The notes under the pieces are model-generated. The model saw only the letters and a list, made by a program, of their open reading frames with translations, searched no databases and was not told the DNA's origin. Shown here one piece after another: positions 1 to 64,000 of a stretch of 64,000 nucleotides of DNA; positions within the stretch are counted from its first letter, which is position 1; the number at the start of each line of letters is the position of its first letter. Made by a program: the position numbers and the translations under genes. The stretch covers positions 50,428,961 to 50,492,960 of the forward strand of contig NC_092383.1 in assembly GCF_030028105.1 (NCBI RefSeq). Reading direction: 5' to 3'. The stretch comes from Mobula birostris. Lineage: Eukaryota.

Positions 1-3000
1 CTTCAACATCTTAATCGTAATTTTTAATTATCTCCGTTTGATCGGAGGTTGTGAATCTGTCGGGTTTAATTTTTGGTTGCTTTATATGGGCAGAAAACTT
101 TATTTTGATTAATTAATATGGTTGCCAAACTTTCTTTCTAACTGCGTCATTCCTTTCTTTTTCCTTGGGGATTCTGGGTGGTTATTCCCTCAGCATCATT
201 TCGTGTATTTCCTTTGAGGCCTTAAATTTCGTAGTCTTTAAATGTACTTTTTTCTGTAGGTTTTCCTAACTAGTTTATATTAATAATTTCGTTTCTTTTT
301 TTTTTTGGTTATCATAGGGTCTGTGGTCTGTTTCGGTTTTCTTTACATTTTCTGGCTTTTTCTCTGTTTTATATCGTGTTTGTCTTAACTGTTCTACTTT
401 TTTTATTCTTTTACTGTTTTATAACTAGCTGATCTTTTTTATATTTACACTTTTTTTAGTGAGCGTCTATCGGAAGTCATGGGGGTAGTTCTAGTGCTTG
501 CTTCTTTCTGGCGGGTCTGCTTTAGATTTAACCTTGGGATCATGGGGTGGGGTGTGGTGGGAGGGGCTTCACGTTTTAGTTTTTTTCTTCTTGGGCTATT
601 TACATTACTGAAGCATTGGTTGCGTTCTCCTACCCGTTATCTCTGGTTTGTTCTGTTCCCTTCCCGGTTCGTGGGTCGAACCTATCGTCAATCCTCTTTT
701 TTGCGGGTTGACTTTAGGGTTTATGGAGTCTATTATTAATTTTGTCTCCTGGAATACTAATGGTCTTAATCATCCTATTAAAAGGAAAAAGGTTTTGAAA
801 GTATTCCGGAGACTTAAAGCACATGTTCTATTTTTACAAGAGACCCATGTGCGGAGGGGGGACAGACTACGTTTTTTTAAATTCTGGAAGGTACAACAGT
901 TTCATTCGAATTCTAACGCTAAGCTTCGAGGCGTCTCTATTTTTATAGACTCCTCAGTTACTTTTGTACAACATGATATTATCTCTGATCCGAATGGTAG
1001 ATTTCTACTGGTTAGTGGTCTACTATTCAATAAAAAGGTAGTTTTGGTTAACGTTTTTGCTCCCGATATGGACTGTCCGGAATTTTATAAATCATTATTT
1101 AATCGGTTCCCGAATTTGAATGAGTTTTCATTGATCTGGGGCGGAGATCTTACTACTTGCTTATCTCCACCTTTGGACCGTTTGGCTCCTCTACGGACCT
1201 TACCTAATAAATCTGCAACTTTGATTAACTCATTCCTCTCTGATTCTGGGTCGACGGACATTTGGCGTTTTTTGCATCCTCAGGAAAAAGATTTTTCTTT
1301 TTTTCACATGTTCACCATTCCTATTCAAGAATTGATTATTTTTTTATTGACTCTCAGTTTATCTCTTCAGTGATTAAATGTGATTATAATTCTATAACCA
1401 TTTTGGATCATGCTCCACTTAAGCTTTCTATTAAAATTCAGGTCAATACACAAAATAATAGACAATGGCGTTTTAATTCGTTGCTGCTTCAGGATTCGGA
1501 CTTTGTTAACTTTATGAATGAACAGATTGATTTCTTTTTTACAATCAACTACACAGAGGATATTTCTGTGAACATTCTTTGGGATACTTTTAAAGCTTAT
1601 ATTCGTGGTCAGATTATCCCATATTCTGCTGCTTTGAGGAAGAAGTTGAAGCAGGAGGAGTTGGTAATTGTGGACAAGATTAAGGAAATTGATAAGAAAT
1701 ATGTTACAGCTCCCTCTGAGGAGTTGTATAAACAAAGAACTGAACTTCAAATGGAGCACGGCTTATTACTTTCGTCCTCAATTGTAAACCAATTAAAGAA
1801 AACAAGAAGTGAATTTTATGTACAAAGTGACAAAGTTGGTAAACTGTTGGCTAACCAACTGAAGTCTAATTATACTAAATCTCAAATTAATCAGATTTAT
1901 AATCAAAATGATCGACTGATATTTGATCATGTGGAGATCAATCAAACCTTCTTTGATTTTTATTCTTCCTTATTTCAATCTGAGTCTTTACGAGACTCTA
2001 AATATATGAATGACTTTTTAGATAACCTAGATTTCCCTGAGATTTCACAGGATATGTCTTCTATGCTTGATACTCCCATTACTACTGATGAGATTAAGAA
2101 TGTTATTTCCTCTATGAACCTGGGGAGAGCTCCTGGCCCTGATGGGTTTACCGTGGAATTTTATAAGTTTTTTGCACCTTCATTAATCCCTTGGTTCTGT
2201 AGGGTTTTGGAGACTTCATTAAAACTTGGCAAACTTCCCGAATCCTTTTATAGAGTGTCAATCTCTCTAATATTAAAGAAGGATAAAGATCCTACTCAAT
2301 GTACATCTTATAGACCAATATCTTTATTAAATGTTGATTCTAAATTTTTTTCTAAATTATTTTCAAACAGATTAGAAAAAGTACTCCCTTTTATTATTTC
2401 AGAAGACCAAACGGGTTTTATTAAAGGTCGTTACTCTTTCTATAACATTCGCACACTGTTAAATATTGCTTATACTCCCTCACAAAATGTTCCTGAGTGT
2501 GTTATCTCTTTAGATGCTGAAAAAGCTTTTGATAAGAGTAGAATGGCCTTACTTATTTAAGGTGCTTGAAATGTTTAATTTTAGCTCGAAATTTATATCC
2601 TGGATTAAACTGTTATATCATTCTCCTATGGCCTCGGTCCGTACTAACTCTTTAAGCTCACCTTTTTTCCCTCTTTTTCGAGGTACTCGACAAGGTTGTC
2701 CTCTTAGTCCTTTATTATTTGATATTGCATTAGAACCTCTTGCAATTGCCATTCGAGAATCTCCAAATATTATTGGGATAACTCGGGGCTTAAAGTCCCA
2801 TAAAATATCACTCTATGCTGATGACTTACTTTTATATATTTCTAATCCTCAAAAATCTATCCCTGCTGCTTTAGATTTATTAGCACAATTTAGTCTTTTT
2901 TCAGGTTATAAATTAAACCTTAGTAAGAGTGAACTTTATTTGATTAATAAACAACTTCCCTTGTATCATAACTTTCCGTTTAAATTGATTAATAATTATT

Positions 3001-3500
3001 TCTCATATCTTGGTTTTAAAATTACTTGTAAATACAAAGATTTATTTAAGACTAATTTTTTACTGTTAATTGATCATATTACTCAACTTTTATCTAAATG
3101 GTTTCCATTATATTTAATTTTGATGTTTAGTTAAGATGTTTATTCTGCCAAAATTTTTATATGTATTTCAGGCATTACCGATTTTTGTTCCAAAATCCTT
3201 TTTTTGATAAAGTTGACTCTAAAATTTCTTCATTTATTTGGCAAAATAAAAACCCGAGATTGGGTAAAATACATTTACAGAAAGCCAAGAGAGATGGAGG
3301 TCTAGCATTACCTAACTTTAGATTCTATTATTGGGCAATTAATATTCAACATATGAAATTTTGGTTACTTGACCAAGATACACTATCCATTCCTAAATGG
3401 GTAGTATTGGAATTACATTCTGCTCAGGGCTATGCACTTGGCTCTATTTTAGGTTCCTCACTTCCTTTTAATTTGAAATGCCTCAAACTGGTCTCTAACC
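1..3500 (+). mobile_element. L1-clade LINE: T-rich spacer plus frameshifted ORF2 (APE endonuclease + RT), 3' truncated
   Basis: ORF2 starts near ATG 723 (FVSWNTNGLN, FLQETH) and continues through ORFs 1262-2560 (YSRIDYFF, APGPDGF, YRPISLLN), 2514-3134 (RQGCPLSP, YADD) and 3161-3514 (GGLALPNF). Three frameshifts. Confidence 0.93.
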
Positions 3501-3633
3501 CCTGCCTAGCCTAATGCATTCACCAGCAACTTTGATATGTGTTGTAATCCAAAGTTGTTTTCCGACTCGAAAGTTATTTTGTATTGAAATGGATGGAAAT
3601 GTTGTAACTGTTTTTCCACACAATCCTTTTCAC

Positions 3634-3660
3634 CTGCATCCTTTTCACGTAATTCTTCAT
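3634..3660 (-). CDS. 27-nt phase-1 micro-exon, DEELREKDA
   Basis: ttttcccgttgcag|ATGAAGAATTACGTGAAAAGGATGCAG|gtgaaa; 25/27 identical to exon 29543-29569. Confidence 0.75.
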
Positions 3661-3704
3661 CTGCAACGGGAAAATAAGCAATAATTTAAGGAAATATTTC
3701 AAAT

Positions 3705-4225
3705 CTAGTTAGGCCTTTATAAGAAGGACGTGGAAGCATTTGAAAGGGTGCAGAGAAGATTTTCGAGGTTGATGCTTGGACTAAAGGGCAAGTCTTACGA
3801 AAATAGTTTGAGGAGATTGGGGCTTTTTTCTTTGGAACGAAGGAGAATAAGATGACTTGATAAGGGTATTTAGCTGATAGAAATAATCTCGGACTCGATC
3901 ATCAGGCACCTTTTCCCTGGGCTCATGTAGCAGACACAAGGAGGCATATTTTAATAGTGATTGGAGGAACGTATGACGGGTGGATGTCAGAGGCATTGTA
4001 AGATCTTCACACAAAGGATGGTGGGTGCGTGGAACTCCCTGCCATGCGTGGTGTTAGAGGCAGGTAAATTAGTGGCATTTAGGAAACTCTTAGCCAGGCA
4101 TGTCGATGATAGAAAAATGGAGCGTAACGTAGGAGGGAATGGTTAGATTGACCTCAGTGCAGGTTAAGAAGTCGGCAGACTCGAGGGGCGAAGGACATGT
4201 ATTGTGGTGTAATGTTTTACGTTCG
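3705..4225 (+). mobile_element. Degenerate CR1 3' fragment
   Basis: Remnant FTQRMVGAWNSLP and a CR1-like 3' UTR. Confidence 0.75.
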
Positions 4226-4513
4226 ATAAATATTTTCAATATTGTCCGAGAATTTTTAACCACTGAGCTTGCGCACAGCATGAATTAGTTTAAAATATAT
4301 AAAATAAATATCTTCTGATATTATATTGGAGCGGATATGGTCTATGCTTTTCAGGATCTCATAGCAATATTATTTTATATCCTAGACGTTTCTGTCATTC
4401 TAGTGATTTCACTTTAGACAGAAGCTTATCCTCTTGCCAGGAATGGCAGGCAACATCTTCTCCGAACCTGCTCAGGCATTTAATGTTCTCTAGGCAATCG
4501 TTTAGGTTCATAC

Positions 4514-4537
4514 CATTTCTTGCACTTAGCCACAAAG
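4514..4537 (-). CDS. Candidate 24-nt phase-1 micro-exon, ALWLSARN (weak)
   Basis: tttttctacattaag|CTTTGTGGCTAAGTGCAAGAAATG|gtatga; AAG acceptor and an atypical peptide. Confidence 0.35.
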
Positions 4538-4858
4538 CTTAATGTAGAAAAATCTATCGATGCTTTGAGAATCCTTCAATGTAGTGTCTTTCAAAGCATC
4601 CGCAGACGTTTAGTAAATCATCACCAGCAGGTCAGTGAGTGACAGGAGGTTCCAAACCTTATGCTTGCCTCCATTCTGATCATTATTATTGCATGGACAA
4701 TACATTACAGTAGTATTTTTAGCACCCTCTGTGAAGTACCAGGGGGGATTTCACACACACAGGTGCCGAAATCATGATATAATCTGGACATAAACTTATA
4801 GGCAGTAGACGCGGCTAAATATTTTAAGCGGAATACTATTCTATTATAACCTTAACAC

Positions 4859-4903
4859 GTGTGTGTGTGTGTGTGTGTGTATGTGTGTGTGTGTGTGTGT
4901 GTG
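4859..4903. repeat. (GT)n microsatellite
   Basis: Direct reading; one interruption. Confidence 0.97.
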
Positions 4904-5473
4904 ACGTCATCCTGTGATCATGTACTGTTTCTGAGATACTATTGTTTCCTCCCTCATTCCAAAGACTGTTAGTTGCTCGGTAAGTAGACCAGTGGAAATT
5001 GTTCGTGTGGAGTAAGTGGTCGAAAAACATAGTTGGCGTGGTTATGAGGAATGGGTTGACTTTTTTTTTCATGTGAGAACGTATACGTTGCAGAGAAATA
5101 ACGTGGGCATGCGGACGGATGCGGTTATTCTGAGAGGTGGCATAGGCTTGTTGGGCCAAATGGCTTCCATTTATCTTGTTGAGAAAAGAATGAAAATTTC
5201 CCTGCTGGTTGAAGTTGGCTAACTATTGGAATACCATTTGAATTTGACGAGAAAGACTTTGGCAATAACAACAGATCACTCTTAGGTTTTGATCCTGTTA
5301 AAGCATGAAGGCAATATGGCAGCGATAGCTCCCCAGTCGTCAGATTAGCACCTTCGCGAAAGCACCTTTCATGAACAAATGGCAGGAAATCTACAAATAT
5401 ATAACCGTTGTTTTGAAATTTCCAAAGTAAAGCAGGAAGGTGTTTGTAAACTATTCACGAATATATACCTTAC

Positions 5474-5500
5474 CGTCTACAACGCACTTCATATTACTGT
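5474..5500 (-). CDS. 27-nt phase-1 micro-exon, DSNMKCVVD
   Basis: tttcattgttttag|ACAGTAATATGAAGTGCGTTGTAGACG|gtaagg; phase 0 has stops. Confidence 0.78.
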
Positions 5501-6175
5501 CTAAAACAATGAAATGAACAGATAAATAGTAAAAAGGGAACAGATATATTACGTTCTTGCTTTGAACATATTGTGTTTTTCAGGCACACCGATTTCGCCT
5601 CACAACCTAATGATTTGCCCATACATTCAATAGTCAGAAAACTTTGCTCCGAGAGCGACGGTAAAATGACGGAGGAGTTTTTTAGCGCGAAAGCGAGGTG
5701 CGGGAGGAAATGTGACCGATACGAGTGTTCTGCGACCTGGCATAGACTTAATGCCCAGAAAATCCTGCTCGCAAAATATACGAGTGACACAATGCAATAG
5801 TGTTAAATATAATGGCGTACTTTGCGTATAATTACTATTATTGTTACTTTCTGCTTTATCCTGTGTTTATTAAGGCAATTTTAGAAAAGTTACGATGCTC
5901 TGTTCTGGGAAGACTGATCACAATGAATTGTCGTTTTAATTCTTGAAATGATACATCTCTACCTTAGAATGGAAAGGAGAACGTAAAAAAAGTTTTGCTC
6001 GAGATTTATCCTGACTGAGAACAGACTTGCAAAACACACCAATCATACAAACGGCTCATCGTGTAAGTTTCACTGGGGAACATTTAAATATTAAAGGAAA
6101 CTGAGCAATTGATGCAGAGGTGAAATGAATGGCGCAGATAAATAATGCTGATCGATTCCTTTCGCGACAAATCAC

Positions 6176-6202
6176 CGTGGAATATCTTGCGTAAGAGAGC
6201 TT
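6176..6202 (-). CDS. 27-nt phase-1 micro-exon, EALLRKIFH
   Basis: ccttcactgagtttag|AAGCTCTCTTACGCAAGATATTCCACG|gtgatt; moderate splice sites. Confidence 0.55.
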
Positions 6203-7852
6203 CTAAACTCAGTGAAGGCGACAACACTTTACTATAACTATGTATTAGAAATAACCGAAATTTAATATTTTAGTGACAAAATCTACCATGCATTGGAGAA
6301 ACGTGTGATTTGAAAGCAGGTGCCCTGATCAAGTTGTCACCTTCTAGTCTAGGGATAGATCTGGTAATAACTTTATCCATGAAATTATCTCATGGTTTAT
6401 GGGAGAAGCAGGAGCTTAGGCCCTTACAGTCCCCCTTCCCCACATCTGCCTAATCCCGTCGATCTGCACACAGACTGTGAACTCTACACTTCTGCTCTCC
6501 ACGTACCTATCCAAATTTCTCTTCAATGTTGAAATCGAACCCAGATCCACCACTTCCGACAGCAGCTCGTTCCACATTCTCACCATCCGCTGTGTGAAGA
6601 AGTTCCTCCTCATGTTTAAAGATTTCACGTTTCACCGTTCATTTTGGAACTGAGTGGCTCAGAAGGCCAGGAGGAAAAATGATAGGGATTCTATAGTTAG
6701 AGGAGCAGACAGGGGATTCGTTGGACGTGAAAGAGATGGTATGTTGTATCTTCCAGGTGTCAGGATCAAGAATGTCTGCAGCATTCTAAGGGGGTGGGGA
6801 AGCGAGCACCGGTAAGTCGTGGGACATATAGACAACGTAGGTAAGAAAACTGACGAGGTCCTGAAGAGAGAATATAGGGAGTTAGTTAGAAAGCCGAAAA
6901 GCATAACCTCTAGGTAGTGACCTCTAAATTGATGCCTGTGCCATTCGCCGGTGAGGTTAAGACTAAGATAATTTGCCAGGTGAATGTATTGCTGAGGAAT
7001 TTGTACAGTGGGTAGGGTTTCCGATTTTGGATCATTGGGTTTTCTTCAAGGGGAACAATGACCTGTACAAAAATTATGAATTAAACCTGAACCGGAGGAA
7101 GACCAATATTCTTGCGGGCAGTTTTGCTAAAGCTATTGTGGAGGGTTTAAACTAATTTTGCAGGGGGATGGGAACCGGAGTGATAGGGCTGAGAATGGAA
7201 CAGTTACTATAACAGTTGATGTAGTGTGTAGAAGGACAGGCAGATGATATGGCAAAATTGAAGTCAGTTGGATGAGTGTACCATAGGAGCAAAATCGCAA
7301 AAGTTGACGAATACAGAATTGAAGATGTTATATTTGAAAGCACGTAGTATTCTGAATAAGGTAGATTATCTTCCATCACAGTTAGAGATTTGCAGCTATA
7401 GTGTTATGGGTAGCACTAAGTCGTGGTAGCCAGGATATTGGATAAAATTTCAAAGGAGATAGAAAAGCCACATAAACAGGATAATGTTACGATTGTCAGA
7501 GGGTTTTCAATATCAGGTAGACTGGGAAAATCAGGTTGGTGCTGGATACCAAGAGATGTAATTTGCATAAAATTCGGGTATTATTTGTTTCTCATGGCTG
7601 AACCCACTAAAGAAGAGGTAATTGTGGGTTGGATGTTGTTTAACGAACTAGGTTTGATTAGGAACCATTAAAAGACAGTGATTATAATGTGATCGAATTC
7701 ACACTCCAGTTGTGAGGGAGAATCTAAAGTCAGCAGTAGGTTAGAGTAAATGGAATTACAGAGGCTCAAGAAGGGAGCTCGTCAAAGTTGATTGGAAGGT
7801 GACACTAACGAGGATGATGGCAGAACAGAAATGGCTGGAGATTCTGGAGGAA

Positions 7853-9542
7853 CTCTGGAGGAATGGATGGAGGAACTGAGGGAAATGCATGTTAGTAGGG
7901 AAGTGGTGTTAGGTAAATTGAAGGGATTAAAGGCAGCTAAATCCCTAGGGCCAGATGGTCTGCATCCCAGAGTGCTTAAGGGATTAGCCCAAGAAATAGT
8001 GGATACATTAGTGATAATTTTTCAAAACTCTTTAGATTCTGGATTAGTTCCTGAGGATTGGAGGGTGGCTAATGTAACCCCACTTTTTAAAAAAAGGAGG
8101 GAGAGAGAAACCAGGGAATTATAGATTGGTTAGCCTAACATCGGTGGTGGGGAAAATGCTAGAGTCAGTTATCAAAGATGTGATAACAGCACATTTGGAA
8201 AACAGTGAAATCATCGGACAAAGTCTACATAGATTTGTGAAAGGAAAATCATGTTTGACGAATCTCATAGAATTTTTTCAGGATGTATCTAGTAGAGTGG
8301 ATAGGGGAGAACCAGTGGATGTGGTATATTTGGATTTTCAAAAGGCTGTCGACAAGGTCCCACACAGGAGATTAGTGTGCAAACTTAAACCACACGGTAT
8401 TGAGGGTAAGGTATTGATGTGGATAGAGAATTGGTTGGCAGACAGGAAGCAAAGGGTGGGAATAAATGGGACCTTTTCAGAATGGCAGGCAGTGACTAGT
8501 GGGGTACCGCAAGGCTCAGTACAGGGACCCCAGTTGTTTACAATATATATCAATGACTTACATGAGGGAATTAAATGCAGCATCTCCAAGTTTGCGGTTG
8601 ATACGAAGCTGGGGGGGGGGGGCAGTGTTAGCTGTGAAGAGGATGCTAAGAGCATGCAGGGTGACTTGGATAGCTTAGGTGAGTGGGCAAATTCATGGCA
8701 GATGCAATTTAATGGGGATAAATGTGAGGTTATCTACTTTGGTGGCAAAAACATGAAAACAGATTATTATCTGAATGGTGGCCAATTAGGAAAAGGAGAG
8801 GTGCAACGAGACCTGGGTGTCATTATACACCAATCATTGAAGGTGGGCATGCAGGTACAGCAGGCGGTGAAAAAGGCGAATGGTATGCTGGCATTCATAG
8901 CAAGAGGATTCGAGTACAGGAGCAGGGAGGTACTACTGTAGTTGTACAAGGCCTTGGTGAGACCACACCTGGAGTATTGTGTGCAGTTTTGGTCCCCTAA
9001 TCTGAGGAAAGGCATCCTTGCCATAGAGGGAGTACAAAGAAGGTTCATCAGATTGATTCCTGGGATGGCAGGACTTTCATATGATGAAAGATTGGATCGA
9101 CTAGGCTTATACTCGAATTTAGAAGATTGGCGCCGGGGGCGGAGGGGGGGGATCTTATTGAAACACATAGAATCCTAAAGGGATTGGACAGGCTAGAGCA
9201 GGAAGATTGTTCCCGATGTTGGGGAAGTCCAGAACGAGAGGTCACAGTTTGAGGATAAAGGGGAAGCCTTTTAGGACAGAGATGAGGAAAAACTTCTTCA
9301 CATAGAGAGTGGTGAATCTGTGGAATTCTCTGCCACAGGAAACAGTTGAGGCCAGTTCATTGGCTTTATTTAAGAGGGAGTTAGATATGGCCCTTGTGGC
9401 TAAAAGGATCAGGGGTTATGGAGGGAAGGCTGGTGCAGGGTTCTGAGTTGGATGATCAGTCATGATCATACTGAATGGCGGTGCAGGCTCGAAGGGCCGA
9501 ATGGCCTACTCCTGCACCTATTTTCTATGTTTCTATGTTTCT
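7853..9542 (+). mobile_element. Younger 5'-truncated CR1 LINE (RT and 3' UTR)
   Basis: GPDGLHPRVLK, KSCLTNL, SGVPQGS, RPHLEYCVQFWSP; (tttctatg)n tail; TSD attctgga(g/a)gaa at 7841-7852 and 9543-9554. Confidence 0.93.
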
Positions 9543-11036
9543 ATTCTGGAAGAAATTCAGTAGATGCAGGAGAGGTACATCCCAAAGAAGAAAACGTACT
9601 CCAAAGGGAGGATGACGCAATCACGGCTGACAAAGCAACTCAAAGGCAGCCTAAAAGAAAAATGAGAGGGCATATAATATTGCACAAATTAGCGGCAAGC
9701 TAGAGGATTTGGAAGCTTAAAAACAACAGAAGGAAACTAAACGTCAGAAGGGGAGAAAAGATGAAATATGAAGGTAAGCTAGCCCATAATATAAATTAAA
9801 AATGTAATAGAATTTTTTCAGATATATAAAGAGTTAAAGAGAGGTGAGAATGGATACCAGACCGCTGGAAAATGACGTCGGAGAGGTTGTAATGGGAGAT
9901 AATGAAATGGTGGTCGAACTTAAAATGTACTTTGTGTCAGTCTTCCCTGTGGAAGATACTAGCAGTATGCCAGAAATTAGAGCGTGCAGTTGCTATTACT
10001 AAGAGGAAGGTGCTTGGGAAGCTGAATGTTCTGAAGGTAAATAAGTCACTTGAACCTGATAGTCTCCACGCCAGGTCCTAAAATCGGTAGCTAAAGGGAT
10101 TATGCAGGTAGTAGCAATGATCTTCCAAGTACCACACGATTATGGATTTTTTTTCATAGGACTGGAAATTTTCAAATGTCATCCCACTCTTTAAAAAAGT
10201 ACGGAGGCACAAGAATGAATATTATATGGCAGTACACCTGACCTAACTGGTTGCAAAGGTGCTATTAAGGATGAGAATTCGGGGTACTTAGAGGAACCTG
10301 ATAAAATAGGCCAAAGTCAGGATGGTTTCTTATGGGGAAACCTTGCCTGACAAACCTGTTGGAATTATTTGAGGAAGTGACCAGCAGGATAGACAGAGGA
10401 GAGTCACTGGATGTAGTGTTCAGGTTATCGACAACGTGCTGTTCTCGAGGCAGCTTAACAAGATAAGAAAAAAATGGTAAAATGACTAACTGGCGGGAAG
10501 CAATGATTGGGAGTAAATAGGGAGTTTCTGGTAGGCGGCCGGTGGCTAGAGTTGCTAGACAGGGATCTGTTTTGGGTCCGCATTTTTTTTCACGTTATAT
10601 GTCAATAATTTCGATGAAGAAGTTGATGGCTTTTTGGTCAACTGTGTGAACAATACGAAGATAGGTGGAGTGGAATGTAGTGTTGGGGTAGTGAGAGTCT
10701 GCAGAAGGACTTAGACAGATTGGGAGAGTGGGCAAAAAGTAACTGGTAGAATATGGTGTTGGTAATTGTATGGTCATGCTCTTTGGTAAAAAGAATAAAA
10801 GTATATAAAATTTTTCTAAACATGGAGAATATTCAATAAATTAGAGGTGCAATTGGATTTGGGAGTCCTCGTGCAGGATTCCTTAAAAGGTAATCTACAA
10901 GTTGATTCAGTAGTAAGGAAGGCCAATGCAATATTAGCAATTATTTTGAGAGAACTGCAATGCAGAAGCAAAGACGTTATGCGGAGGATTTAAAAATAAT
11001 TGATCTTACTGCACTTGAGGTATGCTGAGCAGTTTA

Positions 11037-13243
11037 GACCTTAAGACCATAAGACCATAAGACAAAGGAGCAGAAGTTGGCCATTCGGCCCATTGAGTCC
11101 GCTCCGCTATTTTATCATGGGCTGATCCATTCTCCCATTTAGTCCCGTTCCCCCGCCTTCTCACCATAAACTTTGATGCCCTGGCTACTCAGATACCTAT
11201 CAATCTCTGCCTTAAATACACCCAATGACTTGACCTCCACTGCCACCCGTGGCAACAAATTCTACAGATTCACCAGCCTCGGGCGAAAAAAATTTCTTCG
11301 CATCTCTGTTCTGAATGCGTGCCCTTCAATCCTTAAGTTATGCCCTCTCGTACTAGACTCCCTCACTATGGGAAACAACTTTGCCTCATCCACTCCGTCC
11401 ATGCCTTTCAACATTCGAAATGTTTCTATGAGATCCCTCATCATTCTTCTAAACTCCAAGGAGTACAGTACAAGAGCGGTCAACGTTCCTCATATGTTAA
11501 CCCTCTCGTTCCCAGAATCATTCTAGCAAATACTCTCTGAACGCTGTCCAATGTCAGCACATCCTTTCTTAAATAAGGAGCCCTAAACCGCACACAGTAC
11601 TCCAAGTGAGGTCTTACCAGTGCCTTATAGAGCCTCGATATCACATCCCTGCTCCTATACTCTATTCCTCTAGAAATGGTTGCCAACATTGCATTCGCCT
11701 TCTTCACCACCGACTCAACCTGAAGGTTAACCTTAAGGGTATCCTACACAAGTACTCCCAAGTCCCGTTGCATCTCAGAACTTTGAATTCTCTCCCCACT
11801 TAAATAATAGTCTGCCCGTTTATTTCTTCTACCAAAGTGCATAATCATACACTTTCCAACATTGTATTTCATTTGCCACTTCTTTACCCATTCTTCCAAT
11901 CTATCCAAGTCTCTCTGCAGACTCTGTGTTTCCTCAGCACTACCGGCCCCTCCACCTATCTTAGTATCATCAGCAAACTTAGCCACAAAGCCATCTATTC
12001 CATAATCCAAATCGTTGATGTACAATGTAAAAAGAAGAGGCCCCAACATGGACCCCTGTGGAACACTACTGGTAACCGGAAGCCAACCAGAATGGGATCC
12101 CTTTATTCCTAATCTCTGTTTCCTGTCAATCAGCCAATGGTCTATCCACGTATGCAACTTTCCCGTAATTCCATGGGCTCTTATCTTTTTTAGCAGCCTC
12201 ATCTGCGGCACCTTGTCAAAAGCCATCTGAAAGTCCAAACGCACAACATCCGTTGCATTTCCCTTGTCTCACCTACTTGTAATTTGCTCAAAAAATTGCA
12301 ATAGGTTTGTCAGGCAGGATTTTCCTTTAAGGAAACCATGCTGAGTTCTGCCTATCTTGTCATTTGCCTCCAGGTACTCCGCAACCTCATCCTTGACAAT
12401 CGACTCCAACAACTTCCCAACCACCGATGTCAAGCTAGAAGGTAAATAATTTCCTTTTTGCTTTTTTGCCCCCTTCTTAAATAGCGGAGTAACATTTGCA
12501 ACCTTCCTGTCCTCCGGAAACATGCCAGAATCTATTGACTTTTGAAAGATAATTGCTAATGCCTCCGCAATCTCCACAGCTACTTCCTTCAGAACACGAG
12601 GGTGCATTCCATCTGGTCCGGGAGATTTATCTACCCTTAGACTATTCAGCTACCTGAGTACTTTCTCTGCCGTAATTGTTACTGCGCATACCTCTCTTCT
12701 CTGCCACCCTTGAGTATCTGGTGTACTGCTGATGTATTCCTCAGTGAAGACTGATGCAAAATACTCGTTCAGTTCCTCCACCATCTCCTCATCTCCCATT
12801 ACAATTTCTCCGGCATCATTTTCTCTCGGTCCTATATCTACATTCACCTGTCTTTTACTCTTTATATACTTGGAAAAGCTTTTAGTATCCTCTTTGTTAT
12901 TATTTGCTAGCTTCCTTTCATAGTTAATCTTTTCCCTCTTAATGACCTTCTTCGTTTCCTTTTGTAAGCTTTTAAAAACTTCCCAATCCTCTGTCTTCCC
13001 ACTAATTTTTGCTTCCTTGTATGCCCTCTCCTGTGCTTTAACTTTGGCTTTAATTTCTCTTGTCAGCCACGGTTGTATCCTTTTTCCATTCGAAAATTTC
13101 TTGCACCTTCCTCACTTCTCGCATGAACTCCAGCCACTGCTGCTCTGCCGTCCTTCCCGCTAGTGTCCCTTTTCAGTCAACTTTGGCCAGTTCCTCTCTC
13201 ATGCCACTGTAATTTCCTTTACTCCACTGAAATACCGACACAC
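11037..13243 (-). mobile_element. 5'-truncated CR1 LINE
   Basis: Minus-strand ORFs with HPRVLKE, VPQGSMLGP, KFADD, RPHLEYC; (gtcttatg)n tail at 11037-11062. Confidence 0.92.
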
Positions 13244-14517
13244 CGTCCCCATATGTATGAAAAAATGTGGTGGCATTAGAATGCGTGCAAAGGAAGCTCA
13301 CGAGAATGATTAAGGGAATGAACGGGTTAACATATCAGGAACTTTTGATGGTTCTAGTTCTATATCCGCTGAAGTTTACAAGGACGATGAGGATCTCATT
13401 GAAAGTTATCGAATATTGAAAGACCTAGATAGAGGGGATGTGAGGAGGATATTTTTTATAGTGCAGGAGTCTAGGACCAGAAGGCATAGCCTCAGAATTG
13501 GGCAGGCGTTTCCAAATTGGGGTCCATGGACCCCTCGCCTAATGGTATTGGTCCATGGCATTAAATTAGTTGGGAGACACTGGAATAGAGCGACGTCGAT
13601 TTAGAAAAGAGCAGGGAGGTTTTTTTTTAGCCATAGAGTAGTGAATCTGAGGAATTCATTACCATCGACGGCTGTAGAGACCAAGGCATTGGGTATATAT
13701 AAAATAGAGTTGACAATTTCTTGATTAGACAGTGAGTCAAAGGTTACGGGGAGAAGCCAGCCGAATGGGGTTGGGAGGGATGATAAAACAGCTAATGGAA
13801 TGGCGGAGCAGACTCGATGAGCTGAATCGCCTCATTGTGCTCCTCTGTCTAATAGTCTTATGGCTTTAATCTATTGTCTCCAGTTCCAGTCTCACTCAAC
13901 TTCAGTGGAAAATATCTGCTTGAATTTACTCCATCTATATCTCTCATAATTTTGTATATTTCTATCTAATCTCGCTTCATTCTCCTATGCTCCAGGGGAT
14001 AAACCCTTAACCTATTCAATTTTGCCTATAACTCAGATCCTCCCGTCCGGCAATATCCCGGTGAATTTTCTTTCACCATCTTTTCAATATATTTTTCAAT
14101 ATCTTTTTGGATATCTTAGTTATATGTATGTGACTGGAACAATTAAATATTCTTAGTTTATGTATGATGAAGGTTATAATATCCGAGATATCTAACCGTC
14201 TCTTCCACAAAGACTACAAGTGGATCCCCCACGTATACAGACTTAGGGTACGATCCTACCGTCCATTCAACCGTAAATAATTCCCTGTGACTGCTTTGCC
14301 CATGTTTATAACCAGTTCCTATTGTGAGTCCGAATTACAATCATCTTTCAGTCATATTGGGCACATCAGTTAACTGCTATCATACTCTTTGTAAAGTAAT
14401 TTTAGATGAGAATTTATTACGTGATTTAAACGGGCGGACGTTATTTCTCAATTTCCGTTTATTTTCATTATTCGTGAAATCTGACAGTTACGAAAATACT
14501 AACCTTTTCTGCCTTAC

Positions 14518-14553
14518 CTGTAAGCAGCAACAATTTTTTCAGTTTCGATAGTT
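14518..14553 (-). CDS. 36-nt phase-1 micro-exon, ELSKLKKLLLLT
   Basis: ttttctgttgacttag|AACTATCGAAACTGAAAAAATTGTTGCTGCTTACAG|gtaagg; same length and ELSK start as exon 51535-51570. Confidence 0.78.
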
Positions 14554-14929
14554 CTAAGTCAACAGAAAATCCGAGGTTTTTGTTGTGATTGAAGTTCTTT
14601 GCCTAACGTGCACTCAAATTAAATCGCAAAGAATCAGGTTATAGTTATTCCTTTCTGTCCAATTGTTCCCATAGAGGTAATTGCATTATCTTCTTAAAAA
14701 GATGGGACTTCTTGATGAAAACTGCTTGCAAAGTGATTTTGGACATGAGGTAACTGAGATTAAACGTAAAAAATGGCAATAGATTTTTCTGTCTGACTAT
14801 GCTGGTCCTTCATTTTGGCACGGTTTTCGGGTTTGCAGCAGGTTGTAAGCAGTGACCACTAGATATGATATACTTTCACGACTGACTAATGTGGTGGCAA
14901 ACCCATGATCTTTGATATGAATATAGTGT

Positions 14930-15530
14930 TATTTTCACCATTGATGCAGCTTCACCCCATCTCCTCCATTTCATGGACTTTCTCACTCACCTCATCTCCC
15001 GCCTCTTTAACAGGGATAGAGTTCCTTCTGTTCTCACCTGCCAATCCAATGAGCCCCCCCCCCCCGCATCGAACACATAGTCCTCTACAACTTCTTTCAC
15101 CTTCAGTGGGATCGAACCACCAAACACATCTTTACGTCCCCTCCCCCCCCCACCCCCCGTTTTATGCAGGGGTCGCACCCTCCGTGATTCCTTTGTCCGT
15201 TCGTCCTCTCTCTGGTCTCTTATCTCTTCGCCTCACCGCCCTCTGGAACCGCTACTTCTTCCCTTTCTCCCATGGGCCATTCTTCTTTCTTATCGGATTC
15301 CTTCTTCTCCAACCCCTTACCTTACCTGCACAACTGGCTTCAACTATCACCTGCTAGCTCGTCCTCCATCCCCCACCTATGTACTCTGGCGTCTTCTCCC
15401 TTACTTTCCAGTCCTGATGAAGGGTCTCAGCCCGAAACGTCTACTGTTTATTTATATCGATAGATGCTGCCTGACTTACTGTATTTTGCGTATGTTGATC
15501 TGGATTTCCAGCATATGCAGAATGTCTTAT
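14930..15530 (+). mobile_element. Degenerate Penelope-like fragment with 3' terminal repeat
   Basis: Matches parts of the element at 54658-57579 in inverted orientation. Confidence 0.75.
15409..15446 (+). ncRNA. Minimal hammerhead ribozyme motif (Penelope-associated)
   Basis: cagtc-CTGATGA-agggtctcagccc-GAAA-cgTC-tactg; core intact, one stem I mismatch. Confidence 0.65.
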
Positions 15531-15880
15531 GTCAATTACGAGTGACATCACCACACTTTTTGGAAGAAAAGCACTTGATGGGAAATAGATGTTGGATACA
15601 TCAGTAACAGCCACATACTCAGTGTTCCTACTGTCGTCTAGTCTTGAATAGCAGAACGTCTGTTTTGTTTCTGAAGTTCATTAAATGGACTATACCATAG
15701 TTGTAACTCGTACCTCGTAGACATTGAGAAGACTAAGAGGAAGATAGCTATAGCCAATCTCTTATCTACCCATGCAGGCAGCACCTTTATGAGCCTGCTC
15801 TGACGGCTGGAACGTGCTATTTCTATTCAGAACAATTTGTGTTTCGGCGGGACAGTGGAGAATGATATTTACTCAATTAC

Positions 15881-15907
15881 CTGTCTCCTTCTGCTCCAAG
15901 CTATTTT
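15881..15907 (-). CDS. 27-nt phase-1 micro-exon, ENSLEQKET
   Basis: tcttgcatttgtcgcag|AAAATAGCTTGGAGCAGAAGGAGACAG|gtaatt. Confidence 0.78.
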
Positions 15908-16984
15908 CTGCGACAAATGCAAGATAGACAGTGTTTTTTAAACTTATCCCCTGCCTATTTATATCTTATGATTTCAGTGTAAATCATATCTCCAATTATT
16001 ACACAGAGTTCGACAAACTGTAAAGACCTGAGAAACCGCCATACAGGAATTGGGATTAAACAGTCACGTGAAGCATTTTGGATGTATTCTGCTTCTCATT
16101 ATAATGAAGAGGATCTCCCCCCGGTGAAACATTGCAGTCTGTCCAATCGATTACCATAAGATATATCTTTCCTGTAATACCATGAGTATTTATCTTGTTT
16201 AGCGGCCTCACGTGTGGCACCTTGTCAAAGACCTTCTGAAAGACAGTAAACAACATGTACGGACTCTCGTTTGTCTATCCTGCCTGTTAGTTTTTTCAAA
16301 GAAGTCCAACAGATTTGTTAGGCAAGATTTCCCCTCAAGGAATCCATGGCTCTACTAGCCTCGCACCATATGCAGGCTCGGCCTCGATCAGAATGCCTTG
16401 AATTTCTGGCATAATGCTAATGTCCTCCAGAGTGAAGACTGGCGGTAGATATTGATTGAGTTCATTCGAACTCCTCGGTATATGTGGAAAAGGTATCTGC
16501 ACGCCTAAATTCAGGTATACATAAAGAAAATCCAGCACGTCGGGCTCTTCAGCAGTAATTCTCGTTATTGGATTGCATTGTTTTGAACTGTTGCGATTTC
16601 CAGATATTCTGGTTCAAATTTTATTATCATACAACCATTCACATGGATATAGACAAACGAACGACGTTTTCTCGGGAGGCAGGGTGTAGAACACGGTGTC
16701 AACGGTCACACATAGCACACAGTACATATAATTGTGATAGCAGCGTTTCCTTCCGTGGACGTCTCTCTTTATTGTAGAATTACCTCAGATCTTAAACGTT
16801 AAACCTGATGCTGCTTGATCTGCTCACTGTTTTCAGCATTTTCTGTTTTTGTTCAATTAATTCTTCAGTGGTAGCTATGTTGAAGAAATTGCTGGTTTGA
16901 CTAACAGAGAGAATTTCCATAATTTTTCAACTCTCAATTCTCGAACCTAAATCCATATCCACAAATTTTATCCCCAGTTTCATT

Positions 16985-19900
16985 AATATAGAACAGTACA
17001 GCACAGCAGAGCACAGCACTGGAAAAGGGCATTCGGCCCACAATATTGTAACGAACCAGCTAAAAAGCTAATCAAACACAACCAAACACTCATCCCTCCT
17101 GTCTACACAATGCTCATATGCCGCCAGCTTCCTTACATCCATGCGACGATCCAAACGCCTCTTAAAAGCTTGTAAGATAAATCCCTCTACCACCATACCA
17201 GGCAGCGCATTCCAGGCATCCATCACTCTCTGAATAAATATCTTACCCCTCACATCCTCCTTGAAACTACCCACTCTCACCTTCAATGCATACCCTTGGG
17301 TGTTAGAGATTGCCACCCTGGGAAACAGATACTCCCAGTCTACTCCATCTACACCTCATAATCTTATAAATCTACCATATCTTACCTCAGTCTCCATGGC
17401 TCCAGAGAAAACAACCCAAGTTTATCTAGCGTTTCATAGTAGCACATGCCCTCTAAACCAAGCAGAATCCTGGTAAACCTCTTCTGCATCCCCTTCAAAG
17501 CCTCAAAATTCTTCCTATAGTGTGGCGACCAGAACTGTATGCAATATTCCAGATGTGACCTAACCAGAATTTTATAAAGTTGCAACAAAACCACTTCACT
17601 CTCGAACTCATTGCTTCGACTAATAAAAACAAGCACTCCATTAGCCTACTTCACTGCCTTATCGACTTTCAAGGATCTATGAAGTTAGATCCCAAGATCT
17701 CGCTGCTCAGCAACGCTGTTAAGGATCTTACTGTTAAAAGTGTACTGTTCCCTTGCATTTGCCCTACCAAGGTGTAACACCTCATATTTATTCGGGTTAA
17801 ACTCCATTTGCCATTTCTCCGCCCATATCCGCAACTGATCTATATCACGCTGTATTCTTTGTCAGTCTTTTACACTATGAACAACTCTACCAATCATGGT
17901 ATTATCCGCAATCTTACTAATACACCCATCTACATTTTCATCCAAGTCATTTATATACATCAGAAACACTAAATGTCCCAGAACAGACCCCTGCAGAACA
18001 CCATTAATTTCAGACCTCTAGATCGAATAAGCCCCTTCAACCACAACCCTCTGTCTTCTATACACAAATCAGTTCGAAATTCAATCAGCCAATTCATTAC
18101 GCATCTTAATCTTCTGGATTAGCCTCCCATGAGGAACTTGTCAATCGTCTTACTAAAATCTATGCAGACAAATTCCGTGTACTGTCATCAATCTCTCTTG
18201 GCACTTTGTCAAAATACTCTAAATCAAGTTGGAAAAACATGAAATGCCCCGCACAAAGCCACGCTGACCCTCCCCTATGGGTTTCCAAATGTTCATGTAT
18301 CCTATCTCTAAAAAACCTCTCCAGCAATTTCCCTGCAACTGGCTTGAGACTCAATGGAGTTCAGTTCTCAGGAATTGCCCTTGTTCACTTCATAAATAGA
18401 AGTAGAACATTAACCACTCGGCAGTCATCTGGGACCTCCCCCGTGGCCACAGGGAACACGACGATACTGATCTATAGACAACAGACAATAGACAATAGGT
18501 GCAGGAGTAGGCCATTCAACCGTTCGAGCCAGCACCACTATTCACTGTGATCATGGCTAATCATCCACAATCAGTACTCTTTTCCTGCCTCCTCCCCATA
18601 TCTCTTCACTCTGCTATCTTTAAGAGCTCTATCTAACTCTTTTTTGAAAAAAATCCAGAGAATTGGCCTCCACTGCCTTCTGAGACAGAACATTCCACAG
18701 AACCACAATCCTCTGTGTGAAAAAGTTTTTCCTTAACTCCGTTCTAAATTGTCTACCCCTTATTCTTAAACTGTGGCCTCTGGTTCTGGACTCCCCCAAC
18801 ATCGGGAACATGTTTCCTGCCTCTAGCTTGTCCAATCCCCTAATAATCTTATATGTTTAAATCAGATCCCCTCCAATCCTTCTAAGTTCCAGTGTATACA
18901 ACCCCAGTTGCTCCAATCTTTCAACATATGACAGTCCCGCCATCCCGGGAATTAACCTCGTGAACCTAGGCTGCGCTCCCTCAATAGCTAGAATGTCCTT
19001 CCTCAAATTTGGAGACCAAAACTGTACACAATATTCCAGGTGTGGTCTCACCAGGGCCCTGTACAACTGCAGAAGGACCTCTTTGCTCCTATACTCAATT
19101 CCCCTTGTTATGAAGTCCAGCATACCATTAGCTTTCTTCACTGCCTGCTGTACCTGCATGCTTACTTTCAGTGACTGATGAACAAGGACACCTAGATCTC
19201 GTTGTACTTCCCCTTTTTCTAACTTGACACCATTCAGATAGTAATCTGTCTTCCTGTTCTTGCCACCAAAGTGGGTAACCTCACATTTATCCGCATTAAA
19301 CTGCATCTGCCCACTTAGCCAATCTGTCCAATTCACCCTGCATTCTCATAATATCCTCTTCACAATTCACACTGCCACCCAGCTTTTTGTTACCTGCAAA
19401 TTTGCTAATGTTACTTTTCATCCCTTCATCTAAATCATTAATGTATATTGTAAATAGCTGCGGTCCCAGCACCGAGCCTTGCAGAACCCCACTAGCCACT
19501 GCTTGCCATTCTGAAAAGGACACATTAATCCCTACTCTTTGTTTCTTGTCTGCCAACCAATTTTCTATCCATGTCAGTACCCTACCCCCAATACCATTTG
19601 CTCTAATTTTGCACACTAACCTCCTATGTGGGACCTTATCAACGGCTTTCTGAAAGTCCAGGTACACTACATCCACTGGCTTTCCCATGTCCATTTTCAT
19701 AGTCACATTCTCAAAAAATTCCAGAAGATTAGTCAAGCATGATTTCCCCTTCGTAAATCAATGCTGACTCTGACCTATCCTGCCACTGCTATCCAAATAT
19801 GCCCCTATTACATCTTTTATAATTGATTCCAGCATCTTCCCCACCACTGATGTCAGACTAGCTGGTCTATAGTTGCCTGTTTTCTCTCTCCCTCCTTTCT

Positions 19901-22900
19901 TAAAAAGTGGGATAACATTAACTACCCTCCAATTCGCAGGAACTGATCCTGAATCTATAGAACATTGGAAAATGATTACCAATGCGTCCACGATTTCTAC
20001 AGCCACCTCCTTAAGTACTCTCGGATGCAGACCATCAGGCCCTGGGGATTTATCAACCTTCAGTCCCATCAGTTTACCCAACACCATTTTGTGCCTGATG
20101 CGAATTTCCTTCAGAACCTCTGTTAGCCTAGGTCCTCTGGCCACTATTACATCTGGGAGATTGTTTGTGTCTTCCATAGTGAAGACAGATCCAAAGTACC
20201 TGTTCAGCTCGTCTGCCATTTCCTTGTTCCCCATAATAATTTCACCCGTTTCTGTCTTCAAGGGCCCAACTTTGGTCTTAACTATTTTTTTCCTCTTCAC
20301 ATACCTAAAGAAGCTTTCACTATCCTCCTTTATATTTCTGGCTAGCTTACCTTCGTACCTCATCTTTTTCTCCCGGATTGCCTTTTTAGTTATCTTATGT
20401 TGCTCCTTAAAAGACCCCCAATTCTCTGGCTTCCCACTCATCCTTGCTATGTTATACTTCCTCTCTTTTATTTTTATACTGTCCTTGATTTCCCTTGTCA
20501 TCCACGGTGGCCCCTTACTCCCCTTAGAACTTCTCTTCCTCTTTGGAACGAACTGATCCTGCACATTCTGTATTATTCCCAGAAATACCTGCCATTGTTC
20601 CACTGTCATCCCTGCTAGGGTATCTTTCCAGTCAACTCTTGCCAGCTCCTCCCTCATGTGTCCATAGTCCCCTTTGTTCAACTGTAATACTGACACTTCC
20701 AATCTTCCCTTCTCCTTCTCAAATTGTAGTTTAAAACTTATCATATTATGGTCATTACCTCCTAATGGCTCCTTTACCTTGAGTTCCCTTATCAAATCTG
20801 TCTCATTACACAACACTAAATCCGGAATTGCCTTCTCCCTGGTAAGCTTTAATACAAGCTGCTCTAAGAATCCATCTCTGAGGCATTCCACAAACTCCCT
20901 TTCTTGGGGTCCAGTACCAACCTGATTTTCGCAATCTACCTGCATGTTAAAATCCCCCATAACAAATGTAGAATTACCTTTGCAACATGCCAATTTAACC
21001 TCTTGATTTAACTTGCACCCTATATCCAGGCTACTGTTTGGGGGCCTGTAGATAACTCCCATCAGGGTCTTTTTGCCCTTACAGTTTTTCAGTTCTATCC
21101 ATACTGACTCTACATCTCCTGATTCTATGTCCCCCCTCGCAAGTGACAGAATGTCATTCCTTACCAACAGAGCCACTCCACCCTCTCTGCCAACCTGTCT
21201 GTCCTTTCGATAGGATGTATATCCCAGAACATTCGTTTCCCAGCCCTGGTCCTCTTGCAGCCATGTCTCAGTTATTCTCACAACATCATACTTGTCAATT
21301 TCCAACTGAGCTTCAAGCTCATCCACTTTATTTCTTATACTCCGTGCATTCATATTTAATACTTCTAATCCTTTTAAAGTAATACTTTTACTCCCCTCAC
21401 CTTTCACATCGATTCCTATTGCACTTGCCTGTACTCTCCGATCCCTTCCTGATCTTTCTGTCCCTTTAATTCTGTTGTCTTTCTTAAATTTTCTTATTCT
21501 CTCATTCCCTTTAACTCCATTCTTATATTTCCAGTTCATCCCCTCCCCCCTCCCCAAATACTTAGTTTAAACACACCCGTGTAGCAGTGGCAAACTTGCC
21601 TGCCAGAACGCTGGTCCCCCGTCTGTTAAGGTGCAACCCGTCCTTCTGTATAATTCATTCTTACACCAAAACAGATCCCAGTGGTCCAAGAATCTAAATC
21701 CCTGCTCCCCGCACCAGCTCCTCAGCCACACATTCAGATCCCCTATCTCCCTGTTCATGACCTCTCCAGCACAAAGAATTGGAAGCAAACTCGGGATAAC
21801 CACCCTGGAGGTCCTGTTTTTCAGCCTTCTTCCGAGTTCTCTGAAGTCACGCTATAAAATGTCTCTCATCTTCTTCCCGATGTCATTTGTGTCGACATGC
21901 ACCACCACCTCCGGCTGATCACCTTCTCCCTCGAGGATGCCCTGCAATCGGCCCGAGATGTCCTGGATCCTGGCTCCAGGGAGGTAACACACCATCCTTA
22001 AATCCCGCCTGTTGCCGCAGAAACTTCTATTTGTACCTCTCACTATGGAGTCCCCTACTATCACGGCTCTGCCTGACGTCTGTTTCCTCGGCATTATTTC
22101 AGCGCCAATTTTTGACTCGCAGCCCCGTCCGCCTCTCAGACTGGAACTATCTTTTGTCCCGACAGCTTCCAAGAGGGTAAGCCTGTTTTCAAGAGGCACA
22201 TCCCCCTTGTTTTCCTGTACTCCAAGCATCCATCCCTTTCTCATCTTCGCCCCCCCTTCTCTCTTGCGGTATCTTCGGTGTAACGATCTCGCTGCAGGTC
22301 CTGTCCAGAAATCTCTCGGTTTCCCGGATGAACCTGAGGTCATCCAGCTGCCTCTCCAGTGCCTCACCACGGTCCTTCAGGAACTGAAACTGGATACACT
22401 TTCCACATTTGTAGCAACCAGAGGCACTATCAACGTCCCTGACCTCCCACACCATGCAAGCAGCACACTGAACCAGTTGACCTGTCATTTCTTCACCACT
22501 TCTCACCCTCTCCAACTGTGGCGTAGTCTCCTTCCTCAGCCTTCTCGCCGAAGACTCCCGAGCCAAAGACTGGCACTTTGCCCGCAAGACACTTTCCTTG
22601 ACAAGGCCGCTCCCCAACAGGCCGCTCCCCTAGAACAAACCTTGATTATATTGGCTGATATTTGACTAATTCGATTCACTTGTCGCACCTCGGCCGACCT
22701 CGAACGTTTGTCTTGCAGACTCAAAGCCACAACAGTCGCGTCTCATTCCTCCTTCGCTACTCTAGGGTAAATCTCATAAAGCCCGAAGGACTTATCCACC
22801 CTAATACTCTGTAGGAAGCCCAATGCTTCCTCCTCAACAACCTTTAAATGCCCTACCGTATTTATACCCTCAGTACTGATCTCCTGGACCTCCACACCGT

Positions 22901-24340
22901 TTTCCTTGGCAAGTACTGAAGTAAAGTACTCATTATCTACCCCTCCCATTCTCTGCATTCAAACAAATGTTCCCCTCTTTATCCTTGAGTAGTCTCACAC
23001 TCTCCCTCGTTATCCCCTTGCTCCTGATGTATGTTTGCAGAATGCTTTGGGATTCATCTTGATCCTACTTGCCAAGGCCCCTCCTGGCTTTCTAATTCCC
23101 CTCTTTGGTTCCTTTCTGGCTTCTTTTTACTCGTAATGTGCTGAGTTTGATTCTAATTTCCGAAAGTTTACATGTTGTTCCTTTTCCTTCTAGACTAAAT
23201 TTATCATTTCTCCGAACTTTTAAGGTTCTCTTATCTTCCATCTCCGTCCTTCCATCTAACGGGAACATATGTTTCCCGTACCCTATGTAATTGATCTTTA
23301 AATACCATCCACAAGTCTGACGTGGACTTGAAAGAAAAAAAGGTCTTCCCAATTAACTCTTCTTAGTTTCTGTCTGATGCCCTAGTAATCTTCCCTTCTC
23401 CAATTTAAAACTCTCCTGCAAGGACCATAACTATCCTTATCTGTAGCTATCCTAAAAGGTAAGGAGTTGTGTCACTGTTCCCTAATTGCTCACCCACTGA
23501 GCTGTCCTTCACCTGGCCAGGCTCATTATCCAACACCAGGTCCGGTACGGCCTCTCCTCTCGTTGGACCGCCCACATATTCAAAACATCCTTGATATACT
23601 AAACAAATTCTGCCCCATCTAAACCCTTTGCACTAAGAAGGTCCCAATTCACATTAATGAAGTTGAAATTTACCAGTACAACAATCCTATTATCATACAC
23701 ATTTCCTTAATCTGATTACTTATCTGTTCCTCAATGTCCCGATGGCTATTGAGAGGTAGGTAGTACAATCCCATTGGAGTGCTTGTACTCTTCCTGTTCT
23801 TGACTTTTATCCAAGAACAGGAAGAGGACTCAGTGTCTCAGCCTTCCACTATGACTCCCAAGAGCGCCGTTGTGATATTGTCATTGATTAGTATTGCAAT
23901 GCCCGCCCCCACTGATTTTTCACCTCTTCTATCTTTTCTAAAACTCCTAAAACTTCGCACATTAATCACCCATTCCTGCCTCCTGCCCCTCTCTCAATCA
24001 AGTTTCAGTAATGGCAACAACATCGTATTTCCACGCATTGGTCCGAGCCATAAGTTCATTACCACGAGCCACAAAACTCATAGTATTAAAATAAACACAC
24101 TTCAGACTACCCGACCCATCATACCTGCTATTTCGATTTCAGTACTTTGGCCGACATCTACCTTCCAGCCCGACCCTTCCCTTATTGCCCTGGCACTTTG
24201 TTTCCCAGCCCCCTGCAAAGCTAGTTTAAACTCCCCCGATCAGCGTTTGCAAATCTCCCGGTCAGGATATCGCTTCCCTTCCAGTTTAGGTGCAAGCAAA
24301 TCCTCCCGTTCAGGTCACACCTTCCCAGCAAAAGACTCTA
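16985..24340 (-). mobile_element. Older CR1 LINE interrupted by the near-full-length CR1 at 18473-22720
   Basis: RT 3' half at 16985-18472 (VRSHLEYCIQFWSP); 5' half resumes at about 22720 (RVDKSFG..IYPR). Confidence 0.8.
18473..22720 (-). mobile_element. Near-full-length CR1 LINE: ORF1 (CxxC..CxxC + SGNH esterase) and ORF2 (APE + RT), inactivated by a few stops/frameshifts
   Basis: ORF1 pieces CAACMVWE..CGKC and VIVGDSIVRG. ORF2 19758-21557 (NARSIRNK, ITETW, GVIYRPP, MGDFN) plus 19296-19736 and 18857-19336. (ctattgt)n tail. Confidence 0.95.
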
Positions 24341-24344
24341 ATAA

Positions 24345-25110
24345 TATAACTATATAACCATATAGCAATTACAGAACGGAAACAGGCCATCTCGGCCCTT
24401 CTAGTCCGTGCCGAGCTCTTAATATCAACTAGTCCCACCGACCTGCACTCAGCCCATAACCGTCCATTCCTTTCCTGTCCATATATCTATCCAATTTAAC
24501 TTTAAATGACAACATCGAACCTGCCTCAACCACTTCTGCTGGAAGCTCGTTCCAAACAGTTACCACTCTTTGAGTAAAGAAGTTCCCCCTCATGTTACCC
24601 CTAAACTTTTGCCCTTTAACTCTCAATTCATATCGTCTTGTTTGAATCTCTCCAACCCTCAATGGAAAAAGCCTATCCACGACATCTCTACCTATCCCCC
24701 TCATAATTTTAAATACCTCTATCAAGTTCCCCCCTCAACCTTCTATGCTCCAAAAAATAATGACCCAACTTGTTCAACCTTTCTCTGTAACTTAGGAGAT
24801 GAAACCCAGGTAACATTCTATTAAATCCTCTCTGTACTCTCTCTATTTTGTTGACATCATTCCTATAATTCGGTGAACAGAACTGTACACAATATCCAAA
24901 TTTGGCCTTACCCAATGCCTTGTACAATTTCAACATTACATCCCAACTTCTATACTCAATGCTCTGATTTATAAAGGCCAGCATACCAAAAGCCTTCTTC
25001 ACTAGCCTATCCACATGAGATTCCTCCTTCAGGAACTGTACACCATTATTCCTAGATCCCTCTGTTCTACTGCATTGTTCAATGCCCTACCATTTACAAT
25101 GTATGTCCTA
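24345..25110 (-). mobile_element. CR1 3' fragment of a distinct subfamily
   Basis: ORFs 24429-24725 and 24709-25014; highly similar inverted copy at 45714-46185. Confidence 0.9.
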
Positions 25111-25199
25111 TAATGTATGTCCTACCAAAATAGTCCTACCAAAATGTAGTCCGACCAAAATAATCCAAGAACTTGCAAGGATGTTATAATATCATAATT

Positions 25200-28140
25200 C
25201 TATAAGACGCACACGCAGAATTAGGCTATTCGGCCCAGCGAATCTGATGCACCATTTGAACCTGGTTGATCTACTTCCTTCTCAATCCTGTTTTTGTCAC
25301 AATGGGGGGCGTTGATGGCGGACCAAAGTTCAAGACACAGGCACTGAAGTACAAGGAACAAGACCTTACTAGAGTAGGGACGTGACATGATACCAACAAG
25401 GAGTAGGGACAAGAACGCAGACTGGGGCTTAGACCCCGAGCCAGAGACTGGGGAGGAACCCAGAACCTGGGTCTTGCCTCTGGCTCGGGCCCCAGAACCA
25501 GGCATGGACATGACATGACTGCAGGACTGAAGGTTGGGGTCTTGGGGCTTGAGGCTTGAGCTTGGAGACAGGCTTGGGGTCTTGAGGTTTAAGCTTGGAG
25601 ACAGGCCTGAGGCTGGGGTCTTGGTCTTGGGTCTTCAGTACTTCGAGGCTTGGGTATGGACTCCGAGCCAGAGACTGGACAAGGACCCAGAACCTGGGAC
25701 TTGACTCGGGTTCAGACTCCAGAACTAGGCGAGGACAAGACGAGGCTACAGTACTGGACATGGCTTGGGTGAGGAACTCCTGGGGATGGCGAGACACAAG
25801 GACAGTTAAAGGCACATGGACAGGGCTCAGATAGGACTGGACTAGGCAGGGACTGTATGAAGGCCTTCAGGAGCACGGAGCCTTGGACTAGAAGAGACGG
25901 GAGCACGGAGCCTTGGACTAGAAGAGACGGGAGCATGGAACACAGAGCCGGGACCCCTCCTAGGGAACAGGACGTAGGGCCGGGACTCATACACAGAACG
26001 CTGAACATGAAGAGAGCGATCCCAACTCAAGGTGGCAGCAAACGGCCGGACCCACCTAGCGAAGGCAATGACTCAAAGACAGTTCTGAACACTAGGTAGC
26101 GGCAAATAGCCGGACCTACCTAGCGAAGTAGTGGACACAGAGAGACAATTCCACACAATGAAAGACAGTTCCTTATCTTGACCTAACGAGGCTCCGGTCT
26201 TGCTCCGGCCGTAAAACTTCAGCGATACAGGCGGGGTATCCAGGCTAGGTGAGCAGGCAGAGAGTCAGGCGGCGGGGGGGGGGGGGGGAGACAGGGTGGG
26301 GGGGAGACAAGTAGGGGAACGACAAGGAGGGGAACAGAATAGTTCAGCCGGGAATTCCTGGTTTGCACAGGTATTTATTTCTCAGCCCCAGAACGAGAAA
26401 CATGTGACCACAACAGAAACTGGGGAAAACCAGAAACCCTGGAACAAGGAGCCATGGACTGGACCGTGAACCGGAACACGGACTTCACAGACCGGACCAT
26501 GACAGTTTTTCTGCCTTGTCTCATAAGATTTCACTCCCTGATTAATCAAAAACCTATCAATTTCCACAATAAGTACACCCAGTGACCTGGGCTCCACAGC
26601 CGCCTGAGGCATCGAGTTCCATAGATTCACCACTCTCGTCTCTGTTCTGAATGGAAGACCCTGTATTCAGACGTTGTGTCGTCTGGACCCAGATTCCACC
26701 ACTATGGGAAATATCCTACCCACATCCACTTTACCTAGGCCTTTCAACTTTGGATAGGCTTTAATGAGATTCCACCCCAACCCTCACTCTCCAGCGAGTC
26801 GAGTCCCAGAGCCACCAACCGCACTTCATATGATAATATTTTCACCGCCGGAATGGGTATATTAAACCTCCTTTGAACTCCTTCCAATGTCAGCACATCC
26901 TTTCTCAGATAAGGAGCCGGCCCAAAAGTGCCCACAACACTCCAAGTGCGGCCTCACCACTGCCTTGTAAAGCATTTTGTCCCCCTGTTTCAGTGCAGCC
27001 TATCCCACTGACTGTAATTTTGCCTTGTCATCTGCCTGTCCTTCATAACAGTTGCCTCTGATTGTATTGCAATTGCCCATCCTCATCCCTTTCGCTCTGT
27101 TTCCCATATCCCTACCAAGTGAGCTTAAACCCTCAACAGTCCTAGAGAACCTCTCCACAAGGATCTTGGCTCTCGTCGGGTTCATGTATAACCCGACCCT
27201 TTTGTTCAGGTCATACCTTCCGTAAAAGGGATCACATTGATCCAGAAATCTGAAACCATTGCCCCTTGCACCAGGTTCTCAGCCACGGACTTATTTGCCA
27301 AATTACCCTGTTCTTATCCTCACAGGTGCATGGCACAAGCAGCAATCCAGAGATTACTAACCTGGCGGTCCTACTTTTCATCTTTCTACCTAGCTCCCTA
27401 AATTCTCTCTTCAGCACCTCCTCCCTTTTCCTATTTATGTCCATGGTGTCAGGACTTCTGGCTGCTCACCCTCCCCATTTAGACCATGCTGTGGACTCGA
27501 TTTGCACTATCCCTGACCCTGGAACCTGGGAGCCAACATACCACACCAGTGTGTTAATCGCGTCCACGGGATCTCGCGTCTATTCCTCTAACTATCGAAT
27601 CCCACACCACTATTCAGTCCTCCTCTTCCCTTTCCTCTCTGTGGCACAGCTCCAAGTTCCGAGACAGAGACGCCGTCGCTGCCGTTCCCCTGTAGCAGGT
27701 TGCCCACTCTAACAGTAACTAAAATGGTACACTTATTATTGAGGGAACCGGCCACAGGAGTACTCTGCACAGACTGCCCATTTCGTTTCCCTCTCCAGAC
27801 AATCACCTAGGTATCTGCCTCCTGTAACTTAGGTGTCACTGCCTTTCTGTAGCTCTTATCACCTCCTCACTTTCCCGTAGGTGCCGAAGTTCATTGAGCT
27901 GCAGATCCGGTTGCTTCACGCGTTCTCTGAGGAGTTGCATGTTGGTCCACCTACTGCAGAGATGGTGATCTGGGAGGCTGGAGGTCTCCGAAAATTCCCT
28001 CATCTTACACAAAAAAAAAACATAACACAGTAACTATGTACTAACAGACGAAGAATGAAGAATAAAAAAGAAACTTACCAGATACTCACTTCGCCCAATT
28101 TCTTCTCGCCGAAGACTGATGAGCTGCAGCCTCTTCAACT
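25200..28140 (-). mobile_element. Internally deleted CR1 (3' end joined to ORF1/5' region), host of the LTR-like insertion
   Basis: PYLRKDVLTLEGVQRRF near 26900; esterase-region remnants (VISGLL, WLRTWC) at 27232-27444. Confidence 0.75.
25295..26504. mobile_element. Solo-LTR-like element (1210 bp) with internal tandem repeats
   Basis: TGTCA...TGACA termini; 5-bp TSD gtttt at 25290-25294 and 26505-26509; host CR1 is continuous when it is removed. Confidence 0.8.
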
Positions 28141-28371
28141 CTAAAACCGGCCGGCTCATACAACGGTCAGTGCGGTTGTCCCGACATTAATTTTATTGCT
28201 TGCTAATGAATCGCGATTTGATGGTGTCGCCAGAAAAACAAAGGCTCAAAACCCGCGATGGCTGTTTTTTAAAAACTCACTCACAGACCTGTAAATCGCC
28301 TCATCACTCGCTTCCGATTTGATTGCGCCGCAGGAAAAAAAAAGCCGAAAAGCCACGAACGCTCCTTTTTA

Positions 28372-28425
28372 GCAACACACATCAAAGTTGCTTGAATTTC
28401 CAGCATCTGCAGAATTCCTGTTGTT
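28372..28425 (+). mobile_element. 54-bp Penelope 3'-terminal mini-insertion
   Basis: Matches the terminus at 54658-54712; flanked by direct repeat aacgctccttttta at 28358-28371 and 28426-28439. Confidence 0.85.
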
Positions 28426-29542
28426 AACGCTCCTTTTTAAATCAAACTTGAGCCCCCCTCCCTCGCTCCGGATTCGATTGGACCGCTGGAAAAACGCAGA
28501 AATTGCGCGAAAGCTCATTTTTAAATCACACGCAGGGATCTGTGAGTCGTCTCTGATCCTTTTGGGCCGCCGGAAAGATGTTATTATGTTCTGACTGGGT
28601 GCCGTGAAAGTAAATTGCATCGTTCCTTTCGCTTTTTATTCCACTGACCTGCTTCTTGAAGCCTTTTTCTCAAATCTGTTATTTCTGAAAGTGAATGAAA
28701 ACATGTCTTTAGCTATCGGTACATTAAAAAATATTAAGTCCACAGAGAAATTACTTGCTTCTGGTGCTCTTGAGGAAATCAAACACGATGTTATATCATA
28801 GAAACACAAGTGCCCGATTGGCCGAGGAAGCAATCAAGCGAGGAGTTTTGTTTCCCCATTTCATGCAATCCAGCACTTTCGTCTTCTTCAACTGTTTGTA
28901 AGTTTCTTTCACGAAGAAATCGACATCGAAACTGCTTTCGTTACAATTTGGGGCAGATTGTTAAGATCAAAAGTTGTTGCATTTTTTTCCTTTATATCTG
29001 TCTATCTGTCTGTATGTCTGTATTTATTTCAGATGATGCAGGACCTGATTATTGTTTCCAGCTATAATGGCGCCGCATGCATGGCGATACTTGCGGGCTC
29101 CCCTCTCCAGCATATCCCCCGGACTGTGTGGTCTTTGATACATTTCATTGTATGTTGTGATGTGCATGCAACAAATAAATTGAATCTTATCTATCTTTCT
29201 AATCATTTTTCAGATCTGGAAGGACGTAGAAACGTCGATCATTTGAGAACTAATTAGACTACAGAGGTGATTACGTAAAGGAAAATAATCTCGTCCTAGC
29301 AGCCGCAGAAAATAACACTTACAACTGAAAGAAATGGGAAAACGTTACGAAAATGATCTCTTCAATTATTTGCCAGAGTGAGCTTCAGCAAATTACAATA
29401 GGTCTTATAAGGACATTTCAGACCGTCCTAGTGAGGAGTTTGGACGCAACACCAACAGACACTTGCTGCCTTCAGAGTGGAACTGCCTATTGAAGTACTG
29501 GCTCAATTCATAATCCTGGAGTTTGAAGATTGTAACTATTAC

Positions 29543-29569
29543 CTCCATCTTTTTCACGTAATTCTTCAT
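29543..29569 (-). CDS. 27-nt phase-1 micro-exon, DEELREKDG
   Basis: ttttttcttatgttgtag|ATGAAGAATTACGTGAAAAAGATGGAG|gtaata. Confidence 0.8.
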
Positions 29570-29921
29570 CTACAACATAAGAAAAAATAATGAAAACTTC
29601 ATATAGAACCGACAGTGCAGCTAATTAATTTTTATTAAATTACTGTAGTAATTCTTGCATTCTTTGCATATAGATAAAGCTTATTTTGTGGAACATAAAT
29701 TTTATTTAATATTTTTATCATACTTTACCAATAAAGTATGAATTATGAATTCGTTACCGTGCTAACGTTCCATGACATCACTACACGTTTAGGAACAAAA
29801 GTACGTGACGGGAAACAGATGTTGGATACATCAGTAACAGCCACATACTCAGTCTTTCTACTGTGCTTAGATCCATTCCAACACTGTCCAGGTTTATTTT
29901 TCACTCCATGAAAATTCTCAC

Positions 29922-29948
29922 CTTTGTCTCGACTGGTGACACTCATGT
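29922..29948 (-). pseudogene. Probable dead 27-nt micro-exon (DMSVTSRDK) lacking the acceptor AG
   Basis: cctcaatacgggg|ACATGAGTGTCACCAGTCGAGACAAAG|gtgaga; strong donor, GG in place of AG. Confidence 0.4.
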
Positions 29949-30687
29949 CCCCGTATTGAGGACGTGTTGACGAGGCACGGTGTCATTGACTCACACATCA
30001 CAGAAAAAAATCCTTGGTGTTGGGTATCCACGCCGACCACGTAGTACCTATTTACCACCATTTGAAACGTTGCCTTTATTTTGCTTTGTCCTTTGTCTAG
30101 ATACTTCAAATACGAAAATCTCTGTCTCCGCCAACCTCTCAATCAGCGCGTCGCAATTTCCACCTATTCTGTGGTAAAAGGATAGCTTTTTCAGATTCTT
30201 TTTAACTTATATCTATACTCCTTACACTATAAACGGAAGCCCTGCAGTTTGATATACAGCTGCTATAAGTAAAAGTTTTATACAAACTACACTATCGATG
30301 CTCTCATACTTTTACATGGGATCCAGGCTGGCACGTCCTTTCAGTTCGCCAGAGGTGAGCTGTGACAGTTCATACTGAATATCCATTTGCTTTCTACTAA
30401 TTTGTTCTTTGGAACCTCAATAGAATGGAAACATTTTGAACGGATCTTTCTGTATTAACAGAAGAGAAGCAGATATAAAGGATGTTGACTGTCGAAATTT
30501 GGCTTCCATTGGAAATTCGTTTCTTGAGGCCTGTGCATGAAACCTTCATGTATTTTCAATTGTATAAGATGAGTTGCGATTGATTTATTATTATCTCAAA
30601 GACAGTATTTAATAGAATAAATTCAGATAATGACTTGAACCACAGAGGTGCTGAAATTCGATTGTCAAGTGAGAAAAGATGATCATA

Positions 30688-31240
30688 CATTCCAGTGTAC
30701 ACTTTGTTAGTTATCACCTGTACAAAGTGAGTGTATGTTCTTCGTTTTCCACTGCAGTTACCTATCCACTTCATGGTTCGAGGTGTTCTGCGTTCACTGA
30801 TGCTATTCTGCACGTTGCTGTAGGGACAAGCTTTCTTTTCCAGTTACTGACGCCTTCCTGGCAGCTTGAATCTGTGTAGCCCTTTTCCTTCAAACTCCTT
30901 CATTAACAAGACGTTTCGCCATCACAATTGCAGCTCAACGGAGTTTTGAGAATGCTTTTCGCACCATTGTTTAGAGATTCTGGAGACTATTATGCGTGAA
31001 AAATCCAACAATTTCTGAGATATTCAGACGACCGCGTCTGGCACCAACAATCATTCCACGGTCGAGATTGCTTAGATCACGTTTCTTCCAAATTCTGCTG
31101 TATGGTGTGAACAACAAGTACGCTTCTTGACCATGTCTGCATGCTTTTATGCATTGTGTCGTTGCCACATGATTGGCTGGTTGGTTATTTTCATTAACGA
31201 GAGTGCGTACAGATGAACATAATAACGTGGCCACTGAGAC
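30688..31240 (-). mobile_element. Tc1-like deletion derivative
   Basis: Degenerate TIRs (cagtg..cacttt / gtggccactgag); transposase N-terminus KKRDLSNLDRGMIVGARR. Another fragment lies at about 42990-43155. Confidence 0.8.
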
Positions 31241-32031
31241 TAAACTCTCCTGAAGTTCAAGCGATTCGAAAATCGGGGAAAATCCGTGGCAACGATAAAA
31301 CATGCCGATGGGTTATAGCGTGAGCACTTTATTCAGCAATTCAGAAAGAAACACCTGCTCTGAAATATTTTTAGAACAAATTCCCAAGAATTAAAATAAT
31401 CTATTGAGAGAAAACAACCCATGTATGGAAAGACCAAGATAATCACGAAGTACTAAAGGGTGCAGTGGAACAATTTAATCTGAATTTAAGGAAAATATGA
31501 TCCAGACTTCATATTATCCTGAGGTCCCAGCGCGAAATCGTGGCCTATCGGGACGTTGGAATCTAAATACGCAGTTGTCGTAAAGATTTCTTGTATAGTA
31601 GTTTAGCATAAATTCGTTCATTTGCGGGTTGTGGGCTACCTTGACAACTGCGCCTTTAATGCCCGTGGGTAATGCGAGTGGTACAGTTCGAATTTTATCA
31701 CAGTCGACAGACTTTACATTAATTTGTAATGAAAATCATTAATCGGCAAATGGCACTTTGAACTTATTGCAATGTCCTAAAAAATAAAGCCGCCACCTTC
31801 ACCAGCCTTACTCTACCGTGCTTGTCTGTTGCTCCAGACTAACCCATAGACCCAAGATATTTTGAAGCTTCCAAATCAACTCCGCAGCACATTGCAGAGG
31901 CATGAGCGTGCGATTATATTTCCAGCTAGCCAAAAACATCTTGGACTAGCACATATGCAGGCAAGCATCCAGTAAAGGTTATTATGTTTGGAATGATTCA
32001 TTTTACAAACAGTTAATAAATTAAGGCTCAC

Positions 32032-32055
32032 CATCTATCCTGCACTTGGAAAATT
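32032..32055 (-). CDS. 24-nt phase-1 micro-exon, EFSKCRID
   Basis: atttactctgatatag|AATTTTCCAAGTGCAGGATAGATG|gtgagc; shares KCxxD with exon 5474-5500. Confidence 0.75.
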
Positions 32056-33419
32056 CTATATCAGAGTAAATTGGGAAGTAATAAGAGACAATATCATTGA
32101 TTAATAGTAAACTGATTTTAAAAATTGCAAATATAGCATGAACATAATTGTAATAACGCCTAAAATAAGTAATTAGTCCATAGTATCAATTATTCACAAT
32201 GCAGTATTCAACAGAGAATGCAGTCACTAAATGTAGCACTACAGGCATGTGTCATATTATGATAATTGTAAATATTAACATTAATTATCGTTTTAATTAT
32301 GCTTCAATATTTTCACAAATTTCAGACAACGTCCAATATCCATTTTTAATAATCACCGTCTATTTCATACAGTATTCAAAGGGTTTTTATCTCATTCGGG
32401 GGATGTGGGATTTGCGGGCAAAACCGGTATTTAATTGCTCATTTCCAATTGTCATTGACAAAGTGGGAGTGAAATGACCTGTTGAGGTTTGTGTACTGTT
32501 ATATCCATAGTGCTGTGAGAAACAGTTACTTATGAAGGAGCGGCGAGAGACTTCCGTCAAGATGGTATGTGTTCGGAGAGAAACCTCTAGGTGGCAGGTT
32601 TCCCAAGTTTATTTAAAAAAACTCACATACAGCGTAGTGTAGGTCGTTCCCGCACTTCGCGCCACGCCGCACAGAAATCTCCCAATTTAATTCCTGCCTT
32701 ATGACAGGACAATTTACAATGGCCAATTAGCCTACCAATCTTTGTATTGTGGGAGGTAATTGGTCCACACGGTCACGGGATGAAACTCGTTTCAGACAGC
32801 AGCGGGAATTGGACCAATATCACTGGTACTGTAAGCTTTGTGCTAACCGTGGGGCGGTAGGGTCGCGTAGGGCTCTTTTTCTCGTCGCCAGTAGAGTACG
32901 AGAGTTCCGATGGCGTTGTCTGAGGAAACCTGGAGAGTTGCTGCAGTTTATCCTGCAGAAGGCAGAAACTTTTTCAGTTATTAATGTAAGTGATTGAATG
33001 GTTTTTAATGTGGTCCTTGTCAGAAGAATGCCATGTGCTGTATGGTGTCCTGATTATCCAGCGTTGCTGAAGCTGCATCGATCCAGGCAAGAGGAGAATT
33101 GTCCATCACGCTCCTGACTGGAGCCTTGCAGGTGACGAGAAGGTGTTGGGGAGTTTTGAGCTGAATTGCTTGCTATATGCTTCTTAGCCTCTTATGCCAC
33201 ATTATGTATAGAGTGAAAGGTAATCCCGCGATATTGATAGCAGGGAGTTCAATGACAGTGACAGTGAATGGCGAGAAGCGAGGGAAGGTGTTTGGTGGGG
33301 GATTTCCTTTTGCTGGATATCGTCATAGCCTGACGCTTCCGTGTTACGATTGTTACTTCAGAGAAAGGTTTCATATCATTGGCATTAGTCGTGAAATGTG
33401 TTTCTTTGTGGCAGTAGTA

Positions 33420-34220
33420 CAATGGAGGCACCAATACGGCACCACTGATCGGGCCCAGGCGGAAGGTGCGGCGCTGACCGACCGTCGGGAGCGTCTGGAG
33501 AACTGGCGGCGGGGCCGGCCCGGGCAGGAAAGCCATGTTCGCCGGTCAGCGGTCGGTTCCCCGTGGACAAGGGCGTCAGTATCGGGGTTAGGGGATAGAG
33601 GGATCAGGAGGATTGTGACCGGGATGGGGGAATGTAATGGGGGGAGTAGGTCTGCACTGGGTGATCAGTTTTGTGGGAGAGGAGGTATCGTAGCTGGAGG
33701 AATTACCTGAGGGAGAGGAGTACTCGAGGTCAAGACCAGGCAGAGCGACCCGTAGTGTTCAGTCTTCGGATCCGGAGAAAGAGGGGAGGGGAACGTCGAC
33801 TCAGACCATGAGAGCCCTGCGTCGGGCATTTTCATGCCTTTCAAGGCGCAGATTGGAAGAGGGGAGAATCCAGTAACTATCAAGGGGTCGTCGACGGGGG
33901 CCAGTTAAGGGAGGTAGCCCTGCGAGCACTCGCGAGATGGGTTCGTCGGCCTGACCCGGTCTCAGGCGCCGGTTGGTGGAGTCGGCTTAGCGGCCCAGGC
34001 GGCCTAGACGGAGTGCGCGGTGCTGACCGGCCGACGGGAGGGTGTGGAGACTTCGCGGCGGGGTTATCCCGGACTCGGGGTCGGCTGGAGGGTGGTGCCG
34101 GAGCGCGGCGCCTGCGCGCCCTCGACAGTATGGTCGGTACGGCAGTTGAAAATTTCTGGACCAAATCTCAATGAGACTAGTATCATTTCAGGGGCTCTGG
34201 AGGAATAGCGCCTGCGGCAC
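33420..34220. other. GC/CpG-rich island abutting the RTE 5' end
   Basis: Visibly dense in CpG against an AT-rich background; no recognisable protein motif. Confidence 0.6.
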
Positions 34221-36224
34221 CATTAAAGCTATGGATAAAGAGTCTTACTGCCTTGTGAGTGCCTTGGGAAAGGCCACGGCTAAGGGAATAAACCCCCACA
34301 GAAAATCCGGAGTGAAGCCCTAAATCGGAGGATGGCTTAGAAGCTCAACACCCGGCAACTCCTGCAGCTGCGCTGGCACCAAATGTATTGCTTCTTCCTT
34401 TCCTTTGGACTCTGCCAGCAACGCCAAGGTGCGGGGGCGGGGGGTGGCGGTTGGCGTCAGGGCAGCCCAAGACCTCCATATCCCCTCACCCAGACCCGTG
34501 GCAATATGGAATGGACACTTCATCGATGTCGCAAGATATCGGCACAACACAGGAAGTGGCTGTTACCGGCTGTAAATTCATCCGATTGGCGTAGCAAACG
34601 AGAGGCAGGGGCCACTTCTGACGCTGGGAGAGATTATCGCATCTCACTGAACAGTTATCCCCCGCCTCAAATTGGGCAGCCCCACCCAGTGAGCTTGCAT
34701 GCCTCACTGGGTGCGTGGGACTCAGGAGTTCACCTTGACAAGCAAGCTGCGAGTCCGCACGAGGTAGATTTATTGTCAATATTAAACCGGTCCGCGGTTC
34801 AAAAACGGTTGAGGACCCCTGAGGTAGAAGGATTGAAACTAGGACGATGCCAGTTTCGCGCCTCGCAAGGAACATCCGGACCATGTGACCCGGACTGACT
34901 GATGATCTCCAACAAAATGACGATGCCTGGAAAACAGCAATCATGACAGGGGGTTCACTCGGCTGAACATCGACATTTCAGGAGACGTCTTTGGAGCGTA
35001 ACGTTTCCATCAGAGAGTTCACTTCCACCTTATTTTGGCATGAAGACCTAGGGCAGTGTGGGGCGGTACAGTGAAGCACTGTAGCATCGCCACCATGGAA
35101 CGACCAGCAAGCGGATTCTTGCTCTCCGCTTATCGTCGCTTTCCGGACCTGTGAGCCTCTTCAGTATCTATACCCTGCACTTTGTTCTTCACCAGAGGCC
35201 AAAGACCAGTTCTAAGAGGCTCTGGGTGAGGCAATATCCAGAATCCCAAGCACTGAAGGATTGTTCCTGCTGGGACACTTCAATACTAGAGCTGGAGCTG
35301 ACCACGAAGCATGGCCTTCTTGCCTCGGACATCATGGCGTCGGCAAGATGAACAAGAACGAGCAGAGACTGCTAGAGTTGGGACGCCATCATAGACTGTG
35401 CATCAGCAACACGTATTTTCAGTGTAAGGAATGGCACAAGGTCTCCTGGAGACATCCTTGGTATCACTGGCATCACCAGGCACAGGGACCTGAACAGTGT
35501 CCTCAGCACTCGCAGTTACCACAGTGCAGACTAACACAAACAGACCTTGTTGTCTGCAGAGTGGGGCTAACACCAAAGAGATTCTATCATTCCAAGATGA
35601 AGGGCCGATCTCGCATCAACACGTGCTGGACGGCGAACTCCGACAGAGTACAGCAGTTCACAGCCACCTTTGAAGTCACAATGAAGAACAGTTCTGGTGA
35701 CAGTACCTCTATTGACTCCAAGTGATCACAACTCCTTGATGCCCTCTACAGCTCAGCCATAACAGCATAAGGGAAAAAGGAACACAAGAACGCAGACGGG
35801 TATGAAGCGCGCTGGGAAGAAATGGAGCAAGTGACTGAGGCCAAGAGAAAAGCCCTGCTGGACTTCAAGCAAAACCCCTGCACCAGACACACGACGCTAC
35901 ACAGCTGCTAGAAACCAGGCGCAGCAAACTGCGCAATCTTGTGCAAACAACCACGGGCTGAATTTGTGCAGCAAATCCCAATCAGCTGCCAAAAGCGGGA
36001 ATGCAAGAGATATGTTTGACGGCATCAAGTCAGCATCAGGCCCTTCAGCCATCAATACAGCCCCACTGAAGTGGGAAAATGGGTAGTCATCACCGACCAG
36101 AGCAAGCAGTTTGAACATTGGGTAGAACATTACCTGGAGCTGTATGCAATCCAGAATATAATGACCGAGGCTGCCATGGAGGAACTCCCTGACTTGTCAG
36201 TTATGCAAGAGCTTGAAAGAACAC

Positions 36225-36362
36225 ACACGAGTCAGGACCCTGCTGAAGGGTCTCGGCCCGAAACGTCTACTGTACTCTTTTCCAGAGATGCTGCCTGGCC
36301 TGCTGGATTCCTCCAGCATTTTGGGTGTGTTTCCAGCACCTGCAGATTTTTCTCTTGTCTGT
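36225..36362 (+). mobile_element. Penelope terminal fragment inside the RTE
   Basis: ctgctgaagggtctcggcccgaaacgtc...ccagcacctgcaga; hammerhead core mutated. Confidence 0.75.
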
Positions 36363-36992
36363 AATGGAAGAGCCTAATGCGCTGCCATCTATGGAGGTGC
36401 TCATCAAAACCATCAACTGCCTTGCCAGTGCGAATGTCCTAAGGAAAGATGGAATTCCCCCTGAAGTCTTCAAGTGTAGGAAGCCTGCATCATCTACATG
36501 AGCTTCTCTGTCTTTGCTGAGAGATAGGCCACGACCCCCAAGACATGCGAGATGCCAACATTGTCACACTGTATAAGAACAAGGACAAGCATAGTGATTG
36601 TAACATCTTCCGTGGCATCTCTCTCCTTAGTATGGTGGGAAAAGTGTTCGCCCGTGTCGTCTGCGCACTACTTCAGAGTCTTGCATCCAGAGTCCCAGTG
36701 CGGGTTCGGAGCAGGCAGGTCTACAATGGACATGATCTTCTCACTGCGCCAGCAGCAAGCGAAGTGTCCAGAGCAGCAGAAGGCACTGTACACAGCCTTT
36801 ATTGATCCGACCAAGACGTTCGACACCGTCAGAAGAAATGGACTCTTCAGACTCCTGCTAAAGACTGTCTGGCCCCCAAGACTGCGCACCAGCATATCAA
36901 CCTTCCATAAGGACATGCACAGCACTGTCTGCTTCAATGGAACAACTTCTGATGCATTTCCAGTGAGCAGCGGAATGAAACAATGCTGTGTT

Positions 36993-37572
36993 CCATAAAG
37001 TTGTTATAGCCGGGGGTGGTAATAGGGATAAGATTGCACAACCTATTAAATGCTCCCAACAACTTGAGCCTCAAATAGCCTCTGACAACCAAGTGCAGCT
37101 CCTGGCCAGCACGTGTGGCTTAGCTGCTGAGGCCGTCGGAACCATCTCTATTGACAGGAGAAGGAGAAAAGGCGGGTTACTGTCACCTTACAACCAGTCA
37201 CATCGGGCCAATGGGGCTCGGTAGCCGTGATTGGCAGCTCATCTAGGAGAATGTCGAACCTGAACTCAAACCTCCGCTGCCTCACGGCTATACCCACTTA
37301 CGGGAAAGGCTTCGGGAGTAAACCCTGAGGGAAAAACCCAGAGCTGTAGTCCCGAAGGCAGTTTAATGTTGAATGTTGACTGGCAACTCCTGCAATGCTG
37401 CTGGTACCAAACTGTATCGGTCTCTGCCGTTCCTTAGTGTCCAGAAGCATGGAGAGGGGTAGCTTGCTAAATGGGCAACAGCTTGCTCTCTATGTCGTAC
37501 TGCGCAGCCTTCCGTGCCTAGACAGCTACGACACGACATCCATGGTCAACTCTGACCAATGGAGGCCCTTAC
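36993..37572 (+). mobile_element. Non-coding insertion, probably an RTE-related non-autonomous element
   Basis: Splits the RT motif GMKQCCV|LAPTLF; 37300-37420 resembles the RTE 5' region at 34265-34395. Confidence 0.6.
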
Positions 37573-40500
37573 CTAGCACCGACTCTCTTTGGAATCTCCT
37601 TCGCCAGGTTCCATTACTATGCTTTCGCAGACTTCACTGAAGGCATCTACCTTCGCCCAATAGCTGATTGCAAGTTATTCAATATCGCTCGCTTGCGCTC
37701 CAAGATCAAAGTTAGGACAGCCCTCATCGGTGGGATGCTGTTTGCAGATGACGCAGCATTGACGTAACACACTGAAAGCGGATTCCAACAACCGATTAAT
37801 CTCTTCGCTCATCCCTGCAGGAAGTTTGGGTTAACCACCAGTCTGAAGAAGACAAACTCCATGGCCCAGGGTGTAGAATCTCCCTCGGACGTCACCCACC
37901 ATTGATGGTTGCTCCCTTGATGTAGTCGACTTCTTCACCTATCTTGGGTCGATCATTCTCAGCTCCCCGTCCCTCGAAGCAGAGATGAACAGCACGATTG
38001 CCAAAGCTGCAGCTGTCATGGCCAGACTGAACCGGAGTGTGTGGGGCAAAGGATGCCGAGACTAAACTCCTCACACCTACACTCTCAGGCGCATCTTGCA
38101 CATATCCTAGCAGGGCAGAATCACCAACACAGAGGTTCTTCAGTGGGCCGACACCTTCAACATTCACGCACCCCTCAGCCACAGACGCCTCAGATGGTTG
38201 GGCCATGTCAAACAGATGGGCCGGGGTCGCATTCCTAAGGACGTGCTCTATGGCGAGTTGAGTGTGGGTCACTGCCCACGAGAAAGACCATGCCTCCGCT
38301 ACAGGGATGGCTGCAAGCATTATATGAAGTTGACAGGCATCGGCTGCAACACACGAGAGGAAACAGTCGAAGACCGGACAGATTGGAGGGCCGCAGTCAA
38401 AAGTGGTGTACAATGTGATGAGGTAGCAAGGACCAACCTGCCAAACAATAAGGGAGACAGAAGAAAAGCCAGAGCTGCACCTTTTCCCCCTCACCTGCAC
38501 CCACTGTGAAAGTGATTGTCACTCTAGAGTGCGGCTGCACAGCCACTATAGAACGTGCAAATAGCCCCAAGACTACAAGGAACAGTGAGGTAGTGTTCAT
38601 GGGGTCATTGTCCATTCAGAAATCCGATGGCGGGGATGGAAAGAAGAAGTTATTCCTGAAACGCTGAGTGTGTGTTTTCAGGATTTTTAACTCCTTCTTG
38701 ATGGTAGCAATGGAAAGGGGGCATGACCTGTCATCCAACCGTCATCTCAAGCAAGCCCTGCATGTTATGGAGGTATTCCATCATCTCCGTAGCTATTCCA
38801 TCATCTCAGTAACCCTGCTGAGCACTGTGCATTAACCAGCGAGCATCCTTACCTCTGATCTCATCATTGAAGAAAAGTCGTTGATGAAGCATTTAAAAAT
38901 GGTTGAGCCTGGGGCATTACCTCGAGGAACTCCAGCGGAGATGCCCCATGGCTGAGGTCATTGAACCAATTTGCATAGCCAGCTTCCTTTGTGCTAGGAC
39001 TAATGTGCCTTCACATATATCAGTCTTTACGTGTCAGTGTAACAATGCAGTTTCCCAGCTGATATTCTGTCCCATTTTAGTGGAAAGTGAGGCAAATTCA
39101 TGAATATTTTCTTGAGCGCAGCAGGGAATATTTACTGATGGGTATGTAGAATGAATTGCGAGTGGTCTCTCCAGATATACAACAACACAGGCTATAAAAA
39201 CCTTCTCCGTTAGCAGATTATTGCAATGCTGGACCCCGTGGTATTTTATCTTTTTGTTTTGCAAGCTCTTTGTTATAATTATTTTTCTTTAGATATCAAT
39301 ATCCACTAGCTTTGATGGGACTGCATTATATAACACCATAAGATATAGGAGCAGAAATAGGTCATTTTGCCCATCAAGTCTGATCCTCCATTTCAGCACG
39401 GCTGATTCAATTTTCCTCTCAGCCCCAATTTCCTGCGTAATACGACAAAGAACTGACAGGGAATGCCCAGTTACATTTATCGCTCTCATTTTTGATGAGA
39501 GTATCAGTCAGGGGTCAGATCATAGAATCAACGCATCAACATCCAAACAGTATGCTTGTTTATCATGTTCGCCTAGGTTCTTTATGGGACGAGGTCTCCA
39601 GTTTTACACTTACAGCTCGTCTTCCTACCCTTGCACACTTTTCCTCACCCCGTATTAATCGAGTTCCTCCTATGCCATCTAGGGCACCTGAAGAGAGCAC
39701 GTTCCAGATATGAACTAGATTCTGCATTAAAGCTTCTTTCTCATGTCACAATCCTTACTACATACACCGCCACAATCTTTAACGTCTTACATACTTCCAA
39801 CAGTTCGCCGATGGTCTTGTCTTCTCTAAAGAAAACAGCTTCTCTCTCTGTAATCTCTGTATACAATTGCTTAGAATTTCTTACGTCTTTCCTCGACTGT
39901 CTCTATTATCTCTATATCCTCCCTTTAGTAATTCGACAGGAAATGAACACAATATTCCAGTTAAAGCTAGATCAATGCTTTAGTTTCAGCATAATTTCAG
40001 CATGTTTGATACTCGGTGTTTCTATTGTTAACGCTCATAACTTTGTGCCTCAACAAGCAGTTTATTTCAATGTTCTGTATATCCATTCTGCACCTCTAAC
40101 ACGTTTGTTCGATGTTGCATCTAAATTCACTATCGCATTTTACATATTAAACTTCATATTCCACGTATTTGTCATTCAAATGGAGAGGCAAAGTATACAG
40201 AATGTGCCTTTCAGCACATTCACTGCCCTTAATAAACCACACATTTACAATAATCCCATCTTAATCCAATTTTTATCCAATCGGTCAATTTGCTCTCTGC
40301 TGCAATTCATCATTATTCTGATCACAGATTACAATAGTGTCAGTGCTATCAGCTATATTTCTCAATGGTGTTACACCCCTACACAAATCCAGGTCATTAA
40401 TCTGGAGTTACAAACAATCTCCCAACGCGAATGAAATAGTCACATTTTAACAAAACAAACATTCACGACTAGCCTGTGTTATCTGCAACTCAGCCAAATT

Positions 40501-41156
40501 GCTACCCAGCTCACCCATGCCCCGCTTATGTTGCTTGCATGAGATTTATTGATACACCTGTTATGCAGCACCTTCTGAAATGCCTTCTGGTACTTCAAGA
40601 ACACCACATTGTACCCATTGTCCTCATGAGCTATTTCAGTTACTTCATCAGAGATTCTGAGAAGTTGACTAAACTTGACTTCTCAATAAGTTGGGTTTGC
40701 ATTGCTTTAACATATTAGATTATGAGAACACTCATTCCTCTTTTATTGTTATTTAGAAATGCATACATGCATTAAGAAATGGTACAATGTTTCTCCGGCG
40801 TGATATCACAGAAAACAAGACAGACCAAAGACTAACACTGACAAAACCATATAATTGTACCATATAGATACAGCAGTGCAAAGCAATACCATAATTTGAT
40901 GAAGAACAGTCCATAGGCACATTAAAAAAAATAGTCTCAAAGTCGCCGAGCCGATCGACTCCCGAGTCCCCGATAGCGGCGGCAAAAGTGAGAAACTCCC
41001 TGCCATAAACCCCCAGGCACCGTCAACTTGCCGTTTCCCACAAGGAGGGTAATATATTTTCCACAAGTTTTCGACAATTAAAGTAAAACTGACTGAGCTA
41101 CAGAGGTTAAGTTTATCATTGCTCCAGATGTGAACACAGGAGGCATACTTACTTGA

Positions 41157-41600
41157 CCTCATAACGTATGAGGAGCGTTTAATGGCTCTGGTCCTGTATT
41201 CGTTGGAGTTCGGAAGAATGAGGGGGTATTTCATTGAAATCTATCGAATATTAATAGGCCAAGATGGAGTGTACGTGGAGAGAATGTTTCCTCTAGTTGG
41301 GGAGTCTAGGGCGAAAGATCACAGCCTCAGAGTACAAGGTCGTTCCTTTAGTATAGAGATGAAGAGAAATTTCTTTAGCTAGAGGGTGGTGAATCTCTGC
41401 AATTCATTACTACAGACGGCTGTGTAGGCCAAGCCATTTGATATATTTAAATGGAGGTTGATAGTTTCTTGATTAGTGAGGCGTCAAGTGTTGCGGGGAG
41501 AAGGCAGGAGAATGGGTTGAAAAGGATTCAACCATGATGAAATGCCCGGGGCAAACGATGGGCCGAATGGTTGAATTCTTCTCCTACATCTTATGGTCTC
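41157..41600 (+). mobile_element. CR1 3' fragment
   Basis: LYSLEFGRMRG...EMKRNFFS plus 3' UTR. Confidence 0.85.
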
Positions 41601-41783
41601 TATACTAGGCAAGTACACACGTCTGCTCAGATGACGTTCCTTTTGATTTCAGAACTACAGGTGTACATTACAGTACAGGGTATTTGTTGAGATATTATTT
41701 TATGCTGAGAAGGTCTCTTTCTGTTCGTGAACATGTAGGAAAATAATTTTTATTTGCAATTGCGATAATTTCGAGGACTTTAC

Positions 41784-41810
41784 CTTGCTCTTTCGAATTT
41801 AATATTTCCT
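41784..41810 (-). CDS. 27-nt phase-1 micro-exon, EEILNSKEQ
   Basis: ttatgtttttctgatag|AGGAAATATTAAATTCGAAAGAGCAAG|gtaaag. Confidence 0.8.
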
Positions 41811-42514
41811 CTATCAGAAAAACATAAAATAACCAGGAAGACGGCCAATGAAAATACTGAAATTGCAGCATCGCATTCACGTTGCAGAATACATTACAAC
41901 AGTCAAACTAATAAACATGTTATTACTTAGTCTGAAATGACAAATGTTTAGTCGGTATGCAAAGGAAGAATGGGATTTTCAAATAGATAGCAATCGGTTC
42001 TTCCTCATTCCACCCCTGTTTACAGTCTGCTTACGTAATCTGCAATTATATTTCTCCTGAGGTCGATTTAACCAATTGTTGAAGAAGAACTGGCATTGAC
42101 ACATTTTCAAGAATATCTCCTCTGATGACGACGTCCTATATTAGTTATCGTGAAGTTCAAACGAATCAGATGAAGGAACGGAGCTAAGAATGAAATACGC
42201 TACAAAAGAAATAAGACAAGAAACAAGGAAAATATTGAAGTAAAAAAGAAGGAAGAACATAACGAAACGAAGCAAAGTCTGCAAAAACAAAGGAAAGGAG
42301 AGAAGGAAAAAAAAACACAAGGTAAAACAAACCTTTTCACGAAATCTTGCTCCCTAGTGATTGCACACTGCCATTCCAGAAGTAATACCAATTGTCCAGG
42401 GGTTTTTTCTCCACCTTTGTAGTAATCACCCCATGATAATTTGTTTATTGAAACACAGCGCCCTTTCGGCCCTTCGAGGCCACCACTCAGCCATCCCTCG
42501 ATCACGGGAAAACT

Positions 42515-42676
42515 TAACAATGACCAATTAACCTACTAACTCTACGTTTTGGGACTTAGGGAGGAAACAGGGGTACCCGGAGAAAACCCATGCGGAGAAC
42601 GTACATGTAGCAGTGGAAATTGAACCCAGGTCGCTGGTATTGTATAGCGTTGTGCTAACCATACGCTACCGTGTCC
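42515..42676 (-). mobile_element. tRNA-derived V-SINE-like (HE1-like) element
   Basis: A-box-like tagcgtatggtt, B-box-like gggttcaattt, core gggttttctccggg..gtttcctccc. A related fragment is on + at about 50600-50790. Confidence 0.65.
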
Positions 42677-42902
42677 TGCGATCTTTGTCCACATTAGCAG
42701 ATTATTATTTTCTTTAGCCAGTATTCCCTTCGTCATTGCATTTCCCATGCCAGATTTTAATGCTTACTGCATTAGCCCTAAAGTGTTTCTTTTTAGGGAA
42801 TCTGTTCACTTTTCAAAATACTACTTTGGTTTCTGCCTTGTTGTATTAAGAATGCCTTTGACGATCACTCAAATAAATAAAGAAACGTGTTCATTCTCTC
42901 AC

Positions 42903-42938
42903 CCAACTTGTTCACTTTCTTTGAAATATCTTCCTTTT
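42903..42938 (-). CDS. 36-nt phase-1 micro-exon, EKEDISKKVNKL
   Basis: atcttcaattccag|AAAAGGAAGATATTTCAAAGAAAGTGAACAAGTTGG|gtgaga. Confidence 0.75.
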
Positions 42939-43154
42939 CTGGAATTGAAGATCCGTTGTTGAGACTATAGAAGATTGTTTAACAACTTTGGCCACTGAGG
43001 TACCCTGTACAACTGCTTGTTCATGCAAATATCTAATCAGTCAATTACGTGGCAGCAACTCAATGCATTGAAGTCCGCGGACACGGTCAAGAGATTCAGT
43101 TGTTGTTCAGACTAAACATCAAAATATCGAACAAATGTGGTCTAAGTGACTTTA

Positions 43155-45370
43155 GACTGTAAGACATAGGAGCAGAATTAGGCCTTTCAACCCATCGACT
43201 CTCTTTTGCCATTCCATCATGGCTGATGCAGGATCCTACTCAAACCCATACACCTACCTTCACGCCATATCCTTTGATCAGGAAACAATCAAATTCTACC
43301 TTAAATGTAAGCACAAACTTGGCCTCCACTGCAGTCTGTGACAGAGTATTCCACAGATATACTATTCTCTGGCTAAAAAAGTCCTCCTTACCTCTGTTCT
43401 AAAGGGTCACCCCTCAATTTTGAGGCTGCGGATACCCCCACCATAGGAAATATCCTCTCCACGTTCACCACATCTAGACCTCTCAACATTTGATATGTTT
43501 CAATGACATCTCCCCGCATTCTTCTAAATTCCAGTGAGTACAGGCCCACAGTTGCCAAACGCTCCTCATATATTAACTCCTTCATTCCCGGAATCATTTT
43601 CGTGAACTTCCTCTGGACCCTCTCCAATGACTACACATCCTTTCTGAGTTGGGGGATCAAAACTGTTGACAATACTCTAAGTGCGGCCTGACACGTGTCT
43701 TATAAAGGATCAGCATTATCACCTTGCTTTTATATTCTATTACCCTTGAAATAAATGCCAATATTGAATTCGCCTTCTTCACCACATTCTCAACCTGTAA
43801 ATTAACCAACTGGGAGACTTGCACGAGGACTCTTAAGTCCCTCTGCACCTCTGAGGTCCTTCTGCTAAAATTCATGATGATGCATTTCCCAAAACTGTAT
43901 TCCGTCTGCCACTTTTTGTCCGTTCTTCCAATTTGTCTACATCCTGCAGAAATCGCACTGCTTCATCAGCACGACCTACCCCTCCACCTATCTTCGTATT
44001 ATCTGGAACCTTTGCCACAAAACCATCAATTCCACTATCTAGATTAGGTATAGAGGAGATGTCAGGGGTAAGTTTTTTAAGGCAGAGAGTGGTGAGTGCA
44101 TTGCTGCTTGCGAAGGTGTTAGAGGCGGATACGATAGGGTCTTTTAAGAGACTTCTGACAGGTACATGGAGATCAGAAAAATAGAGGGCTATGGGTAACC
44201 GTGAGTAATTTCTAAGGTAAGGACATGTTCGGCACAGCTTTGTGGGCCGAAGGGCCTGTATTGTACCGTAGGTTTTCTACGTTTCTATGTTTCTAGATCA
44301 TTGAAAAACGATGTGAAAAGTTACGGTCCAAATACTGACCTCTGAGGAACACCACTGGTCATTGGCAGCCAACCAGAAAAGGCCCCCTTTATTCCCGCTC
44401 GCTGCCTGCTGTCTCTCAGCTATTCTCTTATCCATGCCAGTGTATTTCCAGTAACATCACAGGATTTTATCTTGTTATGCAGCCTCATGCGTGGCACCTT
44501 ATCAAACGTCTTCTGAAAATCCAAGTAAATGACATCCACCTCCTTTTCCTCGTCCACTCTGCTTGTTACTTCCTCAAAGAACTGTAATAGATTTGTCAGG
44601 CAAGAATTCCCCTTACAGAAACCATACCGACTTTGACTTATTTTATCATTAGTTTCCAAGTTCCCTGAAACCTCATCCTTAATAATCTAGTCCAACACTT
44701 TTCGAACTATTTAGGTTAGGCTAACTGGCCTATAATTTCCTTCCTTTTGCCTTCCGCCCTTATTAAAGAGTGGAAGGACATTTGCAGTCTTCCAGTCCTC
44801 TGGGACCTTGCCAGAGGCAAGTGATTTTTGAAAGATCATGACAAATTCAACCGGTATCTCTTCTGCAACCTCCATCAGGACTCTGGGATGTAGGCCATCT
44901 GGTCCAGATGACTTATCCACCTTAAGACCTATCAGCTTGCCTCGCACCTTTTGCTCTCTAACAACAATGGCACCTACACCTACTCCCTGACACTTACGGA
45001 TCTCTGGCACAATGCTAGTGTCTTCCACTGTGAAGACAAATGCAAACTATTAACCATTAAGTTCATTTGCATTTCTTTGTCGCCCACTACTACCTCACCA
45101 ACATCATTTTCCAGTGGTCCAATATCAACTCTCTCTTCCCTTTTACTCTTTATGTAACTGAAAAAAAAACTTTCGGTATCCTGCTTTATATTATTGGCTA
45201 GTCTGCCCTCATATTGCATGTTTTCCCTTCTTATAGCTTTTTAGTTGCCTTTTGTTGGATTTTTAAAGTTTCCCAATCACCCAGCTTCCCACTCATTTTT
45301 GCTACCTTATATGACTTTCTTACAGGCCCATAGGCTTTTATGCACGTTTTTAACTTCCTTTATCAGCCAC
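43155..45370 (-). mobile_element. Degenerate CR1 with a nested + strand CR1 3' end (44045-44291)
   Basis: RT motifs in ORFs 43388-45219; nested piece has a (tttctatg)n tail and TSD tctagat at 44038-44044 and 44292-44298. Confidence 0.85.
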
Positions 45371-45559
45371 AGTTGAACTGTCTCGGCCCGAAACCTCGAA
45401 CTTTTTTTCTTTTCCTGACCAGCTGAGTTCGGTCAGCATTTTTTTGTGTGTTGCACTGAATCTCCAGCATCTGCAGAATCATGCTCATGAACATCTGAAT
45501 GTAGCCATTTATACATTAATATGCATCTACATTTCTCAACTCAAGCAATCAGCATTCAC

Positions 45560-45589
45560 CATGATTCCCTCTTTCCTCATTTATGATTT
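45560..45589 (-). CDS. 30-nt phase-1 micro-exon, EIINEERGNH
   Basis: ggttcatttaatag|AAATCATAAATGAGGAAAGAGGGAATCATG|gtgaat; moderate splice sites. Confidence 0.55.
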
Positions 45590-45713
45590 CTATTAAATGA
45601 ACCTCTCCTATAAGCTTCGAAGTTTTCGTGTGCTGGGGACTTTTAAATAATTCTCACACGTTTGGTTAAGCTGTTTTAAAGAATGCTCTGATAGATTTAT
45701 TAACTTTATTTAT

Positions 45714-46185
45714 TAGAGTGTTACCTGGGTTTTATCACCTAAGTTACAGAGAAAGGTTGAACAAGTTGAGTCTTTATTCTCTGGAACGTAGAAGGTTGAG
45801 GGGAGACTTGATAGAGGTATTTAAAATTATTAGGGAGATAGATAGAGTTGTTATGGATAGGCTTTTTCCATTGAGAGTGGGGGAGATTCAAACAAGAGGA
45901 CATGAGTTGAGAGTTAAAAGGCAAAAGTTTAGGGAAAACATGAGGGGGAACTTCCTTACTCATGAGTGGTAGCTGTGCGGAAAGAGCTTCCAGCAGAAGT
46001 GGTTGAGACAGGTTTAATGTTGTCGTTTAAAGTTAAATTGGACAGCTATATGGACATGAAAGTAATGGAGGGTTATGGGCTGAGTGCAGGTCGGTGGGAC
46101 TAGGTGAGAGTAAGAGTTCGGCACGGATTAGAAGGGCCGAGATGGCCTGTTTCCGTGCTGTAATTGTTATATAGTTATATAGTTA
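45714..46185 (+). mobile_element. CR1 3' fragment
   Basis: LSYRERLNKL..GDLIEVFKI; (ttatatag)n tail. Confidence 0.9.
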
Positions 46186-47815
46186 TTTGTTTTCCACCAC
46201 TTAAGTAGAGAATGTTACCACGTACAAAGTTCTTTGTAGTAAATATATTCCCCCCCCCAACATCTTTATTTCTTAAAGATGGGAAAATAACCCAGCGTAG
46301 CTGTCTATTCTCGATATCTAAAGTATTCATTTGCTGATGAATATAGTTTAGACGCCATGGGAGCAACGCACACATGCAACTGTAGAAACGTGAGCAAAAA
46401 AAAGGACACATAAAACTAGGGTCCTTTCAATGGAAAAAGGAAAAGAAAAAGAAAAGATTAATGAATTTGTTTGAAATTCTAGAGATGGGAAAGAAGAAAA
46501 ATTTGTTCTTAACAGCAGAAAAACATTAGTCTAAGAAGCTATCCCACTAATGCATAAGAATATTGTTGAAACCTATTTCAAAAATGTTGATATATGAAAG
46601 AGTTGAAAAGAAGAGGAAGACTGACATGAACACCTGTGGCAATTGCAGAAGGAATTCGATTCGATGGTTGGTTCCATTTGAGAACTTGCAATCTAAATTG
46701 GATCAACTAGCATATAGTGATATAGAAATGACACAACAGTAAAACAACAATCATTTAATCTGACATTCAACATGCACGTACGCTCAATGATATATTATTA
46801 TTATATATCGCTTGATATATCGCTTAGAAGTCACTCAAAGCACGAGTACTCGTGAAGCACAGCTGATGATATTGGAGCATTTTGCGAATAACGTTTACAG
46901 TACTTTTGGCTGTTTATTTTAGTCTGGCATGACATAAGTGGAAAATACATGCACTAGGTAAATTGTTAATTAGAAGTAGTTGAAACAGAGGCACCGATAA
47001 CTAACAATCTAAATTCGCTGTTCCAGGTACAATCACATGTTGTTAGCGCATTGTCTATCGATTGACGCGACTATGGAATGTGGACCTTGTTATCTCAGAG
47101 ACCTTGCTTCGTGAGAACAACTGTTACAGGATGAAATAATTTGCCTGCCTGAAACACTTTAATACAATAATATCTGCAGCTTTGGTTTTCAAGGTTGACT
47201 GTACCTTTGGATATCCTGACGACACATCTACATTAATATCTGCAAATTGAGAAACTTCGCCTCCAAACAGATGAGCTGAGGGCAAATCCAGAAAGGTAAA
47301 GGGGCAGTACAGGCAGAATAACAAAATGAACCCGCCAGGAAGATGCAATGAATAGAAGACATTGCTCCAATTGGAATCAGACCAAGGATAAATGGTGCAA
47401 GGCCATTATCGAAGGCTCACGCAAAATTTATCATAAATCAGCGAATTAACCACATAACTATATATAGGTGCAATAGAATAGAATTTGACAAATCTTATGG
47501 CCAAATGGCATCGTTATGAGTTAGGCATTTTAGGGTACATATTTATATAAGATGATATGTAAAATGACAAAAAAAGACAAGGTCTTAAAACATAGGTACA
47601 TGAGCAAGTAGTTCGAGTCTTCGTGCCTGCTGTTCGATAGGATTATGTGTTGTTATGTAATGGGTTGCCAAGGATTTGTCTGAAAATAGGCTACAGATAA
47701 GCCATTCTGGTGTACATCCGTGTTCACTACCAATATCTGTTTCCAATAAAATCTCTTTCTGCTCATATTTACGGCAAGTTCGTGATAATGGAGCATCTAA
47801 TTGAATCGACATTAC

Positions 47816-47842
47816 CCGCTTCTGTCAAAAACTGTTTATCCT
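47816..47842 (-). CDS. 27-nt phase-1 micro-exon, EDKQFLTEA
   Basis: ccctacttatatccatgtag|AGGATAAACAGTTTTTGACAGAAGCGG|gtaatg. Confidence 0.72.
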
Positions 47843-48045
47843 CTACATGGATATAAGTAGGGAATAGTTATGCTCAGTTCCAGCAACTCAATCATAATCA
47901 TATCAAGATAACAAAAATCAAAGAACTTTTACCGAGCTTCTTTGTTTATTCCAAAGTTTATTGTTAGAATTTGAAGTACAGAAAACAGAAAATACAGATC
48001 AACTCTGACAATTTCTGCATCTATTCTTGCGATTTTCATTTTTAC

Positions 48046-48057
48046 CTGGTAATAGTT
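48046..48057 (-). CDS. Candidate 12-nt phase-1 micro-exon, ELLP (weak)
   Basis: ttgataatttaccag|AACTATTACCAG|gtaaaa. Confidence 0.35.
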
Positions 48058-48356
48058 CTGGTAAATTATCAATATATAAGAAGCAGAAACATTCAACTTC
48101 TATTGAACTTATGTAGTTCATAAATTGCCTGAAGGCACGAGGTCAAAGAGATTGTCGGACGGATGGATGGGTATTTGGCAATGCTGGGAGTCCCTGTGCA
48201 TGGGCACTTCTAATATATGTCCTGAATGGGGTGGGGGAGAACTCGATCATCATTTAGGTTCACATTAAACTATTGAGTGCAAGGTAACTATATGAACTGA
48301 ATGATAAATCTCATTGTTGAGGGGCACAATATTGTTTCCATTATGTAAGTATTTAC

Positions 48357-48383
48357 CTGCAGCTTTAAGTTTTTCTTCAAATA
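48357..48383 (-). CDS. 27-nt phase-1 micro-exon, VFEEKLKAA
   Basis: ttattttttataaattgcag|TATTTGAAGAAAAACTTAAAGCTGCAG|gtaaat. Confidence 0.8.
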
Positions 48384-49423
48384 CTGCAATTTATAAAAAA
48401 TAAAGAAACAAGTGTCGGTGTTAAGTCTAAAACGTGTTAAATAAAGCCAACAGGGATCAATACATTAAACATTATTACCGGGAGGAATAATAATAAATGT
48501 ATTGTCGTGATGGCAATACAAAACAGTATTATAAAAAATCCAAAATTGAATATAATATAAATAACAGCGCCAATAATACCCGACATTAATAACCGTGCAA
48601 ATAATATTAACAAGAAGGATAACACTAAATCCATGCAATAAAATATAATTAATCGTACTACCGTTAATGGTAATAACGGTGGCATAGATTTCATTGGCAG
48701 GGTCTAAGCCATTGCACAATTACATGCGTGGCTACCGCCAATAACCTTTACGCCAGGTATTTCACGTAGCTATTTGCAGAGAATGTGTAAGTTGTCTAAC
48801 AGAAAATAGGAAGGAAAATGAAACAGAGAGATTTGGAACAAAATTTAACGTGCTTGGAGTCATCAACAGTGTTATGCTATCCCTGCACTTTACTGCAAAA
48901 ATTTAGAATAACCGCAAATGCTGGCAATCTAAAATAAAAACAGAAAATGCTGGAAATGCTTAGTAGGACAGGATGCAACTGCAAAAGAAGAAACAAGCCT
49001 TCTCACGCTCGATCAAATGCCTCCACTTTTAGTTTCCACATCGCTCCACCTGTCTCGTATAATTTTTACTGTTTGTCTACCTCCATCTACGAACCACTTC
49101 ACTTTCTTTCATTTCCATACTAGTCCTCTCTCCTACCTGACACAATGCTCCATTACATTTCACCGTTTCACCGCCTGCCTCCCCCGCCCAGTTTCACCAG
49201 TTTTCTCAAGCTGCGATCTAATCCACCCCTGCACCGAGACAGTATATCAAGCAGAAATTACGACTCCCTTCACCATTAATAATGCTATTTATGCAATTGA
49301 TGGTATCTTATTTTACCGACAGACACTGTTTCCTTGAAGTTCCACAGAGAAATATTATAATTGGGCTTTATTTCTGTTATGGTATCAAATGTCAATAGTA
49401 ATTCTCGGAATTTCGTACAAGCA

Positions 49424-50175
49424 CGTCCAGCCCCTGTGAGGGATACTGACTCGGAGGATGATGACTGGGATAGTTGGTACATTCTGCTGTTCGCTGATGC
49501 TACGGCGATGGAGGAAAAGACTCCTGCCCTTTCCCCCACTGGATTAGTGAGGGGTTTCCGCCAGAGAAAGCAGGATCTCCCAGTGGCCACACATTTTAAT
49601 TCCACGTCCCATTCCCATTCCGATTGTCTATCCACGGCCTCCTCTACTGTCAAGATGAAGCCACACTCAAGTTGGAGGAACAACACCTTATTTCGTCTCC
49701 AACCTGATGGCGTGAATACTGACTTCTCTAACTTCCGTTAATGCCCCTCCTCCCCTTCACACCCCATCCCTTATTTATGTATGTATGTATGTATTTATTT
49801 ATTTATTTAATATACTGTTTTAAATATATTTTTTTATTTTTTCCCCTTTTCTTTCTCTCTCTCTTTTTTCTCCCTCTGTCCCTCTCAGTATAGCTCCTTG
49901 ACTGCTTTCCACCCTCCGGGATCTCCTCCCCCCTTCTCTTTCTCCCCAGGCTTCCCGTCCTATGATCCTCTTCCTTCTCCAGCTCTTAGCTCCATCCCGC
50001 CCTCTCCTGTCTTCTCCTATCATTTCGAATCTCCTTCTCCCCCTCCCACTTTCAAATCTCTTACTAGCTCTTCTTTCAGTTAGTCCTGACGAAGGGTCCC
50101 GGCCCGAAGCGTCGCCTGTACCTCTTCCTAGAGAATGCTGCCTGGCCTGCTGCGTTCACTTGACATGCGATGTCG
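49424..50175 (+). mobile_element. Gypsy fragment (about 49424-49556) fused to a Penelope 3' fragment (about 49557-50175)
   Basis: PAPVRDTDSEDDDW matches 54300-54420 inverted; RQRKQDLPVATHFN matches the Penelope GIY-YIG end near 55280. Confidence 0.85.
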
Positions 50176-50439
50176 TCAGGTTTTAATGCAGCCCCACTTT
50201 CACAACTGTCATTTAATGAATTGTTTTTTTGTGTTACCAACCACTAGAATTTTATTTTCGTTGGAACGCCAGCCGGATAAGGAAAGGACAGCTGATTAGC
50301 CGTCTATCATTTGTCTTTACTGATGGAAGATGTAGACGATCCCTTTCGATGAGTAAGGAGATGGGAAGTTTACTGAATATGCAGAGGAATAGCATGTTAT
50401 TCGTGCAATGTGCTCGATTACATCAACAGCAAGGATTAC

Positions 50440-50466
50440 CTTTGATTTTCTGAATGCATTGTCCAT
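50440..50466 (-). CDS. 27-nt phase-1 micro-exon, DGQCIQKIK
   Basis: aattgtcgtaaacag|ATGGACAATGCATTCAGAAAATCAAAG|gtaatc. Confidence 0.68.
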
Positions 50467-51534
50467 CTGTTTACGACAATTTCCATAAATAAATAGACAG
50501 AATACTGACAATTAAACTCAAACTTCCGTATTTCCATATTTCCCCCGTAATTATACTTAATTTGATGATTTTTATAAACTTGGTCTTATTCAATGAAGTC
50601 TGCGGTTAGAATGGCGGAGATCTGAGTTCAATGCCCGCGTCCTCTGCAGGGAGTCTCTGAAAGTCGACCTCTCCGTAGAATGTGTGGATTTTCTTCAGGT
50701 GCTCCGGTTTCCTCCCGCAGTCAAAAGCCGTACTAGCTAATAGGTTAATTAGTCATTCTAAATGATCAGGCAACGATTACATCGGGGTTGTCGGGATAAA
50801 TGAAAAATAACAGAGAAATGGCCAGCAGATCAGTCTGTACCCATTACGAGAAAGAAAACAAAAAACTGAGGCGCTATCACTTCTGAGTTAATGCAGTCAC
50901 CTTCCGCCTTGTTGGGCATAGTCTGTAGGAACGGGTCTCTCCACTTCAACAGTCATTCAATTTCAATAATATAAGTAATCAAGGCTTATACTCAGTCCAT
51001 GGTTTCATGTTTCTTCGCTATTTTAGTGGAGGAAATTATAGACAGCTTTTCTGCCCTCTGTTATTAGTTATCCTAGGGAAACTCTTATAACTGTTCTTGG
51101 ATAGTGCTTACTACATTTGAATCCAGATGATCCAGGTTTACCTCAAAGCATAATTTAAAGCATTCATCCTGCAGACGAGTTTATTTAATGAATCAGCACT
51201 GGGTCAATGTTCCGGTACTGACCAGTTGGGGTATCAGAATTTACCAGCATCTTAGAGTAATTGCAAAAGCTGCGTATTAATTCATTTCATTAGAGAATAA
51301 TCGGGATGAACAAATGTAATCTTATTTAGGAACTATTTGATGGCGAATAATTATTCATCGGGTGTTGATTGTGAAAGATAATATTCTGCAACATACACTG
51401 CATGGACTACACTGTGACTGAAAATTGCAATTTCCGGAGAGCAATTTAGGACTCGACGCTATGGGCGTTGATTGCGCAGCTGAGTTGAGTTATCTCTTCC
51501 ATGAGAGATGGTCATTCCCAATCTAACCTCTCAC

Positions 51535-51570
51535 CTGCATCGTCCAATTGGTTCTTCATTTTGCTAAGTT
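51535..51570 (-). CDS. 36-nt phase-1 micro-exon, ELSKMKNQLDDA
   Basis: tgtgtttttcctcag|AACTTAGCAAAATGAAGAACCAATTGGACGATGCAG|gtgaga. Confidence 0.82.
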
Positions 51571-51919
51571 CTGAGGAAAAACACAATGATAACACAGTTG
51601 AAGTATGGTACTGGAAGTAATTCAGGCGAATATTGCACTCTTTTATAAATCTTTTATGGATCAGGCCGATTTCAGATTGTTAAAGTATTTTATAAAGGAA
51701 ACTGAGAAACATATCGCTCTGGTTTAAATAAATCCGGCAAGCTCAGCATGCGCTTCTGAAAGAAAGCAAGATAAGGGGGGGGAAAAAAAACTGGAGTTAC
51801 TTTTATGATGTAATGGATATAGTAGATAAGAGAGAAATCCCGCGTGTGTGGTGAATTTGGACCTTTATAACGTTCTGATAATGTGCCTCACGAGAACTGA
51901 GTGGGCTCAAGTAGATAAC

Positions 51920-52536
51920 ATGAGTTGAGTATAGGAGCAAAGAGGTCCTTCTGGGCCCTGGTGAGACCAAACCTGGAGTATTGTGTTCAATTTTGATCTC
52001 CAAATTTGAGGAAGGACATTCTAGCTATTGAGGGAGTGCAGCGTAGGTTCACGAGGTTAATTTCCGGGATGGCGGGACTGTCATATCTTGAAAGATTGGA
52101 GCGACTGGGTTTGTATACACTGGAATTTAGAAGGATGAGAGGGGATCTGATTGAAACTTATAAGATTACTAATGGATTGGACATGCTAGAGGCAGGAAAC
52201 AAGTTCCCGATGTTGGGGGAGTCCAGAACTAGAGGCCACAGTTTAAGAATAAGGGGTAGACCATTCAGAACGGAGTTGAGGAAAAACTTTTTCACACAGA
52301 GGGTTGTGGATCTGTGGAATACTCTGCCTCAGAAGGCAGTGAGGCCAATTCTCTGGATTCTTTCAAGAAAGAGTTAGATAGCGTTCTTAAAGATAGCAGA
52401 GTGAAGGGATATGGGGAGAAGGCAGGAAAAGGGTACTGATTGTGGATGATCAGCCATCATCACAGTGAATGGCGGTGCTGGCTCGAAGGGCTGAATGGCC
52501 TACTCCTGCACCTATTGTCTATTGTCTATTGTCTAT
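51920..52536 (+). mobile_element. Young CR1 3' fragment, same subfamily as 18473-22720
   Basis: ORF 52006-52377; (ctattgt)n tail. Confidence 0.92.
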
Positions 52537-54657
52537 AACATGCAAATCGGGAGGGTATGCACTAGGGTTTGAGAATTCCTCCTCAGACATGAAAAAGATA
52601 GATATAAATAGCTTTTTATCAGCCTGCAGGCACAATCTACTGATTTCCAAACGAATTGAGGCCCGAGCTCCAGCTATTCCCAATTTCTGTCTCGAATATA
52701 AACGAGGGAACCAGAATGAACTTTCAAGTTTCTAGACGTCATAGTGATTTGGTTAATAGTGCGAGCTGTGTGGATATTCCAACTTCACAACAACGAGACA
52801 AATTGGTTGGTGGTATAAAGACATGATGACTTCAATTTAACGTGGATAAACATTCAGTTATCCGCAATGGATTAAAATTAGAAAGTACCATTAGTTTCTT
52901 AAAGGTCGGAAAATGGAAGGTGCAACGAGACCTGAGCAAGCGTTTATACCAGTCATTGAAAACAAGCATTGATATGCAACAGGACACAAAAAAGCTGATA
53001 AAAATGGGCGCTAAAAACCGACCGACAGCTATACGAGTTTTCATTAGGAAATTTAGAGATTTCTTTACAATTTGGCTTGCTATTCAATGAACAACGCTTT
53101 GAAGAAGGTTCAAAGGAGATTCACTGCTTGTTATTTTCTAAAGGCTTGCCAGGAAAGATGTAAACCCTTTAACCTGTCAGATGGAAATAAGTCCAGGACG
53201 CGCCTATTGGCTCAGGGTGTCTGACCCTCCATGGGAGGAGCTGCAAAATTCGATGGCCACAGGCAGGAACAACCTCCCATGACGCCCAGTGTTGCATCTC
53301 GGTGGAATATGGCTGGAGTCCAACAGCAAAAAGTTCAATATCCGGGCTACAAACACGTTCCTTGATCGTAATATGATCAGGATTGCACCATCTGTTGTTT
53401 ACCAGAACAGACAAATGCGAGAAGGAAATATACTTTATGGCAATTCGTAATGATAGGTTAGTAGAAACAACTAAAAGAAAAGGCGCCAAAAATTACATTT
53501 TTCAGTCTTGTGCACATAATATTTTAATACGTTGGAGCTCACTCCTCCGATTCCATCTACAACGTCCTTCCGAGACTTCGCCCATCATCCGAACCGTCGA
53601 GGTCCGGTATCTGCCGCCCTGGAACCGCGATCCGTTCCCTCACGTCTGTCCTCTCCGTTAGCCTCCCGAAAAAAACACGCGATCCTCAGCTCAGCGCACA
53701 CATACAAGATAGCATAACATGACTTCCAATTGAATACAATTTCCATTATCACTAATTACAACCCAAGCATGCTGCCACAGAGAACCCCTTACTCAGCAGT
53801 TACCAGTACGAGAAGCTATTTTATTATAACAGTTCAGAGAAGCCATTTTGTAATAAGCAATTAACAGTTAACAGTCCATCTAATATTACTGAGAACCCTA
53901 CATTCTCTCCCCCACAGAATTAAGTCATGCCCTTATGAAGTTCAAGTAATTTGCCATCTCTACCTGCAGAACACACAGCCCAATCTACGTGCAGAAAGCG
54001 GTGACATGACCCTTCAAAACAGTAGAGATCACACCCTGTTCCCCGGGTGCTACATCGACTAACCTCTCTGGGGGTTCCGACTTCTCTGAGACCTATGTAC
54101 CCCCTCTTCTCACTGTTACGCCTCGGACACTAAAGGGAGACTTTGAAACTACGAGGCGAACCATCCCCCTAGCCGTCGCCCAAGCCCCTCTGCACCACAT
54201 AACCCTCTATCTCTGGTTCAGGCACGACATCCTCTCCTTCAGCGCCCTGCGGTACCACAGACTGCCCCTCACTAGCCCCTCTTACCCCGTCTACCCCAGT
54301 GGGGGAAAGGTCAGGAGTCTCGTCCTCCATCGCGGGAGAATAAGCAAACGGCAGAATGTACCAACCATTCCAGTCATCATCCTCCGAGTCAGTATCCCTC
54401 ACAGGGGCTGGGCCCGGGCCCGTCTCTACTGGGGTAGGCACGTCCTCCAACCTGCGGGGACGCAGAGTCCTGGTACTGGGTGAAACCGCCTCATCAGGTT
54501 TCCGCTCCATCTGTACATTTTGCCCCAGGGGCAACAGGTGATTCCGATGGAGAATCTTGAAAGGCCCCTTTCCATCCTCAGGCCATACCCGGAAAAGCGG
54601 TAGGTTTGGCATCTGACTCTCCACCACAGAGGGCGTGGCTGCCCAGCGATCAGTCAA

Positions 54658-57579
54658 ACAGCAGGAATTCTGCAGATGCTGGAAATTCAAGCAACACACA
54701 TCAAAGTTGCTGGTGAACGCAGCAGGCCAGGCAACATCTCTAGGAAGAGGTATAGTCGACGTTTCAGGCCGAGACCCTTCGTCAGGACTAACTGAAGGAA
54801 GAGATAGTAAGAGATTTGAAAGTGGGAGGGGGAGGGGGAGATCTAAAATGATAAGAGAAGACAGGAGGGGGAGGGATGGAGCCATGAGCTGGACAGGTGA
54901 TTGGCAAAGGGGATATGAGAGGATCATGGTACAGGAGGTCCGGGGAGAAAGACAAGAGGCTGGGGGGAACCCAGAGGAGGGGCAAGGGGTATAGTCAGAG
55001 GGACAGAGGGAGAAAACGTAGAGTGAGAGTAAGAATGTGTGTATAAAAATAAATAACCGATGGGGTACGAAGGGGAGGAGGGGCATTTGCGGAAGTTTGA
55101 GAAGTCAATGTTCATGCCATCAGGTTGGATGCTACCCAGACGGAATATAAGGTGTTGTTCCTCCAACCTGAGTGTGGTTTCATCTTTACAGTAGAGGAGG
55201 CCGTGGATAGACATATCAGAATGCGAATGGGATGTGGAATTAAAATGTGTGGCCACTGGGAGATCCTGCTTTCTCTGGCGGACAGAGCGTAGGTGTTCAG
55301 CAAAGCGGTCTCCCAGTCTGCGTCGGGTCTCGCCAATATATAGACGGCCACATCGGGGGCACCGGACGCAGTATATCACCCCAGCCGACGCACAGGTGAA
55401 GTGTCGCCTCACCTGGAAGGACTGTCTGGGGCCCTGAATGGTGTTGAGGGAGGAAGTGTAAGGGCATGTGTAACACTTGTTCCGCTTACAAGGATAAGTG
55501 CCAGGAGGGAGATCAGTGGGAAGGGATGGGGGGGACGAATGGACAAGGGAGTCGCGGGCGGAACGATCCCTGCTGAAAGCAGAGAAAGGGGGGAAGGGAA
55601 AGATGTTTTTGGTGGTGGGATCCCGTTGGAGGTGGCGGAAGTTACGGGAATAATATATTGGACCCGAAGGCTGGTGGGGTGGTTGGTGAGGACCAGGGAA
55701 ACCCTATTTCTAGTGGGATGGCGGGAGGATGGAGTGAGAGCAGATGTACGTGAAATGGGTGAGATGCGTTTGAGAGCAGAGTTGATAGTGGAGGAAGGGA
55801 AGCCTCTTTCTTTAAAAAATGAGGACATCTCCCTCGTCCTGGAATGAAAAGCCTCATCCTGAGAGCAATGCGGCGGAGACGGAGGAATTGCGAGAAGGGG
55901 ATGGCATTTTTGCAAGAGACAGGGTGAGAAGAGGAATAGTCCAGGTAGCTGTGAGAGTCTGTAGGCTTATAGTAGACATCAGTGGATAAGCTGCCTCCAA
56001 AGACAGAGACAGCAAGATCTAGAAAGGAGAGGGAGGTGTCAAAAATGGACCAGGTAAACTTGAGGGCAGGATGAAAGTTGGAGGCAAAGTTAATAAAGTC
56101 AACGAGCTCAGCATGCGTGCAGGAAGCAGCGCCAATGCAGTCGTTGATGTAGCGAAGGAAAAGTGGGGACAGACACCAGAATAGGCACGGAACGTAGATT
56201 GTTCCACAAAGCCAACAAAAAGGCAGGCATAGCTAGGACTCATACGGGTGCCCATAGCTACACCTTTAGTTTGGAGGAAGTGGGAGGAGCCAAAGGAGAA
56301 ATTATTAAGAGTAAGGATTAATTCCGCTAGACGGAACAGAGTGGTGGTAGAGGGGAACTGATTAGGTCTAGAATCCAAAAAGAACCGGGGAGCTGTGAGA
56401 CCTTGCTGATGGGGGATGGAAGTATATAGTGACTGGACATCCATGGTGAAAATAAAGCGGTGGGGGCCAGGGAACTTAAAATCATCGAAAAGTTTAAGAG
56501 CGTGAGAAGTGTCACGAACATAGGTAGGAAGGGATTGAACAAGGGGGAATAAAACCGTGTCAAGATATGCAGAACCGAGTTCGGTGGGGCAGGTGCAAGC
56601 TGAGACAATAGGTCTGCCAGGACAGGCAGGTTTGTGGATCTTGGGTAGGAGGTAGAAAATGGAAGTGCGAGATGTGGGAACTATAAGGTTGGTAGCAGTG
56701 TATGTGAGATCCCCTAAGCGGATAAAGTCGGTGATGGTGTGGGAGACAATGGCCTGGTGCTCCTTAGTAGGGTCACGATTGAGGGGTAAATAAGAGGAGG
56801 TATCCTCGAGTTGTCGGTGTGCCTCGGCAAGGTAGAGGTCAGTCCGCCAGACTACAACAGCACCCCCCTTATCGGCAGGTTTAATAATAAGGTTAGGATT
56901 AGTGTGGAGGGAGTGGAGAGCAGAGCGTTCTGAAGGAGTGAGGTTGGAATGGGAACAAGGTGCGATGAAGTCGAGACGGTTGATGTCCTGTCGGCAGTTA
57001 GCGATAAAGAGATCCAGAGCAGGCAGAAGACCAGAGTGGGGTGTCCATGAAGAAGAAGAGGGTTGAAAACGGGAGAAAGGGTCATCGGTGGCGGTGGAAG
57101 TGTCCTTGCCGAAAAAGTAGGCTCGGAGACGGAGACGGCGGAAGAAGATTTCCGCATCGCGGCGGACACGGAACTCGCTGAAGTGTGGGCAAAGGGGGAC
57201 AAGGGTAAGGCCTTTACTGAGGACAGAGCGTTCTGCCTCCGACAGTTGAAGGTCGGAGGGGATGGTAAAGACCCGGCACGGATGAGAGCTAGGATCAGAG
57301 GGGGGAGAGGGGAGGCTGGGGGTGTCAATGGAGAGGGGAGGGTTGGGGTGAGAGGAACATGGAGCCTCTGAGGGCCCAGGAGCTGACGATGGGATCTGAA
57401 GGAGACGGGATTGCAGAGTATTGGTGGGGGAAGGGGAGACGGGAGTCACAATAGCAGCACATAAATACCCGGCCTGGAGTTCAAGGAGTTGCTGGTTGCG
57501 CAATCGCTTTGAAGGTGTCCATGGTCGTTGCTGGAGTCCGGGTTTTGAATATGCCCTGAGGTGTTGGAGCCGTCAATTT
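54658..57579 (-). mobile_element. Penelope-like retroelement (RT + GIY-YIG endonuclease) nested in the Gypsy integrase
   Basis: RT KPADKGGAVVV, YLLPKIHK, GRPIVS, GVAMGT; endonuclease VIYCVRCPRCGRLYIGET; TSD gcgatcagtcaa at 54646-54657 and 57580-57591. Confidence 0.95.
54753..54790 (-). ncRNA. Minimal type I hammerhead ribozyme in the Penelope 3' repeat
   Basis: tagtc-CTGACGA-agg gtctcgg cct-GAAA-cgTC-gacta; perfect stem I and intact core. Confidence 0.78.
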
Positions 57580-60500
57580 GCGATCAGTCAATTTGTGTTT
57601 TCCAGGTAATCCCAGATTCCTGATGAGGACTCGGTCTCCCGGCAGGGGTTAAGAGAACTTTACTTCCTGGTCATACCTCCTCATATTTTCCGATTCTGTC
57701 GGGTTGCCGCCTCCCCGGCCAACTCGTAAGCCCTTTACAGTTCTTTCCTCATATCAGACACATACTTCAAGTAAGGCTTCGGTGACACCTCACCCGCATC
57801 AGTCCCGAAACAAAGGTCAATGGGCAACCTTGCCTCGCGCCCAAACATAAGATAATAGGGCGAGTAATCAGTATCTTCGATGCGGGTACAGTTGTAACAG
57901 TGAACCAGACGCATAATATGTCGACTCCAACGATTCTTCTTGCTGATCTCCAGAGTCCCAAGCATGTCTAGCAGAGTCCTATTAAACCTTTCCGGCTGGG
58001 GATCGCCCTGCGGATGGTAGAGTATGGTCCTCCATTTCTCAACCCCCAGCATGCCCAGTAACTCATAGTTGAGCTTACTCCCTAAGTCTCGACCCTGGTC
58101 ACTATGTATCTGCCGAGGAAGGCCATATTGGACAAAACCCATAGACCTTTCGCCACTGTAGTCGCCCTCTGATCCTTTGTAGGAAAAGCGTGAGCACACC
58201 TGGTGTAGTGGTCCGCGATGACCAATACATTCGCCGTGTTTCTGGCATCAGGTTCTATGGCCAGGAAATCCATACACCAGGTCCAAAGGCCCCGCACTTT
58301 GCAAGTAAGACAAAGGGGCAGCCTGCCCGGGCAGGGTCATCCGCCGTATGAAGCGAATGCAGGACTTGCAGTACTCTTCAACCTCCGTCCTCATTCTGGG
58401 CCAGTAAAACCGATCCTTGAGCAATCCATAGGACTTTTCCACCCCCAAATGTCTAGAGACAGCATGGAGGGACTTCAACACAACCTTCCTATACTTCTCC
58501 GGCAGGACCAGCTGCCAACAGCGAGGTCGGTCCGGGGTTGGCGTTATCCGGTATAACATTTGGTTCTTCAATCTCAACCGAAGCCATTCTCTCAGTAACA
58601 GAGACACTGAACGGTGCTTAGCCTTCTCCGCCCGTGTCACATCCCCTCTTCCACGGCGTGCCAGACAGGGCCACTGTCCGTGTCATCTCGCTAAGCAGCG
58701 GTCACTTCCCCAGGGCTTAACCCCGGCAGTTGCGTGGTCTTCAGAGCGGTCATGTCACAGTAAACTAGGGACAGGGCGTCAGCGGACGCCCCCAATCTGT
58801 CCACAGCTCGATCTGGCCTCTCTTTCTCCTCAGCCTGTACGGTGATAGCAACTGACACATTGCCTTCGCCCCGGATGCAGGAATACTCTCCCACTCCACG
58901 TCCTTCTCCAGCTCCTCATGCCCCGTCGGAGCAGGGCTTCCGCGTCGACATTCCGGCCCCCCGGCCGGTACTTCAGGCTGAAATCATATACAGACAAAGC
59001 TGCCAGCCACTGATGGCCTGTTGCATCCAGTTTCGCTGAGGTCAGGATGTAGGTGAGCGGGTTGTTGCCTGTCCTCCCTCAAACATGGCCCTGTAGAGAT
59101 AGTCACTCAGCTTATCCACCACCGCCCACTTCAAAGCCAGGAACTCCAACTTGTGAGTGGAATAGTTTCTCTCCGAGGGTGAAAAACTCTGGCTGACAAA
59201 CGCTACAGGCCTCAGCCCGGCGCCTGAGTCAGCATCTCCTTCAGTGACTGGAAAGCTGCTTCACATTTGTCATCCCATCTCTGTTCAAAGGGTTCTGACG
59301 GGTTCAAATATTCTCCAACCTCCCGTCCTTTCCTCCCTTTCCCCCTCTGTCCCATGGGAGGGTAGCCACGCAAAAGCTGGTTCAAGGGATGACTCAGCTT
59401 GGCGTAGCCCTCCACGAATCTCCGATACTACCCACAGAACCCTAGGAACGAGCGCAGAGCGCTCATGGTCTGGGGCCTCGGCCAGATGGTTATCGCCACG
59501 ATCTTAGCCGGATCAGTAGATACTCCATGCTGCGAGACCATGTGTTCAACATAGCTAACAGACGTCTGGCAGTACTGGCACTTGTCCCTTCCTGCTTCAG
59601 CCGGTTGAGCACCTTCATTAGTCTCGCTTCGTGTTCTTCCAAGGTGGATCCAAATACTATGAGGTCATCCAAATATACTAGCACTTCGAGCAGGTTCATA
59701 TCCCCCACTGTCTTCTCTATGGCCCCCTGGAAGGTGGCAGGGCCCTCCGATATGTCCTGGGGCATCCTTTCGAACTGATAAAATCCCAAAAGCCGTCTTC
59801 TCCTTATCGGTCTCACTCATCCGGATCTGGTAATAACCACTCCTCAAATCCCACACGCTAAACCACTTCACCCCACTCAGACGGGCCAGCGCGTCTTCGA
59901 CCCGGGGACCGTGTACTGATCAGGGAGCATGCGCCTATTCAGTGTTCTATATTCCACACACATGCGTACCTTCCCATTCTTCTTTCGGGCCACTACAATA
60001 GGAGACGCATAAGGGCTTCGGGACTCCGTGATGATCCCAGCTTCCTTCAAATTACACAAATACTGCCGCACGTCTTCCACATCTGCAGGGGCCAGTCACC
60101 ATGATCGTTCTCTAAACGGAGTATCCTCAGTCACCCGTATAATATGGCGAGTGTTTCTGGAACAACCCACATCCCAAACGCGTCAAGGTAAAAAAAAAAA
60201 CATCTGTCATCGTCAACATCTTCTCCACCAGCTTCCGCTCCAACCCTCCGGCATAGGTGATGACCCAAAGTTAAAAGCTTCAGCGGTCAACTTAGGCCTT
60301 TTTCTCGACAGCTCTCACCCAACTGGCCTCACGGGGGCGCTATGCATCACCGTCACGGGGAACAAATGGGCCAGAGGCATCCCTCGCTTAAAGGTGACCT
60401 CTCGTGCCGTAGTGTTCCTGACGATCACCACTAGCCTGAGTGCCCGTACCACCGAGGGCTTCTGCAACTCGGGTCTCACCAGCACCCCAGCAGGGAATCT

Positions 60501-61752
60501 CTACTCCCCCTCGAGATCTTTCACTGAAAGGGCTTCACCCTCAGACACTCCCGGGAATCTAGGGATCCCCATCACTCTCGCTACTTCACCGGGCCGTACC
60601 ACCCTGGGCTTCGACTGGGTACACCACACAGCGCCTCGTTCACAAGCAGCATCCAGCCCAGGGCGACCACTTCCTTCATCCTTCAAAAACAATTGGACTC
60701 GCTCTCTAAAATCTCCGCCCCCCAACTTCGGGCAAATCCTCTGGTGTCCCTTCAGACCCTTCCTCCGGGACAGTGTGCACGCCCCAGAGCCACGTCTCAC
60801 CGAGGTCACCCATACATGGCCGCAGTCCCAACTCCTTGACGTCAGCACCAGTCTGTACCAGCACAAAGGCTGAGTCCCCCGATTTAACATTCTTTCTGCT
60901 TACAATTTCAACCTTCCCGAAGCTCTGACCGTACTCAAACATCGAATTAACGTATCGTCTGGAGTACGCATATCCACCCCACTTAATACGCAGGCATGAT
61001 TAACCGGAACTTCCTCGATCTCACACCAAAGTTCAATCTTATTCGAGTCCATCTCTTCTAATTTAAACGGGCGACTTACACCGTATCCTACAGAATTCAG
61101 ATCGCAGACGAGCAACCCACGCTCTTTAACCCCACCTGACTCCCGTTGTCTCGGGTGAATAGCCGTCGACCCCCGGCCAAACAGTGTAAACGCTTGGTAC
61201 GGATACGGTGTCAGATCCCCAAATGTCAGCAGCGACACTAATATCAAAGAATAAAGTGCGAGTAACGAAATATACTTTATATCAATTTGTAATGATGGGT
61301 TAGTAGAAACAACTAAAAGAAAAAACGCCAAATAAGTACATTTATCAGTCTAGTGCACATAATATTTTAATACGTTGGAGTTCACCCCTCCAATTCCATC
61401 TACAACGTCCATCCGAGACTTCGGCCACCCTCCGAACCGCCGAGGCCCGGTATCTGCCGCCCTGGAACTGCGGTCCGTTCCAGCACGCCCGTCCTCTCCG
61501 CTCGCTCCCGAAAAAGCCTGCGATCCTCAGCTCAGCACACACATAAAAGACAGCATAACATAACTTCTATTGGCTAGCAAATTAATACAATTTCCATTAT
61601 CACTAATTACAACCCAAACATGCTGCACAGAGAACCCCTTACTCAGCAGTTAACAGTACGATAAGCCATTTTATTATAACACTTCAGAGAAACCATTTTG
61701 TAATAAGCAATTAACAGTTAACAGTCCATCTAATATTACTGAGAACCCTACA

Positions 61753-63898
61753 TTCCCTTTAGGAAATCATGCTTACTTTGCCCTATTTTACCACACGCCT
61801 CCATCTATACCGAAACCTCATCCTTAACAAACGATCCAAAATGCCACCTGCCACTGAGGTCAGGCGAACCAGCCTATAATATTCTTTCTTCTGCCTCCCT
61901 CCCTTCGTGAAGAATAGAGCGACAGTGCAATTTTCTAGTGCTCCGGAACCATTCCAGAATCTGGCGAATCTTGAATGATCATTACTAATGCCTCCACAAT
62001 CTCTTCAGCCACCTCTTTCGGAAACTTAGGGGGTAGTCCATCTGTTCCAGGTGACATATCTACCTTCAGACCTTTCAGCTTCCCCAGCACCTTCTCCCTC
62101 GTAATAGCAACTGCACTGTCCTCTACCCCCCGACATGCTAGACTTCCGGCTTACTGCCAGAGTCTTCCACATTGAAGACTGACGCAAAGCACCTAATGAG
62201 CTCGTCTGTTATTTCATTGTCTTCTATTACCATTTGTCCAGCATAACTTTCCAGTTGTCCAATATCTACTCTCACCTCTCTTTCACTGCTTGATATTATT
62301 GACCAGTTTACCTTCATATTTCATCATTTCCCCCCTTTCAATTGCCTTCTATTGTTGTTTAAAATCTTCACAAACCTGTACCTTCCCACTGATTCTTGCT
62401 CTATAACATGCCCTCACTTTTGCATTTATGTATGTTGGTTTTGACTTCCAATATCAGTCACGGTTTAGAAAACTTTTTCTTATTTTGGATGTATCTGTCG
62501 CACCCTTTCAGAATTGCTCCGAGAAACTCTGGCCAGAGTTGCTGTTCTGCCGTTATCTCTTCTGGCATCACTTTCCTATCAAATTTACCCAGCTACTATC
62601 TCATGCTTCTCTAATTCCCTTTACTCCACTATCATACTGATACATGACCTTTAGTTTTTCCCTCTGAAATTGCAGGGGGAATTCTTTCGCATTATGATCA
62701 CTGTTTCCTTAGGGCTCCTTTACCTTAAGCTCCCCAATCAAATCAAGTTTATTACACAGCACCTAACCCAGAATAGCTGATTCCGTAGTGGACTGAAACA
62801 TAGGATGCTCTAAAAAGGCAAGCCATCTCGTATTACTTCTACTAATTCTCTCTCTTGGGATCCAAAATCAGCACTAACCTGATTTTTCAAATATATCTAC
62901 ATATTAAAATCCTTCATAAGCGTGGCAAAATTGCTCTTTTGACATGCATTTTCTATCTACCCTTGTAATTTGCGGCCTAGATGGTGGCTACTGTTCAGAA
63001 GCTTTTGCATAACTCCTAACAGGATCTTTTTTTTTTTTTACCGTTGCTGTTCCTCGACTCTACCCACAAGGATTCTACATCTTCTGATCCTATGTCAGCT
63101 CTTTCTAAGTTTTTGATTTAATTTTTACCAGCGCAGCCACGCCACGCTCTTATCTGCTTGCCCTTTCGATGCAATGTACCCCTGGATACTAAGCTTCAAC
63201 CATAATATATTTTTTCAACCACGACTCAGAGATGCCTACAACGTCACACATGAGAATCTTCAACTGCACTACGAGATCATCTGCCTTATTCCATATTCTG
63301 CGTGCATTCAGTCCTGGATTTATCTTACTCTCGATTTTGTCCCCCAGTTACATTGTAGCTCACCTTACTGACTGAAAATTTACGCTATCATCTACCTGTC
63401 CTTCCTGGCAGTCTCACTACACACTGCCTCCCCTTGGATACCAACTGCCTCATCCTCATTCCTATCACAGTTGCTCACCCCCTTGCCAAATTAGCTTAAA
63501 CACTCCCAATAGTTACGGCAAACGTGTCGGCAAGGACCCCTCGCGTTGAGGTGTAACCCGTCCCCTTTGTGATGTCATACCTTACTCAGAAGAGATACCA
63601 ATGATCCAGAAAAGTGCACCAGTTCCTCAGCCATGCATTCATCTGCCAAATTATCATATTCTTACCCTTATTGGTGCGTGGCACAGGCAGCAAGCCAGTG
63701 ATTAGTACAAGGTACACTGGAGATCCTGCTTTTCAGCTTTCGACCTAACTCCCAACATTCTCTCTTCAGGATTAATCGCTTTTCTCATCTCTGCCATTTG
63801 CACCAACAGTTCTGTCAGCTCACCCTCTATCCATTGACCCGATCCCACTTCCCTTACCCTTGCACCTGGGAGGCAACATACCATCGAGGTGTTTCTAT
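61753..63898 (-). mobile_element. Old degenerate CR1 (ORF1 end, endonuclease, start of RT)
   Basis: Colinear with 19740-21990; MVCCLPGARVR remnant. Confidence 0.8.
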
Positions 63899-64000
63899 TG
63901 TTACGTACCCCATAACTGGGTTGCCAAACCAGCAGAAATGGATCACTCAGTTGGAGTCTGGATTACTAGAACTAAGAAAGGTTTATTAAAGAAACAAACA

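Follow-up and report, generated by a model that had tools for sequence, protein, structure and literature searches.

Micro-exons in the window

The window, a 64,000-nt stretch of the Mobula birostris genome, carries a series of very short, phase-1 exons on its minus strand. The initial annotation had described 14 such segments, and these are confirmed as real micro-exons of a larger array (Table 1). Window scans located all 14 where they had been described, with the counts exact, and re-tabulation gave the same lengths: 27 nt for nine segments, 36 nt for three, and 30 and 24 nt for one each, adding up to 405 nt. Every segment is bounded by AG and GT, has G as its last base and reads open in phase 1; phase 0 is closed in 8 of the 14, and 13 start with A. 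The ordered list contained all 14 and left out a fifteenth, strong exon.

Table 1. Exons of the array and its terminal domain. Positions are counted from the first letter of the window; for extended values, the genome position on G000:C18 is 50428960 + value. Paired numbers are acceptor and donor scores.
Feature	Position	Strand	Evidence
Gene interior, both gene ends beyond window	1..64000	-	exon array and B30.2 exon mapping
Upstream micro-exons, 94 catalogued	+507711 down to +67739	-	trained model catalogue
Micro-exon, 36 nt, phase-1, coiled-coil	51535..51570	-	5.9 / 6.6
Micro-exon, 27 nt, phase-1, weak acceptor, among least certain	50440..50466	-	-6.6 / 3.8
Micro-exon, 27 nt, phase-1	48357..48383	-	splice scan
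Micro-exon, 27 nt, phase-1	47816..47842	-	splice scan
Micro-exon, 30 nt, phase-1, weak acceptor, among least certain	45560..45589	-	-7.7 / 2.5
Micro-exon, 36 nt, phase-1	42903..42938	-	splice scan
Micro-exon, 27 nt, phase-1	41784..41810	-	splice scan
Micro-exon, 24 nt, phase-1	32032..32055	-	matches Narcine orthologue model P0127 residues 9-15
Micro-exon, 27 nt, phase-1	29543..29569	-	near-duplicate of 3634-3660, 2 differences
Micro-exon, 36 nt, phase-1, absent from initial ordered list	28649..28684	-	strong splice scan candidate
Micro-exon, 27 nt, phase-1	15881..15907	-	splice scan
Micro-exon, 36 nt, phase-1	14518..14553	-	resembles P0127 residues 47-57
Micro-exon, 27 nt, phase-1, modest splice sites	6176..6202	-	splice scan
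Micro-exon, 27 nt, phase-1	5474..5500	-	resembles P0127 residues 8-15
Micro-exon, 27 nt, phase-1	3634..3660	-	matches P0127 residues 17-24
Downstream micro-exons, 13 catalogued	-3240 to about -161000	-	trained model catalogue
Penultimate exon, 27 nt	-170010..-169984	-	linker exon ahead of B30.2 exon
Terminal B30.2 exon	-186865..-186345 (L039:3135-3655; G000:C18:50242095-50242615)	-	intact frame, Pfam SPRY

Splice sites were scored with a crude generic PWM, based on approximate frequencies from general knowledge, and not with MaxEntScan. Using cut-offs of ≥4 for acceptors and ≥3 for donors and lengths of 9–60 nt, the top candidates in the window were 27 or 36 nt long in eight of eight cases on the minus strand and in none of five on the plus strand, while 40 dinucleotide shuffles of 2-kb blocks averaged 0.275, with no more than 2 in any of them. 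Over 664 kb with repeats masked (splice sum ≥9), these lengths made up 45 of 70 minus-strand candidates and 0 of 24 on the plus strand. The minus-strand excess for which the initial annotation had proposed a scan is borne out, and equally good candidates of 27 or 36 nt are far rarer on the plus strand and in shuffled sequence.

When seeds were picked by splice score and length alone, phase 1 was open in 53 of 53, compared with 24 and 21 for the other frames. A trained model, applied by leave-one-out, returned 110 candidates on the minus strand and two on the plus strand between -187 and +510 kb, and no minus-strand candidates from +510 to +618 kb. Exon lengths other than 27 and 36 nt are poorly separated from the plus strand (24 vs 11 before overlap removal).

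A heptad-encoding array of about 0.7 Mb

Instead of the 14–16 exons across 48 kb first proposed, there are more than 100 exons across about 0.7 Mb. The micro-exon array itself spans ~678 kb, with a median intron of 3.3 kb, and the whole gene, including the B30.2 exon, would extend over roughly 695 kb of the minus strand. The 118 catalogued exons include 63 of 27 nt, 46 of 36 nt and none of 21 nt; only 10 of the 15 window exons are in this catalogue, which also has at least one likely false positive (+161235, which creates a junction stop).

The two main exon classes tend to alternate: 36 and 27 nt follow one another in 83 of 108 neighbouring pairs, whereas shuffles average 53.2 and none of 10,000 reaches the observed level. 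One 36+27 pair encodes 21 residues, or three heptads. The 36-nt exons have large hydrophobic residues at codons 2, 5 and 9 (at 0.96, 0.89 and 0.85) and the 27-nt exons at codon 4 (0.76), a 32-exon stretch has a Fourier peak at a period of 3.5, and the heptad register is preserved at 79 of 108 junctions. The introns flanking duplicated exons have no similarity to each other, so the duplications are old. In one duplicate pair, all three changes are synonymous.

The terminal B30.2 exon

An intact B30.2 (PRY-SPRY) exon, the only one in 818 kb, closes the array 186 kb downstream. Its frame is intact, with 92% identity to a stingray protein. In Pfam, the exon matches SPRY (PF00622) with 54.1 bits against a cut-off of 26.3; PRY (PF13765) gives no match for this exon and is sub-threshold in two of seven family proteins. 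The PRY region of the B30.2 profile aligns to BTN3A1 from profile position 3, and BTN3A1 also provides the nearest solved structures (E=6e-31, PDB). A search for longer proteins with the exon returned only TRIM/BTN-type sequences at 33–44% identity, and an AlphaFold model from an eight-row alignment had a pLDDT of 46. A 27-nt phase-1 exon directly before the B30.2 exon is typical of BTN and TRIM genes. The initial annotation had suggested looking for Ig-V, TM and B30.2 exons in the flanks: the B30.2 exon was found, Ig-V was not, and hydrophobic 5' exons that might encode a signal peptide or TM helix are present as candidates, at background rate.

Small shares of B30.2 exon sequence are present in five of eight sequencing runs, none of them listed as RNA. 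A 1,943-letter contig from one run (X2, from a related organism and RNA by guess) aligns up to the B30.2 acceptor, where 803 further letters, known by length only, depart from the genome, and a contig from another run (X3, of unrecorded kind) continues past the acceptor into the intron. With read placement dominated by repeat matches, no read or contig was seen to join any two micro-exons of the gene or to be spliced across a window exon.

Orthologues, a paralogue and the B30.2 clade

P0127, an orthologue model from the electric ray Narcine, was chained onto seven exons in order, two of them inside the window, with a score of 175, compared with 37 on the plus strand and no more than 117 in 100 shuffles. 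A second Mobula birostris gene, a paralogue on chromosome C6, carries 19 micro-exons that chain in order onto the model of its own orthologue, P0270 (score 505 vs 17 on the minus strand, 164 when the order is reversed and at most 174 in shuffles); at 16 of 18 junctions, the gap between neighbouring matches is just the split codon. The micro-exon region of this paralogue covers only about 63 kb. Exon structure, with 27/36-nt phase-1 exons upstream of a B30.2 exon of this clade, is established for these two genes of the Mobula birostris genome.

The C6 paralogue sits on the MHC class I chromosome amid many B30.2 exons; the window gene does not. MHC linkage of the window gene was considered and rejected, as 17 of 19 MHC class I matches lie on C6, the rest on an unplaced contig and none on C18. 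A search for MHC class II returned nothing and is uninformative.

Homologues are present in rays, sharks and a chimaera, so that the gene, first taken to be lineage-specific and to have no recognised homologue, belongs to a chondrichthyan-wide family. In a midpoint-rooted tree with outgroups drawn from hit lists, their B30.2 domains form a separate 16-row clade (support 100/99), apart from the sampled TRIM and BTN domains. The orthologues are annotated at only 173 aa and 280/289 aa, and the fragments bear automatic names such as “TRIM69-like”, “TRIM39-like” and “zinc-binding protein A33-like”; in the stingray, the gene is reduced to its last exon as a 173-aa “TRIM69-like” model. Longer proteins sought with residues 1–120 of P0127 numbered none among 271 candidates. 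The chimaera protein P0206 has 1,697 aa, combining coiled-coil-like sequence with a B30.2 domain of the same clade; it groups with a paralogous subclade and not with the window gene, and its hydrophobic periodicity is weak. No description of the family was found in the literature listings searched, which covered few subscription papers.

A gene model and its alternatives

The best explanation is a single ~695-kb minus-strand ray gene in which more than 100 micro-exons encode a coiled-coil rod followed by a B30.2 domain. This full account is held with good confidence and the gene architecture as such with high confidence, while a spacer or tether role for the protein is about as likely as not. 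The micro-exons would stem from successive duplications of a 36+27-nt module that encodes 21 residues. A single transcript would span the entire array, and the micro-exons would be spliced into a rod of at least ~1,200 residues, or ~180 nm (coiled coils rise by 0.15 nm per residue), ending in the 27-nt linker exon followed by a divergent PRY-SPRY (B30.2) domain. The chains would presumably pair in a parallel coiled coil and so present paired B30.2 binding heads on a long spacer or tether, similar to a butyrophilin or BG cytoplasmic tail minus the Ig head and minus E3 ligase activity.

Rod length would be set by exon duplication over evolution and by exon skipping within an animal. A Narcine orthologue isoform is without one 27-nt exon, and homologous RefSeq models differ by in-frame skips of 9 aa and 6 aa, in keeping with the combinatorial length variants that had been proposed. 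Such variation is probably limited because, judging from the exon lengths, any skip should retain the reading frame but only that of a 36+27 pair the heptad register. Skipping a pair would thus shorten the rod in register, whereas loss of a single exon is expected to produce a kink or hinge.

The rod may begin with a signal peptide or membrane anchor, making the protein secreted or membrane-tethered, a tentative extension that fits the single-gene model. P0206 and the skate protein P0274 have a hydrophobic N-terminal segment (12-residue hydropathy 2.93 and 2.66), and there are candidate 5' exons with fair splice sites at +517664-517723, +515786-515873, +515125-515147, +514806-514836 and +509588-509604, the last four of which (88+23+31+17 nt) can be joined in open frames to the first micro-exon, with a hydrophobic stretch among them. 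However, a soluble start would follow from an ATG within the 23-nt candidate, five other family models, which may be partial, have no hydrophobic N-terminus, and hydrophobic ATG-to-donor frames in the array are at background (27 distinct donors on the minus strand, 25 on the plus strand). Leader-exon scans gave no significant result.

It is rather unlikely that the array comprises two or more transcription units, or that an internal promoter normally joins the B30.2 exon only to the last few micro-exons, with some 90 upstream exons forming a separate coiled-coil gene. The short RefSeq orthologue models, the small extent of the C6 paralogue and a less regular exon pattern towards the 3' end would agree with such a split. 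However, phase and exon classes are uniform throughout the array, the 818 kb hold no second B30.2 exon, no large non-repeat terminal exon is prominent among the scan output listed, and the 1,697-aa chimaera model represents an annotated long form in the family.

More improbable still is a gene of the usual butyrophilin or TRIM type that has an extreme tail, with its Ig or RING exons placed past the neighbouring BAK1-like gene or absent from the assembly, even though, for the B30.2 domain, the closest solved structures are of BTN3A1 and the long annotated proteins nearest to it are TRIM and BTN members. Over 818 kb on both strands, a TRIM RING/B-box profile that matched nine of nine held-out controls reached a best E of 0.26, and an Ig profile from seven BTN proteins, itself without a held-out control, found no match. 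RING, B-box and Ig domains were likewise not found among 103 unmasked upstream ORFs searched with Pfam, in the seven family proteins or over 110 kb at the C6 paralogue, and the 664 kb counted contain no N. A tblastn search with 129 proteins returned the B30.2 exon and repeat matches only. Of 135 ORFs lying downstream of the gene or upstream of the C6 paralogue, the 55 compared with Pfam gave no match; 76 ORFs at sampled upstream loci, largely the longest among 394 there, yielded Bcl-2, S10 and retroelement domains. Because neither RING nor B-box was found, E3 ligase activity would not be expected of the ray protein.

A decaying relic (pseudogene), to which the weak acceptors of some exons might point, is hardly credible with one frame open in every seed, a B30.2 exon so close to the stingray protein and solely synonymous changes within one pair of duplicate exons, nor is a chance pattern, which the strand and length scans, the trained model and the shuffles exclude.

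Relationship to known systems

The initial interpretation was right that the micro-exons are symmetric, in phase 1 and part of a real gene, as well as in its BG/butyrophilin comparison and in suggesting a B30.2 exon; it was wrong or incomplete on homologues and size, and no Ig-V exon was found. The heptad-tail analogy is the correct one; triadin and the schistosome micro-exon genes look like analogies only.

Chicken BG genes encode a coiled-coil cytoplasmic tail on many very small exons, each with its first codon split, 13–36 exons of 21 or 24 nt whose number varies between genes, and zipper protein is a soluble BG tail that regulates actin-myosin (PMC4046983, PMC5938342). The ray gene shares the tiny split-codon exons, the coiled coil and the variable exon number. 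However, BG has one heptad per 21-nt exon, whereas the ray gene has a 36+27-nt pair for three heptads and more than 100 exons, and BG has signal, Ig-V and TM exons and, in the passages cited, no B30.2 described, whereas the ray gene has a terminal B30.2 and no Ig-V was found. Butyrophilins (BTN1/2/3, ERMAP) are described as having heptad repeats followed by a terminal B30.2 (PMC4046983, PMC12841164). Both they and the ray gene place heptads on small phase-1 exons ahead of B30.2, but butyrophilins have few heptads and IgV/IgC domains, whereas the ray gene has about 170 or more heptads, no Ig detected and a B30.2 of a separate clade. TRIM proteins similarly have a coiled coil followed by PRY-SPRY, but with RING and B-box, neither of which was found in the ray gene, where the coiled coil comes from micro-exons.

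Enterophilins of guinea-pig enterocytes combine a long leucine zipper with B30.2, without Ig or TM, although they are mammalian and much shorter. If the ray protein is soluble, they would be its nearest architectural analogue, and the two architectures were probably derived independently. Enterophilin-1 is linked to SNX1 and EGFR trafficking in one report (PMC13749957). As leads only, ESM Atlas clusters of 1,579, 1,277 and 1,802 aa (scores 0.92, 0.90 and 0.79, respectively) have automatic names and chordate taxa, with SPRY present in every member (100%), and C. milii XP_042192744.1, “nuclear-pore anchor-like”, is annotated as a long coiled-coil and SPRY protein.

Implications

A wider and speculative possibility is an undescribed B30.2 family of chimaeras and elasmobranchs without Ig or RING, in which the ray gene of ~700 kb and perhaps 120–170 micro-exons would encode a ~200-nm splice-programmed ruler, adjustable in three-heptad steps by paired skips and hinged by single skips, carrying immune-type binding heads and possibly membrane-anchored or secreted. 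The gene is very large and apparently intact, and standard annotation catches fragments of it only; in this analysis, its B30.2 clade turned up in cartilaginous fishes alone. The ray gene joins the avian BG tail, a long-standing oddity, as a second and more extreme coiled coil built from micro-exons, with a unit of two exons and three heptads. It allows tests of how extended micro-exon series are spliced across multi-kb introns and of whether splicing respects coiled-coil register, and it bears on the way in which TRIM, BTN and headless forms came to share shuffled B30.2 tails early in jawed-vertebrate history.

Micro-exons in the window and beyond

All AG...GT segments of 9-60 nt on both strands of the window (G000:C18:50428961-50492960, part of a 4.0-Gb genome) were given scores from a crude generic splice matrix. 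Of those that passed the strict setting, all eight on the minus strand were 27 or 36 nt long, compared with none of the five on the plus strand (10, 13, 15, 35 and 53 nt), and 40 block shuffles averaged 0.275 such candidates, with 2 at most. The minus-strand excess that the initial annotation proposed to test for is present, and the micro-exon array is a real feature. Each of the 14 segments originally proposed was found again, with the same total of 405 nt and exactly the same tallies: phase 0 is closed in 8 of 14, 13 begin with A and all end in G. That list was incomplete, lacking a strong 36-nt exon at 28649-28684, and its least certain members are 50440-50466 and 45560-45589, which have poor acceptors. 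Broken retroelement ORFs occupy introns in the window (see table); by eye, we take these to be L1-like, CR1/L2-like, RTE-like, Penelope-like and LTR/Gypsy-like.

The analysis was widened to a continuous 818 kb that begins at -200 kb and ends at +618 kb in coordinates extended from the window (C18 position = 50428960 + value; negative values lie beyond the window, downstream with respect to the minus-strand gene). In the first 664 kb, 58% of which is locally multi-copy sequence, masking of local repeats left 70 strong minus-strand candidates, 45 of them 27 or 36 nt, compared with none of 24 on the plus strand. Phase 1 was open in 53 of 53 seeds that had been selected by no criterion other than splice score and length. 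Between -187 and +510 kb, a leave-one-out exon model found 110 candidates on the minus strand versus 2 on the plus strand, and no minus-strand candidates beyond +510 kb.

In all, 118 exons were catalogued: 63 have 27 nt, 46 have 36 nt and 9 have other lengths. Together they amount to about 1,196 codons, and the median intron measures 3.3 kb; two of the 27-nt exons, at +360291 and +212813, have GC donors. Only 10 of the 15 exons in the window are in this catalogue, and at least one entry is probably a false positive, so the gene is likely to have 120-170 exons. The 14-16 exons over 48 kb first suggested were an underestimate of an array that reaches +507.7 kb upstream. An exon type containing Cys is present in three copies, two of which precede near-identical 27-nt exons (29569, 3660), a sign that several exons were repeated together as a higher-order unit near the 3' end.

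Coordinates of features in and around the array and of its paralogue
Feature	Location	Strand	Basis
Last two exons of Bcl-2-family gene	L064:537-717 + L090:1679-1930 (extended +611.6, +609.9 kb)	minus	PF00452, E=1e-17
Plectin/S10 domain exon	L068:5749-6024	minus	
Cys-containing exon type, three copies	window 32055, window 5500, extended -77946		
Retroelement ORFs	window 612-3514 (+), 8078-13111, 18857-21566, 35216-38518, 54924-57572, 57735-61349		
Short paralogue, same architecture	G000:C6:189801522-189866735 (L092, L094-L101)	plus	C18-trained exon model

The heptad pattern

Exons of 36 and 27 nt alternate at 83 of 108 neighbors, against a shuffle mean of 53.2 and with none of 10,000 shuffles that high; one run of 20 alternates strictly. 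Large hydrophobic residues fall at codons 2, 5 and 9 in 36-nt exons and at codon 4 in 27-nt exons. Numbered along the 21 residues of a pair, they occupy positions 2, 5, 9 and 16, while position 12 often has a small residue and position 19 is mostly Lys, which is a heptad a/d pattern across three heptads. The Fourier peak lies at a period of 3.5 in a 32-exon stretch and, more weakly, near 7 in the whole incomplete chain. Glu or Asp is the junction codon at 93 of 117 junctions.

The ends of the gene

A search of the flanks for a B30.2 exon, as the initial annotation had proposed, found one that encodes an intact SPRY/B30.2 domain. It lies 186 kb downstream of the window, its acceptor is in phase 1, and the exon before it, at -169984, has 27 nt. 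This terminal exon is the sole B30.2 exon in the 818 kb. Among the own-genome matches listed, the next-scoring has 32% identity (E 5e-27), and near-full-length ones have at most 43%. Four sequencing runs were aligned to the region; among the runs listed as containing the exon, none is on record as RNA. A contig of 1,943 letters from X2, a run from a related organism that is RNA by guess, aligns up to place 3657, the B30.2 acceptor, after which 803 further letters depart from the genome. This one contig from one study would be consistent with a spliced junction to upstream exons in that related species. A contig from another run, X3, runs on into the intron past the acceptor.

The suggested Ig-V exon was not found: neither RING/B-box nor Ig exons were detected when 129 proteins were used as tblastn queries, when 103 unmasked ORFs were compared with Pfam, or with custom profiles over 818 kb, for which TRIM controls were recovered in 9 of 9 cases and the Ig profile had no held-out control.

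Upstream of the array, at about +610 kb, a Bcl-2-family gene that we take to be BAK1 bounds the 5' side of the micro-exon gene with its own 3' exons. The S10 domain exon is probably RPS10. In human, BAK1 and RPS10 belong to a block at 6p21.31, beside the MHC, and the pair suggests that the corresponding block is present here, on C18; the MHC class I genes are on C6. The interval from +571 to +578 kb, between the array and BAK1, has few repeats, is rich in CpG (o/e up to 1.04) and gave no Pfam match; it is possibly a promoter or a first exon that is non-coding. At +509 to +518 kb, five small candidate exons could supply the start of a soluble protein or, alternatively, a hydrophobic anchor. Leader-like frames of this kind arise at background rate, so either N-terminus is only a candidate.

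Homologues

The initial annotation recognized no homologue, but several exist. The B30.2 exon has 92% identity to a Hypanus sabinus protein (a 173-aa model, last exon only), which marks the animal as a ray, with further orthologues in Narcine (68%) and Scyliorhinus torazame (58%). The N-terminal 117 residues of the Narcine model, P0127, chain onto seven exons, including window exons 32055 and 3660, with a score of 175 versus 37 on the plus strand and at most 117 in 100 shuffles. A 27-nt exon-like segment at -107955, on the wrong (plus) strand, resembles P0127 residues 59-66 and falls in the interval where their exon is expected; it reflects either chance or a small inversion.

A profile search against 1.84 billion representatives found paralogues in Narcine, S. 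canicula, Leucoraja, Cetorhinus and Callorhinchus, including the 1,697-aa chimaera protein XP_042192744.1. A midpoint-rooted tree of 41 rows unites the 16 family B30.2 domains in a single clade (support 100/99), separate from the 25 TRIM/BTN-type rows, which were chosen from hit lists. The tree groups the chimaera protein with the paralogues, so it is a homologue but not necessarily an orthologue. RING, B-box and Ig were absent from all seven family proteins tested.

The in-frame skipping envisaged at the outset is borne out in homologous models, in which internal gaps of 9 and 6 residues distinguish isoforms; the nine-residue difference between the 289- and 280-aa isoforms of the Narcine orthologue matches the penultimate exon of the ray gene. 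The RefSeq family models presumably rest on RNA data.

The strongest control is the short paralogue on C6, about 10 Mb from MHC class I genes and amid many B30.2 exons. The C18-trained model found 22 exons of 27/36 nt there and none on the minus strand. Its B30.2 domain has 70% identity to a second Narcine model, P0270, onto which 19 micro-exons can be placed in their genomic order; at 16 of the 18 junctions, the neighboring matches are separated by one residue.

Relation to known families and the predicted product

The ray gene departs from BTN, BG and TRIM: no Ig was found, unlike in BTN; neither 21-nt exons nor Ig-V, unlike in BG; and no RING, unlike in TRIM. If the ray protein is soluble, its closest analogues among proteins without such heads are the enterophilins. 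Similar architectures are already present in annotations under generic names, as Atlas clusters of long, SPRY-only proteins from chordates show. No description of the family was found in the literature searched, which covers a minority of subscription papers. In line with the likeness noted initially, the micro-exon rod would work like a BG/butyrophilin tail (PMC5938342, PMC4046983, PMC12841164).

Every exon skip preserves the reading frame. Loss of one 9- or 12-residue exon would shift the register like a 5- or 2-residue insertion, types described in PMC4786415 as demanding or helix-breaking, whereas loss of a 36+27 pair would keep the heptad register. Because single skips are present in homologous models, they may make hinges. 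The product is most likely a parallel coiled-coil rod of at least 1,200 residues, with an expected size of 150-200 kDa and with B30.2 heads at its far end. It would serve as a spacer, a tether or a scaffold and not as a ligase or Ig receptor.

Follow-up and report, generated by a model that had tools for sequence, protein, structure and literature searches.

The minus strand of the 64-kb window (the whole stretch of DNA analysed here) carries 12 candidate phase-1 micro-exons scattered among transposon debris. It is likely, at a probability of roughly 0.7, that this array encodes a segment of a coiled-coil rod whose micro-exons were copied from a few ancestral exons, mainly by duplication of a pair consisting of a 27-nt and a 36-nt exon. 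The candidates measured 27 nt (n = 7), 36 nt (n = 4) or 24 nt (n = 1) and, based on BLOSUM scores and base identity, sorted into three classes: A (27 nt), B (36 nt) and C (characterized by KCxxD) (Table 1). They were separated by introns of 0.5-12.7 kb. The array of at least 12 exons spanned more than 48 kb and was open at both ends of the window.

Table 1. Candidate micro-exons and an associated intronic remnant in the window.
Feature	Position	Strand	Remarks
E1, 36-nt class B, starts ELSK, first exon in window	51535..51570	-	strong splice sites; leave-one-out rank 1 of 127,887
E2, 27-nt, class B minus first three codons	48357..48383	-	strong splice sites; with 9 nt added upstream, 23/36 to E8, p 1e-4
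9 nt now intronic, resembling a class B exon start; preceded by AT, not AG	48384..48392	-	acceptor probably lost
E3, 27-nt, class uncertain, end class B-like	47816..47842	-	lenient scan only; leave-one-out rank 1
E4, 36-nt class B, weak acceptor	42903..42938	-	lenient scan only; leave-one-out rank 25; BLOSUM 16 to E8, p 0.008
E5, 27-nt class A	41784..41810	-	leave-one-out rank 1
E6, 24-nt class C (KCxxD)	32032..32055	-	lenient scan; BLOSUM 16 to E11, p 0.008; start also E1-like, p 0.006
E7, 27-nt class A (DEELREKD), copy 1 of near-identical pair	29543..29569	-	25/27 to E12
E8, 36-nt class B; internal AG after base 9	28649..28684	-	leave-one-out rank 1
E9, 27-nt class A	15881..15907	-	leave-one-out rank 1
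E10, 36-nt class B, starts ELSK	14518..14553	-	leave-one-out rank 3
E11, 27-nt class C (KCxxD)	5474..5500	-	strong splice sites; unlike other 27-nt exons, leave-one-out rank 536
E12, 27-nt class A (DEELREKD), copy 2, last exon in window	3634..3660	-	leave-one-out rank 2

A strict splice-site scan for exons of 24, 27 or 36 nt yielded nine candidates on the minus strand versus none on the plus strand, whereas local shuffles (n = 20) yielded 0-1 candidates each and the lengths 21, 30 and 33 nt yielded one. E3, E4 and E6 came solely from a lenient scan, in which chance produced 0-7 matches per shuffle. When each exon was held out in turn from the profiles, 8 of 11 ranked in the top three among approximately 128,000 positions. 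The spliced frame of the array contained no stop codons, compared with 10 and 11 in the other frames, although this result is partly circular because candidates were picked by length and an open phase-1 frame. Further, repeats of at least 45 nt covered 34% of the window, yet overlapped none of the 12 exons. Longer phase-1 exons (39-417 nt) with strong sites were represented in the window by only two overlapping candidates, both within an LTR element. A look-up of RNA data sets for positions 41700-51650 listed none. Rfam searches of 42,500 and 21,301 bases returned no matches, and the shared 27-nt motif had no match in a metagenome collection, which is unlikely to include this organism.

All 12 candidate exons were symmetrical in phase 1 and ended in G, and 11 of them began with A; the split codon therefore specifies Asp or Glu regardless of the preceding exon. 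Because the phase is symmetrical and the split codon interchangeable, duplication, loss or skipping of an exon or block leaves the frame intact.

One A exon and one B exon together comprise 63 nt (27 + 36), or 21 residues, which equals three heptads with core positions at codons 4, 7, 11, 14, 18 and 21. The four consecutive exons E7-E10 encode six heptads in register, with L or I at each a position (p ~0.00035); in E1-E5 the heptad period was not significant (p 0.27). The best internal repeat lags were 51, 38 and 21 codons (scores 57, 32 and 31, respectively), and the order C-then-A recurred at the lag of 51. The basic repeat is apparently the pair of 27- and 36-nt exons, which the initial annotation had overlooked. 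In a regular unit E5 and E6 would be separated by a further 36-nt exon, but none was found there. A strict five-exon unit (27-36-27-27-36) was dropped, as its lengths fit only if one exon had been lost and E2 belongs to class B. Similarity would permit E6 to have joined the beginning of a B exon to the end of a C exon; this is not favoured, since it needs a deletion ending in two tiny exons. The flanks of E6 and E10 were not alike.

The initial annotation had proposed an old multi-exon tandem duplication and had noted that E7 and E12 were identical at 25 of 27 positions. This identity was borne out (shuffle p 5e-5), and the next best match to the 27-mer on either strand of the whole window reached 19/27. 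The self-BLAST match between the two exons (36 nt, 91.7%) covered the exon, 7 nt of the acceptor and the GT, and nothing more. Within the window the 27-mer does not behave like a dispersed repeat; its two copies in 64 kb are each bounded by AG and GT and lie away from repeats. Within the window the introns are less conserved than the exons, since the similarity is limited to exon and splice sites, and no introns could be aligned, in agreement with the dissimilar spacers noted earlier. That the similarity stops at the splice sites also upholds the use of duplication as independent support for the exons being real. A second strong pair, absent from the initial annotation, was found between E2 extended by 9 nt and E8 (23/36).

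Other parts of the proposal held less well. The acceptors of E7 and E12 (gttgtag and gttgcag) were indeed alike, but the wider flank similarity was lost under composition control. In a raw comparison of 40-nt flanks, the two claimed pairs ranked 1 and 2 of 66 (in one of 12 settings), whereas with local composition controlled they gave z of 0.9 and -0.2 and ranks of 13 and 38 of 66, which is background. The motif agttacaa lies downstream of both exons, but at +6 versus +25. The shuffle p was 0.018, and a common 8-mer occurred in this zone in 2 of the 66 exon pairs. KCxxD exons do precede E7 and E12, by 2462 and 1813 nt, but differ in length (24 versus 27 nt) and are identical at only 12/24 positions. 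The start ELSK(M/L)K is common to E1 and E10 (20/36 identical) but singles out no unique pair, E1 being equally near E8 (BLOSUM 22) and E10 (BLOSUM 19). Most within-class pairs were weak (BLOSUM 13-22; p 0.0004-0.05 without correction for the 66 pairs). A possible decayed A exon at 50532-50558 (19/27) lacked splice sites, was tied with a chance match and was rejected.

Thus, internal exon duplication is well supported by the sequence classes and by two pairs far above chance (25/27 and 23/36). A single multi-exon event is only suggested, because the flank similarity fails controls, divergence is far greater in the C pair than in the A pair and the ELSK pairing is ambiguous. Further, E7 and E12 show one silent difference where saturation would predict 4.3 (post hoc p 0.016), a count that fits badly with an old duplication unless silent sites were constrained or converted.

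Alternatively, E7 and E12 might owe their near identity to a separate exon-sized event (a short gene conversion or single-exon duplication), with the C-then-A repeat being older or coincidental. Such an event would explain why this pair, at 93% and with one silent change, lies beside a C pair at 50%, why its similarity stops at the splice sites and why the controlled comparison leaves no intron homology. However, both exon pairs share the 51-codon lag and the same order, and one silent change in eight codons lies fairly near the 10 in 23 of six other pairs (about p 0.08). Further, purines and GAA are abundant in the candidate exons, and silent sites are reported to be constrained by splice enhancers (PMC6169883). 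We therefore regard an exon-sized event as rather unlikely. Convergence, whereby unrelated micro-exons would come to look alike through the coiled-coil pattern, a composition rich in E and K and the demands of splice sites, agrees with the weakness of most within-class pairs; it is highly improbable, as it cannot yield base identities of 25/27 or 23/36, or recurrent lengths of 27 and 36 nt with shared phase and register. The array might also be a decaying pseudogene, a set of chance splice-like sites or pieces of dispersed repeats, given that the presumed original acceptor of E2 is lost, a B exon is absent between E5 and E6 and the introns contain many insertions. We consider this improbable in view of the strand and length bias, which is strong over controls, the changes of exon size by whole codons and the 27-mer, which occurs only twice in the window, both times splice-bounded and repeat-free.

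No Ig, membrane, lectin or B30.2 exon was found within the window, and none of the 144 long open frames matched non-transposon families, except GDSL/OSK inside a LINE. The 12.4 kb upstream of E1 are mostly transposon and the 3.6 kb downstream of E12 mostly LINE. A profile built from five class B exons gave 163 candidates in a protein search, none at E <=10, although this profile is weak, scoring the window's own product at only E 0.24; that of class A was powerless (E 1.3e4). Within the largely open-access literature covered on shark and cartilaginous-fish butyrophilin, B30.2 and coiled coils, no account of this exon layout was found.

The rod could be an extracellular stalk, such as a type II C-type lectin (CD23-like) has as its neck, or part of another coiled-coil gene, rather than a tail of the BG/B30.2 type. 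In such lectins, stalk repeats of 21 residues are followed by the lectin domain, and the array has a 21-residue period, that of A+B; the two cysteines could form inter-chain disulfides, and the window is without a defining domain. In CD23, however, each 21-residue stalk repeat is one exon, whereas here the 21 residues are divided between two exons, in an array of more than 48 kb, and the register agrees with that of BG exons. We regard such a stalk, or another coiled-coil gene, as the less likely reading.

Under the preferred reading of a rod grown by duplication of A+B pairs, the window would cover the central part of a large gene, from a vertebrate and probably a cartilaginous fish, in which the micro-exons on the minus strand together code for a long alpha-helical coiled coil. 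Because A+B equals three heptads, only this pair preserves the coiled-coil register, and growth most likely proceeded by repeated tandem duplication of the pair and of larger blocks, one of which may have been a C exon with the following A exon. The introns would afterwards have diverged past recognition and gained transposons, while selection kept exons and splice sites. Two exons appear to have lost whole codons on their acceptor side, E2 losing 9 nt and E6 probably 3 nt. The C exons are probably hinges that break the register. The most likely role of the rod is that of a spacer which dimerises, as does the heptad tail of BG and butyrophilins, and there is about an even chance that a B30.2 domain lies at its end, beyond the window.

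Coiled-coil growth by duplication of symmetrical exons is already known from BG genes, and duplication itself is ordinary. Less usual is a unit of two exons, each out of heptad register, that jointly restore it; since only the pair restores the register, paired gain, loss and skipping are predicted. Annotation readily misses exons of 24-36 nt set in introns as long as 12.7 kb, so that a hidden gene is indicated here; it may be an immune B30.2 gene, and its lineage bears on butyrophilin history. Tentatively, we envisage part of a largely unannotated giant cartilaginous-fish gene in which duplication and in-register skipping would both act on the 27+36-nt cassette. Gene copies, alleles or isoforms would thereby differ in the length of a coiled-coil ruler that positions a B30.2 sensor, with the C exons as cysteine hinges, an independent, pair-based parallel to the chicken BG tails.

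Chicken BG genes have a single Ig-V exon and a membrane exon upstream and no B30.2, and butyrophilins (BTN) have an IgV-IgC ectodomain, a membrane helix and a terminal B30.2 (PRY-SPRY) exon. Fish and mammalian TRIM-B30.2 proteins carry a coiled coil ahead of B30.2, a likeness only if the array ends in B30.2. Further, the finTRIM coiled coil is encoded by a pair of conventional exons, 96 and 234 bp long (PMC2657112), in contrast to the micro-exons here. Schistosome MEGs have very small symmetrical exons that permit skipping, with exon duplication (PMC4350168), and the array too has small, symmetrical, duplicated exons. MEGs carry most of their coding region in such exons; for the array this holds in the part inside the window. 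However, MEGs are described as flatworm-restricted and secretion-linked (PMC4350168), whereas the array would encode a vertebrate heptad rod, and the transposon content of the window looks vertebrate.

BTN have several very short, skippable heptad exons ahead of B30.2 (PMC6790196), occur in cartilaginous fishes and differ in heptad number between lineages (PMC12841164). Short phase-1 heptad exons are common to both, but mammalian BTN have few heptads (PMC5938342), compared with no fewer than 12 exons for the part of the array that the window covers. Chicken BG genes contain, like the array, a long run of symmetrical micro-exons with codons split 1+2 bases and a heptad coiled coil, and their exon number varies from 27 to 37 by gain and loss of blocks, including one four-exon insertion (PMC5938342, PMC4046983). 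A BG exon is usually 21 nt long, with a few of 18 or 24 nt, and encodes one heptad, with core positions at the fourth and last codons, so that the register of A+B equals that of three BG exons (PMC5938342), whereas here three heptads are spread over a pair of 27 and 36 nt. Unlike the BG run, the array has C exons that break the register, and its introns reach 12.7 kb. By analogy, the design of the array appears to match that of chicken BG and butyrophilin tails, with exons of different sizes.

Splice-site scans of the window yielded twelve candidate micro-exons on the minus strand, from 51570 to 3634 (E1–E12, numbered 5′ to 3′ along the gene; seven 27-nt exons, four 36-nt exons and one 24-nt exon), separated by introns of 514 to 12,741 nt. 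At a strict threshold, nine candidates were found on the minus strand versus none on the plus strand, with 0–1 per shuffle in 20 local shuffles and one for control lengths; the lengths scanned for were fixed post hoc from the data themselves. At a lenient threshold, there were 17 minus-strand and three plus-strand candidates versus 0–7 per local shuffle, and E3, E4 and E6 were hand-picked from this list, whose remaining rows were excluded from the array. In leave-one-out profiles (E6 excluded), 8 of 11 held-out exons ranked in the top 3 of ~128,000 positions, and E2, E4 and E11 ranked 6, 25 and 536, respectively. The terminal base was G in all twelve exons and the first base was A in eleven. 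When spliced in order, E1–E12 gave a predicted 357 nt with no stops in the phase-1 frame, partly because this is inherent in how the exons were selected, and with 10 and 11 stops in the other frames. Repeats of at least 45 nt covered 34% of the window and overlapped none of the twelve. The candidate exons are very probably real. Pfam matches among 144 open frames of at least 85 codons were to transposon-type families only and an Rfam search gave no match; the gene would therefore start and end outside the window. A protein search with a weak profile found no matching protein.

Candidate exons and repeat elements (window positions)
Feature	Position	Strand	Class or remarks
E1	51535-51570	-	B (36 nt)
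E2	48357-48383	-	B, putatively short
E3	47816-47842	-	?
E4	42903-42938	-	B
E5	41784-41810	-	A (27 nt)
E6	32032-32055	-	C (24 nt)
E7	29543-29569	-	A
E8	28649-28684	-	B
E9	15881-15907	-	A
E10	14518-14553	-	B
E11	5474-5500	-	C (27 nt)
E12	3634-3660	-	A
L1-like element (presumably L1)	425-3511	+	endonuclease and RT matches in shifted frames; ends ~120 nt past E12
Long LINE	~18470-22400	-	602-aa open frame (endonuclease), RT, weak GDSL-esterase match upstream; gene's strand
Degraded LINE	36528-36995	+	weak RT match; E5-E6 intron, where class B exon is missing
LTR retrotransposon remnant	~53400-61750		RT and integrase zinc-finger matches
GIY-YIG element (presumably Penelope-like)	~54650-57600		nested inside LTR remnant
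TG microsatellite	~4858-4903		E11-E12 intron

The exons were grouped by sequence into classes A, B and C (KCxxD). In class A, codon 4 is Leu; in class B, the core residues fall on codons 2, 5, 9 and 12. A 27+36-nt A+B pair encodes 21 residues and is the basic unit of the array. E7–E10 together form six heptads in which every a position is L or I (p = 0.00035). Eight of the 24 permutations of exon order did as well, as expected if it is alternation rather than exact order that keeps the register. No significant heptad period was found in E1–E5 (p = 0.27). E2 appears to be a class B exon short of three codons: together with its preceding 9 nt, it is identical to E8 at 23/36 positions (p = 1e-4), and these 9 nt are preceded by AT, not AG. 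E8 carries an AG after its ninth base, where its paralogue E2 has its acceptor, and this AG is a possible alternative acceptor. E6 starts like class B and ends like class C, about equally.

The initial annotation proposed that the exons within 3634..32055 arose by an old multi-exon tandem duplication, and its four sequence statements are all present on the minus strand. Base comparison bore out the 25/27 identity of E7 and E12 (shuffle p = 5e-5); the runner-up match to E7 on both strands was 19/27. The self-BLAST match of 36 nt reaches 7 nt into the acceptor and stops at the donor GT. The two differences are one silent change and one Gly/Ala change. At saturation 4.3 silent differences would be expected, so the single one observed (p = 0.016, post hoc) points either to silent sites held by splice enhancers or to later homogenisation of both exons; E7 and E12 are 74–78% purine, with three GAA each. 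Similarity of the flanks is the weak part of the earlier observation. In raw 40-nt comparisons, the flanks of both pairs named in the annotation came first and second among 66 (one of 12 settings), but this likeness was lost under composition-preserving shuffles (ranks 13 and 38 of 66). E7 and E12 also share a downstream 8-mer, although its offset is +6 after one exon and +25 after the other (p = 0.018; an 8-mer is common to 2 of 66 exon pairs in this zone). The spacers have little similarity, as claimed: in whole-intron comparisons, none of the seven pairs of stretches gave a match exceeding 20 nt. A 19/27 match to E7 lies at 50532–50558 (minus strand), in an intron that may formerly have housed an A exon; it contains a stop, is without splice sites, is not above chance and was rejected as a decayed A exon.

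The KCxxD exons E6 and E11 were found 2462 and 1813 nt upstream of E7 and E12, in agreement with the annotation, and are 12/24 identical (24 vs 27 nt). The strongest internal repeat, at a lag of 51 codons, aligns E6–E7 with E11–E12 and corresponds to the block that the annotation meant, which is plausible judging from the exons. E1 and E10 both begin ELSK(M/L)K (20/36 identical). This pair does not extend the C+A block, because E1 is four exons from E6 and equally close to E8 and E10, and because a leave-one-out profile search found no B exon between E5 and E6. The exon classes and pairs argue for growth of the array by internal duplication (probability about 0.9); a single old multi-exon event is supported only in part, and we lean towards one shared C+A block event.

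With phase and junction bases uniform across the array, every exon is an independent module as far as the reading frame is concerned. We propose that modules were gained by duplication via unequal crossing-over within introns and that coiled-coil selection favoured additions of A+B, while C exons and trimmed exons would shift the register, probably marking hinges. The introns would afterwards have diverged and taken up transposons. The long LINE has a make-up (endonuclease, RT, GDSL-esterase) that we take to be typical of CR1/L2 elements, LINE tails in the window presumably look like shark and ray ones, and the terminal repeats of the LTR remnant are 84% alike over 200 nt. Less firmly, the rod may dimerise and space a terminal domain.

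The chances are about even that the gene is of the BG/butyrophilin/B30.2 type. The design nearest to the array is that of chicken BG tails, with many split-codon micro-exons (PMC5938342), core residues at codon four and the final codon, 27–37 exons and block insertions (PMC5938342, PMC4046983). The A+B register is that of three consecutive BG exons, which would happen by chance in 1 of 7 cases were the two unrelated, whereas the defining 21-nt length of chicken BG exons is absent from the array (27/36/24 nt). Butyrophilins have a few short heptad exons ahead of B30.2 (PMC6790196) and are present in cartilaginous fishes (PMC12841164); the likeness lies in the short heptad exons, and the comparison is limited to the rod part of a gene open at both ends of the window. 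Symmetrical micro-exons are the sole feature that MEGs have in common with the array (PMC4350168), and finTRIM coiled coils, unlike the array, are encoded by ordinary exons (PMC2657112). By analogy, the array would work like a BG tail, a likeness of design that falls short of establishing membership in BG, butyrophilin, MEG or finTRIM. BG genes provide a precedent for the duplication mechanism, and its version with paired exons is, as far as our literature search reached, new.
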